IMG/VR virus record: IMGVR_UViG_3300021408_000010 | Coordinates: 1 to 44,406 of that record | DNA from: a virus | Taxonomy: Duplodnaviria; Caudoviricetes | Length of the DNA stretch: 44,406 nt | Reading direction: 5' to 3' (one strand) | In this document: one piece after another, positions 1-44,406 of the stretch | How the letters are laid out: each line of letters begins with the position of its first letter | Position numbering within the stretch: the first letter of the stretch is position 1 | Made by a program: the position numbers and the translations under genes | Notes under the pieces: model-generated | What the model was told of the DNA's origin: nothing | Databases searched by the model: none | The model's input: only the letters and a program-made list of their open reading frames with translations

Positions 1-86
1 TCCCAAAAATAGCTCCGGGGGAAGATTCTGGGGAAGTTTTTACCTCCTGGGGGTTCTCCGGGGGTCCAACTAGCAAGGAGATTCTC

Positions 87-365
87 ATGACCATCGAGCA
101 GGCCGTCATCGTTGATCAGGCGGAACTGAACCGGCACCAGGCCGCGACTAAGATCGCTCTGTTCAACGCGGATGGCACCCCTCGCACGGTCGCCGCTCAA
201 GCAGCTGCTCAGGCGGATGTGGGCGCTGTCACTTCCGTGGTCGCCGCTGGCGCTGCCCCTACCAAGGCGGAGTACGATGCTCTCCGCGTTGACGCTCTCG
301 CGACTCGGACTGTGCTGAACAGCCTTCTCGCAAAGCTTCGCACCGCGGGCGTTATCGATACCTGA
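87..365 (+). CDS. small virion protein, head-fiber/decoration-like
   Basis: AAGGAG RBS; Ala-rich; C-terminal APTKAEYDAL...LNSLLAKLRTAGVI resembles small phage head-fiber proteins (recall). Confidence 0.5.
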   Translation: MTIEQAVIVDQAELNRHQAATKIALFNADGTPRTVAAQAAAQADVGAVTSVVAAGAAPTKAEYDALRVDALATRTVLNSLLAKLRTAGVIDT

Positions 366-391
366 TTCGTCAGTTCTACAAGGAGAGCTAC

Positions 392-865
392 ATGGAAAGC
401 GACGATCAGGTTATGGTGGCTCTTCTTCCGATCATGTCGGATTGGGCCAACATTGAATTTCCTCATCTAACTTTGGTTTATGCGGGACGTAAGAGCGAGC
501 TCTCGCCGTCGGACATGGACGGTCTGGCCAAGGCGGCTTTCGCCATCGCGATGATGGGAACTCCGATCACCCTTCGCACCCTGACAAAGGACGTGTTTGG
601 CGAAGGCACGGACGACAGCCCCAAAGTGGATGTCCTTAGATTTCATCCCAATCTTGCTTTGCTGAAGATGTGGAACACAGTTAAGGAATGGAACGCCAGC
701 GACTTCGATTACGAGCCGCATTTGACAGTGGGGCCCGAAGGCACGTGGGATTCGAAGTCTTCCCCCGTCATGGTTGCGTTCGATGTCGTGTGTTTCTGCG
801 TCGGTAACGAGCGTCAAGAATTTCGTATGTCGCGCCGCCCGGATGGTGATGACTATGTCTACTAA
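392..865 (+). CDS. 2H phosphoesterase superfamily protein (2'-5' RNA ligase/Acb1-like)
   Basis: Two HxT motifs, PHLTLVY and PHLTVG, about 85 aa apart in 157 aa; AAGGAG RBS. Confidence 0.8.
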   Translation: MESDDQVMVALLPIMSDWANIEFPHLTLVYAGRKSELSPSDMDGLAKAAFAIAMMGTPITLRTLTKDVFGEGTDDSPKVDVLRFHPNLALLKMWNTVKEWNASDFDYEPHLTVGPEGTWDSKSSPVMVAFDVVCFCVGNERQEFRMSRRPDGDDYVY

Positions 866-1175
866 GATCATCGTGCACAAGAACCGAACCAACATCGTTA
901 GGGTTCGTCTTGGGATCGATATTTCAGGCGATGACTTTACGAGTGAGATCCGATCAGACACAAATCATACGTCCCTGCTAATCGCAACATGGAGTGTGGC
1001 TTTCACTACTGACGGTGTCGATGGTGAACTGACTTTGACGTTAGACGATGCCGCCACCGCGGATATCTCTGTCGACAGTGGCTTTATGGATCTCAAGCGA
1101 GTATCGGGCGGTGAGCCTTTTGCCGTTTTCGATAAGCCTCTCGGGGTCAGCTTCCAAGGTACGGTGACGGCATGA
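855..1175 (+). CDS. hypothetical, probable virion beta-rich protein
   Basis: Likely start ATG 855 (MSTKIIV) overlapping the upstream stop, within ORF 774..1175; ATGA-coupled to the next gene. Confidence 0.55.
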   Translation: MSTKIIVHKNRTNIVRVRLGIDISGDDFTSEIRSDTNHTSLLIATWSVAFTTDGVDGELTLTLDDAATADISVDSGFMDLKRVSGGEPFAVFDKPLGVSFQGTVTA

Positions 1176-2389
1176 GTGATGTCACCGTCTATGCTCGAAC
1201 TCAAATCATCGAGGTAAACGAAATGGGTAGTACTGTAGCGGTTGTCAATGCTGGTCCTCCCGGCCCTTCTGGTCCTGGGGGTAGCCTAACCGCCGAGCAG
1301 GCTGTCGATGCCGTTGCTGCCGCGCTTGTGCCGGGCACGGAGATCGAGATTACTTATGATGATCCTGCTGGCGAAATCACCATCGCCCACAAGCCCGACG
1401 AAGTTATTCATGATTGGGACGTTGATGGCTGGACGCCATTCGACACCGTTCTGATCAACGATGATACACCCACGGGTACGCCCGGTACACAAACCCTGTC
1501 TGTTGTGAGTCGCAGAGGCCGCATCACAAACACGGGTACGCAAGGAAGCATGCGAATCGTCTATCCTAGAGACGATACTGTCTGGATGGACTCTGAGATC
1601 ACCACACTTTGCTATGGCGGTAACGTCTTTAACAACAGTGGCACTAACCCTGCTCTTCCGCAAGGCGGGCATTTCCACCGGGGTTATTATGATGATGATG
1701 GCTTTTACCGTGCGATCATGGTGAACAACAATATTTTCTTGTCGGATGTTAACGTGATTAACGCTAATGTGTGGAATCATGATCCAGTTGAGGCGGCTTT
1801 GAATCCTGCTGATGGTCTAGATCTGGGACCAGCTGGCGCACAGAAGAACTATAATGATGATTTCCTAGGTCGCCGAGTTCGAATTACTGGCGCTAACCGA
1901 TTCGTTTTCATTGGATCAGTCAACGAGTTCCAGGTGACTCCCGGTAATCATGATCTTGCCGTTGGTAGCATGGTCACTGTTGATCCTCTTTTGGACTCAA
2001 CTTTTGCTCAGTCTACCCCCGCCGCTGTTCTTGGTGTGTCCGAGGGCATGGTTCAGATGCAGGATGCTGAGGCTGGTTCAGCTGTTACGTCGAAGTATGA
2101 GAATGGCTGGATCACGCCTAGCAGCATTCACGGTCAGAAGTATTGGCCTTACTGGCTGAAGTCTCGCCTGATCGGCAGCAAGCTGTGGGTTAAGGCTTGG
2201 CGTTACAATGCTCGAGAGCCAGATTGGGCCGATACTCGAGCTGTCTTTACTGCCGATTTTGCTGCGGCTAATAACCCTGCCCCAGACGCGCTGTATCCCG
2301 ATGAGGCAGGACACTGTGGTTTGATCGGTGCTCATATTCGGAACAGCCGTTGGTTTGACTACGGAATGTTCCAGGCAAGGAAGCTCTGA
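1172..2389 (+). CDS. putative minor tail/receptor-binding structural protein
   Basis: 405 aa; short collagen-like GPPGPSGPGG near the N-terminus, then a beta-rich G/N/T/D/aromatic region. Function inferred. Confidence 0.5.
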   Translation: MSDVTVYARTQIIEVNEMGSTVAVVNAGPPGPSGPGGSLTAEQAVDAVAAALVPGTEIEITYDDPAGEITIAHKPDEVIHDWDVDGWTPFDTVLINDDTPTGTPGTQTLSVVSRRGRITNTGTQGSMRIVYPRDDTVWMDSEITTLCYGGNVFNNSGTNPALPQGGHFHRGYYDDDGFYRAIMVNNNIFLSDVNVINANVWNHDPVEAALNPADGLDLGPAGAQKNYNDDFLGRRVRITGANRFVFIGSVNEFQVTPGNHDLAVGSMVTVDPLLDSTFAQSTPAAVLGVSEGMVQMQDAEAGSAVTSKYENGWITPSSIHGQKYWPYWLKSRLIGSKLWVKAWRYNAREPDWADTRAVFTADFAAANNPAPDALYPDEAGHCGLIGAHIRNSRWFDYGMFQARKL

Positions 2390-2412
2390 TATTTGCCTAT
2401 GAAGGGAGAAAC

Positions 2413-3294
2413 ATGGGCTGGCTAGATACCTATCCGCCTAAGCGGTCTCAGTTTCGAAGGCCTCGTCGTGCCAACGCCTCCGGTGTTGTGGTTGTACACA
2501 CCGCGGAGAATACGCCCGATTATGTAGCTTTCGATGGTGGCGCCGAGGCGGTTGCGAACTTCATCCGAGGCCGTAGTGATCCCGGGTCTTATCACGACCT
2601 AGCTGACAGTGATTCGGCCATTAACTTGGTTAGCTACGACTGCGAAGCTTTCCATGATGGCACTGGCAGCAACCCACATAGTTATGGCGTGAGTGTGGCT
2701 ACCCGCGCTGACGTCTGGCCTCTGGCTCCCCGCGCTTGGCGTGATGGAGCAGTTCGACAGGCTGCTATGTGTACCGCACGTTATGCTCGATGGCTAAAGG
2801 CTACCCAAGGAATCATCATTCCTGCGCGTCGCATTAGCCGAGCACAGTCGGAAGCTCGTCAACCGGGTTTCCTTGCGCATGGTGACCGAGATCCAGGTCG
2901 ACGTCATGACCCAGGACTTCATTTCCCGTGGGCCGCATTCTTGCATGCTTATTCCGAAGAAATGGGACAGAGAGAGGACAACACTGACATGGGACTTTCT
3001 GCACAGGATCGCGAGTGGATCGAGGGCCGAATCTCGCGAGTGGCCAGTCTCCTCACTACTGGTCGCGGCAACGCGATGGTCAACGTCAATGATCCGGACT
3101 GGGCCTGGGCTGACGATGTGGAGACTGTTACTCTCAATGAGCTGAAGTCGCTTGTTGGTGATGATGGTCGTCGACGTATGCTTGTCGCAGCTGGTGTTCT
3201 GGACGCCTTCGAGAAGCCCGGTGACAGCAAGATCGCGCAGCTCGAGACCGATGTGGCCGAGATCAAGGCGATGCTCAAGGAACTTACTGCGTAA
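2413..3294 (+). CDS. endolysin, N-acetylmuramoyl-L-alanine amidase (Amidase_2)
   Basis: Zn-amidase motifs VVVHTAE, SYH, AFH, LAHGD...RHDPG..FPW; C-terminal non-catalytic region. Confidence 0.85.
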   Translation: MGWLDTYPPKRSQFRRPRRANASGVVVVHTAENTPDYVAFDGGAEAVANFIRGRSDPGSYHDLADSDSAINLVSYDCEAFHDGTGSNPHSYGVSVATRADVWPLAPRAWRDGAVRQAAMCTARYARWLKATQGIIIPARRISRAQSEARQPGFLAHGDRDPGRRHDPGLHFPWAAFLHAYSEEMGQREDNTDMGLSAQDREWIEGRISRVASLLTTGRGNAMVNVNDPDWAWADDVETVTLNELKSLVGDDGRRRMLVAAGVLDAFEKPGDSKIAQLETDVAEIKAMLKELTA

Positions 3295-3315
3295 AATCGA
3301 TGGAAAGGAGACCAA

Positions 3316-3642
3316 ATGACTGGTAAGCGTAGACCTAGGCAGAGGCCGGCTACGACTGAAGCAGGTAGAGAGAATCAGTTGGTCTCCTTAGCTATCGATC
3401 TCGCCGAAAAACAGTTGATCGATGGAACCGCCTCGTCTCAGGTTATGACGCATTATTTGAAACTGGGTTCTACCAGGGAAAGATTGGAACAGGAAAGATT
3501 GGGTAAAGAGAACAATCTTCTTGATTCCAAGGTGGAACAGATTCAATCGGCCGGAAAGATAGAAGAGTTGTACGGAAAAGCATTGGATGCAATGCGAACG
3601 TACTCTGGACAAGAACCGGTTGATGAATATGACGAGGATTAG
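3316..3642 (+). CDS. putative terminase small subunit
   Basis: RENQLVSLAIDLAEKQL..GTASSQV..HYLKLGS pattern recalled from this phage group; upstream of HNH and large terminase; strong RBS. Confidence 0.55.
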   Translation: MTGKRRPRQRPATTEAGRENQLVSLAIDLAEKQLIDGTASSQVMTHYLKLGSTRERLEQERLGKENNLLDSKVEQIQSAGKIEELYGKALDAMRTYSGQEPVDEYDED

Positions 3643-4042
3643 GCGATATTCCGAGCTTAGAAATCTCGACACCTTTCAATATAGGTTCGAGTACCTTAAG
3701 CTGGGTGGTTCCGTTGCTCACCCCACCTTTGGTCACGACCGCCACATCAATCAAAGATTTTATCAGTCTTTTGAGTGGAAAAGGGCCCGAGATCAAGTTA
3801 TAACAAGGGATAACGGGTGTGATTTAGGCATCGATGGGTATGAAATCCATGTCGATATTCTTATCCACCACGTTAATCCCATGGATGTAGAAGATATTAT
3901 TCATGGGGAAGAGTGGATAATTGATCCCGAGTATCTAATTACGACAACGCAAAGGACACATAATGCTATTCATTATGGTAATAGTCTTCAGATCCCGCCC
4001 GTTGTTGTCGATCGTAAACCAGGCGATACAAAACTTTGGTAA
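3629..4042 (+). CDS. HNH endonuclease (packaging-associated)
   Basis: RDNGCDLG...IHHVNP...LITT...THNAIH; next to the terminase genes. Start 3623 or 3629. Confidence 0.85.
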   Translation: MTRIRRYSELRNLDTFQYRFEYLKLGGSVAHPTFGHDRHINQRFYQSFEWKRARDQVITRDNGCDLGIDGYEIHVDILIHHVNPMDVEDIIHGEEWIIDPEYLITTTQRTHNAIHYGNSLQIPPVVVDRKPGDTKLW

Positions 4043-4058
4043 CCACAAGGAGATCCCC

Positions 4059-4325
4059 ATGGAAGACAACGCTTGGCCCGAGCCCCCGAGCCTTCAGACT
4101 GTCGACGATACGGACGCCAATGCTGTGGCCGTTGATGACGAAGTTGACACCACATCCGAGGAGGATGCCCCCGTCGAGGACAGCGACTTGACCAAGGTTG
4201 CCCGTGAGGTTCTCGCCGGCAAGTGGGGTCTCGGCGTTGATCGTCGTCGCGATTTGGCCGAAGCTGGGCATGATCCGAACGCGGTCAAGAAGGAAATCGT
4301 TCGCCTTCTGAACGAAAGTCCTTAA
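4059..4325 (+). CDS. acidic leader plus a single Cpl-7 (CW_7)-like cell-wall-binding repeat
   Basis: VAREVLAGKWGLGVDRRRDLAEAGHDPNAVKKEI matches the CW_7 pattern (vA.eVi.GkwGnG.eR...L..aGyd...Vq); AAGGAG RBS before ATG 4059. Confidence 0.7.
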   Translation: MEDNAWPEPPSLQTVDDTDANAVAVDDEVDTTSEEDAPVEDSDLTKVAREVLAGKWGLGVDRRRDLAEAGHDPNAVKKEIVRLLNESP

Positions 4326-4349
4326 TAACACGAAGGGTGTGGGAGTAAA

Positions 4350-4703
4350 GTGAGCATCCTAAATAGTACTAAGCAGATCTTGGGGCTAGCCGCCGACTAC
4401 ACCGCGTTCGATCTGGACGTCCTTACGCATATTAACGCCGCTTTCTCCGTTACCAATCAGTTGGGCCTAGGCCCGGAAGAGGGTGTCTTCATTACGGGCG
4501 CTACCGAGGATTGGCCTGAACTAGGTCTTCCTGATAATCAGCTTAACATGATGAAAACCTACGTCTACCTCAAAGTCCGGTCCTTGTTTGATCCTCCGAC
4601 CACCTCCTTTGCCCTCGCGGCCATGGACAATCAAATCAAAGAGCATGAGTGGAGGCTCAACATGCTTCGTGAAGCTGCTCTTCCGCCGGTGGTGATCCCA
4701 TGA
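4350..4703 (+). CDS. head-to-tail adaptor/connector
   Basis: SIL.STK..LG...DYTAFD.D...HIN...YVYLKVR.LFDPP...EWRL pattern; GTG start with GGAG RBS. Confidence 0.65.
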   Translation: MSILNSTKQILGLAADYTAFDLDVLTHINAAFSVTNQLGLGPEEGVFITGATEDWPELGLPDNQLNMMKTYVYLKVRSLFDPPTTSFALAAMDNQIKEHEWRLNMLREAALPPVVIP

Positions 4704-5059
4704 GCGTTGAGGATGCCAGAATCTTTATCGAGCACTATGGTGTTAAGGGAATGAGGTGGGGTAAGCGCGGTGGAGCTTCTAGCACAACCAGGACCACGTT
4801 TTCGAAAGCCCCGAGTAAGCTGAGCACCACTGAGCTGAACAAGCGTATTGCTCGAATGGAGACAGAGAAGAAGTATAATCAACTTAATCGCAAGGACGTT
4901 TCCGAGGGTAAGAAGTTTGCCACCGAAGTCCTTACGGGAGCTGGTCGTAAGGTTGCTACTACGGTGCTTACTGGCGCTAGTTTGGTTGCAATCAAAGCGG
5001 CACTTTCTAGTAAGCTTGGCGAAGGTGTTGCTGCGGAGGCTACTCGACGACTTAAGTAA
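4700..5059 (+). CDS. conserved phage protein with HYGVKGMRWG motif
   Basis: N-terminal IEHYGVKGMRWG; basic helical body. Confidence 0.7.
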   Translation: MSVEDARIFIEHYGVKGMRWGKRGGASSTTRTTFSKAPSKLSTTELNKRIARMETEKKYNQLNRKDVSEGKKFATEVLTGAGRKVATTVLTGASLVAIKAALSSKLGEGVAAEATRRLK

Positions 5060-5067
5060 AAGGGGGT

Positions 5068-6816
5068 TTGGTGACTTTATCGAATACTGCAACTCCCGTT
5101 TACTATGGTGCGTTTCGAGAAGCTGTGCTTAGAGGAGACATTCCTGTTAATAGGGAAATCTCCTCAGAGATGAATCGAATCGATGACCTTATCGCCAATC
5201 CGAACATTTATTACGACGACAAGGCCATTGACGGGTTCATCAAGTACTGCGAGTTCGAACTAACGCTTACCGACGGCAGCGACCTCCATCTCCTGGATAC
5301 TTTCAAACTGTGGGCCGAGCAAGTTCTCAGTTGGTATTACTTTGTTGAACGAAGTGTCTACACGCCAAATGAAGATGGTCATGGTGGACGTTACGTCAAC
5401 AAGTTGGTTAAGAAGCGTCTCACCACTAAGCAGTACTTAATTGTCGCCAGAGGTGCTGCCAAATCGATGTATGCGTATCTCATACACGCATACTTTCTAA
5501 ATGTCGACACGACGACTACTCACCAGATTACCACTGCCCCTACGATGAAGCAGGCCGAAGAGGTCATGCAGCCGTTCAGAACGGCTATCGTTAGGAGTAG
5601 GGGCCCACTGTTTAAGTTCCTAACCGAAGGATCTTTGCAGAACACGACCGGTTCCAGAGCGCAGAGACAGAAGTTAGCCTCTACTAAGAAGGGGATAGAG
5701 AACTTTCTAACTGGGTCTCTACTTGAAGTTCGTCCTATGACGATCGCCAAGCTACAGGGGCTGAGACCTAAGGTCTCGACGGTTGACGAATGGCTGTCCG
5801 GTGATCTAAGAGAAGACGTTGTTGGTGCAATCGAACAAGGCGCGTCCAAGATGGACGATTACCTGATCATTGCCATCAGTTCCGAGGGGACTGTTCGTAA
5901 TGGTTCTGGTGACACCATCAAAATGGAACTCGCTACGATTCTAAAGGGCGAGTACCAAGCTCCGCATGTTTCGATTTGGCATTACAGACTTGACGACATT
6001 GAAGAAGTTAACGATCCGTCCATGTGGTTGAAGGCAAATCCGAACCTGGGCAAGACAGTTACGTACGATGTCTATCATCTGGACGTAGAGAGGGCTGAGA
6101 AAGCTCCCGCTACGCGTAACGATACCTTGGCAAAGCGGTTTGGGATTCCCATGGAAGGCTACACCTACTTCTTCACATACGAAGACACTCTCCCGCATCC
6201 GCCGAGAGAGTTCTGGAGAATGCCCTGTGCTTTGGGCGCGGACTTGTCACAAGGCGACGACTTCTGTGCCTTTACTTTACTATTTCCAATTTCTGATTAC
6301 GCCTTCGGGGTCAAAACTAGAAGTTACATTACTTCTTTGACTTTGATGAAGCTTCCTGCTGCCATGCGAATCAAGTATGAAGAGTTTATCACAGAAGGTA
6401 GCCTTCATGTTCTGGACGGAACCGTCCTTGACATGATGCAGGTCTATGAAGATCTAGATAGCTTTCTTGTAAGCAATGAATACGACGTGCGTTGCATGGG
6501 TTATGACCCGTACAATGCCAAAGAATTCGTCACAAGATGGGAAGCGGAGAACGGGCCTTATGGAGTAGAAAAAGTCATACAGGGCGCACGGACGGAATCG
6601 GTTCCTCTAGGGGAATTGAAGATTCTTGCCGAAGAACGAAAGCTGATCTTCGATCAGGCCCTTATGTCTTTCGCTATGGGGAATGCGGTAACGTTGGAGG
6701 ATACTAACGGTAACCGCAAGCTCATGAAAAAGAGAGCTGAAGAAAAGATCGACAATGTTTCGGCCGCGATGGATGCTTATGTGGCCTACAAAGCTTACAA
6801 GGAGGCTTTCGAATGA
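5068..6816 (+). CDS. terL: terminase large subunit
   Basis: Walker A-like VARGAAKS, Walker B STVDE, nuclease GADLS..DD and KIDNVSA; 582 aa, upstream of portal. Confidence 0.93.
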   Translation: MVTLSNTATPVYYGAFREAVLRGDIPVNREISSEMNRIDDLIANPNIYYDDKAIDGFIKYCEFELTLTDGSDLHLLDTFKLWAEQVLSWYYFVERSVYTPNEDGHGGRYVNKLVKKRLTTKQYLIVARGAAKSMYAYLIHAYFLNVDTTTTHQITTAPTMKQAEEVMQPFRTAIVRSRGPLFKFLTEGSLQNTTGSRAQRQKLASTKKGIENFLTGSLLEVRPMTIAKLQGLRPKVSTVDEWLSGDLREDVVGAIEQGASKMDDYLIIAISSEGTVRNGSGDTIKMELATILKGEYQAPHVSIWHYRLDDIEEVNDPSMWLKANPNLGKTVTYDVYHLDVERAEKAPATRNDTLAKRFGIPMEGYTYFFTYEDTLPHPPREFWRMPCALGADLSQGDDFCAFTLLFPISDYAFGVKTRSYITSLTLMKLPAAMRIKYEEFITEGSLHVLDGTVLDMMQVYEDLDSFLVSNEYDVRCMGYDPYNAKEFVTRWEAENGPYGVEKVIQGARTESVPLGELKILAEERKLIFDQALMSFAMGNAVTLEDTNGNRKLMKKRAEEKIDNVSAAMDAYVAYKAYKEAFE

Positions 6817-6838
6817 GCATTGATGAAGGGGGTGATTT

Positions 6839-8077
6839 ATGTCTGTAAAAGACCGTTTCAAAAGAGTTTGGAATGCCTTCGTAAGCCCCCAGAACGATCC
6901 CCATACTTCTGATGTTACATATGGGACTACTGCATACTATGGCGGAAGGTCTCCCTCGAGGATGACACTGCGCGTAGGTAATGAACGAACAATCATTACC
7001 TCGATTCTCACCAAGATGGGTGTGGACGCGTCTAGTATTCCGGTTCGGCATGTGAAGGTTGACGATCAAGGTCGTTATCTGTCCGACATGCAAAGCGCGT
7101 TTAATGACTGCTTGACGATCGAGCCTAACCTTGATCAAGCACCGAGAGCGTTCCGTCAAGACATTGCCATGACATTGTTCGAGAAGGGCGTTGCGGCTGT
7201 CGTTGCGGTAGACATGGCGCAGAACCCTAATGACTCTGGGTTTTCGGACATCTATTCCTTGCGCGTGGGAGAAGTTACTGAGTGGTATCCACAGAGAGTC
7301 AAGGTTAATGTTTATAATGAACGACTTGGTAGACGCGAAGAGATAATTCTCGATAAGAGTTATGTGGCTATTATTGAAAACCCACTATACTCTATCATGA
7401 ACGAACAAAACTCTACACTGCAAAGGCTGATTAGGAAGCTAGGTTTCCTAGACGTCATCGATGAGCAGTCCAGTTCTGGTAAGTTGGACATTATCATCCA
7501 GTTGCCGTACGTCATTAAGTCGGAAGCCCGTAAACAACAGGCCGAAGCACGAAGAGAAGACATCGAATTCCAGCTCCGTGGCAGTAAGTACGGAATTGCC
7601 TATACCGATGGCACTGAAAAGATTACTCAGCTTAATAGGCCGGCTGAGAACAATCTTTTGAAGCAGGTGGAATACCTAACCAACATGCTTTATAGTCAGT
7701 TGGGTCTTACTGACGAAATCATGAATGGTTCTGCTGACGAAGAGGCCATGAACAATTACTTTGGGCGCACTATCGAGCCCATCATTGATGCCATCGTAGA
7801 GGGAATGCAACGGGCGTTCCTGGGGATCAATGGAATTAAGTCACGTAAGGAACGTGTCATGGCGTTCCGAGATCCGTTCCGATTTGTCCCGGTCAAGGAC
7901 CTGGCTGAGCTTGCCGATAAACTTACAAGGAATGAGATCGTTACCTCTAACGAGTTCAGAGGCTTCATCGGAATTGCCCCGTCAAATGACCCCAAGGCGG
8001 ACAAACTGATCAACAGCAACATGCCTCAGGCTGAGCCTAGTGAAATGTTGGAAAGGGTACGTCAAAATGGAAGCTGA
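6839..8077 (+). CDS. portal protein
   Basis: 412 aa between terminase and protease/capsid; C-terminal LTRNEIVTSNEFR..G..P typical of HK97-like portals. Confidence 0.88.
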   Translation: MSVKDRFKRVWNAFVSPQNDPHTSDVTYGTTAYYGGRSPSRMTLRVGNERTIITSILTKMGVDASSIPVRHVKVDDQGRYLSDMQSAFNDCLTIEPNLDQAPRAFRQDIAMTLFEKGVAAVVAVDMAQNPNDSGFSDIYSLRVGEVTEWYPQRVKVNVYNERLGRREEIILDKSYVAIIENPLYSIMNEQNSTLQRLIRKLGFLDVIDEQSSSGKLDIIIQLPYVIKSEARKQQAEARREDIEFQLRGSKYGIAYTDGTEKITQLNRPAENNLLKQVEYLTNMLYSQLGLTDEIMNGSADEEAMNNYFGRTIEPIIDAIVEGMQRAFLGINGIKSRKERVMAFRDPFRFVPVKDLAELADKLTRNEIVTSNEFRGFIGIAPSNDPKADKLINSNMPQAEPSEMLERVRQNGS

Positions 8078-10046
8078 CTTCAGCGGTTGGGCCACCAAGG
8101 TTGGGCTCAAGTGCTCCGATGGTCGAACGATCATGGCCGGAGCATTCCGTCAGCAGGACAAGGCGCGTGTTCCGCTTGTCTGGCAGCACGGTCACGGCAA
8201 CCCGGAGAATGTTCTCGGGCATGCCATCCTCGAGGATCGTCCCGAGGGCGTCTGGACTAACGGTTACTTCAACGATTCCCCCGCGGCAAAGCATGCCAAG
8301 GGCCTTCTTCAGCATGGCGACATCAACATGCTTTCCATCTGGGCCAACGAGCTCATGGAACGCGGTAAGAATGTTCTCCATGGCAAGATCCGTGAGGTCA
8401 GTCTGGTCCTTTCGGGAGCCAATCCTGGTGCGATCATCGAGAACGTGACTGCCCGCCACGGCGATGGTATGGAAGAGCTCATCGATGACGAGGCGGTTAT
8501 TTACACCGGTCTCGAATTCGAACACGCCGACAAGAGCGGCGATAAGACCGATAATAGCGATAATTCCGACGCGGATAGCAAGGACGATGACGACACGGTC
8601 GCTGACGTCTACGAGTCCATGTCCGATCAGCAGAAGGACGTCCTTCATTACATGGTCAGTCAGGCCATGGAGAAGGGCAGCAAGTCGGTTTCGTCCGATG
8701 ATAAGTCCTCCGCAGAACACAGCAGCACCGACGCTAACAAGGATAAGGAAGGCAACAACATGACCCGGAACGTGTTCGACAAGGACAAGGGTGACGAGGG
8801 CACGGCTACTCGTACCGTCATTTCGCATGACGACATGAAGAGCATTGTCGCCGATGCGGAGAAGTCCGGGTCGATGAAGAGCGCTATCGAGGCGTACGCT
8901 CTGGCTCACGGTATCACGGAGATCGACACGCTGTTCCCGGAGGCCAAGAACCTCACCGCCGCGCCCGAGTTCTTCGGTCGTCGGACTGAGTGGGTTTCTG
9001 GCGTTCTCACCGGGGCGAAGAAGACTCCGTTTGCTCGGATTCGGACCCATTACGCGGATCTCAACTTCGATGAGGCTCGTGCCAAGGGTTACGTCAAGGG
9101 CGCCTTCAAGAAGGAAGAGTTCTTCGGCGTTGCTGGCCGAACCACCACCCCCAAGACGATCTACAAGAAGCAGAAGCTCGATCGCGACGACATCATCGAC
9201 ATCACCGACTTCGACGTGGTGGCGTGGATGAAGGGCGAGATGCGTCTCATGCTCGACGAGGAGATCGCTCGAGCCATCCTCATCGGTGACGGCCGCGCCG
9301 TGGACGACGAGGACAAGATCAACGAGGACAACATCCGCCCCATTGCCACAGACCACGACCTGTACGCGGTCAAGGTCTATGTCAACCTGGATGATGCTAG
9401 CTCGAGCGCCCAGGAGATCATCGACGCTCTGATCACCCATCGTCAGTACTACCGTGGCGCTGGTCAGCCGACCATGTTCACGACCGAGACCATGATCGCT
9501 CGGTTCATGATGCTCAAGGATACGCTTGGTCGGCGTATCTACCGCTCGCTTGACGAGCTGGCCACGGAGCTCCGCGTCGACAAGATCGTGCCCGTGGAGG
9601 TGTTCGAGAGCGAGCCCACCATCGTTGCTGTCCTTGTCAACATGGGCGACTACGTCATCGGCGCGAACAAGGGTGGCGAGGTCAACCTGTTCGACGACTT
9701 CGACATCGACTACAACCAGTACAAGTACCTGATCGAGACGCGCATTTCTGGCGCCCTCGCCAAGCTGAAGTCGGCCATTGTGGTTCGCTCGGTCGATGGT
9801 GACGATGTTCTTGTCGCCGCCCCGAACGTTCCCACCTTCGTGCCCGCCACCGGTGTTGTGACGATCGTTGCCACTACCGGCGTCGTGTACAAGAATGCCC
9901 TCACCGGTGCTACCCTGTCGACTGGCGCTCAGTCCGCGCTGGCCGAGGGCGCAAGCCTCACGGTTCAGGCTACCCCTGCCACCGGTTACTACCTTACCTC
10001 CAGTGAGAACGAAGAGTGGAAGTTCACTCGCCCTGTTACTCCCTGA
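8067..10046 (+). CDS. prohead protease-scaffold-major capsid fusion with C-terminal Ig-like extension
   Basis: HK97-type protease motifs (DFSGWAT, VPLVWQH, LSI, EVSLV..GANPGA.I), acidic linker, capsid region, T/A/V-rich tail; strong codon bias. Start ATG 8067 after GGAAAGG. Confidence 0.88.
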   Translation: MEADFSGWATKVGLKCSDGRTIMAGAFRQQDKARVPLVWQHGHGNPENVLGHAILEDRPEGVWTNGYFNDSPAAKHAKGLLQHGDINMLSIWANELMERGKNVLHGKIREVSLVLSGANPGAIIENVTARHGDGMEELIDDEAVIYTGLEFEHADKSGDKTDNSDNSDADSKDDDDTVADVYESMSDQQKDVLHYMVSQAMEKGSKSVSSDDKSSAEHSSTDANKDKEGNNMTRNVFDKDKGDEGTATRTVISHDDMKSIVADAEKSGSMKSAIEAYALAHGITEIDTLFPEAKNLTAAPEFFGRRTEWVSGVLTGAKKTPFARIRTHYADLNFDEARAKGYVKGAFKKEEFFGVAGRTTTPKTIYKKQKLDRDDIIDITDFDVVAWMKGEMRLMLDEEIARAILIGDGRAVDDEDKINEDNIRPIATDHDLYAVKVYVNLDDASSSAQEIIDALITHRQYYRGAGQPTMFTTETMIARFMMLKDTLGRRIYRSLDELATELRVDKIVPVEVFESEPTIVAVLVNMGDYVIGANKGGEVNLFDDFDIDYNQYKYLIETRISGALAKLKSAIVVRSVDGDDVLVAAPNVPTFVPATGVVTIVATTGVVYKNALTGATLSTGAQSALAEGASLTVQATPATGYYLTSSENEEWKFTRPVTP

Positions 10047-10067
10047 CATCTCTGACTAGGAGTTATA

Positions 10068-10394
10068 ATGAGATTCTCGGGAGTGGTTGGCTACGGAGAA
10101 TCCTCAGAAACTCTTCCAGGTGACGGTGTACACGAGAATGTTATTACTGAGGTTCCTTACAAGGGTGATGTTCACCGAGAAATCGGGAGACCACATCCTG
10201 GCGAAAATTTGAATAATGACCTCAGTGTTAATAACTCCATCAGTATTGTTGCTGATGCAAAAGCCAACGAACATTTCCATAAGATTGTATATGTCATGTG
10301 GCAGGGGGTTCGCTGGACTGTTTCGGCAGTCGAAGTAAAACCCCCTCGCCTTCTGCTCAGTCTAGGAGATGTTTATAATGGCCCCACGCCGTGA
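10068..10394 (+). CDS. head closure/head-to-tail stopper
   Basis: 108 aa after the capsid gene; ISIVAD...YV.WQGVRWTV..VEV.PPRL pattern. Confidence 0.65.
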   Translation: MRFSGVVGYGESSETLPGDGVHENVITEVPYKGDVHREIGRPHPGENLNNDLSVNNSISIVADAKANEHFHKIVYVMWQGVRWTVSAVEVKPPRLLLSLGDVYNGPTP

Positions 10395-10683
10395 TCTTCA
10401 AGATCTACTAGTAGAGATTCTCGAAAGCGATAGTGTATATTTCCAGCCGCCAGTCAATGTGCAGATTAAGTATCCGTGCATTATTTATAAGCGGGATAAT
10501 ATTGTTGCGAAATGGGCCGATGATAAGCCTTACAACCTCGCAAAGCGTTATACGGTTACGGTAATCGATCGTAATCCAGATAGCGATATCCCCGACAAAC
10601 TTGCGGCTCTACGACATTGCAGATTCGATCGCTTTTACATAGCTGACAATCTAAATCACAACGTTTTCACATTGTTCTTCTAG
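10378..10683 (+). CDS. tail terminator/completion protein
   Basis: VYFQPP...YPCIIY...Y.VTVIDRNPDS; directly before the major tail gene. Confidence 0.7.
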   Translation: MAPRRDLQDLLVEILESDSVYFQPPVNVQIKYPCIIYKRDNIVAKWADDKPYNLAKRYTVTVIDRNPDSDIPDKLAALRHCRFDRFYIADNLNHNVFTLFF

Positions 10684-10692
10684 GAGGAAGAC

Positions 10693-11343
10693 ATGGCTGT
10701 TCTTACTTGGGACCAGGTCGGCGAGCGCGTCTACGAGACCGGCGTCGATCATGGGGTTCTCTACGTTCCGGACGTCACTGGTGTCTATGATACCGGTTTC
10801 TCGTGGAATGGTCTGGTTAGCGTCCAGGAGACACCGACCGGCGCGGAGCCCAATGCTCAGTACGCGGACAACATCAAGTACCTGAACCTTATCTCGGCCG
10901 AGGAGTTCGGTGCGACGCTCGAGGCGTTCACCTATCCTCCCGAGTTCAACCAGTTCGATGGTGTTGCTACCCCGGAGCCCGGTGTTTACGTTGGTCAGCA
11001 GGCCCGTAAGCTCTTCGGTCTGTCGTACCGTACCCGGATTGGTAACGATCTCGAGGGCGACGACTATGGCTACAAGCTGCACCTGGTGTATGGTTGCCAG
11101 GCCACTCCTTCGGAGAAGGCTTTCAACACGGTGAATGATTCGCCGGAAGCCATCACGTTCAGCTGGGAGATCTCCACGACCCCGGCTCCCGTGACTGGAC
11201 TGCGACCCACGTCCATCATCACCATCGACTCGACTGTGGCTGCGCCGCTCGATCTCACCGCGCTGGAGACCCTGCTGTACGGGGCTGTTGCTACGGATCC
11301 GGCTCTGCCCACCCCTGACGAGGTTATCGCAATCTTCGCGTGA
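10693..11343 (+). CDS. major tail protein
   Basis: LTWDQVGER.YETGVDHGVLY...WNGL...YADNIKY...AFTYP; strong RBS and codon bias. Confidence 0.88.
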   Translation: MAVLTWDQVGERVYETGVDHGVLYVPDVTGVYDTGFSWNGLVSVQETPTGAEPNAQYADNIKYLNLISAEEFGATLEAFTYPPEFNQFDGVATPEPGVYVGQQARKLFGLSYRTRIGNDLEGDDYGYKLHLVYGCQATPSEKAFNTVNDSPEAITFSWEISTTPAPVTGLRPTSIITIDSTVAAPLDLTALETLLYGAVATDPALPTPDEVIAIFA

Positions 11344-11363
11344 TCATGACTTAGGAGGCCAGA

Positions 11364-11906
11364 ATGCTTAATCTTACTATTGGTGGTGACGAGTTCTTCA
11401 ACGAAGAGACGGGAACGTTCGAAATCGTTGGTGGGCTAGAGTTGACACTAGAACATTCTCTGGTCTCTCTGTCAAAATGGGAGTCACAGACGGGTAAAGC
11501 GTTCTTGTCCAAAGATGAAAAGACTTCGGATGAGATCCGCCTTTATGTACAGGCTATGATTACTTCCCCTAATCCTCCGCCGGATGTACAATCCATGTTC
11601 TCTGGGGAAAACATGGGTGCAGTGAACGCGTATATCAACTCCGCCGAATCTGCTACTACATTTGGACGTATGCCTGAGACTCGTGGTCGAGGAGAAACCA
11701 TCACCTCGGAACTAATCTATTATTGGATGGTGGCATTCAGCATCCCATTCGAGTGTCAGACGTGGCATTTGAACAGGTTGTTCGCGTTAATTCGCATCTG
11801 TAATTTGAAGAACTCCAAACCAAAGCCGATGGGACGAAGTGAAATCGCCGCTAGGAATCGCGCTTTGAATGAGAAGAGAAGAGCTGAGCTAAACACCACA
11901 GGATGA
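11364..11906 (+). CDS. tail assembly chaperone
   Basis: Between major tail and tape measure; LEHSLVSLSKWES...TSELIYYWM...WHLNRL. Confidence 0.65.
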   Translation: MLNLTIGGDEFFNEETGTFEIVGGLELTLEHSLVSLSKWESQTGKAFLSKDEKTSDEIRLYVQAMITSPNPPPDVQSMFSGENMGAVNAYINSAESATTFGRMPETRGRGETITSELIYYWMVAFSIPFECQTWHLNRLFALIRICNLKNSKPKPMGRSEIAARNRALNEKRRAELNTTG

Positions 11907-11917
11907 TGGGAGGTTAA

Positions 11918-12727
11918 ATGACCAAGCTTGTTTGGGATCAGACAGGTACGCGTATCTATGAGAATGGTGTTAGCCAAGGCGTGTTCTATGGGTCAGACCG
12001 CAAGGGGATTCCCTGGAACGGCTTGATCTCTGTAGAGGAAGTTAATAACGATTCTGCCGACTCGCTTTACTTCGATGGTTTGAAGTATGCCGAAGTTGTA
12101 ACCGTTGGGGATTTCGAAGGAAAGCTTACGGCGTTCACCTACCCTGATGAATTCCTTGGGTATGAGGGTGTTGACGATTGGAAGCCTGGATTCTTCCTTA
12201 CCGATCAGCCTAAATCCAGATTTGCTTTGTCGTTCAAGACAGAGATAAACAGTGACGAAGGCGCGCAAATCGGATACAAGCTTCATATTTTGTATAATCT
12301 TTTGGCTATCCCATCCAATAAGACATACGAAACATTGTCTTTGGATAGCGAACCGATGGATTTCCAATGGGATATTACGGCTATTCCGGAGCCTTTGGAT
12401 CGATTTAGACCGACCGCTCACGTGGTTATCGATAGTCGGAAGATAGACCCATATTTGCTGGCTGACATTGAGAACTTCATTTATGGCACAGAACTAACCG
12501 ATCCGGTGCTGCCAGACCTATCCAGCTTGGTTACTTTCGTACAGAAGTGGGGCCGGTTCATCGTTACTGATAACGGTAATGGTACGTGGACTGCGACTTC
12601 CCCTCTGGAAGGTGTTATCACCATGCTTGATGAGTTCACGTTCCAGATTGATACCGAGATGGCCGTCTACTTGGACTCGGAATCTTACACTTTGACCAGC
12701 AGTGCCGTGGATTACGAGGACCTATAA
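11918..12727 (+). CDS. second major-tail-protein paralog with C-terminal extension
   Basis: Aligns by eye with 10693..11343 (LVWDQ.G.R.YE.GV..GV.Y, WNGL, AFTYP, GYKLH..Y, RPT). Confidence 0.8.
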   Translation: MTKLVWDQTGTRIYENGVSQGVFYGSDRKGIPWNGLISVEEVNNDSADSLYFDGLKYAEVVTVGDFEGKLTAFTYPDEFLGYEGVDDWKPGFFLTDQPKSRFALSFKTEINSDEGAQIGYKLHILYNLLAIPSNKTYETLSLDSEPMDFQWDITAIPEPLDRFRPTAHVVIDSRKIDPYLLADIENFIYGTELTDPVLPDLSSLVTFVQKWGRFIVTDNGNGTWTATSPLEGVITMLDEFTFQIDTEMAVYLDSESYTLTSSAVDYEDL

Positions 12728-12736
12728 GGAGGGTAC

Positions 12737-13357
12737 ATGGCCACAGTAACGGGTTATACAGCCGCTAAAATGGATGAGATTGCCAACGCTACCATCGTTG
12801 ACGCCGATATCGTCGGGGACAATCTTCTACTTGAGAGGTTTGACGGAGCCACCATCGACGCTGGTGATGCCCGCGGACCGCAAGGCATCCCGGGCACCAA
12901 CGGGACAAATGGTACTAACGGTGCGCAGGGTCCTGCCGGTCCTATGGACATGGTTGGACCGCCGATTAATTTAACTACTGCCCCCGCGCAGATGACGGTT
13001 AGTGGTTTGGTTTCAGGCTTGGCTAAGAATAATGTCTCAGTTATTTCGGGTAATACATACGGGATCAAGGTAGACTTCACGCTAGAGTGGTCCAGCGTAG
13101 ATATTGATGCTCGCTGGGATATTTGGTTTCGACTTAATGGTGTCAATATTGAGCGCATCAGGCCTCTTCGTCCTGCCATCACGGGTATCGCTTTCGTCCC
13201 GGTTGTCGGAGAGGTATTCTGGGTTCCTTCAGTGACAGCCGCGACCGATGATGTGGAGATCTACGCCGAGAGGATCACTGCAGGCGCTCCAATCACTCCT
13301 TCCGGTTCGGCCACGCTTAAGCGTAAGTTGTGGATTGTTGATTATGGAGTAGTTTGA
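12737..13357 (+). CDS. minor tail protein with collagen-like repeat
   Basis: GPQGIPGTNGTNGTNGAQGPAGP G-X-Y run; tail module. Confidence 0.7.
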   Translation: MATVTGYTAAKMDEIANATIVDADIVGDNLLLERFDGATIDAGDARGPQGIPGTNGTNGTNGAQGPAGPMDMVGPPINLTTAPAQMTVSGLVSGLAKNNVSVISGNTYGIKVDFTLEWSSVDIDARWDIWFRLNGVNIERIRPLRPAITGIAFVPVVGEVFWVPSVTAATDDVEIYAERITAGAPITPSGSATLKRKLWIVDYGVV

Positions 13358-13360
13358 TCG

Positions 13361-13738
13361 ATGATCCGCGCCACGACGACAGGATCCTTCGCAAAGACAG
13401 TGGGATTCCTAGAGAATCTTACTCCCCAGAAGATGTTTTCCAATTTGGATCGTTATGGGCAACGTGGCGTTGATGCTCTTTCTCGTGCTACTCCGAAGGA
13501 ATCCGGAGAGACTGCCGATTCTTGGGGTTACAAAATCCTTAATACGCCCGGTCGATGTTCTATTATTTGGTTTAATACTCACGAAAAGAATGGCGTTAAC
13601 GTCGCTGTGATTCTCCAATATGGTCACGGGACAGGAACTGGCGGATATGTGGATGGCCGCGATTACATTAACCCCGCTATGCGGCCCATATTTGACCAGA
13701 TTCTTGAGAACGTTTGGAGGCAGGTGACAAATGGCTAG
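13361..13738 (+). CDS. HK97 gp10-like neck/tail completion protein
   Basis: ATP..SG.TA.SW.Y...LQYGHGT..GGYV.GRDYINPA pattern; before tape measure. Confidence 0.6.
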   Translation: MIRATTTGSFAKTVGFLENLTPQKMFSNLDRYGQRGVDALSRATPKESGETADSWGYKILNTPGRCSIIWFNTHEKNGVNVAVILQYGHGTGTGGYVDGRDYINPAMRPIFDQILENVWRQVTNG

Positions 13739-16700
13739 CGTCGACAACAGAGTTGTCCGGATGGAATTCGATAATGCTGTATTCCAGAAGAAGATTGCGG
13801 ACACTCTAACCAGCCTCTCCCATCTGGACAAGGCCCTTAAGCTTACCGGAGCTACCAAAGGTCTGACCGATGTCAGCGCCGCATCTAAGAAGGTCGATCT
13901 TACACCGATCGGCACTGGTGTCCAGAGCATTAGCGCGGGCTTCCTGGCTCTAAGCACCATCGCTGTAACAGCGCTATCAACCATTACGCATGCAGCGATT
14001 ACATCCGGCACTCAGATGGTCAAGTCTCTCAGTCTTGATCCCATTCTTGATGGTTTCCGAGAATACGAACTTAATATTGGTTCCATCCAAACCATTCTGG
14101 CTAACACCAGAGCAGATGGCACTGGTCTTCAAGAAGTTAATGCCGCGCTTGATCAGCTGAACGATTATTCAGACAAGACCATTTATAACTTCGGTCAGAT
14201 GACCAAGAACATCGGTACGTTCACCGCGGCCGGTGTTGATCTGGATACTTCAGTTGCCTCGATCAAGGGCATCTCCAACCTAGCCGCTATCTCTGGTTCC
14301 AGCGCGGAGCAGGCTGCTACGGCGATGTATCAGCTGTCTCAGGCTGTGTCGACAGGCACCTTGAGGTTGATGGACTGGAACTCGGTCGTCAACGCGGGTA
14401 TGGGTGGTGAGGTCTTCCAGAAGGCTCTGTTCGAGACCGGTGTCGCTATGGGCACTATCACGGACGCGCCAGTGGGTACGACCTTCGAGGAATGGACGTC
14501 CAAGGGTAATAGTTTCCGTGATTCTCTCCAGGAAGGTTGGTTGACCGGGGAGGTCTTGACCAACACTCTTAAGGGATTCACTGGTGAGATGACAGAGGCC
14601 CAGCTTCTGTCAATCGGTTACACCAAGGAACAGGCGCAGCAGATTCTGGAGTTGGGTCAAACTGGCGTTGAAGCCGCCACCAAGATCCGTACTCTTAGCC
14701 AGCTTATGAACACGGTCAAGGAGACCGTCGCTTCTGGTTGGTCCGAGTCTTTCCGTACAGTCTTCGGTAACTTCGAAGAAGCGTCAGAGCTGTTCACTCA
14801 TGTGAACGATACGATCAGCGACTTCGTCAAGGGTAATGCTGAGGCACGCAACGAACTTCTTGCCGGATGGAAGGAGCTCGGGGGCAGAGACATTTTGCTC
14901 CGGGGATTGGGTGACGCATTCAAGGCGCTTAGCGAGATTCTCAGCCCGATACAAGAAGTCTTCCGTGATATCTTCCCCAAGACCACCGCGGTCCGGCTGC
15001 TTGATATCACAAAGGGTTTCGCTGAGTTCACTGCCAGTCTGAGGCCCAGTGAGAAGACTATCGAGAACATTAAGCGGATCTTCACGGGTCTGTTCTCTGC
15101 TCTCGACATTGGCTGGACCATCATCAAGGAAGGCGTCGGGTTCATAAAGGACCTAGTCCTCCAATTCAGCGGACTAGGTGAAGGTAGAATTCTGGAGTTC
15201 GCTGCTGATATTGCGGACTTCTTTACGAATCTGCGCGAAGGCCTTGATCGAGGTCAAGCTATCGGTCGCTTCTTCGATGACCTGTCTAGATCTCTCCGCG
15301 GTCCGATTCAGTACATCAAGGAGCTGAAGGAAGCTGTATTCGGCCTTTTTGACGACTTTGACTCTGAGCAGCTCGAGGTTGTCGGCGAAAGCGCGGGTCG
15401 TTTCGGCCAGCGATTCAGTACTCTGGGTGAAATCCTAGAGCGCGTTTCCGGTCTGTGGGAGCCTATTCAGGGCTTCTTCGATCGAGTGATGGAGATCCTT
15501 AATAGCGCAGGCGAGGTTATCGGTGGTTGGTTCCAGGAACTCGGGCACAAGCTTGCCGAAGCAATGGGTCCTGGCGACTTCGATGCGGTTCTGGACGCTC
15601 TGAACGTCTCCCTGCTAGGCGGTATCGCTCTTCTTATTTCGAAGTTCCTGTCGGGCGGGTTGAACCTCAACTTTGGCGATGGGCTGTTCTCGAACATCAG
15701 TAGTGCCTTCGAAGAACTTACTGGTGTTCTGGACGCTATGCAGACCAGCATCCGCGCGGATGCTCTGCTGAAGATTGCCGGGGCTGTTGCGCTACTCAGC
15801 GTGTCGGTTGTGGCACTCTCGCTAATTGATTCCGAGGCGTTGACTCGAGCGTTGGTGGCTATGGCCATTGGGTTCGGTCAGCTTATGGCGACCTTTGCCA
15901 TTCTTAATAGCATGGATGTCGGACTTATCAACGGATCTACATTCGCTGCGATTGCCGCGGGTATGATCCTTCTAAGTACGGCTATTCTTATTCTCTCCGG
16001 GGCGGTGGCTGTTCTCGGCTCTATGAGCTGGGAAGACCTGACCAAGGGCCTTGTCGGGATCACGGTTCTACTTGCAGTTCTAACTACTTCCGCGGTTATT
16101 CTATCTAAGAACGCGGGCCCAATCCTTCTTGCCAGTATCAGTCTCATCGCTATGTCGACAGCTATCAGCATCCTGGCTGGGGCAGTCGCTATATTTGCCA
16201 CGATGGAATGGGACACTCTAATCAAGGGATTTGCCGGAGTTGCGGCCGGATTGCTTATCTTGGCTGGCGCTATGCGTCTCATGCCTGCAGATCTTGCCCT
16301 ACGGGGCGTTGGGCTTATCCTGATCGCCACAGCATTGAATATCCTTGCTGGCGCGGTTGCCCTCTTCGCAACAATGGAATGGGATACCCTGATCAAGGGG
16401 TTCGCGGGAATCGCCGCAGGTCTGGTCATCATTGGCCTGGCCATGCATCTCATGCCGCCTAATATGCTTCTTACAGCAGCCGGGCTTATCGGTGTTAGCA
16501 TCGCGCTGAACATCCTTGCTCTGGCGCTTAAAACTTTGGGTGGTATGACGTGGGAGGAGATGGGCAAGGGTCTTCTGGCGCTTGCTGCTTCTCTGTTTAT
16601 TTTGGTTGTGGCAACCAATGCCATGAGCGGTGCTCTAGCCGGAGCCGCCGCTATGCTGGTGGTATCCGCCGCGCTGGCCGTTCTAGCGGGAGTGCTAATA

Positions 16701-18536
16701 GCTCTCGCGCAGGTCTCCTTCGGGGATCTACTCACGGCCATCGGCGCAATCGCTTTGGCGCTGACTGTATTTGGGATTGCTGCCGCGCTTCTCACCCCAG
16801 TGGTACCTACACTGTTGGGTCTTGGTGCGGCTATGCTTCTGCTTGGCGGTGCTTTCGCCCTATTCGGGGTGGGCGCGCTAGCAGTAGCCAAGGCATTCGA
16901 GCTGTTAGGTAGAGCTGGACCCGAAGGCGCTAAGGCTCTCACAGCCGCGCTAGAGGCAATCGGCGATGCGCTACCCGCGCTGATACGAGGCTTTGCTAAG
17001 GGCTTGCTCGAGCTAGTCGACGTCTTCCTTGATGCTGCACCTGTATTGGCGAAGGCGCTCGGGGTCCTTCTCGGGCATATTATCGATACGCTTACTGAGC
17101 TCGTACCCAAGGTGGGTAAACTTGCTCTAGCGTTGATCAAAACTCTTATCGAGGTCATTGAGGACGCGGTTCCCGATATTGTGGAGCTTGGTATCAACCT
17201 GGTCATCGCTTTGCTTACGGGCATTCGAGATAATATTTACCAGGTGGCCGAGCTGGCTATCGAGATCATTACCGAGTTCCTGGAAGCTATCGCAGATAAT
17301 CTTGAGGACGCGATTCAGGCTGGCGTAGATCTCATCGTTGCATTCCTCTCCGGAATTACGGAAGGATTCGATGATATTGTTCAGGCTGCCAGTGATCTAA
17401 TCACAGGTTTCATCGAAGCCATTGCGGGGTTCTACGGAGATATTATCGAAGCTGGCGCGGATGCTCTGATCAGTTTCCTCAACGGGATGACAGAGAATAC
17501 CGACCAGATTCTCGTTGCCGTAGGAATCCTCGTACTTACATTCATCGCCGGGCTTTCGAATCTGTCTAGTCGCATTAGCACTGCTGGTACGGATGCGCTT
17601 GTCGATTTCCTGGCAGGCATGACAAATAATCTCAATAAGGTTTCCAATGCAGTCACAACCCTGATCACGACTTTCATCTCGACGGTGTCCCGTAATGCGA
17701 CTAAGATCACTAATGCGGGGGCTAACGCGATCATCAACTTCGTGACTGGGTTGGGTAAGAACGTCAATCGAGTTATCAGTGCCGGTGTTACGGTCATAAT
17801 CAACTTCCTCAAGGGCGTGTCCAGTAATACACTGAGGCTTGCTGAGGCCGCCGCGGATATTGTCATCGACTTCTTGAATGCCTTGGCTGATGTCATTAAT
17901 GAGAAGGCTCCGCAGCTACGCGCTGCTGGTGCTAACTTGGCGTTCGCCATCATTGATGGTATGACGGGAGGCTTCGCCAGTAAGGCGGCTAGCGTTGCTG
18001 AGTCGGCTAGGTCTGTCGCGGCAGGAGCAGTCAACGCAGCAGAGCGGTTCCTTGGTATTCGTTCTCCGTCGAAGGTCTTCTTCGAGATCGGCGAATTCAT
18101 GGCCGAGGGCATGGCTCTTGCGTTGGATGGCGATGACTCCGTTGCTAGAAGCTCTACCGCGCTGGCCACAAGGGCTACTGAGGCATTGCGGAACAGCATC
18201 GACAAGGCAGTCTCATCCGTCGGCGATATTCCCGACTTCAGACCAGTTATTGCGCCTGTCCTGGACCTGACTGATGTCAGAGCTGGGGCTAAATCGATCA
18301 GTAGTCTGATTGGAGCGAGTAATGATCTGACGCCAAATGTGTCGTTCCGACAAGCTAACGCGATTGCTACTACGAGTGTGCCGGTTCCTGACGCTTCTGA
18401 AGAGGGAGTCGGTGGTCCGAACGTGGTGCAGTTCAATCAGACCATTAATTCGCCTGAGACATTGTCCACAAGCGCTATCTACAAGAATACTCGTAATCAA
18501 ATCACGCTTGCTAAAGAGGAGTTGAATGTGGCATGA
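13731..18536 (+). CDS. tape measure protein
   Basis: 1601 aa, Ala/Leu/Gly-rich; tape-measure N-domain (LNDYSDKTIYNF..MT); hydrophobic repeats; LGIRSPSKVF near the C-terminus. Confidence 0.95.
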   Translation: MASVDNRVVRMEFDNAVFQKKIADTLTSLSHLDKALKLTGATKGLTDVSAASKKVDLTPIGTGVQSISAGFLALSTIAVTALSTITHAAITSGTQMVKSLSLDPILDGFREYELNIGSIQTILANTRADGTGLQEVNAALDQLNDYSDKTIYNFGQMTKNIGTFTAAGVDLDTSVASIKGISNLAAISGSSAEQAATAMYQLSQAVSTGTLRLMDWNSVVNAGMGGEVFQKALFETGVAMGTITDAPVGTTFEEWTSKGNSFRDSLQEGWLTGEVLTNTLKGFTGEMTEAQLLSIGYTKEQAQQILELGQTGVEAATKIRTLSQLMNTVKETVASGWSESFRTVFGNFEEASELFTHVNDTISDFVKGNAEARNELLAGWKELGGRDILLRGLGDAFKALSEILSPIQEVFRDIFPKTTAVRLLDITKGFAEFTASLRPSEKTIENIKRIFTGLFSALDIGWTIIKEGVGFIKDLVLQFSGLGEGRILEFAADIADFFTNLREGLDRGQAIGRFFDDLSRSLRGPIQYIKELKEAVFGLFDDFDSEQLEVVGESAGRFGQRFSTLGEILERVSGLWEPIQGFFDRVMEILNSAGEVIGGWFQELGHKLAEAMGPGDFDAVLDALNVSLLGGIALLISKFLSGGLNLNFGDGLFSNISSAFEELTGVLDAMQTSIRADALLKIAGAVALLSVSVVALSLIDSEALTRALVAMAIGFGQLMATFAILNSMDVGLINGSTFAAIAAGMILLSTAILILSGAVAVLGSMSWEDLTKGLVGITVLLAVLTTSAVILSKNAGPILLASISLIAMSTAISILAGAVAIFATMEWDTLIKGFAGVAAGLLILAGAMRLMPADLALRGVGLILIATALNILAGAVALFATMEWDTLIKGFAGIAAGLVIIGLAMHLMPPNMLLTAAGLIGVSIALNILALALKTLGGMTWEEMGKGLLALAASLFILVVATNAMSGALAGAAAMLVVSAALAVLAGVLIALAQVSFGDLLTAIGAIALALTVFGIAAALLTPVVPTLLGLGAAMLLLGGAFALFGVGALAVAKAFELLGRAGPEGAKALTAALEAIGDALPALIRGFAKGLLELVDVFLDAAPVLAKALGVLLGHIIDTLTELVPKVGKLALALIKTLIEVIEDAVPDIVELGINLVIALLTGIRDNIYQVAELAIEIITEFLEAIADNLEDAIQAGVDLIVAFLSGITEGFDDIVQAASDLITGFIEAIAGFYGDIIEAGADALISFLNGMTENTDQILVAVGILVLTFIAGLSNLSSRISTAGTDALVDFLAGMTNNLNKVSNAVTTLITTFISTVSRNATKITNAGANAIINFVTGLGKNVNRVISAGVTVIINFLKGVSSNTLRLAEAAADIVIDFLNALADVINEKAPQLRAAGANLAFAIIDGMTGGFASKAASVAESARSVAAGAVNAAERFLGIRSPSKVFFEIGEFMAEGMALALDGDDSVARSSTALATRATEALRNSIDKAVSSVGDIPDFRPVIAPVLDLTDVRAGAKSISSLIGASNDLTPNVSFRQANAIATTSVPVPDASEEGVGGPNVVQFNQTINSPETLSTSAIYKNTRNQITLAKEELNVA

Positions 18537-19384
18537 ATCTCTCATCCGTAAGTGTCACCGCTTTGGGCTCTTCCGAAGACATTGTATTTGGCGTTCGAGA
18601 GCATGGCTCTGGGTGTCGATATTTGGTTCGAGGTATCGTAGGAATTGATGCCGAGGAGCTGGTCCCCAAGTTTTATGGGTTTGGGGCCGAGTCCGGTGAA
18701 AAGTTCTATGAGTACACGATGCCGCCTCGCGATATCGTTATGCGTCTGATTCTTAATCCCTCTTTCCGTACTAACGAGGACGTGTCAGCGATTAGAGATG
18801 ATATTTATCGACTGATTTCTTCCGGAAGGACTGGTCAGCTCTCACTCCAGTTTAATTCCGGTAGCGCTATCGTCTCATCCATCATTGGTAAGGTCACCAA
18901 ATGCGAGGTGGGATATTTCGCACAGACACCTGAGATGCAGGTAACTGTGCACTGTGACGATCCGATGTTTCGGTCGGTTGCTCCTATCGGGTTTTCCCCG
19001 GCGGAACTTCCGTCAGTTAATCCAGTGCCTCTCGTTGATGATGCATCGACCGCGCCGCATGGGCTCAGCTTCAAGGTTAAGTTCACCGCGACCACGTCGA
19101 CCTTCGTTATCCAAGACGCTGCCTCTTCGCCTGATTGGGTGTTCCAGGTCACGCCTCCTACTAACTTCCTTACTAATGATGAACTCCATTTCTCGAGTCA
19201 GTATGGGGCTAAGAGGATATTCTGGAACAAGGCAATCGGTACCGATATCGAACTCATGGATAAGGTTATCTCTGGTTCTGTTTGGCCACAGATATTTCCA
19301 GGCATGAATGAACTATATTTCCTACAGATCGCCAACTTTGACTGGCTGGAGTTGAATTATTATTCTACTTTCTGGGGGTTGTGA
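18533..19384 (+). CDS. distal tail (Dit)-like minor tail protein
   Basis: Directly after tape measure; C.DP.F and terminal W..I.PG.N.L motifs. Confidence 0.7.
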   Translation: MNLSSVSVTALGSSEDIVFGVREHGSGCRYLVRGIVGIDAEELVPKFYGFGAESGEKFYEYTMPPRDIVMRLILNPSFRTNEDVSAIRDDIYRLISSGRTGQLSLQFNSGSAIVSSIIGKVTKCEVGYFAQTPEMQVTVHCDDPMFRSVAPIGFSPAELPSVNPVPLVDDASTAPHGLSFKVKFTATTSTFVIQDAASSPDWVFQVTPPTNFLTNDELHFSSQYGAKRIFWNKAIGTDIELMDKVISGSVWPQIFPGMNELYFLQIANFDWLELNYYSTFWGL

Positions 19385-20478
19385 TGGATCTTATCAAACT
19401 GTCTTCCACAACGGCCCAACCGACTCAGCTGAGTGTTGGTGAAGCAATTAATGGCCATAAGAGTGCTCTGTGGGTCGAGCGATACAGAGATCCTGGAGAG
19501 TTCAAGATCGAAGCTCCCTTAAGCAGCGGATTGGTTTCGTTCTTACCAATCGACACGTTTATCACTCATTTGAACACCTCTGTCGTGATGGTAGTGGAAA
19601 ACCATTTCATTAAGCAACCTAAGGACGAAGATCCCACCGTTGAGATCACTGGTAGATGTCTAACCAGTTACTTCGAGAACAGAACTGTCGGCGATTATCA
19701 AGCATTCGCTACCAGTGAAATCCAAGACATTGTTCTCGCTTCCGATCAGACATGGGATCAGGTCGTAACCCTTATCGACGACCACGTGATTACTCCGACG
19801 GATACGAACGACGACCTTGTGGGTACGGCAGTAAACCATACCTGCACAGGCGCCGCGACATCCGAAGAGAGAACACTGAGGCCTTCGGAGCTACATGGCG
19901 CGATTCTCGATATCCTAAAGGTCGACGACCTTGGCATAAAGACAGTCCGTCCCACCGCAGCGGATCCTTTGACATATTTCACTGTTTATCGCGGTGATAA
20001 TGTGTCCACCAAGGTTCGGTTCTCGTGGATGCGAGGCGACCTTGAGAATGTGGAGTATTTCTTCAGTAACAAGAAGCTGAAGACACAAGCACGAGTTATG
20101 GGTAGATGGATCCAGGTGGTTGTGAATCCTACTGGCGCGGATAACTATGATCGACGCACAATGATCATCGACGCCAGCTTCTGGGATGAGCGACTTACTG
20201 CATATCCGTCCGGAGGCGTCCTTACGCTCTATATGGCAGCAATGACCATCATGGGTAGACAAGCACTCGCCGCGCAGAAGAAGGTATCCATTACACAAGC
20301 AGATGTGTCCGATAGTGCTACTATGCGATTCCGTCGCGATTACGATATTGGCGACTTGGTGACTGTCGATGGCGATTTTGGTGCATCAACGGTTATGCGT
20401 GTTGTTGAATTCGCGGAAGTTGACGATGAATCGGGTACTAGCGGACATCCAACACTAGCGATTCCAGGAGAGTACTGA
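19384..20478 (+). CDS. minor tail hub protein (ReqiPepy6 Gp37-like)
   Basis: SALWVERY.DPGEF.I...RDYDIGDLVTV....RV.E; follows Dit. Start 19381 or 19384. Confidence 0.75.
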   Translation: MDLIKLSSTTAQPTQLSVGEAINGHKSALWVERYRDPGEFKIEAPLSSGLVSFLPIDTFITHLNTSVVMVVENHFIKQPKDEDPTVEITGRCLTSYFENRTVGDYQAFATSEIQDIVLASDQTWDQVVTLIDDHVITPTDTNDDLVGTAVNHTCTGAATSEERTLRPSELHGAILDILKVDDLGIKTVRPTAADPLTYFTVYRGDNVSTKVRFSWMRGDLENVEYFFSNKKLKTQARVMGRWIQVVVNPTGADNYDRRTMIIDASFWDERLTAYPSGGVLTLYMAAMTIMGRQALAAQKKVSITQADVSDSATMRFRRDYDIGDLVTVDGDFGASTVMRVVEFAEVDDESGTSGHPTLAIPGEY

Positions 20479-20479
20479 T

Positions 20480-20875
20480 ATGGCTGTAACTCTACGTAAT
20501 AAGACGTATGACAAGCTGAAGCATGTAACTCAAGTGGTCCTGCCCGCGGTTGGCTCTCTATATTTCGGCCTTTCTGCAATCTGGGGACTTCCTGCCGGTG
20601 AAGAGGTGGTTGGTACGCTTGCGCTGCTGACGACTTTCGGTGGTGTTACGCTCCTCGTGAGTACCAAGAACTACAACCCGGATATTCCGGAATCTAATCC
20701 CAACTTTGCTGGGGATTTCATTGTCGACACCACGCCTGAGGGTAAGAAGGTCGTCCAGCTCGCTCTGGCACGCGATCCTCGGGATATTGTCGACAACGAG
20801 GCGCTCGTCTTCAGAGCGGTCGACACCAGCAAGGAAGAGCAGAACGAGCAGTTCTGGGATAATCCCGCGGAATAA
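20480..20875 (+). CDS. holin (Dp-1 family) with soluble C-terminal extension
   Basis: NKTYD.LK...QVVLPA.G.LYF.LS.IWGLP..EEVVGT...FGG..L.VST..YN; two TM segments. Confidence 0.8.
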   Translation: MAVTLRNKTYDKLKHVTQVVLPAVGSLYFGLSAIWGLPAGEEVVGTLALLTTFGGVTLLVSTKNYNPDIPESNPNFAGDFIVDTTPEGKKVVQLALARDPRDIVDNEALVFRAVDTSKEEQNEQFWDNPAE

Positions 20876-20891
20876 ACATCCTCTATAATGA
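20866..20891 (+). promoter_or_regulatory. repeated promoter-like motif, copy 1
   Basis: CGC-GGAATAA-ACA-TCCTC-TATAATGA, upstream of 20913. Confidence 0.75.
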
Positions 20892-20912
20892 GAGCATAGA
20901 GAGGATGCACTG

Positions 20913-21197
20913 ATGGTTAATATTTTCCAGAAGAACCCGTCCAAGCTCGACGAACCTATTGATAAGGTTCTGACTCGTATGAAGGACCTTGAGCCTGACT
21001 CCGAGGAGTACAAGAAGTTACTGACCACCCTAGACAAGTTGATGGAGCTGCAGAGCGAAGAGCAAAGCAGCCAATTCAGCCCGGATACGGTGCTCAATGT
21101 AGCGGGCAGTCTTCTGGAAGTCTTGCTCATCGTCGCATACGAGCAGAAGCACGTCATGGTGTCGAAGGGTCTTGGGCGATTTCGTCGGAATAAGTAA
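20913..21197 (+). CDS. hypothetical protein
   Basis: GAGG RBS; 94 aa between a motif copy and a long hairpin. Confidence 0.75.
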   Translation: MVNIFQKNPSKLDEPIDKVLTRMKDLEPDSEEYKKLLTTLDKLMELQSEEQSSQFSPDTVLNVAGSLLEVLLIVAYEQKHVMVSKGLGRFRRNK

Positions 21198-21220
21198 ACC
21201 GAAATAGTCCCCGATATGAA

Positions 21221-21278
21221 CGAAAACTCAGAAGCTGTGTGAGATGCAATACAATCCTGCATGGCTTCTGAGTTTTCG
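21221..21278. terminator. long inverted repeat, probable terminator
   Basis: CGAAAACTCAGAAGC (21221-35) / GCTTCTGAGTTTTCG (21264-78), perfect 15 bp, just after the 21197 stop. Confidence 0.65.
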
Positions 21279-21302
21279 CGGGATTTACATCGGATATAAA
21301 AA
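21277..21302 (+). promoter_or_regulatory. degenerate motif copy
   Basis: CGC-GGGATTT-ACA-TCGGA-TATAAAAA; same spacing, last bases differ. Confidence 0.5.
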
Positions 21303-21484
21303 ATTTGCGATTTTCCGAAAAAACACCCCTCTATATGGCTGTATAAGGGCCTCCAGAGGGTATAAATGGGTCATTATACCCGGTAGAGCACGAAACGTCT
21401 TAGAACGCGAAATAGAGCCCTATCCGGCTAAATGGGCATTTCTAATGTAAAAAATACCCGGGGGGAAGGTTTCTGAGAACAATT

Positions 21485-21510
21485 CGCTGTATTTACATGC
21501 CATATAATGA
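21485..21510 (+). promoter_or_regulatory. promoter-like motif, copy 2
   Basis: CGC-TGTATTT-ACA-TGCCA-TATAATGA. Confidence 0.8.
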
Positions 21511-21533
21511 GAACTAATCACAAAGGAGCCAAG

Positions 21534-21737
21534 ATGTTGAATCGACAGATCACGGTCGGCTTTGAGAAGAGCAAGAAGGACAAGACCATTTCTGATGACG
21601 GCTCCACAATCGAGATCCACTACGCTACGGCGCGGAAGGCTTTCGAGGGTGGTAGCCTGAAGATCATGAAGATGGTCGCTACCTACGTCGCTCTCGACAC
21701 CGCCCGAAAGGTTGTTGTTAACAGACTGTCCAAGTGA
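21534..21737 (+). CDS. hypothetical protein (67 aa)
   Basis: AAAGGAG RBS before ATG 21534; lies between a motif copy and a hairpin. Confidence 0.75.
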   Translation: MLNRQITVGFEKSKKDKTISDDGSTIEIHYATARKAFEGGSLKIMKMVATYVALDTARKVVVNRLSK

Positions 21738-21742
21738 TATTC

Positions 21743-21775
21743 AAAGCCTCGACCCCGCCAAGGGGTTTAGGTTTT
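21743..21775 (+). terminator. probable intrinsic terminator
   Basis: AAAGCCT-CG-ACCCC-GCCAA-GGGGT-TT-AGGTTTT hairpin after the stop. Confidence 0.55.
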
Positions 21776-21801
21776 CGCAACATTTACACGCCCTATAATG
21801 A
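21776..21801 (+). promoter_or_regulatory. promoter-like motif, copy 3
   Basis: CGC-AACATTT-ACA-CGCCC-TATAATGA. Confidence 0.8.
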
Positions 21802-21925
21802 GAGGGGGTAAGACACGAAGGTGTTGGGACGTTTCCCAACCTACCCGGTGGAGCACTGCTTGCGAGCATCCCATCAATCACGATTTTCGTTGGGTCGTGA
21901 ACCCTAGCCTCTCATTTTCTTTTTT
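21797..21925 (+). ncRNA. candidate stand-alone structured small RNA (~125 nt)
   Basis: Closing stem AATGAGAGG/CCTCTCATT, internal hairpins (GTTGGGA/TCCCAAC, TGCT/AGCA, TCACGAT/GTCGTGA), then a T-rich tract; own motif upstream; no ORF. Confidence 0.6.
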
Positions 21926-21940
21926 CGTTTTGGAGGCATA

Positions 21941-22198
21941 ATGACCAAATTTATAATTCGTCAACCGGCTGGTGAAAACACTAGATTTCATCGTACTGCT
22001 TTTGATAAGCAAGTCAACAAAGAAATCAGAGTCAATATGCCGAACGGCGATTCAACCATGGCTAAACTGATTTTCGCCGATGTTGCTGCGGACGGAACGT
22101 TCGTTGAACTTGGGTTTGAAACCGACGATTCAGGAGACGTAATCACTGGATTGATTGAATCGCATAACCACCACAAGGAGACTAACAATAATGCGTAA
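21941..22198 (+). CDS. hypothetical protein
   Basis: GGAGG RBS; 85 aa. Confidence 0.7.
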   Translation: MTKFIIRQPAGENTRFHRTAFDKQVNKEIRVNMPNGDSTMAKLIFADVAADGTFVELGFETDDSGDVITGLIESHNHHKETNNNA

Positions 22199-22838
22199 GT
22201 TGATGTTGATTCTGGCTCCGCTCATTCTGACGGCGTGTGTCGCATGCGAACCTACCCCACCCCCGTCCTATCCCGCGCAGCGTCCGGGCACAGTTCACTT
22301 CGAAGGTGATTCGGTGACCTGGAACACCTATTACGGGACCGGTGTTGCATATCCCGGTACATCCGGCGAATGGGCTCCGGGTAACCGCATTGACCTGAGC
22401 CCATGGGGTGGCGCGGGCATGGCTACTATTGATCGCCTGCCCAAGGATCTTGCCGCCGGTAAGGTCGACAAGCTTGTTTGGGGACTGGGTCTGAACGAGA
22501 TCGGTTCCCAGCATGAGTGGACCGTTAAGCATCAGCTGATGTGGTACGACATGCTCATCAATCATGTGCCCGAGGAAACCTGCATCGTCATGGTCCTTCC
22601 TTGGGTACTCCCCGCAGATTGGCCTAATCGCCCTCTGCAAGAGATCATGGATCTGCGAGTCTGGATCCAGAACCTTGCCATGGATCATCCGAACATCGTC
22701 TTGGTGGATTGGCGTCCCATCCTCGAGGCGAATCCTCATTTTTCTGCTGCGGACGGAGTCCACATCGACCCGGAAACGGGTGGGGCTGAGGCTCGAGATT
22801 CCATGTACCGCGGCGGGCTGGCGCACTGTGGACCCTAG
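22191..22838 (+). CDS. lipoprotein with SGNH/GDSL hydrolase domain
   Basis: Signal/lipobox MRKLMLILAPLILTAC(VAC); blocks GDSV, GLGLNE, DGVH; AAGGAG RBS before ATG 22191. Confidence 0.8.
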   Translation: MRKLMLILAPLILTACVACEPTPPPSYPAQRPGTVHFEGDSVTWNTYYGTGVAYPGTSGEWAPGNRIDLSPWGGAGMATIDRLPKDLAAGKVDKLVWGLGLNEIGSQHEWTVKHQLMWYDMLINHVPEETCIVMVLPWVLPADWPNRPLQEIMDLRVWIQNLAMDHPNIVLVDWRPILEANPHFSAADGVHIDPETGGAEARDSMYRGGLAHCGP

Positions 22839-22963
22839 GCACGACGACGATTGGAATAAGATGCAAACGGCTATCGTCGTTTTGATCTTTCTCGTCGGAG
22901 CTTTATATTTAACCCTTCTATATCACATTCAAGCCCCGTGGCTTTATAAATAAGGAGTTCGAC

Positions 22964-23218
22964 ATGAGCATTAATCTTCCGGACGACTTCGCGGAGAATC
23001 TTCAACAGATCGCAGCCACCTTTCGAGAGCTGGAGCGAACGATCCTCTTTGGATGGCCGCATAACGAATACCCCACCGAGACCGAAGCAAACACAATCGT
23101 TGCTGTCTGGCATGAGTTGTCGATGCAACATCATACCTGCGGCCTCGACGAATCCGAGCGTTGGTACCTCGCCGGTCAGATCGTTGCTAGGATCAAGCGG
23201 GATGTGAAGGTTGATTAG
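22964..23218 (+). CDS. hypothetical protein
   Basis: TAAGGAG RBS; 84 aa. Confidence 0.65.
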   Translation: MSINLPDDFAENLQQIAATFRELERTILFGWPHNEYPTETEANTIVAVWHELSMQHHTCGLDESERWYLAGQIVARIKRDVKVD

Positions 23219-23425
23219 ATGGCTGGGTACGTTGTCAGTTCAGAGACACACAGTGAGATACCCTTCAACCTAGGGGATCCAAACATCGTATCGACCATAG
23301 TGACACGTAGTGATGATCGACGCGTAATCACTCTTCAGCTTGACGGCGACGAACTAGCCGCCGCGCTGTGGGGGCTGAAGGAATACCGTAAACCACTATT
23401 TGATTGGGAGAATAATCATGCGTAA
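23219..23425 (+). CDS. hypothetical protein
   Basis: Abuts the upstream stop; 68 aa. Confidence 0.55.
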   Translation: MAGYVVSSETHSEIPFNLGDPNIVSTIVTRSDDRRVITLQLDGDELAAALWGLKEYRKPLFDWENNHA

Positions 23426-23540
23426 TAAGTATAAGTTCCGCAATTTCCTGTTCGACGCCTTCATGGTCTGCTTCACCAGCGGATTCTGGCTGATCTGGAT
23501 CTTCTGCCGCGAGTCCCGGGGTCGCCAGCGGTGTTTCTAA
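23418..23540 (+). CDS. small membrane protein (40 aa, not in ORF track)
   Basis: GGGAG RBS; MRNKYKFRNFLFDAFMVCFTSGFWLIWIFCRESRGRQRCF; one TM segment. Confidence 0.6.
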   Translation: MRNKYKFRNFLFDAFMVCFTSGFWLIWIFCRESRGRQRCF

Positions 23541-23836
23541 CCCCAGCATTTCAGGATGTCCTGTATTTCATGCAGGCCTGGAAGATCGTTAGCAAGTTCC
23601 GTGATATTCTCGATAACGAAAACATAGCTCCGCATTGGTTGAGAAAGGATCTGGGCAAGATCCACACTCTTATTCAATTTCATCGTTATTGGGAAGATTA
23701 TGTAAACAAAGCAACGAATAGCGTTCAAGAAAGAAAGTTCCTTAACGAAGAGGGAAGGAGATTGCTAGAGTTACTACTCCATGACAGTAGATATCGCGCT
23801 TTATCATGGGAGATGTGGAGGTCCGTTGAATGCTAG
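23531..23836 (+). CDS. hypothetical protein
   Basis: 101-aa ORF overlapping the previous stop; start uncertain. Confidence 0.45.
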   Translation: MFLTPAFQDVLYFMQAWKIVSKFRDILDNENIAPHWLRKDLGKIHTLIQFHRYWEDYVNKATNSVQERKFLNEEGRRLLELLLHDSRYRALSWEMWRSVEC

Positions 23837-23968
23837 CGTTTCGAAAGTTTCTCCACTTCATATATCTGTCGCATTCATTGGCTTCGATCCTGTATCGAGT
23901 TGATAACGCTAGTTCGGATCAGGCCGTGGAATGCAGTCCTGTGACTTGGGATACGAAAGCCCTATGGG

Positions 23969-24676
23969 ATGAGGATTATGAATCATATTCGTAAAGGGCT
24001 GAAAGAGAATTCCTCCCTGATTCTCACAGTGGGGACCGGCGTAGGGATTCTTACTACCGCATATTTGGCAGGCAAAGCTTCATTCGCAGCCGCCCGCGTG
24101 TTGGATAGAGAAGATCCTTATTTGGATCCACGAGAGAAGGTGAAGCTTGTCTGGAGACTCTACATCCCCACAGGTGCATCCGCAGCAGCTACAATTGTTT
24201 GTGTGGCCGGAGTCAGACACGTCGACGCCCGAAAGGTGTTGGCTGGACAGACAGCTCTTGCGGTGTCGCAACGAGCTTACGAAGGCTACCGCGAACAAGT
24301 CATCGCAGAGCTAGGCGATAAGAAGGATCAACTATTCGTCGCCAAGGCTACCGAGAAGCGCATCAACGAAGGTCCTCCGCCAGTCATTGTTGCTGGTTCA
24401 GGATCGGTCTTGTGTTACGAGGCTTACTCCGGTCGATACTTCATGAGCGACATGGAGACTCTTAATCGAGCCGTTAATGAGATTAATTCGAAGCTGAACA
24501 AGCACGACTACGCGACCCTGGACGACTTCTACTATCTGATTGATCTGGAAAACACCATGTCTTCCGGACAATCGGGTTGGGAATCCGCCAAACTTATGGA
24601 GCTCGAGTATTCGTCTGTGCTTCATAAGGGCAAGCCTTGTCTGGCATTCAGTTACAATTATGTAATGTCATTCTAG
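23969..24676 (+). CDS. conserved phage protein (DUF6353-like), paralog A
   Basis: N-terminal hydrophobic ILT.G..VG..TTAYLA; C-terminal N.IN..L.....L.DFY..L...GW, shared with 26043..26957. Confidence 0.7.
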   Translation: MRIMNHIRKGLKENSSLILTVGTGVGILTTAYLAGKASFAAARVLDREDPYLDPREKVKLVWRLYIPTGASAAATIVCVAGVRHVDARKVLAGQTALAVSQRAYEGYREQVIAELGDKKDQLFVAKATEKRINEGPPPVIVAGSGSVLCYEAYSGRYFMSDMETLNRAVNEINSKLNKHDYATLDDFYYLIDLENTMSSGQSGWESAKLMELEYSSVLHKGKPCLAFSYNYVMSF

Positions 24677-24677
24677 T

Positions 24678-24703
24678 CGCAGCATTTACACACCCTATAG
24701 TGA
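24678..24703 (+). promoter_or_regulatory. promoter-like motif, copy 4
   Basis: CGC-AGCATTT-ACA-CACCC-TATAGTGA. Confidence 0.75.
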
Positions 24704-24730
24704 GAAGTTCACTTTACAAGGAGAACTAAG

Positions 24731-24901
24731 ATGGATGACGAAATTGTTGTCACGGATACCGTTAGCGACGAAACGTCGTCGGTCCCGCATCAGCTCGGCA
24801 AGCATGTTGTCGGCGGCCTCGCCGCCTTCGCTGCTTCCAAGCTGGCGGACCGCGCTTACGACGCAACGCTCCGGGCCATTCGCAACCGCAGGTCTTCGTA
24901 A
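24731..24901 (+). CDS. small protein (56 aa, not in ORF track)
   Basis: AAGGAG RBS; MDDEIVVTDTVSDETSSVPHQLGKHVVGGLAAFAASKLADRAYDATLRAIRNRRSS; between a motif copy and a terminator. Confidence 0.7.
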   Translation: MDDEIVVTDTVSDETSSVPHQLGKHVVGGLAAFAASKLADRAYDATLRAIRNRRSS

Positions 24902-24916
24902 TACCAACTTCCACCC

Positions 24917-24946
24917 AAAGGGGGCCCTAACCGGGGCTTCCTTTTT
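24917..24946 (+). terminator. intrinsic terminator
   Basis: AAAGGGGGCCC-TAACC-GGGGCTTCCTTTTT. Confidence 0.7.
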
Positions 24947-24969
24947 GTCTCGATTGAAGAGGAAACGGA

Positions 24970-25410
24970 ATGCTTAAGCGAAATATCACGTACAAGGACT
25001 TCGAGGGCGACGTCCGAGATGAGATCCACTACTTCAACTTGACCGGCGCAGAGCTGGTTGAGATGGAAGTGTCGGAAGAGCAGGGTCTCGAGGCTGCTAT
25101 CAAGCGAATCGTCGCTGCTGGAGACAAGAAGCAGCTGATCCAGGAGTTCAAGAAGATCATTCTGGCTTCGTACGGCGAGAAGTCTGAGGACGGTCGCCAT
25201 TTCATGAAGTCGGATGAGATCCGGAATCGCTTCGCCTGCTCCGCCGCTTACAGTTCGTTGTTCTTGGACCTGGCTACGAACGAGGATGCGGGGGCCAAGT
25301 TCATCAAGGGCGTTCTCCCCGAGGAGTTTCTTGCCTCGCTCAAGGATCAGGACAAGCCGACGGGTCTGCCACGTATCGGCCCCAAGCCGCCCCTTCCCCC
25401 CAGCATCTAA
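24970..25410 (+). CDS. conserved hypothetical protein
   Basis: MLK..ITY.DF.G..R.E..YFNLT.AEL...YGEKSEDGR.F.KS; GAGG RBS. Confidence 0.75.
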   Translation: MLKRNITYKDFEGDVRDEIHYFNLTGAELVEMEVSEEQGLEAAIKRIVAAGDKKQLIQEFKKIILASYGEKSEDGRHFMKSDEIRNRFACSAAYSSLFLDLATNEDAGAKFIKGVLPEEFLASLKDQDKPTGLPRIGPKPPLPPSI

Positions 25411-25422
25411 TAAGGAGCCCAG

Positions 25423-26046
25423 ATGGATTATCAAGGGAATTCTAAGAAAGATAAAGAAGATAAGGTCATTCCGCCTAAGAAAAACCTTGAGAAGATCATC
25501 ACAGGCGAAGCTACTGTAAAGCAGAAGACCCTGGTCTCCAGAGCCAAGAACATTGTCTTTGGTGGGGATGCTAAGACAGCAGCTACCTACGTGGTTTCCG
25601 AGGTGCTACTGCCCGCGGTCCGAAACCTCGTCGTGGAGATGGTGTCAAAGGGCACTGATCGGCTCATGTACGGCGAGAACGCGTCCCGTCGGCGGACAGC
25701 TAGCTACGGCTCGAGGGTCTCATACAACAATCCGATTAACCGATCCACTCAGGGCCGGGGATATTTGCCGGATCAGAGACCCATTGATCGGTGGACTCAG
25801 GGGCGGAAGGCTTTCGATGACGTCATTCTCGCATCCAAGTCGGATGCTGAGGCTGTGGTCGAAGGGCTTATCAATATCGTCGATAAGTACGAAATTGCAT
25901 CTGTTGCCGACTTGTACGAGCTTCTAGGACTCCCTTCGAGTCATGTGGACAACAAGTGGGGATGGACGCACCTTTCGGGTGTCGACGTCCAACAGGTTCG
26001 AGAAGGTTATCAAATCTCGTTCCCACCTTTGGAGGAGATCTCATGA
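25423..26046 (+). CDS. conserved hypothetical protein
   Basis: TAAGGAG RBS; C-terminal ASVADLYEL.G......DNKWGWT. Confidence 0.75.
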   Translation: MDYQGNSKKDKEDKVIPPKKNLEKIITGEATVKQKTLVSRAKNIVFGGDAKTAATYVVSEVLLPAVRNLVVEMVSKGTDRLMYGENASRRRTASYGSRVSYNNPINRSTQGRGYLPDQRPIDRWTQGRKAFDDVILASKSDAEAVVEGLINIVDKYEIASVADLYELLGLPSSHVDNKWGWTHLSGVDVQQVREGYQISFPPLEEIS

Positions 26047-26957
26047 ACAAAGCAGTGATCAATGTGATCACCCGGAGGGCATTGCCCGCATTGACCCAGC
26101 GAGCCGGCCGTCAGAAGTTGGTTCTGAGGAAGCAGTCCCCGCATATCTTCTTCGCCGCGGGAGTTGTTGGTTCGGTTGCTAGTACGGTTCTGGCCTGCCG
26201 AGCCACCCTCAGCCTACCCGCAACCCTCGAGGAGATTGAGACGGACCTCGGGTATCTTCGGGAAATCAAGCAGGAACCACGCGTTATCGACGAAGGCTCT
26301 ACCACCCATTACACGGAGAAGGAGCTTCATCGGGACGCGTTCTATATCTACGTCAAAGCTGCCGGTAAGCTCGGTCGCTTGTATGGTCCTTCCGTCACAG
26401 TGGGCGTGCTTTCGCTCGCCGCGCTGACCGGATCTCATGTGACCATGGCTCGTCGTAATACTTCGCTCATGGCGGCATACGCTGCTGTGGCCAAGGCGTA
26501 CGACGACTACCGCGGGCGAGTTGCGACCGAGCTTGGTGCGGAGAAGGAGCGCGATCTCTATCACGCCAAGGTGTCCGCTAACACCAACGAGCAGGGTGAT
26601 GAAGTTGCTGTCGTAGACTCCAACAGATGGTCCCCATATGCGAAGTTCTTTGACGAGACTTCACCGAACTGGGAAAAGCATGCCGAGTTTAACCGACTGT
26701 TCCTTGTGTGCCAGCAGAACTACGCAAATGATATTCTGCAAGCCCGAGGTCATCTGTTTCTGAACGAAGTGTACGACATGCTCGGGATCGAACGGACGCA
26801 AGCAGGAGCCGTTGTCGGTTGGGTCATCAGTAAGAAGGGTGATAACTTCGTTGACTTCGGTATGTACGAAGCAGTTAGTGCCCAATTCATCAACGGCTGG
26901 GAGCCTCGTGTCATCCTAGATTTTAATGTTGATGGCGTCATCTACGACAAGATCTAG
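26043..26957 (+). CDS. conserved phage protein (DUF6353-like), paralog B
   Basis: GGAGGAG RBS before ATG 26043; SP.I....GVVG....VLACRAT and GHLFLNEVYDMLG...GW...LDFNVDG. Confidence 0.75.
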   Translation: MNKAVINVITRRALPALTQRAGRQKLVLRKQSPHIFFAAGVVGSVASTVLACRATLSLPATLEEIETDLGYLREIKQEPRVIDEGSTTHYTEKELHRDAFYIYVKAAGKLGRLYGPSVTVGVLSLAALTGSHVTMARRNTSLMAAYAAVAKAYDDYRGRVATELGAEKERDLYHAKVSANTNEQGDEVAVVDSNRWSPYAKFFDETSPNWEKHAEFNRLFLVCQQNYANDILQARGHLFLNEVYDMLGIERTQAGAVVGWVISKKGDNFVDFGMYEAVSAQFINGWEPRVILDFNVDGVIYDKI

Positions 26958-26966
26958 GAGAGGACC

Positions 26967-27821
26967 ATGAAGCAGCAACTTAAGAATCTGACACATGATC
27001 CTTATACGCTAGGCCCCGCGATGTTCATTGCTGGGTTCGGTGTGGGATATGTTGTTCATAATCTCCGCATCAAGAAGATGCTCGCCAACCTCGAGGTCAC
27101 GGAGACATTTGTCGAAGAGACGATCATTGATGTCGAGATCGAGGCCGGCGAAGAGGAATCAGACTTCGACACCAAGGAGTATCTCGCCGCGGGGTTCGCT
27201 CGAGCGATCGAGGAAGCATCTGAGCGTCATCCGTCGAATGCGTCCATCTTCGGAGACGTCGGTACTATCGTCGAACGAACGGAAAAAACTGCTCTCGAGA
27301 AGCTCCAGGTCGATGTTCCGATGGAGGACGTGCAGCGTCTCGTGCTCGTCCCTAAGTCGAATCTTACTGTGGCTGACGATGGTACGCTGACAGTCACTGC
27401 GGATCCCGAGCCGGAGATGACCGGATACGACGACATCGAGTGGGATCAGGAAGTCGAAGAGGAGAACCGTTCCGCGGATGCTCCGTACGTCATCCATCTT
27501 GAGGAGTGGCATTCTAATGAATCTAACTTTAGCCAAGAGGATCTGGTGTATTATGCAGGTGATGACATCCTGTGTGATGCGGCACAGAACACGCCGGTGT
27601 ACAACCCTGGGCCAGTCGTAGGAGACCTGGAGTTCGGACGCGGTTCCGGTAACTCGGAAGTCGTGTTCGTCCGTAACGAGGCTCTACGAGCTGAGTACCA
27701 GATCACTCGAGTCTCCGATAGCTATCAGACCGTCATGTTTGGTATCGAAGCCGAAGAGGCCGCGGAGGCAGAGGATCTTCGGCATTCGGCCCAAATCAGG
27801 CGTTTCCGTTCGGTGGATTAG
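26967..27821 (+). CDS. acidic hypothetical protein with N-terminal TM segment
   Basis: 284 aa; FIAGFGVGY; C-terminal PYVI...L.YY..DDIL.D...VFVRN. Confidence 0.7.
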   Translation: MKQQLKNLTHDPYTLGPAMFIAGFGVGYVVHNLRIKKMLANLEVTETFVEETIIDVEIEAGEEESDFDTKEYLAAGFARAIEEASERHPSNASIFGDVGTIVERTEKTALEKLQVDVPMEDVQRLVLVPKSNLTVADDGTLTVTADPEPEMTGYDDIEWDQEVEEENRSADAPYVIHLEEWHSNESNFSQEDLVYYAGDDILCDAAQNTPVYNPGPVVGDLEFGRGSGNSEVVFVRNEALRAEYQITRVSDSYQTVMFGIEAEEAAEAEDLRHSAQIRRFRSVD

Positions 27822-27823
27822 CC

Positions 27824-28360
27824 ATGGACGAGCCTCTTGAAAACCTATATTTCAATTGGCTCTACACAAGAGTTGCCAACCTTAATGCCCGGACGCCGTC
27901 ATTAACATTTGACTTGTTGTTCAAAACATTACATAATACGGAATTTGTGTGGCTTTTGTCTGGAGACGATAATAGGGTCGAAGATGGGAAAGAGCTTCGT
28001 CGGGAATTCCTCATCGCAGGACATATTCCCGATCAGATGGAGTGGAGGTTGCATTATCCCTGCTCTGTATTCGAAATGCTGATTGCCTTTTCCCGAAGGG
28101 CTGAGAAGAACACGGGAGTTCCCGCGCTAGAGTGGTTCTGGGAGTTCCTCGGTAATTTGAACCTTGCGAATGTTAATGACGCGTTGGGCGCAGAGCCTGA
28201 TGAAATACAAGATACTCTTGAGCTGTTCCTTTGGAGGAATTATCAACCTAACGGCGATGGTGGTCTATTTCCTTTGAAGAACCCGAGCAGTGACCAGAGA
28301 AAAGAGGAGATTTGGCAGCAATTCTGTGATTACCTTGTAGACCAAGAACGCTTACCTTGA
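27824..28360 (+). CDS. conserved hypothetical protein
   Basis: YFNWL...DDNR.EDG..LR..F...CSV.EMLIA...GGLFPL...EIW.Q. Confidence 0.75.
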   Translation: MDEPLENLYFNWLYTRVANLNARTPSLTFDLLFKTLHNTEFVWLLSGDDNRVEDGKELRREFLIAGHIPDQMEWRLHYPCSVFEMLIAFSRRAEKNTGVPALEWFWEFLGNLNLANVNDALGAEPDEIQDTLELFLWRNYQPNGDGGLFPLKNPSSDQRKEEIWQQFCDYLVDQERLP

Positions 28361-28371
28361 GAGGGAGGGCC

Positions 28372-31300
28372 GTGGACTTCTTTAAAATTAGAACTAAGGA
28401 ATCCAAGGGCTTCCTCCAGGCATACCCAGATTGGATCGTCGACAACTATGACGATCTGATGGTACGCGGCGGAGGTTTCTACGCGGTCTGGGATGAGGAA
28501 CGCGGAATCTGGTCCACGAATGAATACGACGTGCAGCGTCTCGTCGATGCGGAATTGACTGCCTACGTTGAGGCGCAGGCTGAGAAAGGGGTTATCGTCG
28601 AACCCCTTCTCACAAGGAACTTCAGTACTGGTAGCTGGGAGAGTTTCAATCGATATGTTCGGAACCTCCCGGATGGGGCTGAATTTCGAGCTCTTGACGA
28701 GACTCTCACCTTCGCTGATACCGAAGTTACTAAGAAGGATTATGTAAGTAAGCGACTCCCTTATTCACTGGAAGCAGGTAAAACTGATGCTTGGGATGAG
28801 CTTGTCGACGTACTATATTCTCCAGTCGAACGAGACAAAATCGAATGGGCAATTGGTGCGATTGTATCAGGAGCTTCTAAGTGGACCCAGAAGTTCTTGG
28901 TTTTCTATGGGCCACCTGGGTCTGGCAAATCGACTATCATTGGTATTATTGAACGATTGTTCGCCGGATACGTTGCTACTTTTGAGGCTAAGGCTCTTAC
29001 TAGTAACAACGGCACTTTTGCCATGGAACCATTCGAGCATAATCCGTTGGTTGCTATTCAGCATGATGGCGATCTATCTCGCATTGAAGACAATACTCGG
29101 CTGAACTCCATTGTCGGGCATGACTCGATGAACATCAACGCGAAGTACAAGTCTTCGTTCACCGTAAGGCCTAACGCGTTCTTGATTATCGGTACCAACA
29201 AGCCGGTGAAGATCACGGACGCTAAGGCTGGTAATACGCGACGACTTATCGATGTTCATCCCACAGGCACTAAAGTATCCCCTACGAGATACCATGTCCT
29301 TGTGGAGAACATCAACTTCGAGCTAGGCGCCATCGCGGAGAAGTGCCTTCGACAGTATCTTGAGATGGGCAAGTTTTACTATGAGAACTATGTCCCAACC
29401 AAGATGATGATGCTGACCGACAGCTTCTACAACTTCATCGAAGCCAACTTCGACATCTTCAAGGATACCGAAGGCGTGCAGATCAAGCGTCTTTGGGAGA
29501 TGTACAAAGAGTACTGCGAAGAGATGAACATCGTCAAACGACTTCAATATCATGAGGTCAGAGACGAACTTCATAGTTACTTCAGGGAGTTTAAGGACCG
29601 TCATTTTATTGGAGAGAAGGAGTATCGGAGTGTTTATCTCGACTTTAAAGGATTGCCTGGTGAAGGTCCTGCGGCGTTCGTGCCGGACACTTCTCATGTT
29701 GTCCAGCTTCTTGATCATCATCCGGTCGATAATCAATCAGCCTTCGACATCGCATACCCCATGCGGCCAGCACAGTATGCTCGACCAGGAGGCGCACCTG
29801 CGAGCAAGTGGGCAAATGTGTCTTCGACGTTGTCCGAGTTGGACACAACCCAACTCCACTACGTGCATGTGCCGGAAGCTCATGTCGTAATCGATTTCGA
29901 CTTGGTCGATGAGGATGGTGAGAAGGACCTTGGGCTGAACATTGCCGCCGCGTCAAAGTTGCCACCTACCTACACAGAGGTGAGCAAGAGCGGGAAAGGC
30001 CTTCATCTCCATTACATCTACCAAGGTGATGTAAGAGAATTGTCCAGCGTGTATGATGTGGGCATCGAAATCAAAACGCTTCTCGGCGATAGCTCTCTAC
30101 GGAGACAGCTGACGAAGTGTAATAATCTAGGAATCACAACTATCAGTGGAGGCCTGCCGAGGAAAGAGAAGCCTATGCTCGATACCAAGAGCGTTAAGTC
30201 GGAGAAGGGCCTTCGGGACCTTATCGATCGTAATCTTCGTAAAGAGATCCATCCCGGCACAAAGCCGTCGATTGATTTTATTCATCATATCTTGGAGGAA
30301 GCTTACGGGTCAGGTGTTCCTTATGACCTTAGTGACTTGCGCCCGATCCTATACGCGTTTGCGGCACGAAGTACTAACCAATCCGCAGCTTGCATCCGAG
30401 TTGTACAGAATTGCAAACTTGCCAGTGAGTCTACAATGGCCGAAGCGGAGCCTGACTCCGGACCAATTGTATTCTTTGACATCGAGGTCTATCCCAATCT
30501 TTTTGTTGTCTGCTGGAAGAAGGCCGAATCCCCTACCGTAGTTAGGATGATAAACCCTACCGCGACGGAAATCGAGCCTCTGCTTAGTCAGAAGCTGGTA
30601 GGGTTCAACAACCGTAGGTACGACAATCACATCCTGTATGCGGCGTATCTTGGTTACACTAATGCCGATCTGTTTGCCTTGAGCCAGAAGCTTATCGACA
30701 AAGATAATCACACATCTATGTTTGGGGAGGCCTATAATCTTTCGTACGCCGACATCTACGATTTCAGCTCAAAGAAGCAGGGGCTTAAGAAGTTCCAGAT
30801 CGAACTGGAGATCTTCCACGTCGAGCTTGATATTCCTTGGGATGAGCCCGTAGATGAAGGACTGTGGGATAAGGTGGTAGAGTATTGCGTTAATGATGTT
30901 ATCTCAACGGAGGCTGTATTCAATGCCCGACGTCAAGATTTCGTTGCTAGGGAGATCCTTTCGGAACTCTCGGGTCTTTCGGTTAATCATACAACTCAGC
31001 AGCATACTGGTCGTATCATATTTGGTGCTGACAAGAATCCACAACGTCACTTTGTTTACACTGATCTGTCTGTTCAGTTTCCGGGCTACCGTTTTGATGC
31101 TGGAAAGAGCGATTATCACGGAGAAAACCCTGGTGAAGGTGGATATGTTTACGCCGAGCCGGGATTCTACGAGAACGTTGCGGTTCTGGACGTGGCGTCT
31201 ATGCATCCGACCAGCATTGAGCAGCTCACTCTCTTCGGAGATTACACCGAGCGCTTCTCTGAGCTTAAGCGGGCTCGGATGGCGATCAAGCATAAGGAAT

Positions 31301-32115
31301 ACGACGCTGCCCGATCTATGCTCGACGGTAAGCTCGCACGATTTATTGGCTCTTCTGAAGGTGACGCTGACGATCTGGCGTACGCGCTCAAGATTATCAT
31401 CAACAGCGTCTACGGACTGACAAGCGCGAAATTCCCGAACCTGTTCAAGGATCCTCGTAATGTCGACAACATCGTCGCCAAGCGCGGTGCCTTGTTCATG
31501 ATCGACTTGAAGAACGCAGTCCAGGACGAATGCGCTCATGTCGTGCACATCAAGACGGACTCGATCAAGATCGCCGATGCTACTCCCGAGATCATCCAGT
31601 TTGTGGTTGACTTTGGGAGGAAGTACGGGTATGACTTCGAGCTCGAGGCGACGTACGACAAGTTCTGTCTAGTCAATGACGCAGTCTACATCGCACGTGA
31701 GGATCCCAAGTGGACGGCTGTGGGTGCGCAGTTCCAGCATCCGTATGTATTCAAGCAGCTGTTCTCGCACGAACCTGTCGAGTTCAATGACCTGTGTGAG
31801 ACCAAGAATGTCGCCCAAGGCCGCATGTATCTTGACATGACGGGCACCGGAGAGATCGAAGACATGCGTCACATCGGAAGGACTGGTAGCTTCATGCCCG
31901 TGCTCCAAGCTGGCGGAACTCTCTGGCGCATCAAGGACGGCAAGAAGTATCTCGTCACAGGAACATCAGGTTTCTCGTGGATCGATAGAGACATGGCGCT
32001 GAACCGTGATCCCATGGGGGACCTGGATACAGACATGGACTACTTCGAGAATCTCAAGAAGGAAGCAGTTCTAGCCATCGAACGTTATGTCACATTCGAG
32101 GACTTTATTGCTTAA
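28372..32115 (+). CDS. SF3 helicase / primase-polymerase / 3'-5' exonuclease / family B DNA polymerase fusion
   Basis: GPPGSGKST and GTNK (SF3); VIDFDL and SKSGKGLHLHY (AEP primase); FFDIEV, GFNNRRYD, YCVND (Exo I-III); DVASMHP, KIIINSVYG, KTDS (PolB). Likely GTG start 28372 after GGGAGGG. Confidence 0.9.
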   Translation: MDFFKIRTKESKGFLQAYPDWIVDNYDDLMVRGGGFYAVWDEERGIWSTNEYDVQRLVDAELTAYVEAQAEKGVIVEPLLTRNFSTGSWESFNRYVRNLPDGAEFRALDETLTFADTEVTKKDYVSKRLPYSLEAGKTDAWDELVDVLYSPVERDKIEWAIGAIVSGASKWTQKFLVFYGPPGSGKSTIIGIIERLFAGYVATFEAKALTSNNGTFAMEPFEHNPLVAIQHDGDLSRIEDNTRLNSIVGHDSMNINAKYKSSFTVRPNAFLIIGTNKPVKITDAKAGNTRRLIDVHPTGTKVSPTRYHVLVENINFELGAIAEKCLRQYLEMGKFYYENYVPTKMMMLTDSFYNFIEANFDIFKDTEGVQIKRLWEMYKEYCEEMNIVKRLQYHEVRDELHSYFREFKDRHFIGEKEYRSVYLDFKGLPGEGPAAFVPDTSHVVQLLDHHPVDNQSAFDIAYPMRPAQYARPGGAPASKWANVSSTLSELDTTQLHYVHVPEAHVVIDFDLVDEDGEKDLGLNIAAASKLPPTYTEVSKSGKGLHLHYIYQGDVRELSSVYDVGIEIKTLLGDSSLRRQLTKCNNLGITTISGGLPRKEKPMLDTKSVKSEKGLRDLIDRNLRKEIHPGTKPSIDFIHHILEEAYGSGVPYDLSDLRPILYAFAARSTNQSAACIRVVQNCKLASESTMAEAEPDSGPIVFFDIEVYPNLFVVCWKKAESPTVVRMINPTATEIEPLLSQKLVGFNNRRYDNHILYAAYLGYTNADLFALSQKLIDKDNHTSMFGEAYNLSYADIYDFSSKKQGLKKFQIELEIFHVELDIPWDEPVDEGLWDKVVEYCVNDVISTEAVFNARRQDFVAREILSELSGLSVNHTTQQHTGRIIFGADKNPQRHFVYTDLSVQFPGYRFDAGKSDYHGENPGEGGYVYAEPGFYENVAVLDVASMHPTSIEQLTLFGDYTERFSELKRARMAIKHKEYDAARSMLDGKLARFIGSSEGDADDLAYALKIIINSVYGLTSAKFPNLFKDPRNVDNIVAKRGALFMIDLKNAVQDECAHVVHIKTDSIKIADATPEIIQFVVDFGRKYGYDFELEATYDKFCLVNDAVYIAREDPKWTAVGAQFQHPYVFKQLFSHEPVEFNDLCETKNVAQGRMYLDMTGTGEIEDMRHIGRTGSFMPVLQAGGTLWRIKDGKKYLVTGTSGFSWIDRDMALNRDPMGDLDTDMDYFENLKKEAVLAIERYVTFEDFIA

Positions 32116-32124
32116 GGAGTATTA

Positions 32125-32403
32125 ATGCCGGAGTATCATCGAATCCTCAAGGTCCCCGTGGAGGAGATTGTGCACGGGGATGTGGTCATCGTGTACGATA
32201 ATCTTCAGTATAATTGGAGGTCGTTTTTCCCAGCAGCTCAGTTGACCAATGTTCGTCGCGAGGAAGTACTCAACCATCACAGAGATCCCGCGGATGGAAC
32301 CATCTACATCGAGACTAATTCGTGCTCGGGTTACGTGGCCGCTAGCGACTTCATTCGCCTTGATTGCCTTATGACTTTCGGGCGAAATGTCAAGCCCGCC
32401 TAA
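32125..32403 (+). CDS. hypothetical protein
   Basis: TAAGGAG RBS; 92 aa. Confidence 0.65.
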   Translation: MPEYHRILKVPVEEIVHGDVVIVYDNLQYNWRSFFPAAQLTNVRREEVLNHHRDPADGTIYIETNSCSGYVAASDFIRLDCLMTFGRNVKPA

Positions 32404-32845
32404 TGGAGGTCCTATTATGCACCAGAGAATTATCAGACGATATCAGAGGATCTATGATGGTTTGCTAATGCGGACGAGTCCTGTCGGCGCCATGAATCAA
32501 GCGCGCCATGCGGGACGTATGAGTCATGATCTGTACGCGGTGGCTCTTCTTCACGGCAAACTCACGGGCAGACTTCTGTTCGATAGTCTTCCTCAGAGGG
32601 TCTGTAATCGAGTAATGAACCGATGGTTCGATCCATACAACAAGGATCTTTCAGAATCAGAGATGTTCAACTGGTTGTGGGATCACGTCATGTTCGATCC
32701 GGATGGAGACATTATCGCGGTTCTCGACCACGGCATAGTCCTTACTAATGATCCGAACTGGTTCAACGATACCGAATGGTTCGGACGGGTGAAGAGACTC
32801 GAATGGACTCGCCGTATGAAGGAGCAGCATGATTCCCGAAGGTAA
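32387..32845 (+). CDS. hypothetical protein
   Basis: 152-aa ORF; the true start may be the MHQR ATG after GGAGG. Confidence 0.6.
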   Translation: MSSPPNGGPIMHQRIIRRYQRIYDGLLMRTSPVGAMNQARHAGRMSHDLYAVALLHGKLTGRLLFDSLPQRVCNRVMNRWFDPYNKDLSESEMFNWLWDHVMFDPDGDIIAVLDHGIVLTNDPNWFNDTEWFGRVKRLEWTRRMKEQHDSRR

Positions 32846-32996
32846 ATACACAGTAACCTTTGTGGATGGTAAGACTCGCACGATCCAGGTCGCCAATCTA
32901 ATCTCAAACCATCTTGGGCAACCCCTCATGTTGGTCGCGGAGGACGGATGGATGTACAACTTCAACACGATCATCGGACTTAAAAGGAAGGCCTAA
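32829..32996 (+). CDS. small protein (55 aa, not in ORF track)
   Basis: AAGGAG RBS; MIPEGKYTVTFVDGKTRTIQV...GLKRKA; fills the gap before 32999. Confidence 0.55.
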   Translation: MIPEGKYTVTFVDGKTRTIQVANLISNHLGQPLMLVAEDGWMYNFNTIIGLKRKA

Positions 32997-32998
32997 CC

Positions 32999-33475
32999 AT
33001 GGCATATAGTGAAGCCAAAACATTCATGGTCGAAAACGCGGATATCATCTTCCGTAATTTCGAGGGTCGGGAAGGACCCATGAATACCAAGGGACAGCGA
33101 AATTTCTGCGTGTTCCTTGATCCGGAAGTCGCTCTCGAGATGATCGAGGATGACTGGAACGTCAAGTACCTTACGGCTCGCGAGGAAGGCGAGGAAGACC
33201 GACCTTACATCCAGGTGTCCGTGGGGTACAAGACCCGGCCCCCGCGTATCGTCCTGATCTCTTCGACCGGTCGTACACACCTGACCGAAGAGAATGTCGA
33301 AATATTGGATGTTGTCGACACGTCCATGGTCGATTTGATCGCCCGTGGATACGACTGGACAGTCAACGGTAAGAGCGGGACGAAGGCATACGTGCAGTCC
33401 ATGTTCGTGACCCTAGAAGAAGATGCTCTCGAGCGTAAGTACGCCGTTATTGAGGAGGCTGATGATGGGGAGTAA
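32999..33475 (+). CDS. putative single-stranded DNA-binding protein
   Basis: IIFRNFEG...RNFCV; beta-rich with an acidic C-terminus (EEADDGE); downstream of the polymerase. Function inferred. Confidence 0.55.
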   Translation: MAYSEAKTFMVENADIIFRNFEGREGPMNTKGQRNFCVFLDPEVALEMIEDDWNVKYLTAREEGEEDRPYIQVSVGYKTRPPRIVLISSTGRTHLTEENVEILDVVDTSMVDLIARGYDWTVNGKSGTKAYVQSMFVTLEEDALERKYAVIEEADDGE

Positions 33476-33716
33476 CAATCCGATGAGTCAGGCGAAGAAG
33501 GCTGAGGTTCGAGAGCTCTTCGAGGACAATCTTCGTGAGCGAGTGGCGGCATGGACACAGGCCTGCTTGGCCGTAGACAAGCTTGTAGCCGAACATGGTG
33601 TCAAGTCCTACGACCTTGGCGGACCACTGAACAGAATCACCCGAGTCACTGAGCTCGATCAGCACATCGACAACATTATCCGAGTGGCCGACTGGCTTCT
33701 CGACAATCCGGAATAA
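33465..33716 (+). CDS. hypothetical protein
   Basis: GAGGAGG RBS; overlaps the upstream stop. Confidence 0.55.
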   Translation: MGSNNPMSQAKKAEVRELFEDNLRERVAAWTQACLAVDKLVAEHGVKSYDLGGPLNRITRVTELDQHIDNIIRVADWLLDNPE

Positions 33717-33864
33717 ATCAATGGTCGATGTGACATTGGTCAGATGTTCTTGTGGTAAGAAAATGATTTATTCTAATGCGTCCACTTCTGACCATACGGG
33801 TATCGTCCATTCTTCTACTTACCAGTGTTATGACCTAGCTGCTTCACTAAGTAAGGGATCCAAA

Positions 33865-34215
33865 ATGGAATTCATCACGCACGTCCGCAAGCCTTTCGTC
33901 GTTCAGGCGATCGAGATCACTGCCGACAACATCGAGGAGATCGCGCGATACGTCGGTGATCTGGAGCACAAGGAAGATGGGACTCCCTACATCCTTGTGG
34001 ACCGTCGCAAGGTCCCGAATGTGGCTCGAGTGTACCCGGGCTTCTTCATGACCAAGATGGGTGAGCACGTCCGCGTGTACTCCCGCAAGATCTTCAGCGA
34101 GCAGTTCATGCTCAAGGACGAGACAGTCCAGCCATGGCTGGACTTCCTGGACGGCAAGAAGACGGACATGGACGGTCCGACTGCCGATGAGCCCGAGGAG
34201 TTCAACCGCCGATGA
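33865..34215 (+). CDS. hypothetical protein
   Basis: AAGGG before MEFITHVRKP; the ORF extends upstream to 33721. Confidence 0.6.
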   Translation: MEFITHVRKPFVVQAIEITADNIEEIARYVGDLEHKEDGTPYILVDRRKVPNVARVYPGFFMTKMGEHVRVYSRKIFSEQFMLKDETVQPWLDFLDGKKTDMDGPTADEPEEFNRR

Positions 34216-34607
34216 TGGAGCCAGAGGATACGGGCAAGGAGTCCCGGGAGCCTATCGATTTCGAGGGGTTCTCGACCCAGAAGGACCTGCCCGTTGGCGA
34301 TTTCCGTGAGCGGCCTATTCGGAGCAACCTTGTCGAAGTCACAGTGGCCTGCCCTGAGTGCCATGGTATGAACCGCCGGGCCAAGCGCGCGTGCGATACC
34401 TGCGATGGCGCAGGGGTCGTGAAGAAGGTCGTCACTCAGGACGAGATCACCGGGGAGGACCCGCTCAACTGTGATAAGTGGGGCGAGGTCGACTTCGGTC
34501 TGGGCCCTGTACTAATTCGATGCACACAGTCGGGCGAGCATGACGAGCATGGTTGCACCGTCATCTTTGAGGAGGATGAGGAGGAACCCGATCCTAATCT
34601 GAACTAA
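34212..34607 (+). CDS. Zn-finger protein (DnaJ-type CxxCxG repeats)
   Basis: CPECHG...CDTCDGAG plus a second Cys/His cluster. Confidence 0.6.
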   Translation: MMEPEDTGKESREPIDFEGFSTQKDLPVGDFRERPIRSNLVEVTVACPECHGMNRRAKRACDTCDGAGVVKKVVTQDEITGEDPLNCDKWGEVDFGLGPVLIRCTQSGEHDEHGCTVIFEEDEEEPDPNLN

Positions 34608-34609
34608 TT

Positions 34610-34635
34610 CGCGAAAAAAACACAGGGTATAATGA
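34610..34635 (+). promoter_or_regulatory. promoter-like motif, copy 5
   Basis: CGC-GAAAAAA-ACA-CAGGG-TATAATGA; heads a non-coding structured tract. Confidence 0.8.
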
Positions 34636-34706
34636 AGGAGAGTGTGTATGCTGGCTAACGCCAGAGACGCGCTAGTTCGCGAACGGCATACTCTTCTTCT
34701 CTTTTC
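34634..34706 (+). ncRNA. candidate three-way-junction small RNA
   Basis: 14-bp closing stem GAAGGAGAGTGTGT/GCATACTCTTCTTC enclosing CTGGC-TAAC-GCCAG and CGCG-CTAGTT-CGCG; pyrimidine tract follows. Confidence 0.55.
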
Positions 34707-34722
34707 TGTTTTGGCCGGTGCC

Positions 34723-34850
34723 ACGGACGGCCCCCGGAACAGAAAATTCTTCAGCATGCTAAGAACCTCCGCCAAGGGATTCTTACTGTCTGCGGGAGTG
34801 GACTAACCCACCTGGGTCCGACTCTGTCAGGCCATTCTGAAGCCAACCGT
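34723..34850 (+). ncRNA. candidate multibranch structured RNA
   Basis: ACGG..GGC/GCC..CCGT closing; ACAG/CTGT, TTCTT/AAGAA, GAGTGGAC/GTCCGACTC and TCAGG/TCTGA helices. Confidence 0.45.
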
Positions 34851-34854
34851 TCTT

Positions 34855-34972
34855 GGGGGTATGCAATGGAGCCATTAAGCGCGGAGTCCCAGCAATGCGT
34901 TTAAACTTCTTGGCTGAGTCTGGTGAGCTCGGCATCCAGGAGAGCCGGTATTCGAAGCCGGGTACCCCCACC
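34855..34972 (+). ncRNA. tRNA-like (non-canonical) RNA
   Basis: 8-bp acceptor-like GGGGGTAT/GTACCCCC then ACC; T-arm CCGGT-ATTCGAA-GCCGG; arm TAAGCGC/GCGTTTA with 14-nt loop; long extra arm TTCTTGG/CCAGGAG. Confidence 0.6.
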
Positions 34973-35006
34973 TTTCCCGATCAACCCTTCAACACAAGGA
35001 ATGCTA

Positions 35007-35231
35007 ATGCAGACTCATTTCACTCTTACTTCCCCTGCCGGGCATTTCATCTTTCCGCTGGGGACAGTCCGAAGCAAGGCCAAGGTTGTTCGTGATGCGG
35101 TGACGGCTGGTAGTCGAGGGGCAATCCCTCATACGCCTCGTCCGCGTCCGGACAACGTCATGACCTGGTTCAAGAATCACGTCGCTGGGCCCGTTTCCGG
35201 CGAGATCACTTTCGAGTGGATCAAGGCTTAG
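35007..35231 (+). CDS. hypothetical protein
   Basis: AAGGA RBS; MQTHFTL...; the upstream part of ORF 34923 overlaps the RNA structure. Confidence 0.6.
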   Translation: MQTHFTLTSPAGHFIFPLGTVRSKAKVVRDAVTAGSRGAIPHTPRPRPDNVMTWFKNHVAGPVSGEITFEWIKA

Positions 35232-35243
35232 GAGGCCTACAAA

Positions 35244-35549
35244 GTGCTTAAGTACGAGATCACCTACGCCGCTGGCGAGGGTGCGCCGAAGACCGAGACC
35301 GTGGAATGCGACTTCGTTCAGCCCCCGGTTGAAGACAATGGTTGTCAGATCCAGTTCTACGTCGCGGCCGCATCAGGCCAGGCGGATCGCTTGGTGAAGC
35401 AGGTCAACCCTTCGGCCATCATCAAGATGGACCTTGTCCAGGGCGTCGAAGCCAAGAACGTCTTCGATCAGGTGTTCGATGGAGAGGATCCCTTGGCCGC
35501 GGAAGCGTTCGGCTTCGATGACAAGCGCGAGCAGCTGAGGAGCGAGTGA
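35244..35549 (+). CDS. hypothetical protein
   Basis: AGGAGG RBS, GTG start, strong codon bias. Confidence 0.7.
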   Translation: MLKYEITYAAGEGAPKTETVECDFVQPPVEDNGCQIQFYVAAASGQADRLVKQVNPSAIIKMDLVQGVEAKNVFDQVFDGEDPLAAEAFGFDDKREQLRSE

Positions 35550-35758
35550 TGGGCAAGCACACGACCAACACCGGAACTGGCGCCAAGCGTTCACGTTCGC
35601 GTCGGGATTCTCTCATGCAGCCGAAGCCTGATCAGTCCAAGTACCTGCGCAGGGCGCATGTGCGTCTCGAGAAGCGGCAGGCGGCGTGGGATGCGCTTCC
35701 GCTGGATAAGAAGCAGAAGACCACTCGTCCTGGTTGCATGAAGATGCGAACCAACTGA
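35546..35758 (+). CDS. small basic protein
   Basis: GAGGAG RBS; K/R-rich, 70 aa. Confidence 0.6.
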   Translation: MMGKHTTNTGTGAKRSRSRRDSLMQPKPDQSKYLRRAHVRLEKRQAAWDALPLDKKQKTTRPGCMKMRTN

Positions 35759-35906
35759 TGGGACGGGGACAGGAAGTAGAGATCCGTACACCTGAGGACC
35801 GCCCCTTCCCTTGGCGACCCCAGGACAACGGTCACATCACTGGTACTCCCACTCCGGAGCCGCCTAAGGATGACGGCATCAGTATCTGGCCGCGATAGGA
35901 GTCCGC

Positions 35907-36116
35907 GTGATTGTTATCGATCTAATCTGGTGGGCGGTGTGGGAGATCACCAAAGCGATTGGTTGGGTTGGGTGGATGATCATTGTTGTTATCCTGAACA
36001 TCATCGTGGGTATCATCAACCTCACCTTCTCGGTCATCTTCTCGCTTATGGGGTTGGACAAGAAGTCCGGCACACTCAAGGGCGTCAAGACCACGGCAAA
36101 AGGTAAGCGAAAGTAA
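35907..36116 (+). CDS. small membrane protein
   Basis: AGGAG RBS, GTG start; long hydrophobic segment and basic tail. Confidence 0.6.
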   Translation: MIVIDLIWWAVWEITKAIGWVGWMIIVVILNIIVGIINLTFSVIFSLMGLDKKSGTLKGVKTTAKGKRK

Positions 36117-36120
36117 GTCT

Positions 36121-36990
36121 AGGATGCTACCTGGCACGCTTATAGTTAGCTAAGGTACTGGCTGGTAACAAAGTCAGCCCATCCTTTGATCGTCCCCTTG
36201 CTTACGGCAAAGCGCTGGCTCTCGTTGAGGCGCGCCTGAGTGGCCTGATCAGTCACAAATAGCGAGAGTTATGTCGGTTCGAGTCCGGCCGAGGGGAACT
36301 TTGTTAGTGGGGACAGCGTGGGTCCGCCTCTTAAATGAGGGCGAAGCGTTTCGTCAGAGAAGAATGCCAGCGAGGCTCAAGGTTGTTAGTCAACACGGCG
36401 CTACACCCGTCGAAATGTGTCAACAATCTAGCAGCGTCCGGGGATAGCCCTTCGAGGTTAGCCTCAGTGGAGGTAAAGGCCCGGATTAACCTGTCAAGCA
36501 TGGAGATAGCTAGGCATTGCAGCGATTACCCACTACCTCGTCTGAGCGAGGCTAAATAGTTTTTAGGCTCAGAGCGTCAGGTGCTAGAGGCGAGGGCTCC
36601 ACATCGAGCGAGTCCCTTGTAGTTCTACAGTCTGTATCCAGTACCACGGACATAAAAACGTCGGCAGTGGCTTAAGGACGTCAGACCACCTGGGTAAGCG
36701 GAGAAGGTACTCCGAAACTCTCATGCGCATAGCGCTGCACGTGTGAGAGAGGGACAAAAAACCGGCATCGTTCATGATCTTAACTGGGCCTCTGGTCGAG
36801 TTAAGGGAAGAGGGGTTAAGACCGTTCCAATCTTAGCTTCCTTGTTATGGGTGGAATCCATAACGCGATGTGTCAGGTATGCAGGTTCTTCTATAGTTGA
36901 GAGATTAAATGTAGGGAGTTAAACCTCAGCCTGCACGCCATCACCTCGGGGAGGGTCGGTCGAGTCCGCCGAACTTGGCCTGCCCTCCCC
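36121..36990 (+). ncRNA. large ornate non-coding RNA or tandem ncRNA array (~870 nt)
   Basis: No credible gene; back-to-back closed domains with many G-U pairs on the + strand (details in findings). Confidence 0.65.
36193..36300 (+). ncRNA. tRNA-like element with canonical T-arm
   Basis: TCCCCTTG/CGAGGGGA acceptor-like stem; GTCGG-TTCGAGT-CCGGC T-arm; 12-bp helix TGGCTCTCGTTG/TAGCGAGAGTTA in place of the anticodon arm; no CCA. Confidence 0.65.
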
Positions 36991-37021
36991 TACCTAAGGT
37001 CTCCAACAGAAGAGAGTAAAC

Positions 37022-37381
37022 ATGAAGCGAATCATGCGGCTGGTTGCTGCTGTGGCTATCGTGGTCGGCCTGTTCGGGGCGGTCGCGGTTGTGGAGGTTG
37101 CTGATGCACCTCCCGCCAGCGCGCACAACCAGGACAACTACTCGTACTGGTACTGCTCGGCCCATCGGTCGAACGTCAACATGACCGTGATCCACTCCAA
37201 GGTCTACGGCCTGTGGCCCGGTCAGATCGGCTACTACTGCCGCGAGGACTTCTTCGGCGTCAGCTTCCAGTACTGGGTGATCGTTCAGCCCCCGGGCAGC
37301 AACTTCAGCTACATGCCTTGGGGCCGGCAGAAGTGCAACCCTGGCGGGATCGTCTGGTGCGAGGAGCCTGGTCCCTGGTGA
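37022..37381 (+). CDS. secreted Cys/aromatic-rich protein
   Basis: Sec signal MKRIMRLVAAVAIVVGLFGAV...PPASA; four Cys; many Y/W. Confidence 0.75.
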   Translation: MKRIMRLVAAVAIVVGLFGAVAVVEVADAPPASAHNQDNYSYWYCSAHRSNVNMTVIHSKVYGLWPGQIGYYCREDFFGVSFQYWVIVQPPGSNFSYMPWGRQKCNPGGIVWCEEPGPW

Positions 37382-37392
37382 CCTGAGTAAAA

Positions 37393-37424
37393 GAGAAGGC
37401 CCTTTAACCGGGGCTTTCTTTTTG
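37393..37424 (+). terminator. intrinsic terminator
   Basis: AGAAGGCCTT-TAACC-GGGGCTTTCT-TTTT. Confidence 0.75.
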
Positions 37425-37447
37425 CGTTAACATAGAGGAGACTTATC

Positions 37448-37768
37448 ATGCAACTAGCCGAGTTCTGCAAGAAGACAGGTGCGAGTCCTAAGCAAATTCA
37501 CTATTGGAACCGTGTCGGGATTGTCATGACGCGTAGTCGTTGGATCGGTCGTAACGATCGCTTCCGCGACTACGACGAGACCTTGATCCCTAAGGTTCAT
37601 CTGCTGGTGACCATCTCGTGGAAGATGGGTGGATGGTTCTCGGTGGATACACTGCTAGCGATCTGGGAGAACTACGAAGAGGAGAAGCTCGACCTTGGGG
37701 ACGGAGTAATCTTGGAATGGAGAACTAATGCTCGAGTTGATGTCGCATCAGAAAGATGCACTCGATAA
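37448..37768 (+). CDS. MerR-like HTH protein
   Basis: LAEFCKKTGASPKQIHYW...R...FRDYD; GAGGAG RBS. Confidence 0.65.
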   Translation: MQLAEFCKKTGASPKQIHYWNRVGIVMTRSRWIGRNDRFRDYDETLIPKVHLLVTISWKMGGWFSVDTLLAIWENYEEEKLDLGDGVILEWRTNARVDVASERCTR

Positions 37769-38927
37769 TCTGGATAATGGTAGAATCCTTTACGGGGGTG
37801 TTGGGAGTGGTAAGTCGGCTACGGCCATGGCTTACTACATGAAGCGGGAGAACCCAAAGGACATCTATGTCATCACCACAGCAAAGAAGAGAGATAGCCT
37901 TGAGTGGCTCGGAGAAGCTGCTCATTTCGGAATTGGAACGTCGACAGATAGCACGGTTGGTGGCGTGCTTAGGATTGATTCGTGGAACAACATTGGAAGC
38001 TACCTCGATATTGAAGGAGCTTTCTTCATCTTTGACGAACAAAGACTTGTCGGACATGGCGCTTGGGTTAAGTCATTCCTCCGAATTGCTGCGCGAAACA
38101 AGTGGATTATGCTTAGTGCAACTCCTGGAGATGCGTGGCTTGATTACGCGCCAGTCTTCATAGCCAACGGTTGGTACAAGAACATGACCGAGTTCAAGCG
38201 TCGTCATGTGATCTACGCGCCTTACATCAAGTTCCCTAAGATCATTGGGTATATTGGGGAGGATGTGTTAGATCGCTATCGTAATGAGATCTTGGTTGAG
38301 ATGCCATACCTCAAACACACCGAGCGTATGGTGAACTACCTTGAGGTGGGATACGACAAGGCGCTTGTGAAGAAGCTACAAGTAGAGAGATGGAACCATG
38401 TGGAGAATCGTCCTATCAAAGATGTTGCGGAGCTGTGGCGCCTTACTCGTATGGTTGTCAACAGTCATGGATCGCGCTGCAATACGATTCGCGGACTACT
38501 CAAATTCCACCAGAGATTGATAGTCTTCTACAACTTCGATTATGAGTTGGAGATACTGAGAGAGTTGGGAGATCGGCATGAAGTGTTTGAGTGGAACGGT
38601 CATAAGCACGACGAGGTTCCTACTTCGGACAGCTGGGTATATCTTGTGCAGTATACTGCTGGGTCTGAAGGCTGGAATTGCATAAGCACTGACGCTATGG
38701 CCTTCTATTCGCTCACATATTCGTACAAAAACTTTGCCCAAGCGCAAGGACGAATCGACAGATTGAACTCCCCATACACGGTTTTGTACTACTACGCGCT
38801 CCAAAGTGGGGCCTATATCGACTCGGCACTTAGGTTAGTACTTGCCGGGAAGAAATCCTTTAATGAGCGGGTTGGGCTTCAAGAATGGGAGAAAAGTGGG
38901 TTTTCTGGCACTTATCCGGCACTTTAA
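37728..38927 (+). CDS. SF2 DNA helicase
   Basis: L..HQ, GGVGSGKS, FDEQ, LSATP, GSEGWN, QAQGRIDR. Confidence 0.88.
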   Translation: MLELMSHQKDALDNLDNGRILYGGVGSGKSATAMAYYMKRENPKDIYVITTAKKRDSLEWLGEAAHFGIGTSTDSTVGGVLRIDSWNNIGSYLDIEGAFFIFDEQRLVGHGAWVKSFLRIAARNKWIMLSATPGDAWLDYAPVFIANGWYKNMTEFKRRHVIYAPYIKFPKIIGYIGEDVLDRYRNEILVEMPYLKHTERMVNYLEVGYDKALVKKLQVERWNHVENRPIKDVAELWRLTRMVVNSHGSRCNTIRGLLKFHQRLIVFYNFDYELEILRELGDRHEVFEWNGHKHDEVPTSDSWVYLVQYTAGSEGWNCISTDAMAFYSLTYSYKNFAQAQGRIDRLNSPYTVLYYYALQSGAYIDSALRLVLAGKKSFNERVGLQEWEKSGFSGTYPAL

Positions 38928-39140
38928 ATAAAAGTGCCGGGGGGTTTGCCGGTGATGTGCCGGGCTCTGACCTGGGGAAATAAGCTTTTTTGTACATATA
39001 GGCATTTATATACCTCTTAAAGTATATAGAAAAATAGGTTGTATATAGATTGTTACATATTACGTATAGTTCATATACAAGGTGAGTTTTCATAGAAAAG
39101 TTTTTATGGGGGTAAAAAGCGCCTAAGTGCCGGGAAGGGG
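38905..39140. other. candidate replication origin
   Basis: Inverted repeat CCGGCACTTT/AAAGTGCCGG, repeated GTGCCGGG, and a strongly AT-rich TATA-rich intergenic core. Confidence 0.45.
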
Positions 39141-39145
39141 TAAAA

Positions 39146-39640
39146 ATGGCCGATAATGAGTTTCACGGGATACTTGAGGAGTTCCCTAGCTATACCATTA
39201 GCAACTATGGCACTGTGACTAATTCATACGGACAGATCATGACACACTCTCGCACCGCGCACGGAGAACACACGGTTGGGTTAATGAGGAACGGCCGTCA
39301 GTATCGACGTTCGGTCAAGGTTCTTGTCGCCCGCGCTTTCGTAGACGGAGAGACAGAGATCTTCGACACACCCATTCTTCTAGACGGTGACCGAGGAAAT
39401 CTCCACACAAGTAATCTTGCTTGGCGCCCGCGTTGGTTCGCCCTTGCTTATCAGAAACAGTTCGATCAAATAGAAGATTGGTGGTATGCCGGTCCTGTGG
39501 TTGATGACGCCCAAGGCATAACATACGAAGATATCTTCTCTGCGGCTATGGAAACCGGCAGCTTGGTAAGACATATAAGGTTGGGGATGTTGAATCGAGA
39601 AAGAGTATTCCCAACGGGCGCACTCTTTAGATTTAGTTGA
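39146..39640 (+). CDS. NUMOD4/HNH-like protein, probably degenerate nuclease
   Basis: Y.ISNYG.V, V.L...G......V..LVA.AF, DGDR.N....NL.W; usual catalytic His residues not evident. Confidence 0.65.
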   Translation: MADNEFHGILEEFPSYTISNYGTVTNSYGQIMTHSRTAHGEHTVGLMRNGRQYRRSVKVLVARAFVDGETEIFDTPILLDGDRGNLHTSNLAWRPRWFALAYQKQFDQIEDWWYAGPVVDDAQGITYEDIFSAAMETGSLVRHIRLGMLNRERVFPTGALFRFS

Positions 39641-39653
39641 TAATATACAACCA

Positions 39654-39679
39654 CGCGCCTCGTACATGTTGTATAATGA
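39654..39679 (+). promoter_or_regulatory. promoter-like motif, copy 6
   Basis: CGC-GCCTCGT-ACA-TGTTG-TATAATGA. Confidence 0.75.
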
Positions 39680-39718
39680 AGGGAGAGTGTAAATTCCTTC
39701 CGAGCGGGGAACCGTACA

Positions 39719-40054
39719 ATGCATTTCATTTTCGCAGCCATCCCTCCTGAAGAAGTGATGTATGGATACGGTCCTCTTGGCGTCATAGTTGTGGCTTTGG
39801 GTTACTTTGCGTACAAGATGTTCAACATCGTTTTGCGCGATAGAGACAAAGCCATCTCCGACCGCGATGCCATGATCCAGGATGTGTTCACCAAGGTACT
39901 TCCTGCCATTGTTAGAAACTCCGAATTCCTGGAGAGTAGGCAAGAGGTAGACCGGGAACTTGTTCAGGCTCTGAAAGATAACAACAAAGTTTTTGATGAA
40001 GTCTTATTTGTCCTCAAACACGGCGGCGACAATCATCGTGTCGGAGGTCGATGA
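39719..40054 (+). CDS. membrane protein (single TM plus coiled coil)
   Basis: YGPLGVIVVALGYFAY TM segment; downstream of motif copy 6. Confidence 0.65.
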   Translation: MHFIFAAIPPEEVMYGYGPLGVIVVALGYFAYKMFNIVLRDRDKAISDRDAMIQDVFTKVLPAIVRNSEFLESRQEVDRELVQALKDNNKVFDEVLFVLKHGGDNHRVGGR

Positions 40055-40215
40055 TGCCTCTTAGAAGTCGGAATCAAAAAGAATCAGACCGAAAAGTTAG
40101 GCTAGCTCGCACGCAAGTCGAGGAAGCGGTCAGCAGGCTAACGGGCTTACTGGACATTGTGGAGGAACAAGCCACGGAAGCTAAGGAGCACTTGGATGAA
40201 CGACGAACTGGCTGA
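40051..40215 (+). CDS. small coiled-coil protein (54 aa, not in ORF track)
   Basis: GGAGG RBS; ATGA overlap; MMPLRSRNQKESDRKVRLARTQVEEAVSRL... Confidence 0.55.
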   Translation: MMPLRSRNQKESDRKVRLARTQVEEAVSRLTGLLDIVEEQATEAKEHLDERRTG

Positions 40216-40579
40216 GAAACTTCTTACGGAGCTCGTTGAGACTCGTAAGTCGTTTACTACAGCAACAGAGTCGTTTAACACGGCAACGGCACAGATCAAA
40301 TGGAATCGTATTAACACAGTTATTCAGTATGTTCTGATCGCGGTAGTAGCGATCATGCTGGGCTTGGGTGTGACCTATTACATGGATGAAAAGCAAGCCG
40401 CATGTGAACGGGGTAATGACCTCCGCGTGCAAATTGCTTTGTCGCTGGATTTCAATGCTACCGCCATTGGCGCAGCGTTGGCTGTGGTTTCGGGTGCTTC
40501 CCCTGAGACGTTCGATGATTATATGGATGTCTATGAGAATCAGGAAAAGCCCCCTATCTTGGAACTGAGGGAATGCTGA
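40196..40579 (+). CDS. membrane protein
   Basis: AAGGAG RBS before MNDELAE; central TM segment YVLIAVVAIMLGLGVTYY; CERGN...C. Confidence 0.65.
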   Translation: MNDELAEKLLTELVETRKSFTTATESFNTATAQIKWNRINTVIQYVLIAVVAIMLGLGVTYYMDEKQAACERGNDLRVQIALSLDFNATAIGAALAVVSGASPETFDDYMDVYENQEKPPILELREC

Positions 40580-40875
40580 TGCGAGAATCTATATATCAGT
40601 TAGATCTCATTAAGCGCCTCAGAGATCGCTTTCCTGGTTGTGTGATCCTGAAGAACGACCCGTCTTTCATACAGGGTATCCCCGATCTGATCATCCTTTA
40701 TGGGGATAAGTGGGCCATGCTCGAGGTCAAGCCAAGAGCTTCTGCGCCTACTCGTCCTAACCAGCCGTATTTCGTTGAGAAGTTCAATGAGATGTCCTTC
40801 GCGGCGTTCATTAATCCGGATAATGAGGAGGAAGTTCTAGATGCGCTTCAATCGTCATTCGGATCTCCAGGGTAG
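40573..40875 (+). CDS. VRR-NUC domain nuclease
   Basis: E......I...GIPDL.......WAMLEVK......PNQ. Confidence 0.85.
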   Translation: MLMRESIYQLDLIKRLRDRFPGCVILKNDPSFIQGIPDLIILYGDKWAMLEVKPRASAPTRPNQPYFVEKFNEMSFAAFINPDNEEEVLDALQSSFGSPG

Positions 40876-41401
40876 GCACGCGTTTCTAAGCCCTAGTAGT
40901 TACCACTGGCTTAATTATACAGACCAGAAACTTGAGGCTCGGTATGCATCGCACCAATCAGCTCGTAGAGGGACTGATCTTCACGCCCTCGCCCACGAAG
41001 CAATTCGACTTGGTGTTCAGTTGTCAAGAGCGAACAAATCGATGTCCACATATGTTAAAGACGCTCTCGGATACAAGATGCAGTGTGAGCAACCGCTGTA
41101 TTACTCCGACAATTGTTTCGGTTGCGCAGACACAATTTCATTCCGACGTGGTAAACTCCGAATCCATGATCTCAAGACGGGTATCGTAGCCACATCCTTC
41201 AGTCAGCTCGAGATCTATGCATCTATATTCTGTTTGGAATATAGCATCGATCCAGCGCCCATCGAGATAGAGCTTCGTATCTATCAACGGGAAGAGGTTA
41301 AAATTCACATTCCTCATGTCGAGGCGATAATGGAGATCATGGACAAGATTGTTATATTTGATCAGCAAGTAGAAGAACTTAAAGCTTCCGATCGATACTA
41401 G
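40841..41401 (+). CDS. PD-(D/E)xK (Cas4/RecB-like) nuclease
   Basis: HAFLSPS, RGT.LH, FG.AD.I, IHDLKTG, QL.IYA. Confidence 0.8.
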   Translation: MRFNRHSDLQGRHAFLSPSSYHWLNYTDQKLEARYASHQSARRGTDLHALAHEAIRLGVQLSRANKSMSTYVKDALGYKMQCEQPLYYSDNCFGCADTISFRRGKLRIHDLKTGIVATSFSQLEIYASIFCLEYSIDPAPIEIELRIYQREEVKIHIPHVEAIMEIMDKIVIFDQQVEELKASDRY

Positions 41402-41407
41402 GGGGTA

Positions 41408-44059
41408 GTGCTCGTGATAATCGAAGAAGGAGACCTACTCCATTTTGGTATTCTTCGTCGGTCAGGCAGGTATCCGTGGGGCTCTGGTAAGACAGAGAAC
41501 ATTCGAAATAAGCAATTCCTTGATTACGTGGCAGATCTGAAGAGCAAGGGCTTGACTGAATCTCAGATCGCTCAAGGATTCGATGTGTCAGTGTCGGAGC
41601 TCCGCGCTACCAGATCCATCGCCAGGAACGAACAGCGTCAATCCGATATCGCTATGGCTCAGCGGTTGAAAGACAAGGGCTATTCCAACGTTGCGATTGG
41701 CGAACGCATGGGTAAGAATGAATCGACCGTAAGGTCTCTCCTTGCTCCTGGGGCCAAGGATAAGTCCGACATCCTTCAGAGTACGGCGGACATGCTCAAG
41801 GCTGAAGTAGCAGAGAAGGGCTACATCGACGTCGGCACAGGCACCGAAAGCTATATTAATGTTGCTGGTCGTAACGGTGTCTCTGCCACGCGCTTGGCAA
41901 CGGCCGTATCTATGCTGCGTGAGGAAGGCTATGAATACCACACTGTCAAGTTCACGCAGGTCGGCACAGGCCTCGAGACAACAGTCAAGGTCCTTGCTCC
42001 CCCAGGAACTACTCAGAAGGATGTGTTCCTCAACCGCGATAAGATTCGACTCATTGGAAGCTTCTCTGAGGATGGTGGACGATCCTACGGAAAGGCCTTG
42101 GATCCTATCAGCATCAGTGCGAAGCGGCTCGACATCAAGTACAAAGAAGATGGTGGAGACCAAGCAGACGGTGTAGTCTTTGTTCGACCAGGGGTAAAAG
42201 ACGTCTCTCTTGGTGGGGCAAAGTATGCACAGGTCCGCGTGAAGGTTGGTGGCAAGCACTACATCAAGGGCATGGCCCTGTACAAGGATGACCTCCCTGA
42301 TGGTGTAGATCTTCAATTCAACACCAACAAGTCAGACACCGGTAATAAGCTTGATGCACTGAAGAAGTTGGATCTAGAGAATCCAGACCTTCCTTTCGGA
42401 ACCATTGTTCGTCAGATTGGCGATAACATGGGAACACCGAAGAGTAAGGTTACCTCTGCCATGAACATTGTTTATGAAGAGGGTAACTGGGAGCAATGGA
42501 GCAAGACGCTTTCTTCACAGATGCTGTCCAAGCAAAGTCCTGCGCTAATCAGATCTCAGCTTGATCTGACTCTGGATCAGCGTACTTCTCAGTACAACGA
42601 AATCAAATCACTGACTAACCCGGTGGTTCGTAAGCGTTTGCTCGAGGACTTCGCTGCAGGTACCGATTCTGCATCCATTCAACTTAAGGCTGCCGCGCTA
42701 CCACAACAGGCAACACACGTAATCCTTCCGATCTCCAAGATCGAACCTACTCAAATCTATGCACCTAATTATGCCAATGGTGCTAGAGTCGTATTGATTC
42801 GTCACCCTCATGGTGGTCCTTTTGAAATCCCAGAACTCGTCGTCAACAACCGGAACCCAGAAGGAAGAAAGCTTCTCGGAAATTCTCGTGATGCTATTGG
42901 CATTCATCATAGCGTTGCAGAGCGTCTGTCTGGCGCTGATTTTGATGGAGACACAGTACTCGTTATCCCTAATAATCAAAGACGAGTTCGGTCTGACCCT
43001 GCCCTGGCTGACCTAAAGGGGTTTGATCCTAGGTCTTCGTATCCTGGCTATGAGGGTATGAAGAAGATGACGAATACTCAGACAGAGATGGGTAAGGTTT
43101 CTAACCTTATCACGGACATGTCTCTTCGTCAGGCCCCTCCTTCTGAGCTTGCCCGTGCAGTTAAGCATTCGATGGTTGTCATTGATGCAGAGAAGCATGG
43201 GTTGAACTACAAGCAATCCTATAATGATAACGGTATCAAGCAGCTGAAAGAGAAGTACCAAAAGGGTGGTGCTTCTACTCTAATCTCTAGGGCTAAGTCA
43301 AGAACCGATGTCCCAGAGAGAAAGCCTCGTACTGTTGGTAAGGGTGGCCCTGTTGATAAGGAGACTGGTGAGCTTAGGTTTGAGCCCACCAATCGTGTTA
43401 ACTTCAGGTCAGGCACACCCATAACCACTCGTAGTACCAAGCTAGCAGAGACAAAGGATGCGCATACCCTATCATCAGGTACCCCTGTTGAGCGCATCTA
43501 TGCGGACCATTCTAACAAGCTCAAGGCCATGGCCAACCAGGCTAGGCTAGATGCTTTAAGAACCCCCACTCCTCGCCAGTCACCCTCTGCTAGAAGCACG
43601 TACTCTGCACAAGTAGCTTCGCTCAATGCAAAGCTGGCCATCGCTGTTCGAAACCGCCCCCTCGAAAGGCAAGCCCAGCTCATAGCCAATGCCGTAGTGA
43701 AGGCCAAGAGAGATTACAATCCTAACATGGAACGTGAGACTCTCAAGAAGATAAAGTTCCAGGCCCTCACTGAAGCGCGCATTCGTACTGGTGCTGGCAA
43801 GCAGAAAATCAAGATAGATCCCACAGAATGGGAAGCTATCCAAGCTAACGCCATTAGTTCCTCGAAGCTTAATGACATTCTAAACAACGCCGACATGGAC
43901 GCAGTGCGAGACCTGGCTACCCCTAAGGAAGCCAAGCTAATGAATCCCTCCAAGACTAGTAGAGCTAAGTCAATGCTTGCATCTGGGTACACCAGGTCTG
44001 AGGTTGCGTCTGCTCTTGGTGTGTCTCTTAGTACCCTCGATACTGCAACTGTGAGCTAA
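41408..44059 (+). CDS. single-subunit two-barrel RNA polymerase (RNAi-RdRP/YonO-like) with HTH domains
   Basis: Ordered motifs ADG, AQVR..IKG, LIRHP, LSGADFDGD (DFDGD at 42938-42952), MGKVSN, HSMVVIDAEKHG; two N-terminal and one C-terminal HTH-like segments. Confidence 0.8.
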   Translation: MLVIIEEGDLLHFGILRRSGRYPWGSGKTENIRNKQFLDYVADLKSKGLTESQIAQGFDVSVSELRATRSIARNEQRQSDIAMAQRLKDKGYSNVAIGERMGKNESTVRSLLAPGAKDKSDILQSTADMLKAEVAEKGYIDVGTGTESYINVAGRNGVSATRLATAVSMLREEGYEYHTVKFTQVGTGLETTVKVLAPPGTTQKDVFLNRDKIRLIGSFSEDGGRSYGKALDPISISAKRLDIKYKEDGGDQADGVVFVRPGVKDVSLGGAKYAQVRVKVGGKHYIKGMALYKDDLPDGVDLQFNTNKSDTGNKLDALKKLDLENPDLPFGTIVRQIGDNMGTPKSKVTSAMNIVYEEGNWEQWSKTLSSQMLSKQSPALIRSQLDLTLDQRTSQYNEIKSLTNPVVRKRLLEDFAAGTDSASIQLKAAALPQQATHVILPISKIEPTQIYAPNYANGARVVLIRHPHGGPFEIPELVVNNRNPEGRKLLGNSRDAIGIHHSVAERLSGADFDGDTVLVIPNNQRRVRSDPALADLKGFDPRSSYPGYEGMKKMTNTQTEMGKVSNLITDMSLRQAPPSELARAVKHSMVVIDAEKHGLNYKQSYNDNGIKQLKEKYQKGGASTLISRAKSRTDVPERKPRTVGKGGPVDKETGELRFEPTNRVNFRSGTPITTRSTKLAETKDAHTLSSGTPVERIYADHSNKLKAMANQARLDALRTPTPRQSPSARSTYSAQVASLNAKLAIAVRNRPLERQAQLIANAVVKAKRDYNPNMERETLKKIKFQALTEARIRTGAGKQKIKIDPTEWEAIQANAISSSKLNDILNNADMDAVRDLATPKEAKLMNPSKTSRAKSMLASGYTRSEVASALGVSLSTLDTATVS

Positions 44060-44074
44060 CAAGAAAGGATCAAG

Positions 44075-44317
44075 GTGCAACGTTCAAGGCTAACTACAGT
44101 TGATAATCCTTTCGATCCTTTCGATGATTATGATGCCTGGTACACATTCGACGTGTCGTTTGGATACCATACCGCATCGTTCTTAGCTCGCATTGTCCGT
44201 GACTCAGACCAACTATCTGATGCTGATCAAGAACTTGCTAATGAATTAGCTATTGATGAGATAGTTAAAGAGAATGTCTTAGGTGTTTATCGAAAAGTTT
44301 CGAGAGACATTTCTTAG
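44075..44317 (+). CDS. conserved hypothetical protein
   Basis: LTTVDNPFDPF....W..FD...GY.T...LAR; GAAAGGA RBS, GTG start. Confidence 0.75.
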   Translation: MQRSRLTTVDNPFDPFDDYDAWYTFDVSFGYHTASFLARIVRDSDQLSDADQELANELAIDEIVKENVLGVYRKVSRDIS

Positions 44318-44406
44318 TTCGTGAGTGGACACGACGGTTCGTCGGGGTCCCTTTCCTTCTTTAAAAGGGGGAGGGGGGTCTCGCGAATCGTACCCCCCCT
44401 ATGCAT

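Follow-up and report, generated by a model that had tools for sequence, protein, structure and literature searches.

Intergenic motifs of 50 bp and 43 bp have been described in the Gordonia cluster DJ phages Vardy and Conley, where their TATAAT was read as a sigma-70 -10 box and no link was drawn to a phage polymerase (PMC9671010, PMC10868162). Phage Vardy has eight copies of the motif considered here within the central region concerned, so the Vardy/Conley element is very probably the same one. In the Arthrobacter cluster AU phage Giantsbane a 32-bp repeat has been read as a recombination boundary; six copies of our motif flank genes 37-41, where that paper puts six repeats, and the two are probably identical. 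The Giantsbane text does not contain the word "promoter" (bioRxiv 2020.01.10.891226).

The putative RNA polymerase of phages 1706 and FP_oengus and of the actinophage supercluster belongs to the same family as the enzyme discussed below, with a DxDGD motif and helix-turn-helix (HTH) domains at both ends, and the available sections of the reports class it as one of five YonO-like families (bioRxiv 842583, PMC2919709). No promoter is named for it (bioRxiv 842583 does not use the word), and the available sections describe no assay of its activity. According to the sections available, Thermus phage P23-45 has two single-chain two-barrel enzymes, the virion protein gp96 and the non-virion protein gp64, whose mapped starts are preceded by promoter motifs specific to them (bioRxiv 2022.12.01.518664). 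Our polymerase model matches gp64 structurally, but an HTH-flanked layout and a three-box motif distinguish it from the P23-45 enzymes, and its sequence has no match among PDB chains. YonO of Bacillus prophage SPbeta, as far as its report was accessible, is likewise a single two-barrel chain of ~100 kDa and is DNA-dependent; it transcribes late genes from one start with the promoter sequence left open (PMC5467207), whereas here many copies head non-structural genes. In our literature search, which covered openly available main texts, the motif was nowhere ascribed to the 1706-family polymerase, and it goes unmentioned in the accessible parts of PMC5513430, PMC13313380, PMC7302621, PMC5883640 and PMC13432834.

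The window, by which we mean the whole 44,406-nucleotide stretch analysed, is a complete cos-ended siphophage genome of the Lactococcus 1706 / FP_oengus / actinophage BI-AU-DJ lineage. A preliminary description had reported six copies of CGC-N7-ACA-N5-TATARTGA and a degenerate seventh, all on the + strand, and had proposed them as promoters for the phage RNA polymerase. All six exact copies were found again (Table 1), against none in 100 dinucleotide shuffles, and the copy at 21277 was the sole addition when up to two mismatches were allowed (shuffles: mean 0.19, largest 2). With a matrix built from 537 sites of relatives, these seven copies of the 26-base motif, six exact and one decayed, score 19.3-35.3 bits; the next-best site in the window reaches 9.6 bits, and the peaks in 20 shuffled windows lie at 6.6-15.6. 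The virion-gene arm (1-20.8 kb) has no copy. As had also been described, a small gene or structured RNA follows every full copy: small ORFs in four cases and folded RNAs ending in U-tracts in two. A counterpart of the copy at 39654 stands at the equivalent place in both Giantsbane and FP_oengus. A palindrome-like element of the kind that precedes the copy at 21485 occurs at 16 of 696 motif sites, in 12 of them at a distance of 23-26 bp.

Table 1. Coordinates of the motif copies and associated features in the window
Feature	Position	Strand	Remarks
Palindrome-like element	5..27	+	just right of cos; resembles that at 21449-21472
DUF7211 protein	4700..5059	+	before terminase gene
Motif copy 1	20866..20891	+	overlaps holin gene end; heads 94-aa ORF 20913-21197 (phrog_5818)
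Decayed motif copy	21277..21302	+	from scan at <=2 mismatches
Palindrome-like element (A-run, CCGG core, T-run)	21449..21472	+	centre 25 bp before CGC of copy 21485
Motif copy	21485..21510	+	heads ORF ending 21737
Terminator-like hairpin	21751-21767		closes ORF ending 21737; adjoins next motif copy (21776)
Motif copy	21776..21801	+	heads small RNA A
Small RNA A	21798..21920	+	~120 nt, multi-stem; fold z -2.36
Motif copy (TATAGTGA)	24678..24703	+	heads 56-aa ORF 24731-24901, then hairpin and U-tract
Motif copy	34610..34635	+	heads small RNA B
Small RNA B	34634..34705	+	~70 nt; fold z -3.25
Motif copy	39654..39679	+	heads last gene run
Last gene run	after motif copy 39654	+	111-aa ORF, endonuclease, exonuclease, RNA polymerase, 80-aa gene
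Putative single-chain two-barrel RNA polymerase	41408..44059	+	881 aa; phrog_4291
80-aa gene	44075..44317	+	phrog_4303; follows polymerase gene; in 42/47 relatives
Right genome end	44381..44406	+	TCGC, A-rich run, ACC, TATGCAT in motif register, ending at cos cut

Across 211 unique sites the core reported earlier stands, but its width was underestimated: the motif also includes a T before CGC (82%), a purine after CGC (91%) and an A/T-rich run before ACA. Fourteen of the 26 bases are fixed while the spacers vary, and among the fixed bases are purines directly after TATAAT, unlike a discriminator. The commonest form keeps a perfect TATAAT, as do five of the six full copies in the window. The -12T and -11A of a sigma-70 box, present in the window copies, are lost in the variant CTTTATGG, which retains CGC and ACA, and also in the CTTTATGR, CTTAATAG and TTTAATGA copies of relatives. 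FP_oengus has nine copies of the CTTTATGG variant, and 23 of the 33 contigs with this variant encode the full polymerase. Taken together, the phages that carry the motif infect Streptomyces, Arthrobacter, Gordonia, Lactococcus and Faecalibacterium, hosts from two phyla.

Motif and polymerase travel together in both directions, a check that the preliminary description had suggested. The polymerase was found in 59 of 65 searched motif-bearing contigs of at least 40 kb (45 of the 47 that are at least 90% complete), against a background of 250 of 50,697 phage records for the family, which is also found in 888 protein clusters at E <= 1e-30. Conversely, the motif was present in 23 of the 25 contigs with a polymerase gene, on one strand per genome (a reversed control gave 2 matches), and two polymerase-bearing contigs rated complete have no match to the relaxed motif pattern. 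Contig G025 was rejected as a counter-example, since it stops after the helicase gene, short of the polymerase's place; G029, the other complete-looking contig without a polymerase, has a single motif copy. Co-occurrence of this kind cannot single out the polymerase among the lineage's core genes, of which the 80-aa gene (42/47) is another.

The putative polymerase has a DFDGD motif, N-terminal HTH domains, a C-terminal HTH and an N-terminal HxG...WG peptide, and its DxDGD catalytic loop (D509-D513) is invariant in 48 aligned homologs. Structural matches of its model (mean pLDDT 79.9) include QDE-1 at E 5.4e-10, P23-45 gp64 at E 2.9e-7, RDR2 and phi14:2 gp66; the top TM-scores are low (~0.3), and the predicted structure supports a two-barrel fold. 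For the N-terminal 190 residues Foldseek gave no match at E <= 0.001 and only weak winged-helix matches. Profiles of sigma-70 region 4 hit the HTHs of 46 of 76 homologs at E <= 0.01, with the protein of the window itself below the curated cut-off, and it is plausible that these tandem HTHs read CGC and ACA.

Two folded RNAs help to place the transcription start. The closing stem of small RNA A takes in the last motif bases, and the RNA is kept in relatives, with compensatory change in 12 of 22 pairs (8 sequences). The closing stem of small RNA B begins at the G of TATAATGA, and in relative L170 a different outer stem begins at the same G. Neither RNA has a family in Rfam, and a MIR1523 match at 21210-21293, far below its cut-off, is simply a long hairpin. 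More generally, counting box positions with the first T as 0, the closing stems of downstream small RNAs (non-redundant, n = 87) begin at positions 4-11 in 55 cases (3-12 in the shuffled control) and at 12-14 in 4. These figures come from refined stem tests; a first, cruder one was discarded, as U-tracts swamped the signal. The stem end tracks the box variant (position 6 for TATAATGA, 7 for TATAATAG), and in 25 of 51 stems a U at position 5 is paired with A, but a G at position 4 is paired with C in just 2 of 15. Of 398 Shine-Dalgarno sites, 47 have their first base ahead of position 12, and none has it ahead of position 6. From the stems and ribosome-binding sites we infer that transcription starts inside TATAATGA, and TATAAT would then likely span the start site instead of sitting at -10.

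In a sigma-70 or sigma-A promoter the -10 box follows a -35 hexamer at 16-18 bp, RNA begins some 7 bases beyond the final T of TATAAT, and -12T and -11A are conserved. The motif family departs from this on each count, with the start judged from the stems. In agreement with the earlier observation that no standard -35/-10 pair is present, none of the seven copies is among the listed sigma-70 -35/-10 pairs, there is no -35 signal in the 211 sites, and sigma-70 scans of the window gave matches at shuffle level. Leaderless starts at the sigma-70 position were considered and rejected, as 3 of 210 sites have an ATG at positions 11-13.

Two-way co-occurrence, conservation across two phyla, the two-barrel fold and a start unlike that of sigma-70 all support the original proposal, and we consider it likely that the motif is the promoter of the phage's own single-chain polymerase for early genes, with RNA begun inside TATAATGA. 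By reading it the enzyme would transcribe small non-structural genes, small RNAs and the run of genes to which its own gene belongs. RNA would start at the 5th to 7th box base, most likely TATA^ATGA; TATA would be melted at -4 to -1, with ACA at about -12 to -10 and CGC, one helical turn from it, at about -22 to -20, and the HTH domains are predicted to recognise both without a host sigma. T7-type promoters are alike in mode, being phage-specific, one-strand repeats with a TATA melted just before a purine start, but the T7 enzyme is one of the right-hand polymerases, which are unrelated to the two-barrel type, and its promoter is contiguous rather than three spaced boxes.

The leading alternative, which we consider unlikely, makes the motif a promoter for the host primary sigma that consists of just a -10 box and is assisted by a phage activator or host factor on CGC and ACA. 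The perfect TATAAT boxes and the published reading for cluster DJ fit it, use of the host enzyme would explain how the polymerase is first expressed, and most motif sites are compatible with a sigma-70 start as well, because 351 of 398 Shine-Dalgarno sites lie at position 12 or beyond. Against this, the RNA stems start upstream of the sigma-70 start, the variants drop -12T/-11A while keeping CGC and ACA, and the fixed purines after TATAAT do not resemble a discriminator. The preliminary description had left room for an activator working with host sigma; that option is weakened, as the only other Pfam-flagged HTH protein, which is MerR-like, occurs in 1 of 47 relatives and was rejected as a family-wide activator.

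Next, and improbable in our view, the start could lie inside the box with another conserved phage protein as the reader, acting with the host core or as an obligatory specificity subunit. The 80-aa product is a possible polymerase cofactor and its gene is nearly as common as the polymerase, but Pfam shows no sigma or HTH domain in it, whereas the polymerase's own HTHs resemble sigma-70 region 4. YonO's need for extra factors is left open in the accessible part of its report (PMC5467207), and a distant polymerase homolog (P0147) has no match to the first 110 residues or to the C-terminal HTH, both of which leave some room for such a reader.

That the motif is mainly a recombination boundary shuffling gene cassettes, as the available text on cluster AU proposes for the 32-bp repeat (bioRxiv 2020.01.10.891226), is very unlikely. 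Fixed bases among variable spacers fit protein readout better than homology, lone copies stand at the heads of gene runs, and both RNA stems and ribosome-binding sites lie in phase with the motif. The decayed copy at 21277 does resemble a deletion join: judged from the layout of relative G085, it seems to unite an intact copy's left half with a degenerate copy's right half, the intervening small-RNA cassette having been lost. Recombination is more plausibly a by-product of promoter copies, in that each promoter-gene-terminator unit would form a cassette and adjacent copies could recombine, dropping the one between. Least credible is an operator at which the HTH-bearing protein represses or shuts off transcription: many records do annotate the polymerase as an HTH DNA-binding protein, but the motif is asymmetric and one-stranded and immediately follows terminators, and the cassettes show no other evident promoter.

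Two weaker leads concern the genome end and the virion. The right-end look-alike (Table 1) is a candidate late promoter or terminase site; 17 of 36 cos contexts have CGC at this offset, as does phage 1706. There are hints that the polymerase may be packaged in the virion: its N-terminal peptide weakly resembles that of DUF7211 proteins (E 0.2-11), and a portal-polymerase fusion exists elsewhere; our literature search found no virion proteomics bearing on the polymerase. Extrapolating from these sequence features, one may tentatively and with considerable doubt picture a widespread two-phylum lineage with sigma-free transcription, in which one 100-kDa two-barrel polymerase, packaged into the virion by means of an N-peptide that small head-module proteins also have, would use its own HTHs on a three-box promoter and start in TATAATGA, and late genes would be served by a variant promoter whose end coincides with the cos cut, which would allow late RNA only across sealed ends.

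To judge from the literature searched, what is new here is the assignment of the motif to the phage polymerase; the motif itself has been published before, under the sigma-70 -10 reading and probably also under that of a recombination repeat. If the assignment is true, the two-barrel polymerases of the 1706 family gain a first promoter and a first predicted start site, and the published sigma-70 reading is corrected. Sigma-less promoter finding by a single-chain relative of cellular RNA polymerase would become directly testable, and the pair might be developed into a compact, orthogonal means of gene expression in actinomycetes and gut Firmicutes.

All seven motif copies reported in the preliminary description, six full copies of CGC-N7-ACA-N5-TATARTGA and one decayed, were recovered at their positions on the + strand. 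The exact pattern has no matches in shuffled sequence and the pattern with two mismatches at most two, and a matrix built from 537 sites of relatives finds the same seven sites in the window and nothing else above the shuffle level. The motif is a real element. None of the seven copies is paired with a -35 box, in agreement with the view that this is not a standard -35/-10 promoter, and copies do precede small genes and structured RNAs as claimed, heading promoter-gene-terminator cassettes and small RNAs. Further copies head the run toward the DNA polymerase and the run holding the RNA polymerase; the first 20.8 kb of the window (lysis, head and tail genes) contain none.

In the related contig G085 the counterpart of the 21277 site is intact and heads a small RNA, and a degenerate copy follows. 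The window copy combines the left half of the intact site with the right half of the degenerate one, so recombination between motif copies seems likely, a side effect compatible with the Giantsbane preprint (bioRxiv 2020.01.10.891226), whose accessible part gives a motif-like repeat a recombination reading. The non-coding block separating the decayed copy from the promoter that follows is conserved in G085. A palindrome-like element lies right of cos and, in many relatives, also 23–26 bp upstream of one promoter copy; it is possibly a common binding site of some dimeric protein.

The putative polymerase matches 250 of 50,697 phage records; these 250 come from Arthrobacter, Gordonia, Streptomyces, Lactococcus, Curtobacterium, Rhodococcus, Microbacterium and Faecalibacterium phages, the closest being Streptomyces phages (~57%). 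The accessible parts of two earlier reports describe the family as a putative polymerase (bioRxiv 842583; PMC2919709). A DFDGD loop is invariant in the homologs; of 76 examined for N-terminal domains, 61 match HTH_23 there and 46 match sigma-70 region 4 (E <= 0.01). The structure model (mean pLDDT 79.9, pTM 0.65) matches QDE-1 (E 5.4e-10) and P23-45 gp64 (2.9e-7), both with TM-scores near 0.3, and phi14:2 gp66 (5.8e-4). The contigs G090, G100, G103 and G106 carry, separate from the full gene, ORFs of ~195–220 aa that match polymerase residues 518–619 only.

An estimated 2,300 IMG/VR stretches match the exact pattern, part of them by chance, as extrapolated from 166 loci in 4 of the 64 parts of the database. 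At 211 unique sites, conservation extends beyond the search pattern, with T ahead of CGC in 82%, a purine behind CGC in 91%, A/T ahead of ACA and purines past the box. Motif and polymerase were supposed to co-occur, and they do: taking from the 166 loci one per contig of at least 40 kb (69, 65 of them searched), the polymerase is present in 59 of 65, and in 45 of the 47 that are at least 90% complete. Among the misses, G025 ends before the polymerase's place and G029 has a single motif copy. Nor is the motif absent from polymerase-bearing relatives, since 23 of 25 contigs searched (from 31 polymerase-selected contigs of at least 40 kb; two of the 25 are also in the motif-selected set) carry the relaxed pattern, on one strand per contig (control, 2 matches). 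Named phages have 2 (Scap1), 1 (1706), 9 (FP_oengus), 11 (Giantsbane) and 8 (Vardy) copies; in 1706, 12 sites retain ACA-N5-TATARTRR, mostly with CAC in place of CGC.

The FP_oengus form, CGC-N7-WCA-N5-YTTTATGR, is without the two bases most needed by sigma-70. For CTTTATGG, the first 80 of 126 loci gave 33 contigs of at least 40 kb, with the full polymerase in 23, a weak partial match only in 2 and none in 8; in some genomes TATAATGA copies are mixed with CTTTATGA or CTTAATAG copies. What is invariant across variants is CGC, the ACA box and their spacing, not TATAAT.

With the first T of TATAAT numbered 0, a sigma-70 start is expected near position 12. ORF-less sites were folded from -20 to the first U-tract and the outermost G-C pair recorded; 74 of the 123 closing stems begin at 4–11 and 4 at 12–14, and with similar RNAs removed 55 of 87 begin at 4–11 (3–12 stems do so when the 3′ arm is shuffled). 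Stem starts peak at 6 for TATAATGA and 7 for TATAATAG, tracking the G. The U at position 5 is paired with an A in 25 of 51 stems; for position 2 the figure is 3 of 51. The closing stems of RNAs A and B in the window extend into the box. Shine-Dalgarno sites begin before position 12 in 47 of 398 cases and never before 6, the other 351 being compatible with a sigma-70 start as well; in phage 1706 they often adjoin the box. Stems and Shine-Dalgarno sites thus point indirectly to a likely transcription start at position 4–6. TATA^ATGA is the likely best placement, because all collected variants have a purine at position 4, a purine the collecting patterns themselves demanded.

The element is already in print under other readings, and the open-access literature yielded no paper assigning it to this polymerase. 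The published reading is host sigma (PMC9671010, PMC10868162), here with an activator; it conflicts with both the inferred start and the variants, the candidate activator, a MerR-like protein, occurs in only 1 of 47 relatives, and we consider it quite improbable. Perfect TATAAT copies may be used by the host enzyme as well. That another conserved phage protein is the reader is also quite improbable; co-occurrence cannot tell the 80-aa gene after the polymerase (42 of 47 relatives) from the polymerase itself.

Most likely, on this sequence evidence, the phage polymerase reads the motif and starts within the box. It is predicted to bind CGC (~-21) and ACA (~-11) on one DNA face via its HTH domains, and would then melt the A/T box and initiate on a purine within it, and the copy ahead of its own gene run would give positive feedback. 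The motif would then work like the phage-specific promoters of T7, and those of P23-45 are alike in the accessible part of their description; the tests made here speak against a sigma-70 promoter.

The RNA-A family (~115–125 nt, directly under a promoter; also at L006, L039, L056, L156, L311, L326 and L693 in relatives) matches no Rfam family, and 12 of its 22 predicted pairs show compensatory changes. In relatives, many promoter-headed RNAs (L145, L164, L010, L015, L068) resemble degenerate tRNAs whose outer stem starts in the motif. The hairpin-rich stretch holding the Pistol ribozyme and the tRNA-Ile call has several blocks conserved in the loci L170 and L172. The gap 3′ of the helicase gene is a candidate replication origin from its sequence, and the long antisense frame is probably a codon-bias shadow.

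Features of the window and their coordinates
Feature	Position	Strand	Remarks
Palindrome-like element	5-27; 21449-21472		first copy just right of cos
Ligase-like ORF	392-865		stand-alone
670-codon open frame	8037-10049	-	antisense to protease-capsid gene; no family match
Non-coding block	21300-21480
RNA A	21798-21920
RNA B	34634-34705
Hairpin-rich stretch	~35750-37000		1.3 kb; tRNA-like pieces
tRNA-Ile call	36218-36297
Pistol ribozyme	36536-36595		41.7 bits; also in G085
A/T-rich gap	38900-39145		several GTGCCGG / CCGGCAC words
Putative RNA polymerase	41408-44059	+

The window is a complete linear genome: its first bases are those found after the cos overhang in relatives, and its last bases those found before it. 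At its right end TCGC, an A-rich run, AC and T-N-T stand in the motif register and stop at the cos cut; in a register picked after viewing the sequence, CGC lies at -18 in 17 of 36 cos contexts and is at most one base away from there in another 4. The phage 1706 cos end likewise has CGC, and there the C-run, which is the pairing partner of the G-run, is mostly missing. This element could tentatively be a late promoter, or else it may be a terminase site or an RNA hairpin.

The polymerase begins with an HxG...WG peptide. When its profile (94 of 150 homologs) was run against 2,660 ORFs, five of the 11 best matches outside the polymerases were DUF7211-like head-module proteins, each non-significant (E 0.2–11), and the homolog P0147 (1789 aa) is fused to a portal protein. 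Among other fusions, P0152 carries a ~1,000-aa region without known identity, and P0129 and P0136 a 2′-5′ RNA-ligase-like domain, of which the window has a stand-alone counterpart. The open-access literature yielded no virion proteomics bearing on packaging. We regard it as conceivable, at somewhat under an even chance, that the polymerase is packaged in the virion; this, if true, would account for first expression.

What the first reader, a model, noticed from the sequence alone, without database searches (positions are those of the whole stretch)
36121..36990. ~870-nt gene-free tract of back-to-back RNA domains: possible new large ornate ncRNA or ncRNA array
Seen by manual pairing: (A) 36121-36185 three-way junction AGGATG/CATCCT with TACCT/AGGTA and GGCTGG/TCAGCC; (B) tRNA-like 36193-36297; (C) 36305-36535 closed by TAGTGGG/CCCACTA with nested AATGCC/GGCATT and TCCGGG/CCCGGA; (D) pseudoknot 36536-36573; (E) 36578-36692 CAGGTG/CACCTG with GCGAGGG/CCCTTGT and ACGTC/GACGT; (F) hairpins CGGAG/CTCCG and CTCTCATGCG/CGTGTGAGAG; (G) cloverleaf 36766-36870; (H) 36876-36939 TGCAGG/CCTGCA; (I) 36948-36990 long hairpin. 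Frequent G-U pairs favour + strand RNA structure over DNA palindromes. The genome is otherwise tightly packed. Size and tRNA-adjacent phage context recall GOLLD/ROOL RNAs, but I cannot assign it to either.
Basis: partly seen in the sequence, partly recalled or inferred. Interest (0 to 1): 0.9.

Follow-up and report, generated by a model that had tools for sequence, protein, structure and literature searches.

The report
Ribozyme-released, self-pairing phage RNA
The gene-free stretch is a chain of separate RNA modules, not one giant RNA: at its centre a known self-cutting pistol ribozyme is fused to a conserved folded RNA of about 245 bases that matches no catalogued family, which the ribozyme likely cuts free and which is predicted to pair with copies of itself through a palindromic loop.

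Summary
The 905-nt gap and the listed helices are real. It is not GOLLD or ROOL, and not one RNA. Domains D+E are a single pistol ribozyme (Rfam 41.7 bits) with a ~100-nt insert in P3; the predicted cut is G36694/U36695. Domains F, G and H form a conserved RNA with no Rfam match, found in 71 phage and metagenome sequences (window included), 68 with an intact-looking pistol directly upstream. It comprises a hairpin, a second hairpin, an A-rich tract, a multibranch domain and a 3' hairpin. The second hairpin's apex carries a palindromic hexamer in 41 of 71 copies, in 11 different sequences. Two loops of the multibranch domain are complementary and co-vary (18 of 48; at most 14 when permuted). 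This predicts kissing-loop dimers or oligomers. A, B, C and I are accessory modules that relatives lose or rearrange; A and the P3 insert belong to one unlisted three-way-junction motif (49 copies). The phage is related to actinophage clusters BI/EL/AU. Cultured Microbacterium phages Count and Camille carry a divergent copy. Cleavage, expression, dimerisation and function are untested; a trans-acting decoy or scaffold role is my best guess.

The parts
34610..34634 (+). Promoter-like repeat (A-tract then TATAAT); likely start of the transcript carrying the array (inferred)
   Evidence: Only TATAAT in 34500-37500; similar repeats elsewhere in the genome and in relatives; no intrinsic-terminator match in 34400-37800
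34756..34835 (+).
   Evidence: Fold and motif positions; homologues in L001 and L138; it did not pass the strict descriptor
36121..36185 (+). Domain A: free-standing 3WJ module, not in Rfam
   Evidence: Descriptor hit among 49 distinct copies, 0 in 442 kb of shuffled DNA
36194..36297 (+). Domain B: tRNA-like element (7-bp acceptor, T arm; anticodon arm replaced by a long arm ending in a TGATCA loop at 36246-36251; no encoded CCA)
   Evidence: ARAGORN calls 36218-36297 tRNA-Ile(GAT) but Rfam tRNA does not match; similar element in L001; near-identical copy in run X3
36305..36535 (+). Domain C: 231-nt expanded copy of a 48-70-nt three-way-junction core found in other phages
   Evidence: 21 viral hits, 16 distinct, all with the unsearched central TTTC; interior has no homologue
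36536..36699 (+).
   Evidence: Rfam RF02679 41.7 bits, cut-off 34.5; distal P3 and P2 strands from 67 anchored homologues
36581..36689 (+). 3WJ module inserted in the P3 loop of the pistol
   Evidence: 26 of the 49 module copies lie in pistol P3; a contig in run X3 has 91 other letters here
36694..36695 (+). Predicted cleavage site G/U
   Evidence: Two-nucleotide junction between P3 and P2, as in PMC4604425; GU 38, AU 27, other 2 of 67 homologues
36695..36939 (+).
   Evidence: 71 copies; 160-301 nt to the end of the 3' hairpin in 59 parsed copies; no Rfam match
36699..36714 (+). Hairpin HA (5 bp, AAGG loop)
   Evidence: All five pairs kept in 67 of 67, two with compensatory changes (pairing was part of the selection)
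36718..36749 (+). Hairpin HB with palindromic apex AGCGCT at 36731-36736; predicted self-kissing loop
36752..36764 (+). Conserved A-rich tract ending in CCG; predicted to run along HA and pair with its loop
   Evidence: 6-bp loop-tail pairing with a compensatory change between phages Count and Camille
36765..36875 (+).
36876..36939 (+).
   Evidence: Homologue at the same place in L138 (nhmmer E 7.7e-9); a GC-rich hairpin follows HC in the 59 copies folded
36948..36990 (+). Hairpin I, ahead of the ribosome site of ORF 37022-37381
   Evidence: z -4.77; identical piece in run X3; a hairpin at the same place in L001 and L138

Best explanation
The tract is an array of independent RNA modules, in which a pistol ribozyme likely cuts the transcript at G36694/U36695 and so frees a conserved RNA of about 245 nt that is predicted to dimerise through a palindromic loop and would act in trans as a stable decoy or scaffold. 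Shown by sequence comparison: pistol membership, the P3 insert, the fixed fusion of pistol and downstream RNA, its helices, the palindrome switching and the loop-loop covariation.
For: Pistol: Rfam hit above cut-off. P1 (inner three pairs) and the pseudoknot (first five pairs) are paired in 66 of 66 copies. The two P2 pairs next to the cut are paired in 64 and 59 of 67 with compensatory swaps across P3 inserts of 12-186 nt. Fusion: first seen without motif bias in 10 of 80 loci fetched by the helicase; then 71 distinct copies, 68 with an intact-looking pistol. Palindrome: 41 of 71 apices against 41 of 400 control apices; 32 of 59 cluster representatives against a shuffled mean of 8.2, maximum 16. 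Eleven hexamers occur, usually off-centre in the loop. Close relatives switch hexamer: window AGCGCT, L138 TTGCAA, two X3 contigs TAGCTA and CGCGCG (read from the difference tables). The same argument was used for OLE and GOLLD bridges seen by cryo-EM (bioRxiv 10.1101/2024.12.08.627333). Loop-loop: at least 5 Watson-Crick pairs in 18 of 48 representatives, at most 14 in 2000 cross-locus permutations. Trans action: the first downstream ORFs of 56 loci fall into 46 clusters.
Against: No RNA data, cleavage assay or structure. 30 of 71 copies have no perfect hexamer palindrome and 30 of 48 miss the 5-pair kissing threshold (some may be misfolded by the predictor). Only 18 of 59 copies have a U-rich tail after HD, and the window has none, so the 3' end is unproven. 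P2's third pair is a mismatch in 54 of 67, which might slow cleavage. Three main-type copies have a degenerate or missing pistol (L341, L350, L366) and L030 has none adjacent. Conservation of HA and the A-tract is partly built into my search patterns. No partner protein or target was identified.
Confidence: 0.6

Rival explanations
1. The same cut happens, but the downstream structure is a stabilising 5' leader that stays attached to the mRNA of whatever genes follow, here ORF 37022 onward.
For: No terminator-like site in the window; U-rich tail in only 18 of 59 copies; an ORF with a ribosome site follows at 87-866 nt in 56 loci; processing of polycistronic transcripts is a proposed role of bacterial ribozymes (PMC6765202).
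Against: A leader does not need a palindromic self-kissing loop or a covarying kissing domain; the RNA is often followed by further modules or tRNAs rather than a gene.
Confidence: 0.2
2. HA plus the A-tract is a ligand- or protein-sensing pseudoknot that controls pistol cleavage, since the first base of HA also completes pistol P2.
For: P2's fourth pair uses HA's first base (paired in 57 of 67). A 5-bp stem with an A-rich tail recalls class I preQ1 riboswitch architecture (recalled, not tested).
Against: No Rfam riboswitch match even at E<=10; no common downstream gene; the domain persists where the pistol is lost.
Confidence: 0.08
3. One reading: the whole 870 nt is one large ornate RNA of the GOLLD or ROOL kind.
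For: Size, phage context and a tRNA-like neighbour; kissing loops are a feature of those RNAs.
Against: No GOLLD or ROOL match; modules are lost or reordered in relatives; an internal self-cleaving ribozyme; no homologue spans the tract.
Confidence: 0.04
4. The released RNA is a packaging RNA analogous to phi29 prohead RNA, forming a ring through its complementary loops.
For: A closing helix with a bulge, two hairpins with complementary loops and a 3' hairpin resemble pRNA architecture (recalled; pRNA oligomers are mentioned in PMC12990946).
Against: The phage has an ordinary terminase and portal. The element is accessory: the SSB-helicase intervals of Streptomyces phages ClubPenguin and RosaAsantewaa have no such gap and no model match, and ClubPenguin has no pistol.
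Confidence: 0.04

Closest known systems
Pistol self-cleaving ribozyme (Rfam RF02679; PMC4604425; PMC6154101)
   Same: P1, pseudoknot, AAA linker, purine-32/G33, G40-C41-G42 equivalents, two-nucleotide GU junction between P3 and P2, phage context.
   Different: P3 loop carries a ~100-nt three-way junction; P2 is short or imperfect and overlaps the first helix of a conserved downstream RNA.
Theta ribozymes (PMC10879173)
   Same: A phage self-cleaving ribozyme placed with its cut site at the end of a stable RNA gene.
   Different: Theta is HDV-like and trims tRNA 3' ends; here a pistol would make the 5' end of a non-tRNA RNA.
GOLLD, ROOL, OLE and ARRPOF multimeric RNAs (PMC5737381; bioRxiv 10.1101/2024.12.08.627333; PMC12990946)
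   Same: Structured RNAs of unknown function with kissing loops; OLE and GOLLD have palindrome-switching self-kissing loops; GOLLD and ROOL lie in phages near tRNAs; ARRPOF is of similar size (255 nt) and dimerises.
   Different: No model match, different secondary structure, much shorter than GOLLD or ROOL; in the passages read none is described as released by a ribozyme.
tRNA / phage tRNA-like elements (for domain B)
   Same: 7-bp acceptor stem, T stem and T loop.
   Different: Anticodon arm replaced by a long arm with a palindromic loop, D arm uncertain, no Rfam tRNA match.

Membership tests
Pistol ribozyme | Rfam RF02679 score above gathering threshold | tested here: met
   41.7 vs 34.5 bits; the model aligns the 5' half well but misplaces the 3' strand because of the insert
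Pistol ribozyme | Stems P1, P2, P3 and pseudoknot | tested here: met
   All formable in the window (P2 4 of 4 pairs, two U-A, one U-G, one G-C); covariation in 66-67 homologues
Pistol ribozyme | Conserved catalytic nucleotides and two-nucleotide P3/P2 junction | tested here: met
   G36566/G36567, G36574-C36575-G36576, G36694-U36695; numbering matched to PMC6154101 passages with recalled env25 numbering
Pistol ribozyme | Mg2+-dependent self-cleavage giving 2',3'-cyclic phosphate and 5'-OH | not testable with these tools
   Needs an in vitro assay
GOLLD | Conserved 3' domain (RF02032) | tested here: not met
   No match at E<=10
ROOL | RF03087 match; ~580 nt with six junctions and three pseudoknots | tested here: not met
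   No match at E<=10; one search also blank, but its controls rang nowhere, so it adds little; no homologue spans the tract
tRNA (domain B) | Cloverleaf with canonical D and anticodon arms | tested here: not met
   No RF00005 match; 103-nt element with enlarged middle arm; ARAGORN's call uses other borders
tRNA (domain G) | T loop and D loop | tested here: not met
   No ARAGORN or Rfam call; its loops are a covarying complementary pair
tmRNA, Y RNA, RNase P, SRP, introns, riboswitches | Rfam model match | tested here: not met
   Nothing credible at E<=10 in the window or in a compact homologue; none at E<=1 in 18 loci or E<=0.5 in 20 loci
Multimeric RNA-only assemblies (works like OLE/GOLLD/ARRPOF) | Palindrome-switching loop | tested here: met
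Multimeric RNA-only assemblies (works like OLE/GOLLD/ARRPOF) | Oligomer observed physically | not testable with these tools
   Needs native gel, mass photometry or cryo-EM

The most novel reading that the evidence does not exclude
It would be a ribozyme-released RNA particle that serves as a counter-defence decoy, accompanied by at least two further unlisted RNA motifs and a tRNA mimic.
Probability: 0.3. Interest if true: 0.9.

Novelty: new variant of a known kind. Interest (0 to 1): 0.72.

Why it matters
The biological purpose of most genomic self-cleaving ribozymes in bacteria and phages is open (PMC6765202). Here a pistol is fixed 2-4 nt ahead of a conserved RNA in 68 of 71 copies, which gives it a concrete, testable job. 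The RNA itself shows the sequence signature of RNA-RNA multimerisation, so far proven for only a few natural families, and at about 245 nt it suits cryo-EM. Two cultured lytic phages carry a divergent copy, so expression and deletion can be tested.

Tried and rejected
Folding z-scores: not discriminating. A partition function of the whole tract gives low probability to several conserved helices because it ignores pseudoknots. ARAGORN tRNA-Ile call: not accepted. BLAST of the tract against 50,697 cultured phage records found only the 39-nt pistol core. nhmmer found no homologue of A, B, C or I as whole sequences among fetched loci; A and C were placed only through motif descriptors. Searches for closer relatives by flanking ORFs gave one distant locus and none. 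The genome-contig scan gave 59 pattern matches, of which my parser accepted one, a small MAG contig with phage-like neighbours. Two of 73 regex hits (L239, L302) lie in coding sequence and were dropped as chance. Sequencing runs: no RNA holder listed; X1 may be the source of this DNA. No Ro60, RtcB or reverse transcriptase was found among the 48 and 38 ORFs scanned. A DNA-level reading of the palindrome (centre of an inverted repeat, or a protein site) was rejected because it is off-centre and changes sequence. Recalled resemblances to the SRP Alu domain, RNase P P4, the telomerase pseudoknot and the twister-sister junction got no Rfam support. Prior description: none seen in paper searches. 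In PMC10690425 (10,000 viral candidate RNAs) six supplementary files had no hit, but three files, including two very large ones, were not searched, so the motifs may already be listed there as anonymous candidates.

Full report
Setting. The window is a 44.4-kb tailed-phage record with all genes I identified on the + strand. It encodes terminase, portal, a protease-capsid fusion, a primase-polymerase, a helicase and an 883-aa protein matching PHROG 4291, annotated as an RNA polymerase. The helicase's best cultured relatives are Streptomyces phages ClubPenguin, Scarif, RosaAsantewaa and Bing at 57-61% identity, then Arthrobacter, Curtobacterium, Microbacterium and Gordonia phages. PMC7302621 describes this BI/EL/AM/AU/CC/DJ network (passages). 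An actinobacterial host is therefore likely but not shown. The listed DNA holders are soil metagenomes.

Observation. The gap 36117-37021 is 905 nt, the largest in the genome, and has no open frame above 82 codons. The case rests on comparison with relatives.

D and E are one pistol ribozyme. Rfam gives a single hit above threshold in the whole window: Pistol, 36536-36595, 41.7 bits. The model misplaces the 3' strand. In 67 anchored homologues the P3 insert ranges from 12 to 186 nt. The junction dinucleotide is GU in 38 and AU in 27. The two P2 pairs next to it are kept in 64 and 59 copies, with compensatory swaps; the register was chosen among three offsets. The third P2 pair is a mismatch in 54 of 67. 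The class features come from PMC4604425 (first quarter of the text) and PMC6154101 (passages). Cleavage at G36694/U36695 is predicted, not shown.

F, G and H are one conserved RNA fused to the cut site. Ten of 80 loci fetched only by helicase similarity carry a pistol followed by the same elements; many of the 80 are truncated upstream. Pattern scans of viral, metagenome and genome contigs gave 73 distinct hits, two dropped as chance. Of the 71, including the window, 68 have an intact-looking pistol 2-4 nt upstream of hairpin HA. Three have a degenerate or missing one, and L030 has the motif with no adjacent pistol. Most phage pistols lack this extension: a covariance model of the core matched beside the pistol in 15 of the 80 full-flank loci of the pistol-pattern scan. 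Fifty-one of 75 motif loci have flanking homologues of this phage group's proteins, and many of the rest have short flanks. The order is HA, HB, an A-rich tract ending in CCG, a closing helix HC around a variable multibranch domain, a two-base bulge (GA in 55 of 60), then a GC-rich hairpin HD. Length from the cut to the end of HD is 160-301 nt in 59 copies and 245 nt here. Rfam has no match for it.

Three tertiary signals. First, the HB apex carries a perfect palindromic hexamer in 41 of 71 copies against 41 of 400 control apices, in 11 different sequences. On 59 cluster representatives the count is 32 against a shuffled mean of 8.2, maximum 16. The palindrome usually sits off-centre, with one or two unpaired bases on its 5' side. 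Close relatives switch among AGCGCT (window), TTGCAA (L138), TAGCTA and CGCGCG (two X3 contigs, my reading). The same kind of switch was taken as evidence of intermolecular kissing in OLE and GOLLD (bioRxiv 10.1101/2024.12.08.627333, passages). Second, two hairpin loops in HC share at least five Watson-Crick pairs in 23 of 60 domains against a shuffled mean of 2.15. Taking only the last two hairpins, it is 18 of 48 representatives against at most 14 in 2000 cross-locus permutations. Third, divergent copies in the cultured phages Count and Camille show a 6-bp pairing between the HA loop and the bases after the A-tract, with one compensatory change (read by eye); L139 shows a 5-bp version. In the main type only one such pair is hinted at, in three sequences. 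A 5' pseudoknot is therefore likely for the divergent type and plausible for the window.

A, B, C and I are accessory modules. A structural descriptor finds 49 distinct copies of one three-way junction, 26 inside pistol P3 and 23 free. All 49 have a GU that the descriptor did not ask for, and 442 kb of shuffled DNA gave none. Domain A and the P3 insert are both members, and a third copy lies at 34756-34835. Across the set the loops are C-rich (CCGCC 18 against 3.4 expected, GGAGG 1 against 3.4), which suggests pairing with G-rich targets such as ribosome sites; this is inference, and A itself is not C-rich. C is an expanded form of a 48-70-nt junction seen in 16 distinct viral sequences, all with an unsearched central TTTC, 14 of them 21-33 nt before a start codon. 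B has an acceptor stem and T arm, with a long middle arm ending in a TGATCA loop that L001's copy shares. The modules move independently. L138 has the same flanking genes and pistol-HA-HB-HC-HD but no A, B or C. L001 has C-like before B-like, then a gene, then the pistol. An X3 contig has A+B with one change and diverges at 36300. One large ornate RNA is thus not supported, and GOLLD and ROOL do not match.

How it likely works. A transcript from the promoter-like site at 34610-34634 runs through the array; no terminator-like site intervenes. The pistol cuts, and the 3' product starts with a 5'-OH a few bases before a compact pseudoknot. From established knowledge of RNase E and RNase J, that end should resist 5'-end-dependent decay. 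The RNA would dimerise through HB and fold or polymerise through the HC loops. Downstream genes are unrelated (46 clusters among 56 loci), which argues against gene-specific regulation and for a trans-acting RNA, most likely a decoy or scaffold for a host factor. Against this: the 3' end is unproven (U-rich tail in 18 of 59, none here), a large minority lack perfect palindromes or kissing pairs, and no partner is known. A stabilising-leader role remains the main rival.

Novelty. The ribozyme is a member of a known class. The released RNA, the 3WJ module and the C core match nothing in Rfam 15. I saw no description in eight paper searches (listings) or in passages of PMC5737381, PMC12990946, PMC10879173 and PMC6765202. 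Three supplementary files of PMC10690425 could not be searched (otherwise only its listing was seen). Two earlier AI notes of this scan describe a pistol heading an undescribed ~200-nt RNA, or inside a modular phage RNA operon; they are leads, not independent support, and the short listings do not mention the palindrome or kissing loops. Verdict: a real and partly new system, a new variant of known kinds (ribozyme-matured phage RNA; kissing-loop RNA), interest 0.72.

Noticed in passing
window 34640-34930 and 35759-35906: Further structured non-coding stretches: the first is conserved in L001 (nhmmer E 3.7e-25) and holds a 3WJ module; the second has a C-rich loop and no homologue found.
   Followed up: partly
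window 41408-44059: 883-aa protein matching PHROG 4291, annotated RNA-dependent RNA polymerase; probably a phage transcription enzyme. Any link to the ncRNA is untested, and the gene is also present in relatives where no motif was seen.
   Followed up: no
window 392-865: Weak match to the 2'-5' RNA ligase (2H) family, below the Pfam cut-off (20.5 vs 27 bits); such enzymes can act on cyclic phosphates.
   Followed up: no
L007 4029 and 4295, L008 3905, 4378 and 6497, L016 655 and 1331: A repeated small pseudoknot-like motif ahead of genes in several relatives; no Rfam match in L007 or L008.
   Followed up: no
L480-L500: The short form of the C core lies just upstream of genes in other phages, apparently tail-region or HNH-like genes by inspection; no Rfam match in the 12 loci scanned.
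   Followed up: partly
L502 about 1560-1630 (Microbacterium phage Count): Degenerate tRNA-like element after the pistol-linked RNA, with nearly the same acceptor stem as domain B; annotated gene 88 overlaps the predicted RNA.
   Followed up: partly
L501, L503 (Curtobacterium phage Pippin15, Gordonia phage Austin): Unannotated pistol ribozymes followed by other structured-looking non-coding sequence that does not match the motif.
   Followed up: no
window 37022-37381: Probable secreted protein with an N-terminal hydrophobic signal; only 7 homologues found; a paralogue-like gene also lies upstream of the pistol in L001.
   Followed up: partly

Follow-up and report, generated by a model that had tools for sequence, protein, structure and literature searches.

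Known two-barrel RNA polymerases of phages

YonO of phage SPbeta has been biochemically proven to be an RNA polymerase that is strictly DNA-dependent and prefers DNA; it transcribes late genes only, and its promoter and its need for factors were left open (PMC5467207). In the Thermus phages, gp64 of P23-45 and gp62 of P74-26 are non-virion RNA polymerases, the former with its own promoters, and gp96 is a virion enzyme fused to the tape measure (bioRxiv 10.1101/2022.12.01.518664). Canonical DNA-dependent two-barrel RNA polymerases are marked by switch-2 and funnel residues (Rpb1 K332, G750 and K752; Rpb2 R1020). A 2010 survey counts the family of phage 1706 as YonO-like, with 1706 and SPbeta YonO as separate families among five (PMC2919709), and a description from 2021 treats the protein as a putative RNA polymerase that has HTHs at its two ends (bioRxiv 10.1101/842583). 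An earlier note on the DNA analysed here had implied that the family is novel. This is not supported, since the two sources already contain the family, its DxDGD motif, its match to RNA-dependent RNA polymerases (RdRP) and its terminal HTHs (PMC2919709; bioRxiv 10.1101/842583). No bench test of the family was found in the literature searched.

The polymerase gene and its family

The window, i.e., the whole stretch of 44,406 nucleotides (IMG/VR record IMGVR_UViG_3300021408_000010, Caudoviricetes), includes an open frame at 41408-44059 (+), which comprises 883 codons counted from GTG.

41414-44059 (+): gene for a single-chain two-barrel RNA polymerase (PHROG 4291 / phage 1706 ORF75 family), 881 aa, 96.5 kDa, pI 9.6

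The second GTG, at 41414, is more likely to be the start than that at 41408, because a purine run (41400-41405) lies 8 nt from the former and 2 nt from the latter, and because the database copy has 881 aa. Public RNA data for positions 34500-44400 were sought and no run was found, which has no bearing on whether the gene is expressed. The PHROG 4291 profile matches the product with 1235 bits (residues 5-880 on profile positions 7-904 of 909), and the amino acid identity is 57.5% to gp57 of Streptomyces phage Bilo and 41.5% to ORF75 of phage 1706. The family is present in 250 GenBank phages (tblastn), and 888 clusters (50% identity) match the polymerase at E < 1e-30. The right-end block of helicase, nuclease, exonuclease, polymerase and small conserved gene that characterizes the family is found here as well. 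Across the six frames of the window there are two frames with DxDGD, of which only that of the polymerase has the ordered motif series, and the seven core motifs and three HTH-like segments quoted in the earlier note are all present in the order given there. Its suspicion that such proteins could be mis-annotated as HTH proteins was well placed: among 40 listed GenBank orthologues, 24 are so labelled, 9 are hypothetical, 5 are termed RNA-dependent RNA polymerase and 2 have other labels. A search of NCBIfam with the polymerase gave no family above cut-off, and a peptide-pattern scan of genome contigs, using a pattern that catches close relatives only, produced 33 pattern matches and 0 confirmed cases. 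An NCgl1702-like identity was considered and dropped, as NCgl1702 is a beta::beta'-like protein of 2169 aa. The polymerase, which comes from an uncultured phage, adds a member to an already predicted family, and nothing categorical sets it apart.

Catalytic residues and predicted fold

Conservation was assessed in an alignment of 150 relatives, most of them with 43-55% identity and six with 64-76%, in the 881-aa numbering. The survey provides eight invariant two-barrel residues (D; R/K; K; R-x-P; DxDxD; PMC2919709), all of which are present in the polymerase and each of which is kept in 148-150 of the 150 relatives.

42104-43567 (+): two-barrel catalytic core, residues 231-718 (structural alignment and conservation)
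42938-42952 (+): DFDGD (D509-F-D511-G-D513) of the second barrel, which also has R463 and P465; the first barrel has D252, R275 and K285

D252 is kept in 148 relatives and replaced by E in 2, while Q273, R275, K285, G286, R463, P465, D509, D511, G512 and D513, as well as G560, N564, D591 and K594, are found in 150/150. These residues were equated with those of QDE-1 from the motif pattern and the aligned range rather than by residue-level superposition. In the AlphaFold model (pLDDT 85.9), the best Foldseek matches are QDE-1 (E value 2.4e-9), RDR2, P74-26 gp62 (E value 6.6e-7) and gp64. VIA-align gave, within residues 231-718, a Z of 18.1 and an rmsd of 3.8 A over 347 residues against RDR2, and Z values of 17.5 for QDE-1 and 13.6 for the Thermus phage gp64. 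The whole-chain TM-scores are low (0.27-0.35), and the structural match is thus confined to the core. At the sequence level, Pfam RdRP (PF05183) stays below its curated cut-off (15.9 vs 23.8 bits, E value 0.0055, residues 502-601 only). A PDB sequence search with the polymerase alone returned nothing useful, and one with a 150-sequence profile returned only HTH and helical-repeat matches, plus the tape-measure chain 8h2n (P23-45 gp96 entry) at an E value of 0.5.

Taken together, residue conservation, Foldseek and VIA-align agree with the earlier assignment to the double-psi-barrel polymerase class. Two of the checks named with that assignment came out in its favor, namely a two-barrel fold in the model (AlphaFold and Foldseek against QDE-1, E value 2.4e-9) and the conservation of DFDGD in homologs (D509, D511, G512 and D513 in 150/150). 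The model predicts a double-psi two-barrel fold, and membership in the superfamily of two-barrel polymerases is supported by both sequence and model.

HTH and flanking modules

The core is flanked by the following modules.

41552-41605 (+): HTH 1, residues 47-64; modelled as helices 49-55 and 60-87; weak PHROG match (E value 2e-4)
41681-41743 (+): HTH 2, residues 90-110, sigma-region-4-like; Pfam Sigma70_r4_2 at E value 9e-5, below cut-off
41822-41998 (+): likely winged-helix-like module, residues 137-195; strand-helix-helix-beta-hairpin pattern in the model
43988-44038 (+): C-terminal HTH, residues 859-875; Pfam HTH_23 and HTH_7 above cut-off

HTH 1 is found in 150/150 relatives and the C-terminal HTH, which is the best stretch of the HTH_23 match (29.8 bits from two stretches, against a cut-off of 24.6), in 149/150; in HTH 2, E103 is kept in 134/150 and R107 in 140/150. 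The polymerase has HTHs at both ends, the arrangement typical of the PHROG 4291 / ORF75 family. Residues 137-195 are likely to be a fourth, winged-helix-like module that the earlier note overlooked, judging from predicted secondary structure only. The HTHs are not universal, since two long relatives, which align from about residue 112 to 840 only and have no leader motif, possess the core without the terminal HTHs.

A repeated promoter-like motif

The motif TCGC-N15-TATAAT(GA) occurs in 6 copies in the window, all in its non-structural half, and at most once in any of 100 shuffles.

20865-20891 (+): copy 1 (YCGC-N7-ACA-N5-TATAATGA)
21276-21300 (+): degenerate copy (TATAAA)
21484-21510 (+): copy 2
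21775-21801 (+): copy 3
24677-24703 (+): copy 4 (TATAGT variant)
34609-34635 (+): copy 5, with a short hairpin and a U-run after it
39653-39679 (+): copy 6, with one mismatch; lies upstream of the run of genes ending in nuclease, exonuclease and polymerase

One copy, number 6, thus heads the gene run of the polymerase itself. Phages of Streptomyces, Arthrobacter and Lactococcus and of human saliva have the motif as well; 38/38 profile matches are on the coding strand, and the TCGC and ACA blocks keep precisely the same register in phages from hosts of two phyla. The polymerase is encoded by 28/30 motif-bearing viral contigs of at least 40 kb and by 19/19 near-complete ones, a link confounded by shared ancestry, as further core genes of this group of phages accompany the motif. 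Its TATAAT(G) comes close to a perfect -10 element for host sigma-A, and G follows TATAAT in 92% of the 299 sites in the profile, in which no -35-like consensus was found at 17 bp. Canonical sigma-70 sites in the non-structural half are at chance level (17 found vs 17.5 expected), and weak ones, e.g., TTCACA-16-GATAAT at 41304, are within chance (8 found vs 5.3 +/- 2.3 expected). In phage 1706, no motif profile match lies directly upstream of the polymerase gene. No report of the motif was found in a search of largely open-access papers, and neither it nor the leader and end element described below is mentioned in the available portions of PMC2919709 and bioRxiv 10.1101/842583. It is likely that the motif is a promoter read by the polymerase. 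The earlier proposal of a sigma-independent enzyme reading its own promoters is plausible, and the motif would be its candidate promoter, but it contains a host-type TATAAT.

The N-terminal leader and the head module

Three further features concern the N-terminus of the polymerase and the structural proteins.

41414-41488 (+): acidic leader ending L-x-H, then conserved G-x3-4-SGRYPWGSG (from conservation)
4700-5059 (+): DUF7211 protein just upstream of terminase, a true DUF7211 member with an acidic [LI]-x-H-Y-G start
8040-10046 (+): prohead protease (S78)-major capsid fusion; linker with several hydrophobic-x-His sites

The His of the leader, His10, is kept in 147/150 relatives, and the leader is net-negative in 120/150, compared with 32% of internal windows; in the AlphaFold model, pLDDT is low at residues 12-27. 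These sequence characteristics suggest a capsid-loading or protease-cut tag, for which the S78-capsid fusion would be a candidate processing enzyme. The DUF7211 profile (PF23847, a 25-position HMM) gave weak matches to polymerase N-termini in 6/20 genomes, limited to its first half, spanning about 8-12 residues and far below cut-off; the polymerase of the window was not matched. The positional counterpart of ORF 4700-5059 in phage 1706, the DUF7211-type orf7, is labelled 'structural protein', and ORF75 is not labelled structural in the same record. The resemblance of the leader to the small DUF7211 head-module proteins hints that the polymerase may be packaged. A polymerase-portal protein fusion was encountered in one relative (a singleton). 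Two polymerase/tape-measure fusions (P0273 and P0274) were discounted, since each is a one-contig record with both parts truncated and is probably a chimera of assembly. No virion proteomics or packaging tag for the family was found in the largely open-access literature searched.

The 80-aa neighbor and the right genome end

Two features follow the polymerase gene.

44075-44317 (+): acidic conserved gene of 80 aa (PHROG 4303), directly 3' of the polymerase gene
44367-44406 (+): conserved right-end element (G-run, TCGC, N15, TATGCAT, then cos); 26 distinct ends compared

The 80-aa gene occurs in 250 GenBank phage records, with per-genus counts equal to those of the polymerase. Behind the polymerase it was present wherever checked, with 34 distinct sequences in the fetched loci, and its product is net-negative in 32/32. 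We infer that it is a candidate accessory factor of the polymerase. A likeness to DUF7720 is a lead only (Atlas scores < 0.9). The protein is modelled with a pLDDT of 94.2, Foldseek gave no PDB match at an E value of 0.001 or better, and a complex prediction with polymerase residues 29-881, run without folded controls, gave a score of 0.11 (mark 0.32), which weighs neither for nor against an interaction. As for the right-end element, CGC is found at spacer 15 in 13 of the 26 distinct ends and at spacer 14-17 in 21. By its sequence it is a variant of the motif, and it is a candidate for either a late promoter spanning the cos junction or a packaging signal.

Proposed mechanism and alternatives

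Our best model, to which we give an even chance, is that of a DNA-dependent, probably packaged enzyme that reads the motif. By analogy with YonO and P23-45 gp64, the polymerase would very probably polymerise NTPs on DNA, and from YonO we infer that DNA is its template. That it would read the motif is somewhat favored. Whether it would be packaged, trimmed after the His by the prohead protease, injected and then start early transcription, including that of its own gene, is evenly balanced. Later it might transcribe the structural operon from the cos-adjacent variant, a step that is possible rather than probable, and there is a small chance that the acidic 80-aa neighbor would help it at this late promoter. 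In its broadest form, the proposal would be of a self-sufficient 96-kDa polymerase whose HTHs provide sigma-like promoter reading, and which would enter the head by way of a His-cleaved leader, be injected along with the DNA and read one private promoter of Actinobacteria and Firmicutes phages. Transcription would then be host-independent, which would help to explain a lineage in two phyla, and a promoter variant that is joined to the late genes only on closure of the cos ends would turn these genes on; this reading is doubtful as a whole.

The main rival is a YonO-like late polymerase, a serious possibility that we nevertheless rate as somewhat unlikely. Host sigma-A would read the TATAAT motif early and in the middle phase, perhaps with a phage activator at TCGC, and the phage enzyme, made during infection, would transcribe the structural operon only, from the cos-adjacent element. 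Phage T4 offers a precedent in its middle promoters, where a phage activator takes the place of the -35 box. TATAAT followed by G in 92% of the 299 sites fits the host -10 consensus, the structural half of the window has no internal motif copy while the conserved end element points into it, ORF75 is not called structural in the 1706 record, and YonO itself transcribes late genes (PMC5467207). However, the 299-site profile has no -35-like consensus at 17 bp, the register of TCGC and ACA is precisely kept in phages whose hosts belong to two phyla, an activator would be needed before any motif-driven gene is expressed, and the conserved acidic L-x-H leader is left unexplained. The leader also bears on a rather improbable alternative, in which the polymerase is DNA-dependent and reads the motif but is unpackaged, the first copy being made by host polymerase and the leader having another role, e.g., as a structural peptide. 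The fold and motif evidence is equally compatible with this, the conservation of SGRYPWGSG behind the His exceeds what a simple tag would require, and the non-virion enzyme gp64 of P23-45, a structural relative, has promoters of its own (bioRxiv 10.1101/2022.12.01.518664). On the other hand, the charge and [LI]-x-H-x-G pattern of the leader match DUF7211 proteins and the capsid linker, and the weak canonical sites that host polymerase might use, such as that at 41304, are within chance.

Two alternatives concern the chemistry itself. It is very improbable that the enzyme is truly an RNA-dependent RNA polymerase, the label given by PHROG and RefSeq, or that it makes primers: RDR2 and QDE-1 are indeed the closest solved folds and there is a weak Pfam RdRP match, but its 15.9 bits fall short of the cut-off of 23.8, there are several DNA-binding HTHs in the polymerase, the dsDNA genome encodes a primase-polymerase of its own, and YonO prefers DNA (PMC5467207). 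Finally, the majority GenBank label of HTH protein would suit a catalytically dead relic retained only as a DNA-binding protein, yet 150/150 relatives retain the catalytic Asp triad, Arg and Lys unchanged, making this hardly credible.

As the family was predicted long ago, specialists should hardly be surprised by the finding, the value of which lies in testability. The family is a textbook case of mis-annotation, as HTH protein or RNA-dependent RNA polymerase, across 250 GenBank phages. The pieces are available together, from a candidate promoter and domains that could read it to a candidate packaging tag and lytic phages in culture on laboratory hosts, and how single-chain two-barrel enzymes find promoters, the question left by YonO (PMC5467207), can be addressed with this family. 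If the proposal is true, it would provide a two-barrel transcription system that is both minimal and orthogonal, as well as a model of how promoters are recognized without sigma.

Comparison with known systems

QDE-1 and RDR2 match the core best in structure (Z 17-18 and rmsd 3.7-4.6 A over about 350 residues), but differ from the polymerase in their flanking domains and share only 12-16% identity with it, and the polymerase is below the Pfam RdRP cut-off. The virion RNA polymerase of the crAss-like phage phi14:2 is presumably gp66. It belongs to the same superfamily, with shared motifs cited in bioRxiv 10.1101/842583; a phi14:2 structural-protein model gave a weak match to the polymerase (E value 0.028), and no solved phi14:2 chain is among the PDB matches listed for the polymerase model. 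The enzymes of the Thermus phages share the two-barrel fold (E value 6.6e-7, Z 13.5-13.6) and phage-specific repeated promoter motifs. Unlike the polymerase, however, their solved chains have about 590 aa rather than 881, the identity is 14-16%, and P23-45 has two such enzymes whereas only one was detected in the phage of the window. Like SPbeta YonO, the polymerase is a phage-encoded single chain of about 100 kDa with an aspartate triad, and both are counted as YonO-like; Bacillus is absent from the 10 named groups among the 12 organism groups in the 250 tblastn matches of the polymerase. The closest likeness is to the phage 1706 ORF75 family, which includes members from actinophage clusters AM, AU, AW, BI, CC, DJ and EL and from Faecalibacterium phage FP_oengus, and with which the polymerase shares a full-length match, HTHs at both ends and DxDGD. 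In Bilo and Circum, the polymerase gene has the same place as here, close to the right end of the genome and following the nuclease and exonuclease genes.

The polymerase and its family

41414-44059 (+): polymerase of 881 aa (96.5 kDa, pI 9.6), from a likely GTG start

The open frame 41408-44059 contains every element of the motif series from which the earlier note had read a two-barrel polymerase, in the order claimed, and that observation is confirmed. Two DxDGD strings occur in the six frames of the window, and only that of the polymerase belongs to the ordered series. PMC2919709 calls eight residues invariant across two-barrel polymerases. All eight are present among 150 aligned relatives: D252 is kept in 148/150, while R275, K285, R463, P465, D509, D511 and D513 are found in 150/150, the last three being the aspartates of DFDGD, on whose conservation in homologs the earlier note had staked its reading. 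G560, N564, D591 and K594 are likewise invariant in this set.

PHROG 4291 is matched along the length of the polymerase (1235 bits). Orthologues occur in 250 of 50,697 GenBank phage records (in 249 with 80% or more of its length covered), from phages mostly of Arthrobacter, Gordonia, Streptomyces and Lactococcus, and 888 proteins (50% clustering) match at E values <1e-30. This PHROG 4291-bearing group is also where the window belongs: a 44-kb siphophage genome whose gene order resembles that of Streptomyces phage Bilo. The list of five YonO-like families in PMC2919709 includes Lactococcus phage 1706, and bioRxiv 10.1101/842583 reports, for a family protein, DxDGD plus HTHs at both termini, and proposes RNA polymerase activity. 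The polymerase is a new member of a family that has been predicted since 2010. A literature search, with most subscription papers outside its coverage, found no biochemical test of this family. Other features of the window are:

28357-32115 (+): helicase/primase-family-B-polymerase fusion (1252 aa, PHROG 4210), typical of the phage group
36218-36297 (+): tRNA-Ile (GAT) gene
36536-36595 (+): Pistol ribozyme (41.7 bits; gathering score 34.5)
38930-39145: AT-rich gap between the helicase and HNH genes, with GTGCCGG repeats at its flanks; judged by eye, a candidate replication origin

The AlphaFold model (80-sequence alignment as input; mean pLDDT 85.9, pTM 0.75) bears out the two-barrel class. 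Foldseek returned 27 matches at an E value of 0.001 or better, and among the matches listed all are two-barrel polymerases, including the eukaryotic RNAi enzymes QDE-1 (2.4e-9) and RDR2 and the Thermus phage enzymes P74-26 gp62 and P23-45 gp64 and gp96. The HTH-like segments said to flank the core have helix-turn-helix geometry in the predicted model, at residues 49-87, 92-110 and 861-879, and residues 137-195 appear to form an additional winged-helix-like module.

A promoter-like motif

A repeat family of the window resolves to YCGC-N7-ACA-N5-TATA(A/G)TGA, with six copies at no more than one mismatch and a maximum of one in any of 100 shuffles. All six are coding-strand copies in the stretch from the holin to the polymerase operon, and several are followed, after 29-35 nt, by a start codon that has a ribosome-binding site. 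A profile was built from 299 sites; its fixed positions are invariant by construction. It hits the window 7 times, Bilo and a saliva phage 6 times each, phage 1706 10 times (5.6-55.6 kb scanned) and Circum 9 times (8.4-58.4 kb scanned). None of these 38 hits falls on the minus strand, and shuffle means were 0-0.75.

An exact-pattern scan of one quarter of IMG/VR gave 145 stretches. Another gene of the polymerase's phage group was present in 63/76 motif loci of at least 5 kb and in 68/140 of all sizes. Among motif contigs of at least 40 kb, to which this sample was confined (30 of the 33 listed), 28 encode the polymerase, as do 19/19 that are at least 90% complete; the two without it are 69% and 78% complete. 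By these counts the motif is private to the phage group, although co-occurrence cannot pick out the polymerase as its reader, because ancestry is shared.

34634-34705 (+): short stem-loop and U-run directly behind motif copy 5

This stem-loop (z between about -2.2 and -2.9 relative to mononucleotide shuffles) is a candidate small RNA or attenuator. One related locus (L003) keeps the two inner hairpins, with an outer stem that differs in sequence and still pairs; in another (L005) the hairpin is shorter.

The downstream gene, the genome ends and the leader

An 80-aa acidic gene downstream of the polymerase has the identical 250-record distribution, and 34 distinct sequences of it lie directly behind the polymerase in those fetched loci that carry it. 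Beyond it, 26 distinct genome ends show a G-run, (T)CGC, an A-rich spacer, a C-run, TGCAT and then cos; the element was not seen in the available DNA of 18 loci that cover a polymerase end, many of which are truncated. CGC precedes the final heptamer by 15 nt in 13/26 and by 14-17 nt in 21/26, and CGC and AC both keep the register of the internal motif in 10/26. The element could be a late promoter facing the structural operon after end joining, or just a terminase site. Judging from its ends (1-40 and 44367-44406), the window appears to span a genome from one end to the other, short of only the 8-9-nt cos overhang of relatives, though the CheckV completeness estimate is 74%.

The polymerase begins with an acidic leader ending in L-x-H. 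Its His10 is kept in 147/150 relatives, the residue two before it being L in 109 and I in 27; the leader is net-negative in 120/150 and the remainder of the protein net-positive in 142/150. Elsewhere on the plus strand of the window, the pattern is confined to the DUF7211 gene upstream of the terminase, and L or I holds the corresponding place in 40/40 distinct DUF7211-type contexts. The DUF7211 model weakly matched polymerase N-termini in 6/20 genomes (E values 3e-4 to 0.02), and gave no match on the window's own. In phage 1706, orf7 has the position of the DUF7211 gene and two leader-type motifs, and is labelled 'structural protein' in RefSeq. Leader-like His sites also recur in the linker of the protease-capsid fusion (fusion at window 8040-10046; 1374-3434 of L023, the phage 1706 counterpart). 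In both phages the mature capsid probably starts just after the last hydrophobic-x-His site. These repeated linker sites suggest a His-specific prohead protease, and the leader features suggest that the polymerase may be packaged and trimmed.

Three one-contig proteins of about 1800 aa (P0147, P0152, P0272) carry the polymerase core C-terminally and have no leader motif; one starts with a portal domain (E value 3e-29) and two have phrog_8314. The portal fusion also points to packaging, though it is a one-contig record without leader and terminal HTHs.

392-865 (+): stand-alone head-module ORF with two HxT motifs

This ORF is 2H phosphoesterase-like as judged by eye, with no PHROG match at 1e-5. 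In two relatives (P0129 and P0135) a 2H domain is fused ahead of the polymerase leader.

Mechanism and comparison with known systems

The earlier note's interpretation, that of a DNA-dependent enzyme reading its own promoters, is supported in part. The polymerase is most likely a DNA-dependent RNA polymerase, by analogy with YonO. A true RdRP is quite improbable, even with the RdRP HHpred match (95.68%) given for a family protein in bioRxiv 10.1101/842583 and an RdRP label that persists in one phage paper of 2024 and one of 2026; a dead relic, with the catalytic aspartates kept throughout the relatives, is scarcely credible.

The reading that we favour, at about even chances, is a packaged polymerase: the enzyme would travel in the virion and its HTHs would read the motif. 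The -35 consensus is absent from the 299-site profile, and canonical sigma-70 sites are no commoner than chance predicts; both points argue for reading by the polymerase. Against it, the TATAATG core is also a preference of host sigma-A, and in phage 1706 the profile scan (5.6-55.6 kb) placed no site just upstream of ORF75, the polymerase orthologue. The sigma-A-like core would suit a YonO-like late enzyme with early promoters read by the host, an appreciable though lesser possibility. A polymerase that reads the motif and is not packaged would share the promoter evidence, would give the leader another role, and seems rather unlikely. The value of the find does not lie in the gene itself: it opens to direct test how single-chain two-barrel enzymes recognise promoters.

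By VIA-align, the core common to two-barrel enzymes spans residues 231-718 of the polymerase model, and is closest to RDR2 (Z 18.1, 3.8 A, 347 residues), followed by QDE-1 (Z 17.5), gp64 (Z 13.6) and the largest subunits of cellular RNAP (Z about 9.5); the likeness is limited to this core, since whole-chain TM-scores are just about 0.3. In the wider group the member with bench data is YonO, which according to PMC5467207 depends strictly on DNA and is specific to late genes, its promoter being left open there. P23-45, according to bioRxiv 10.1101/2022.12.01.518664, has virion and non-virion two-barrel enzymes, each with separate repeated promoters.
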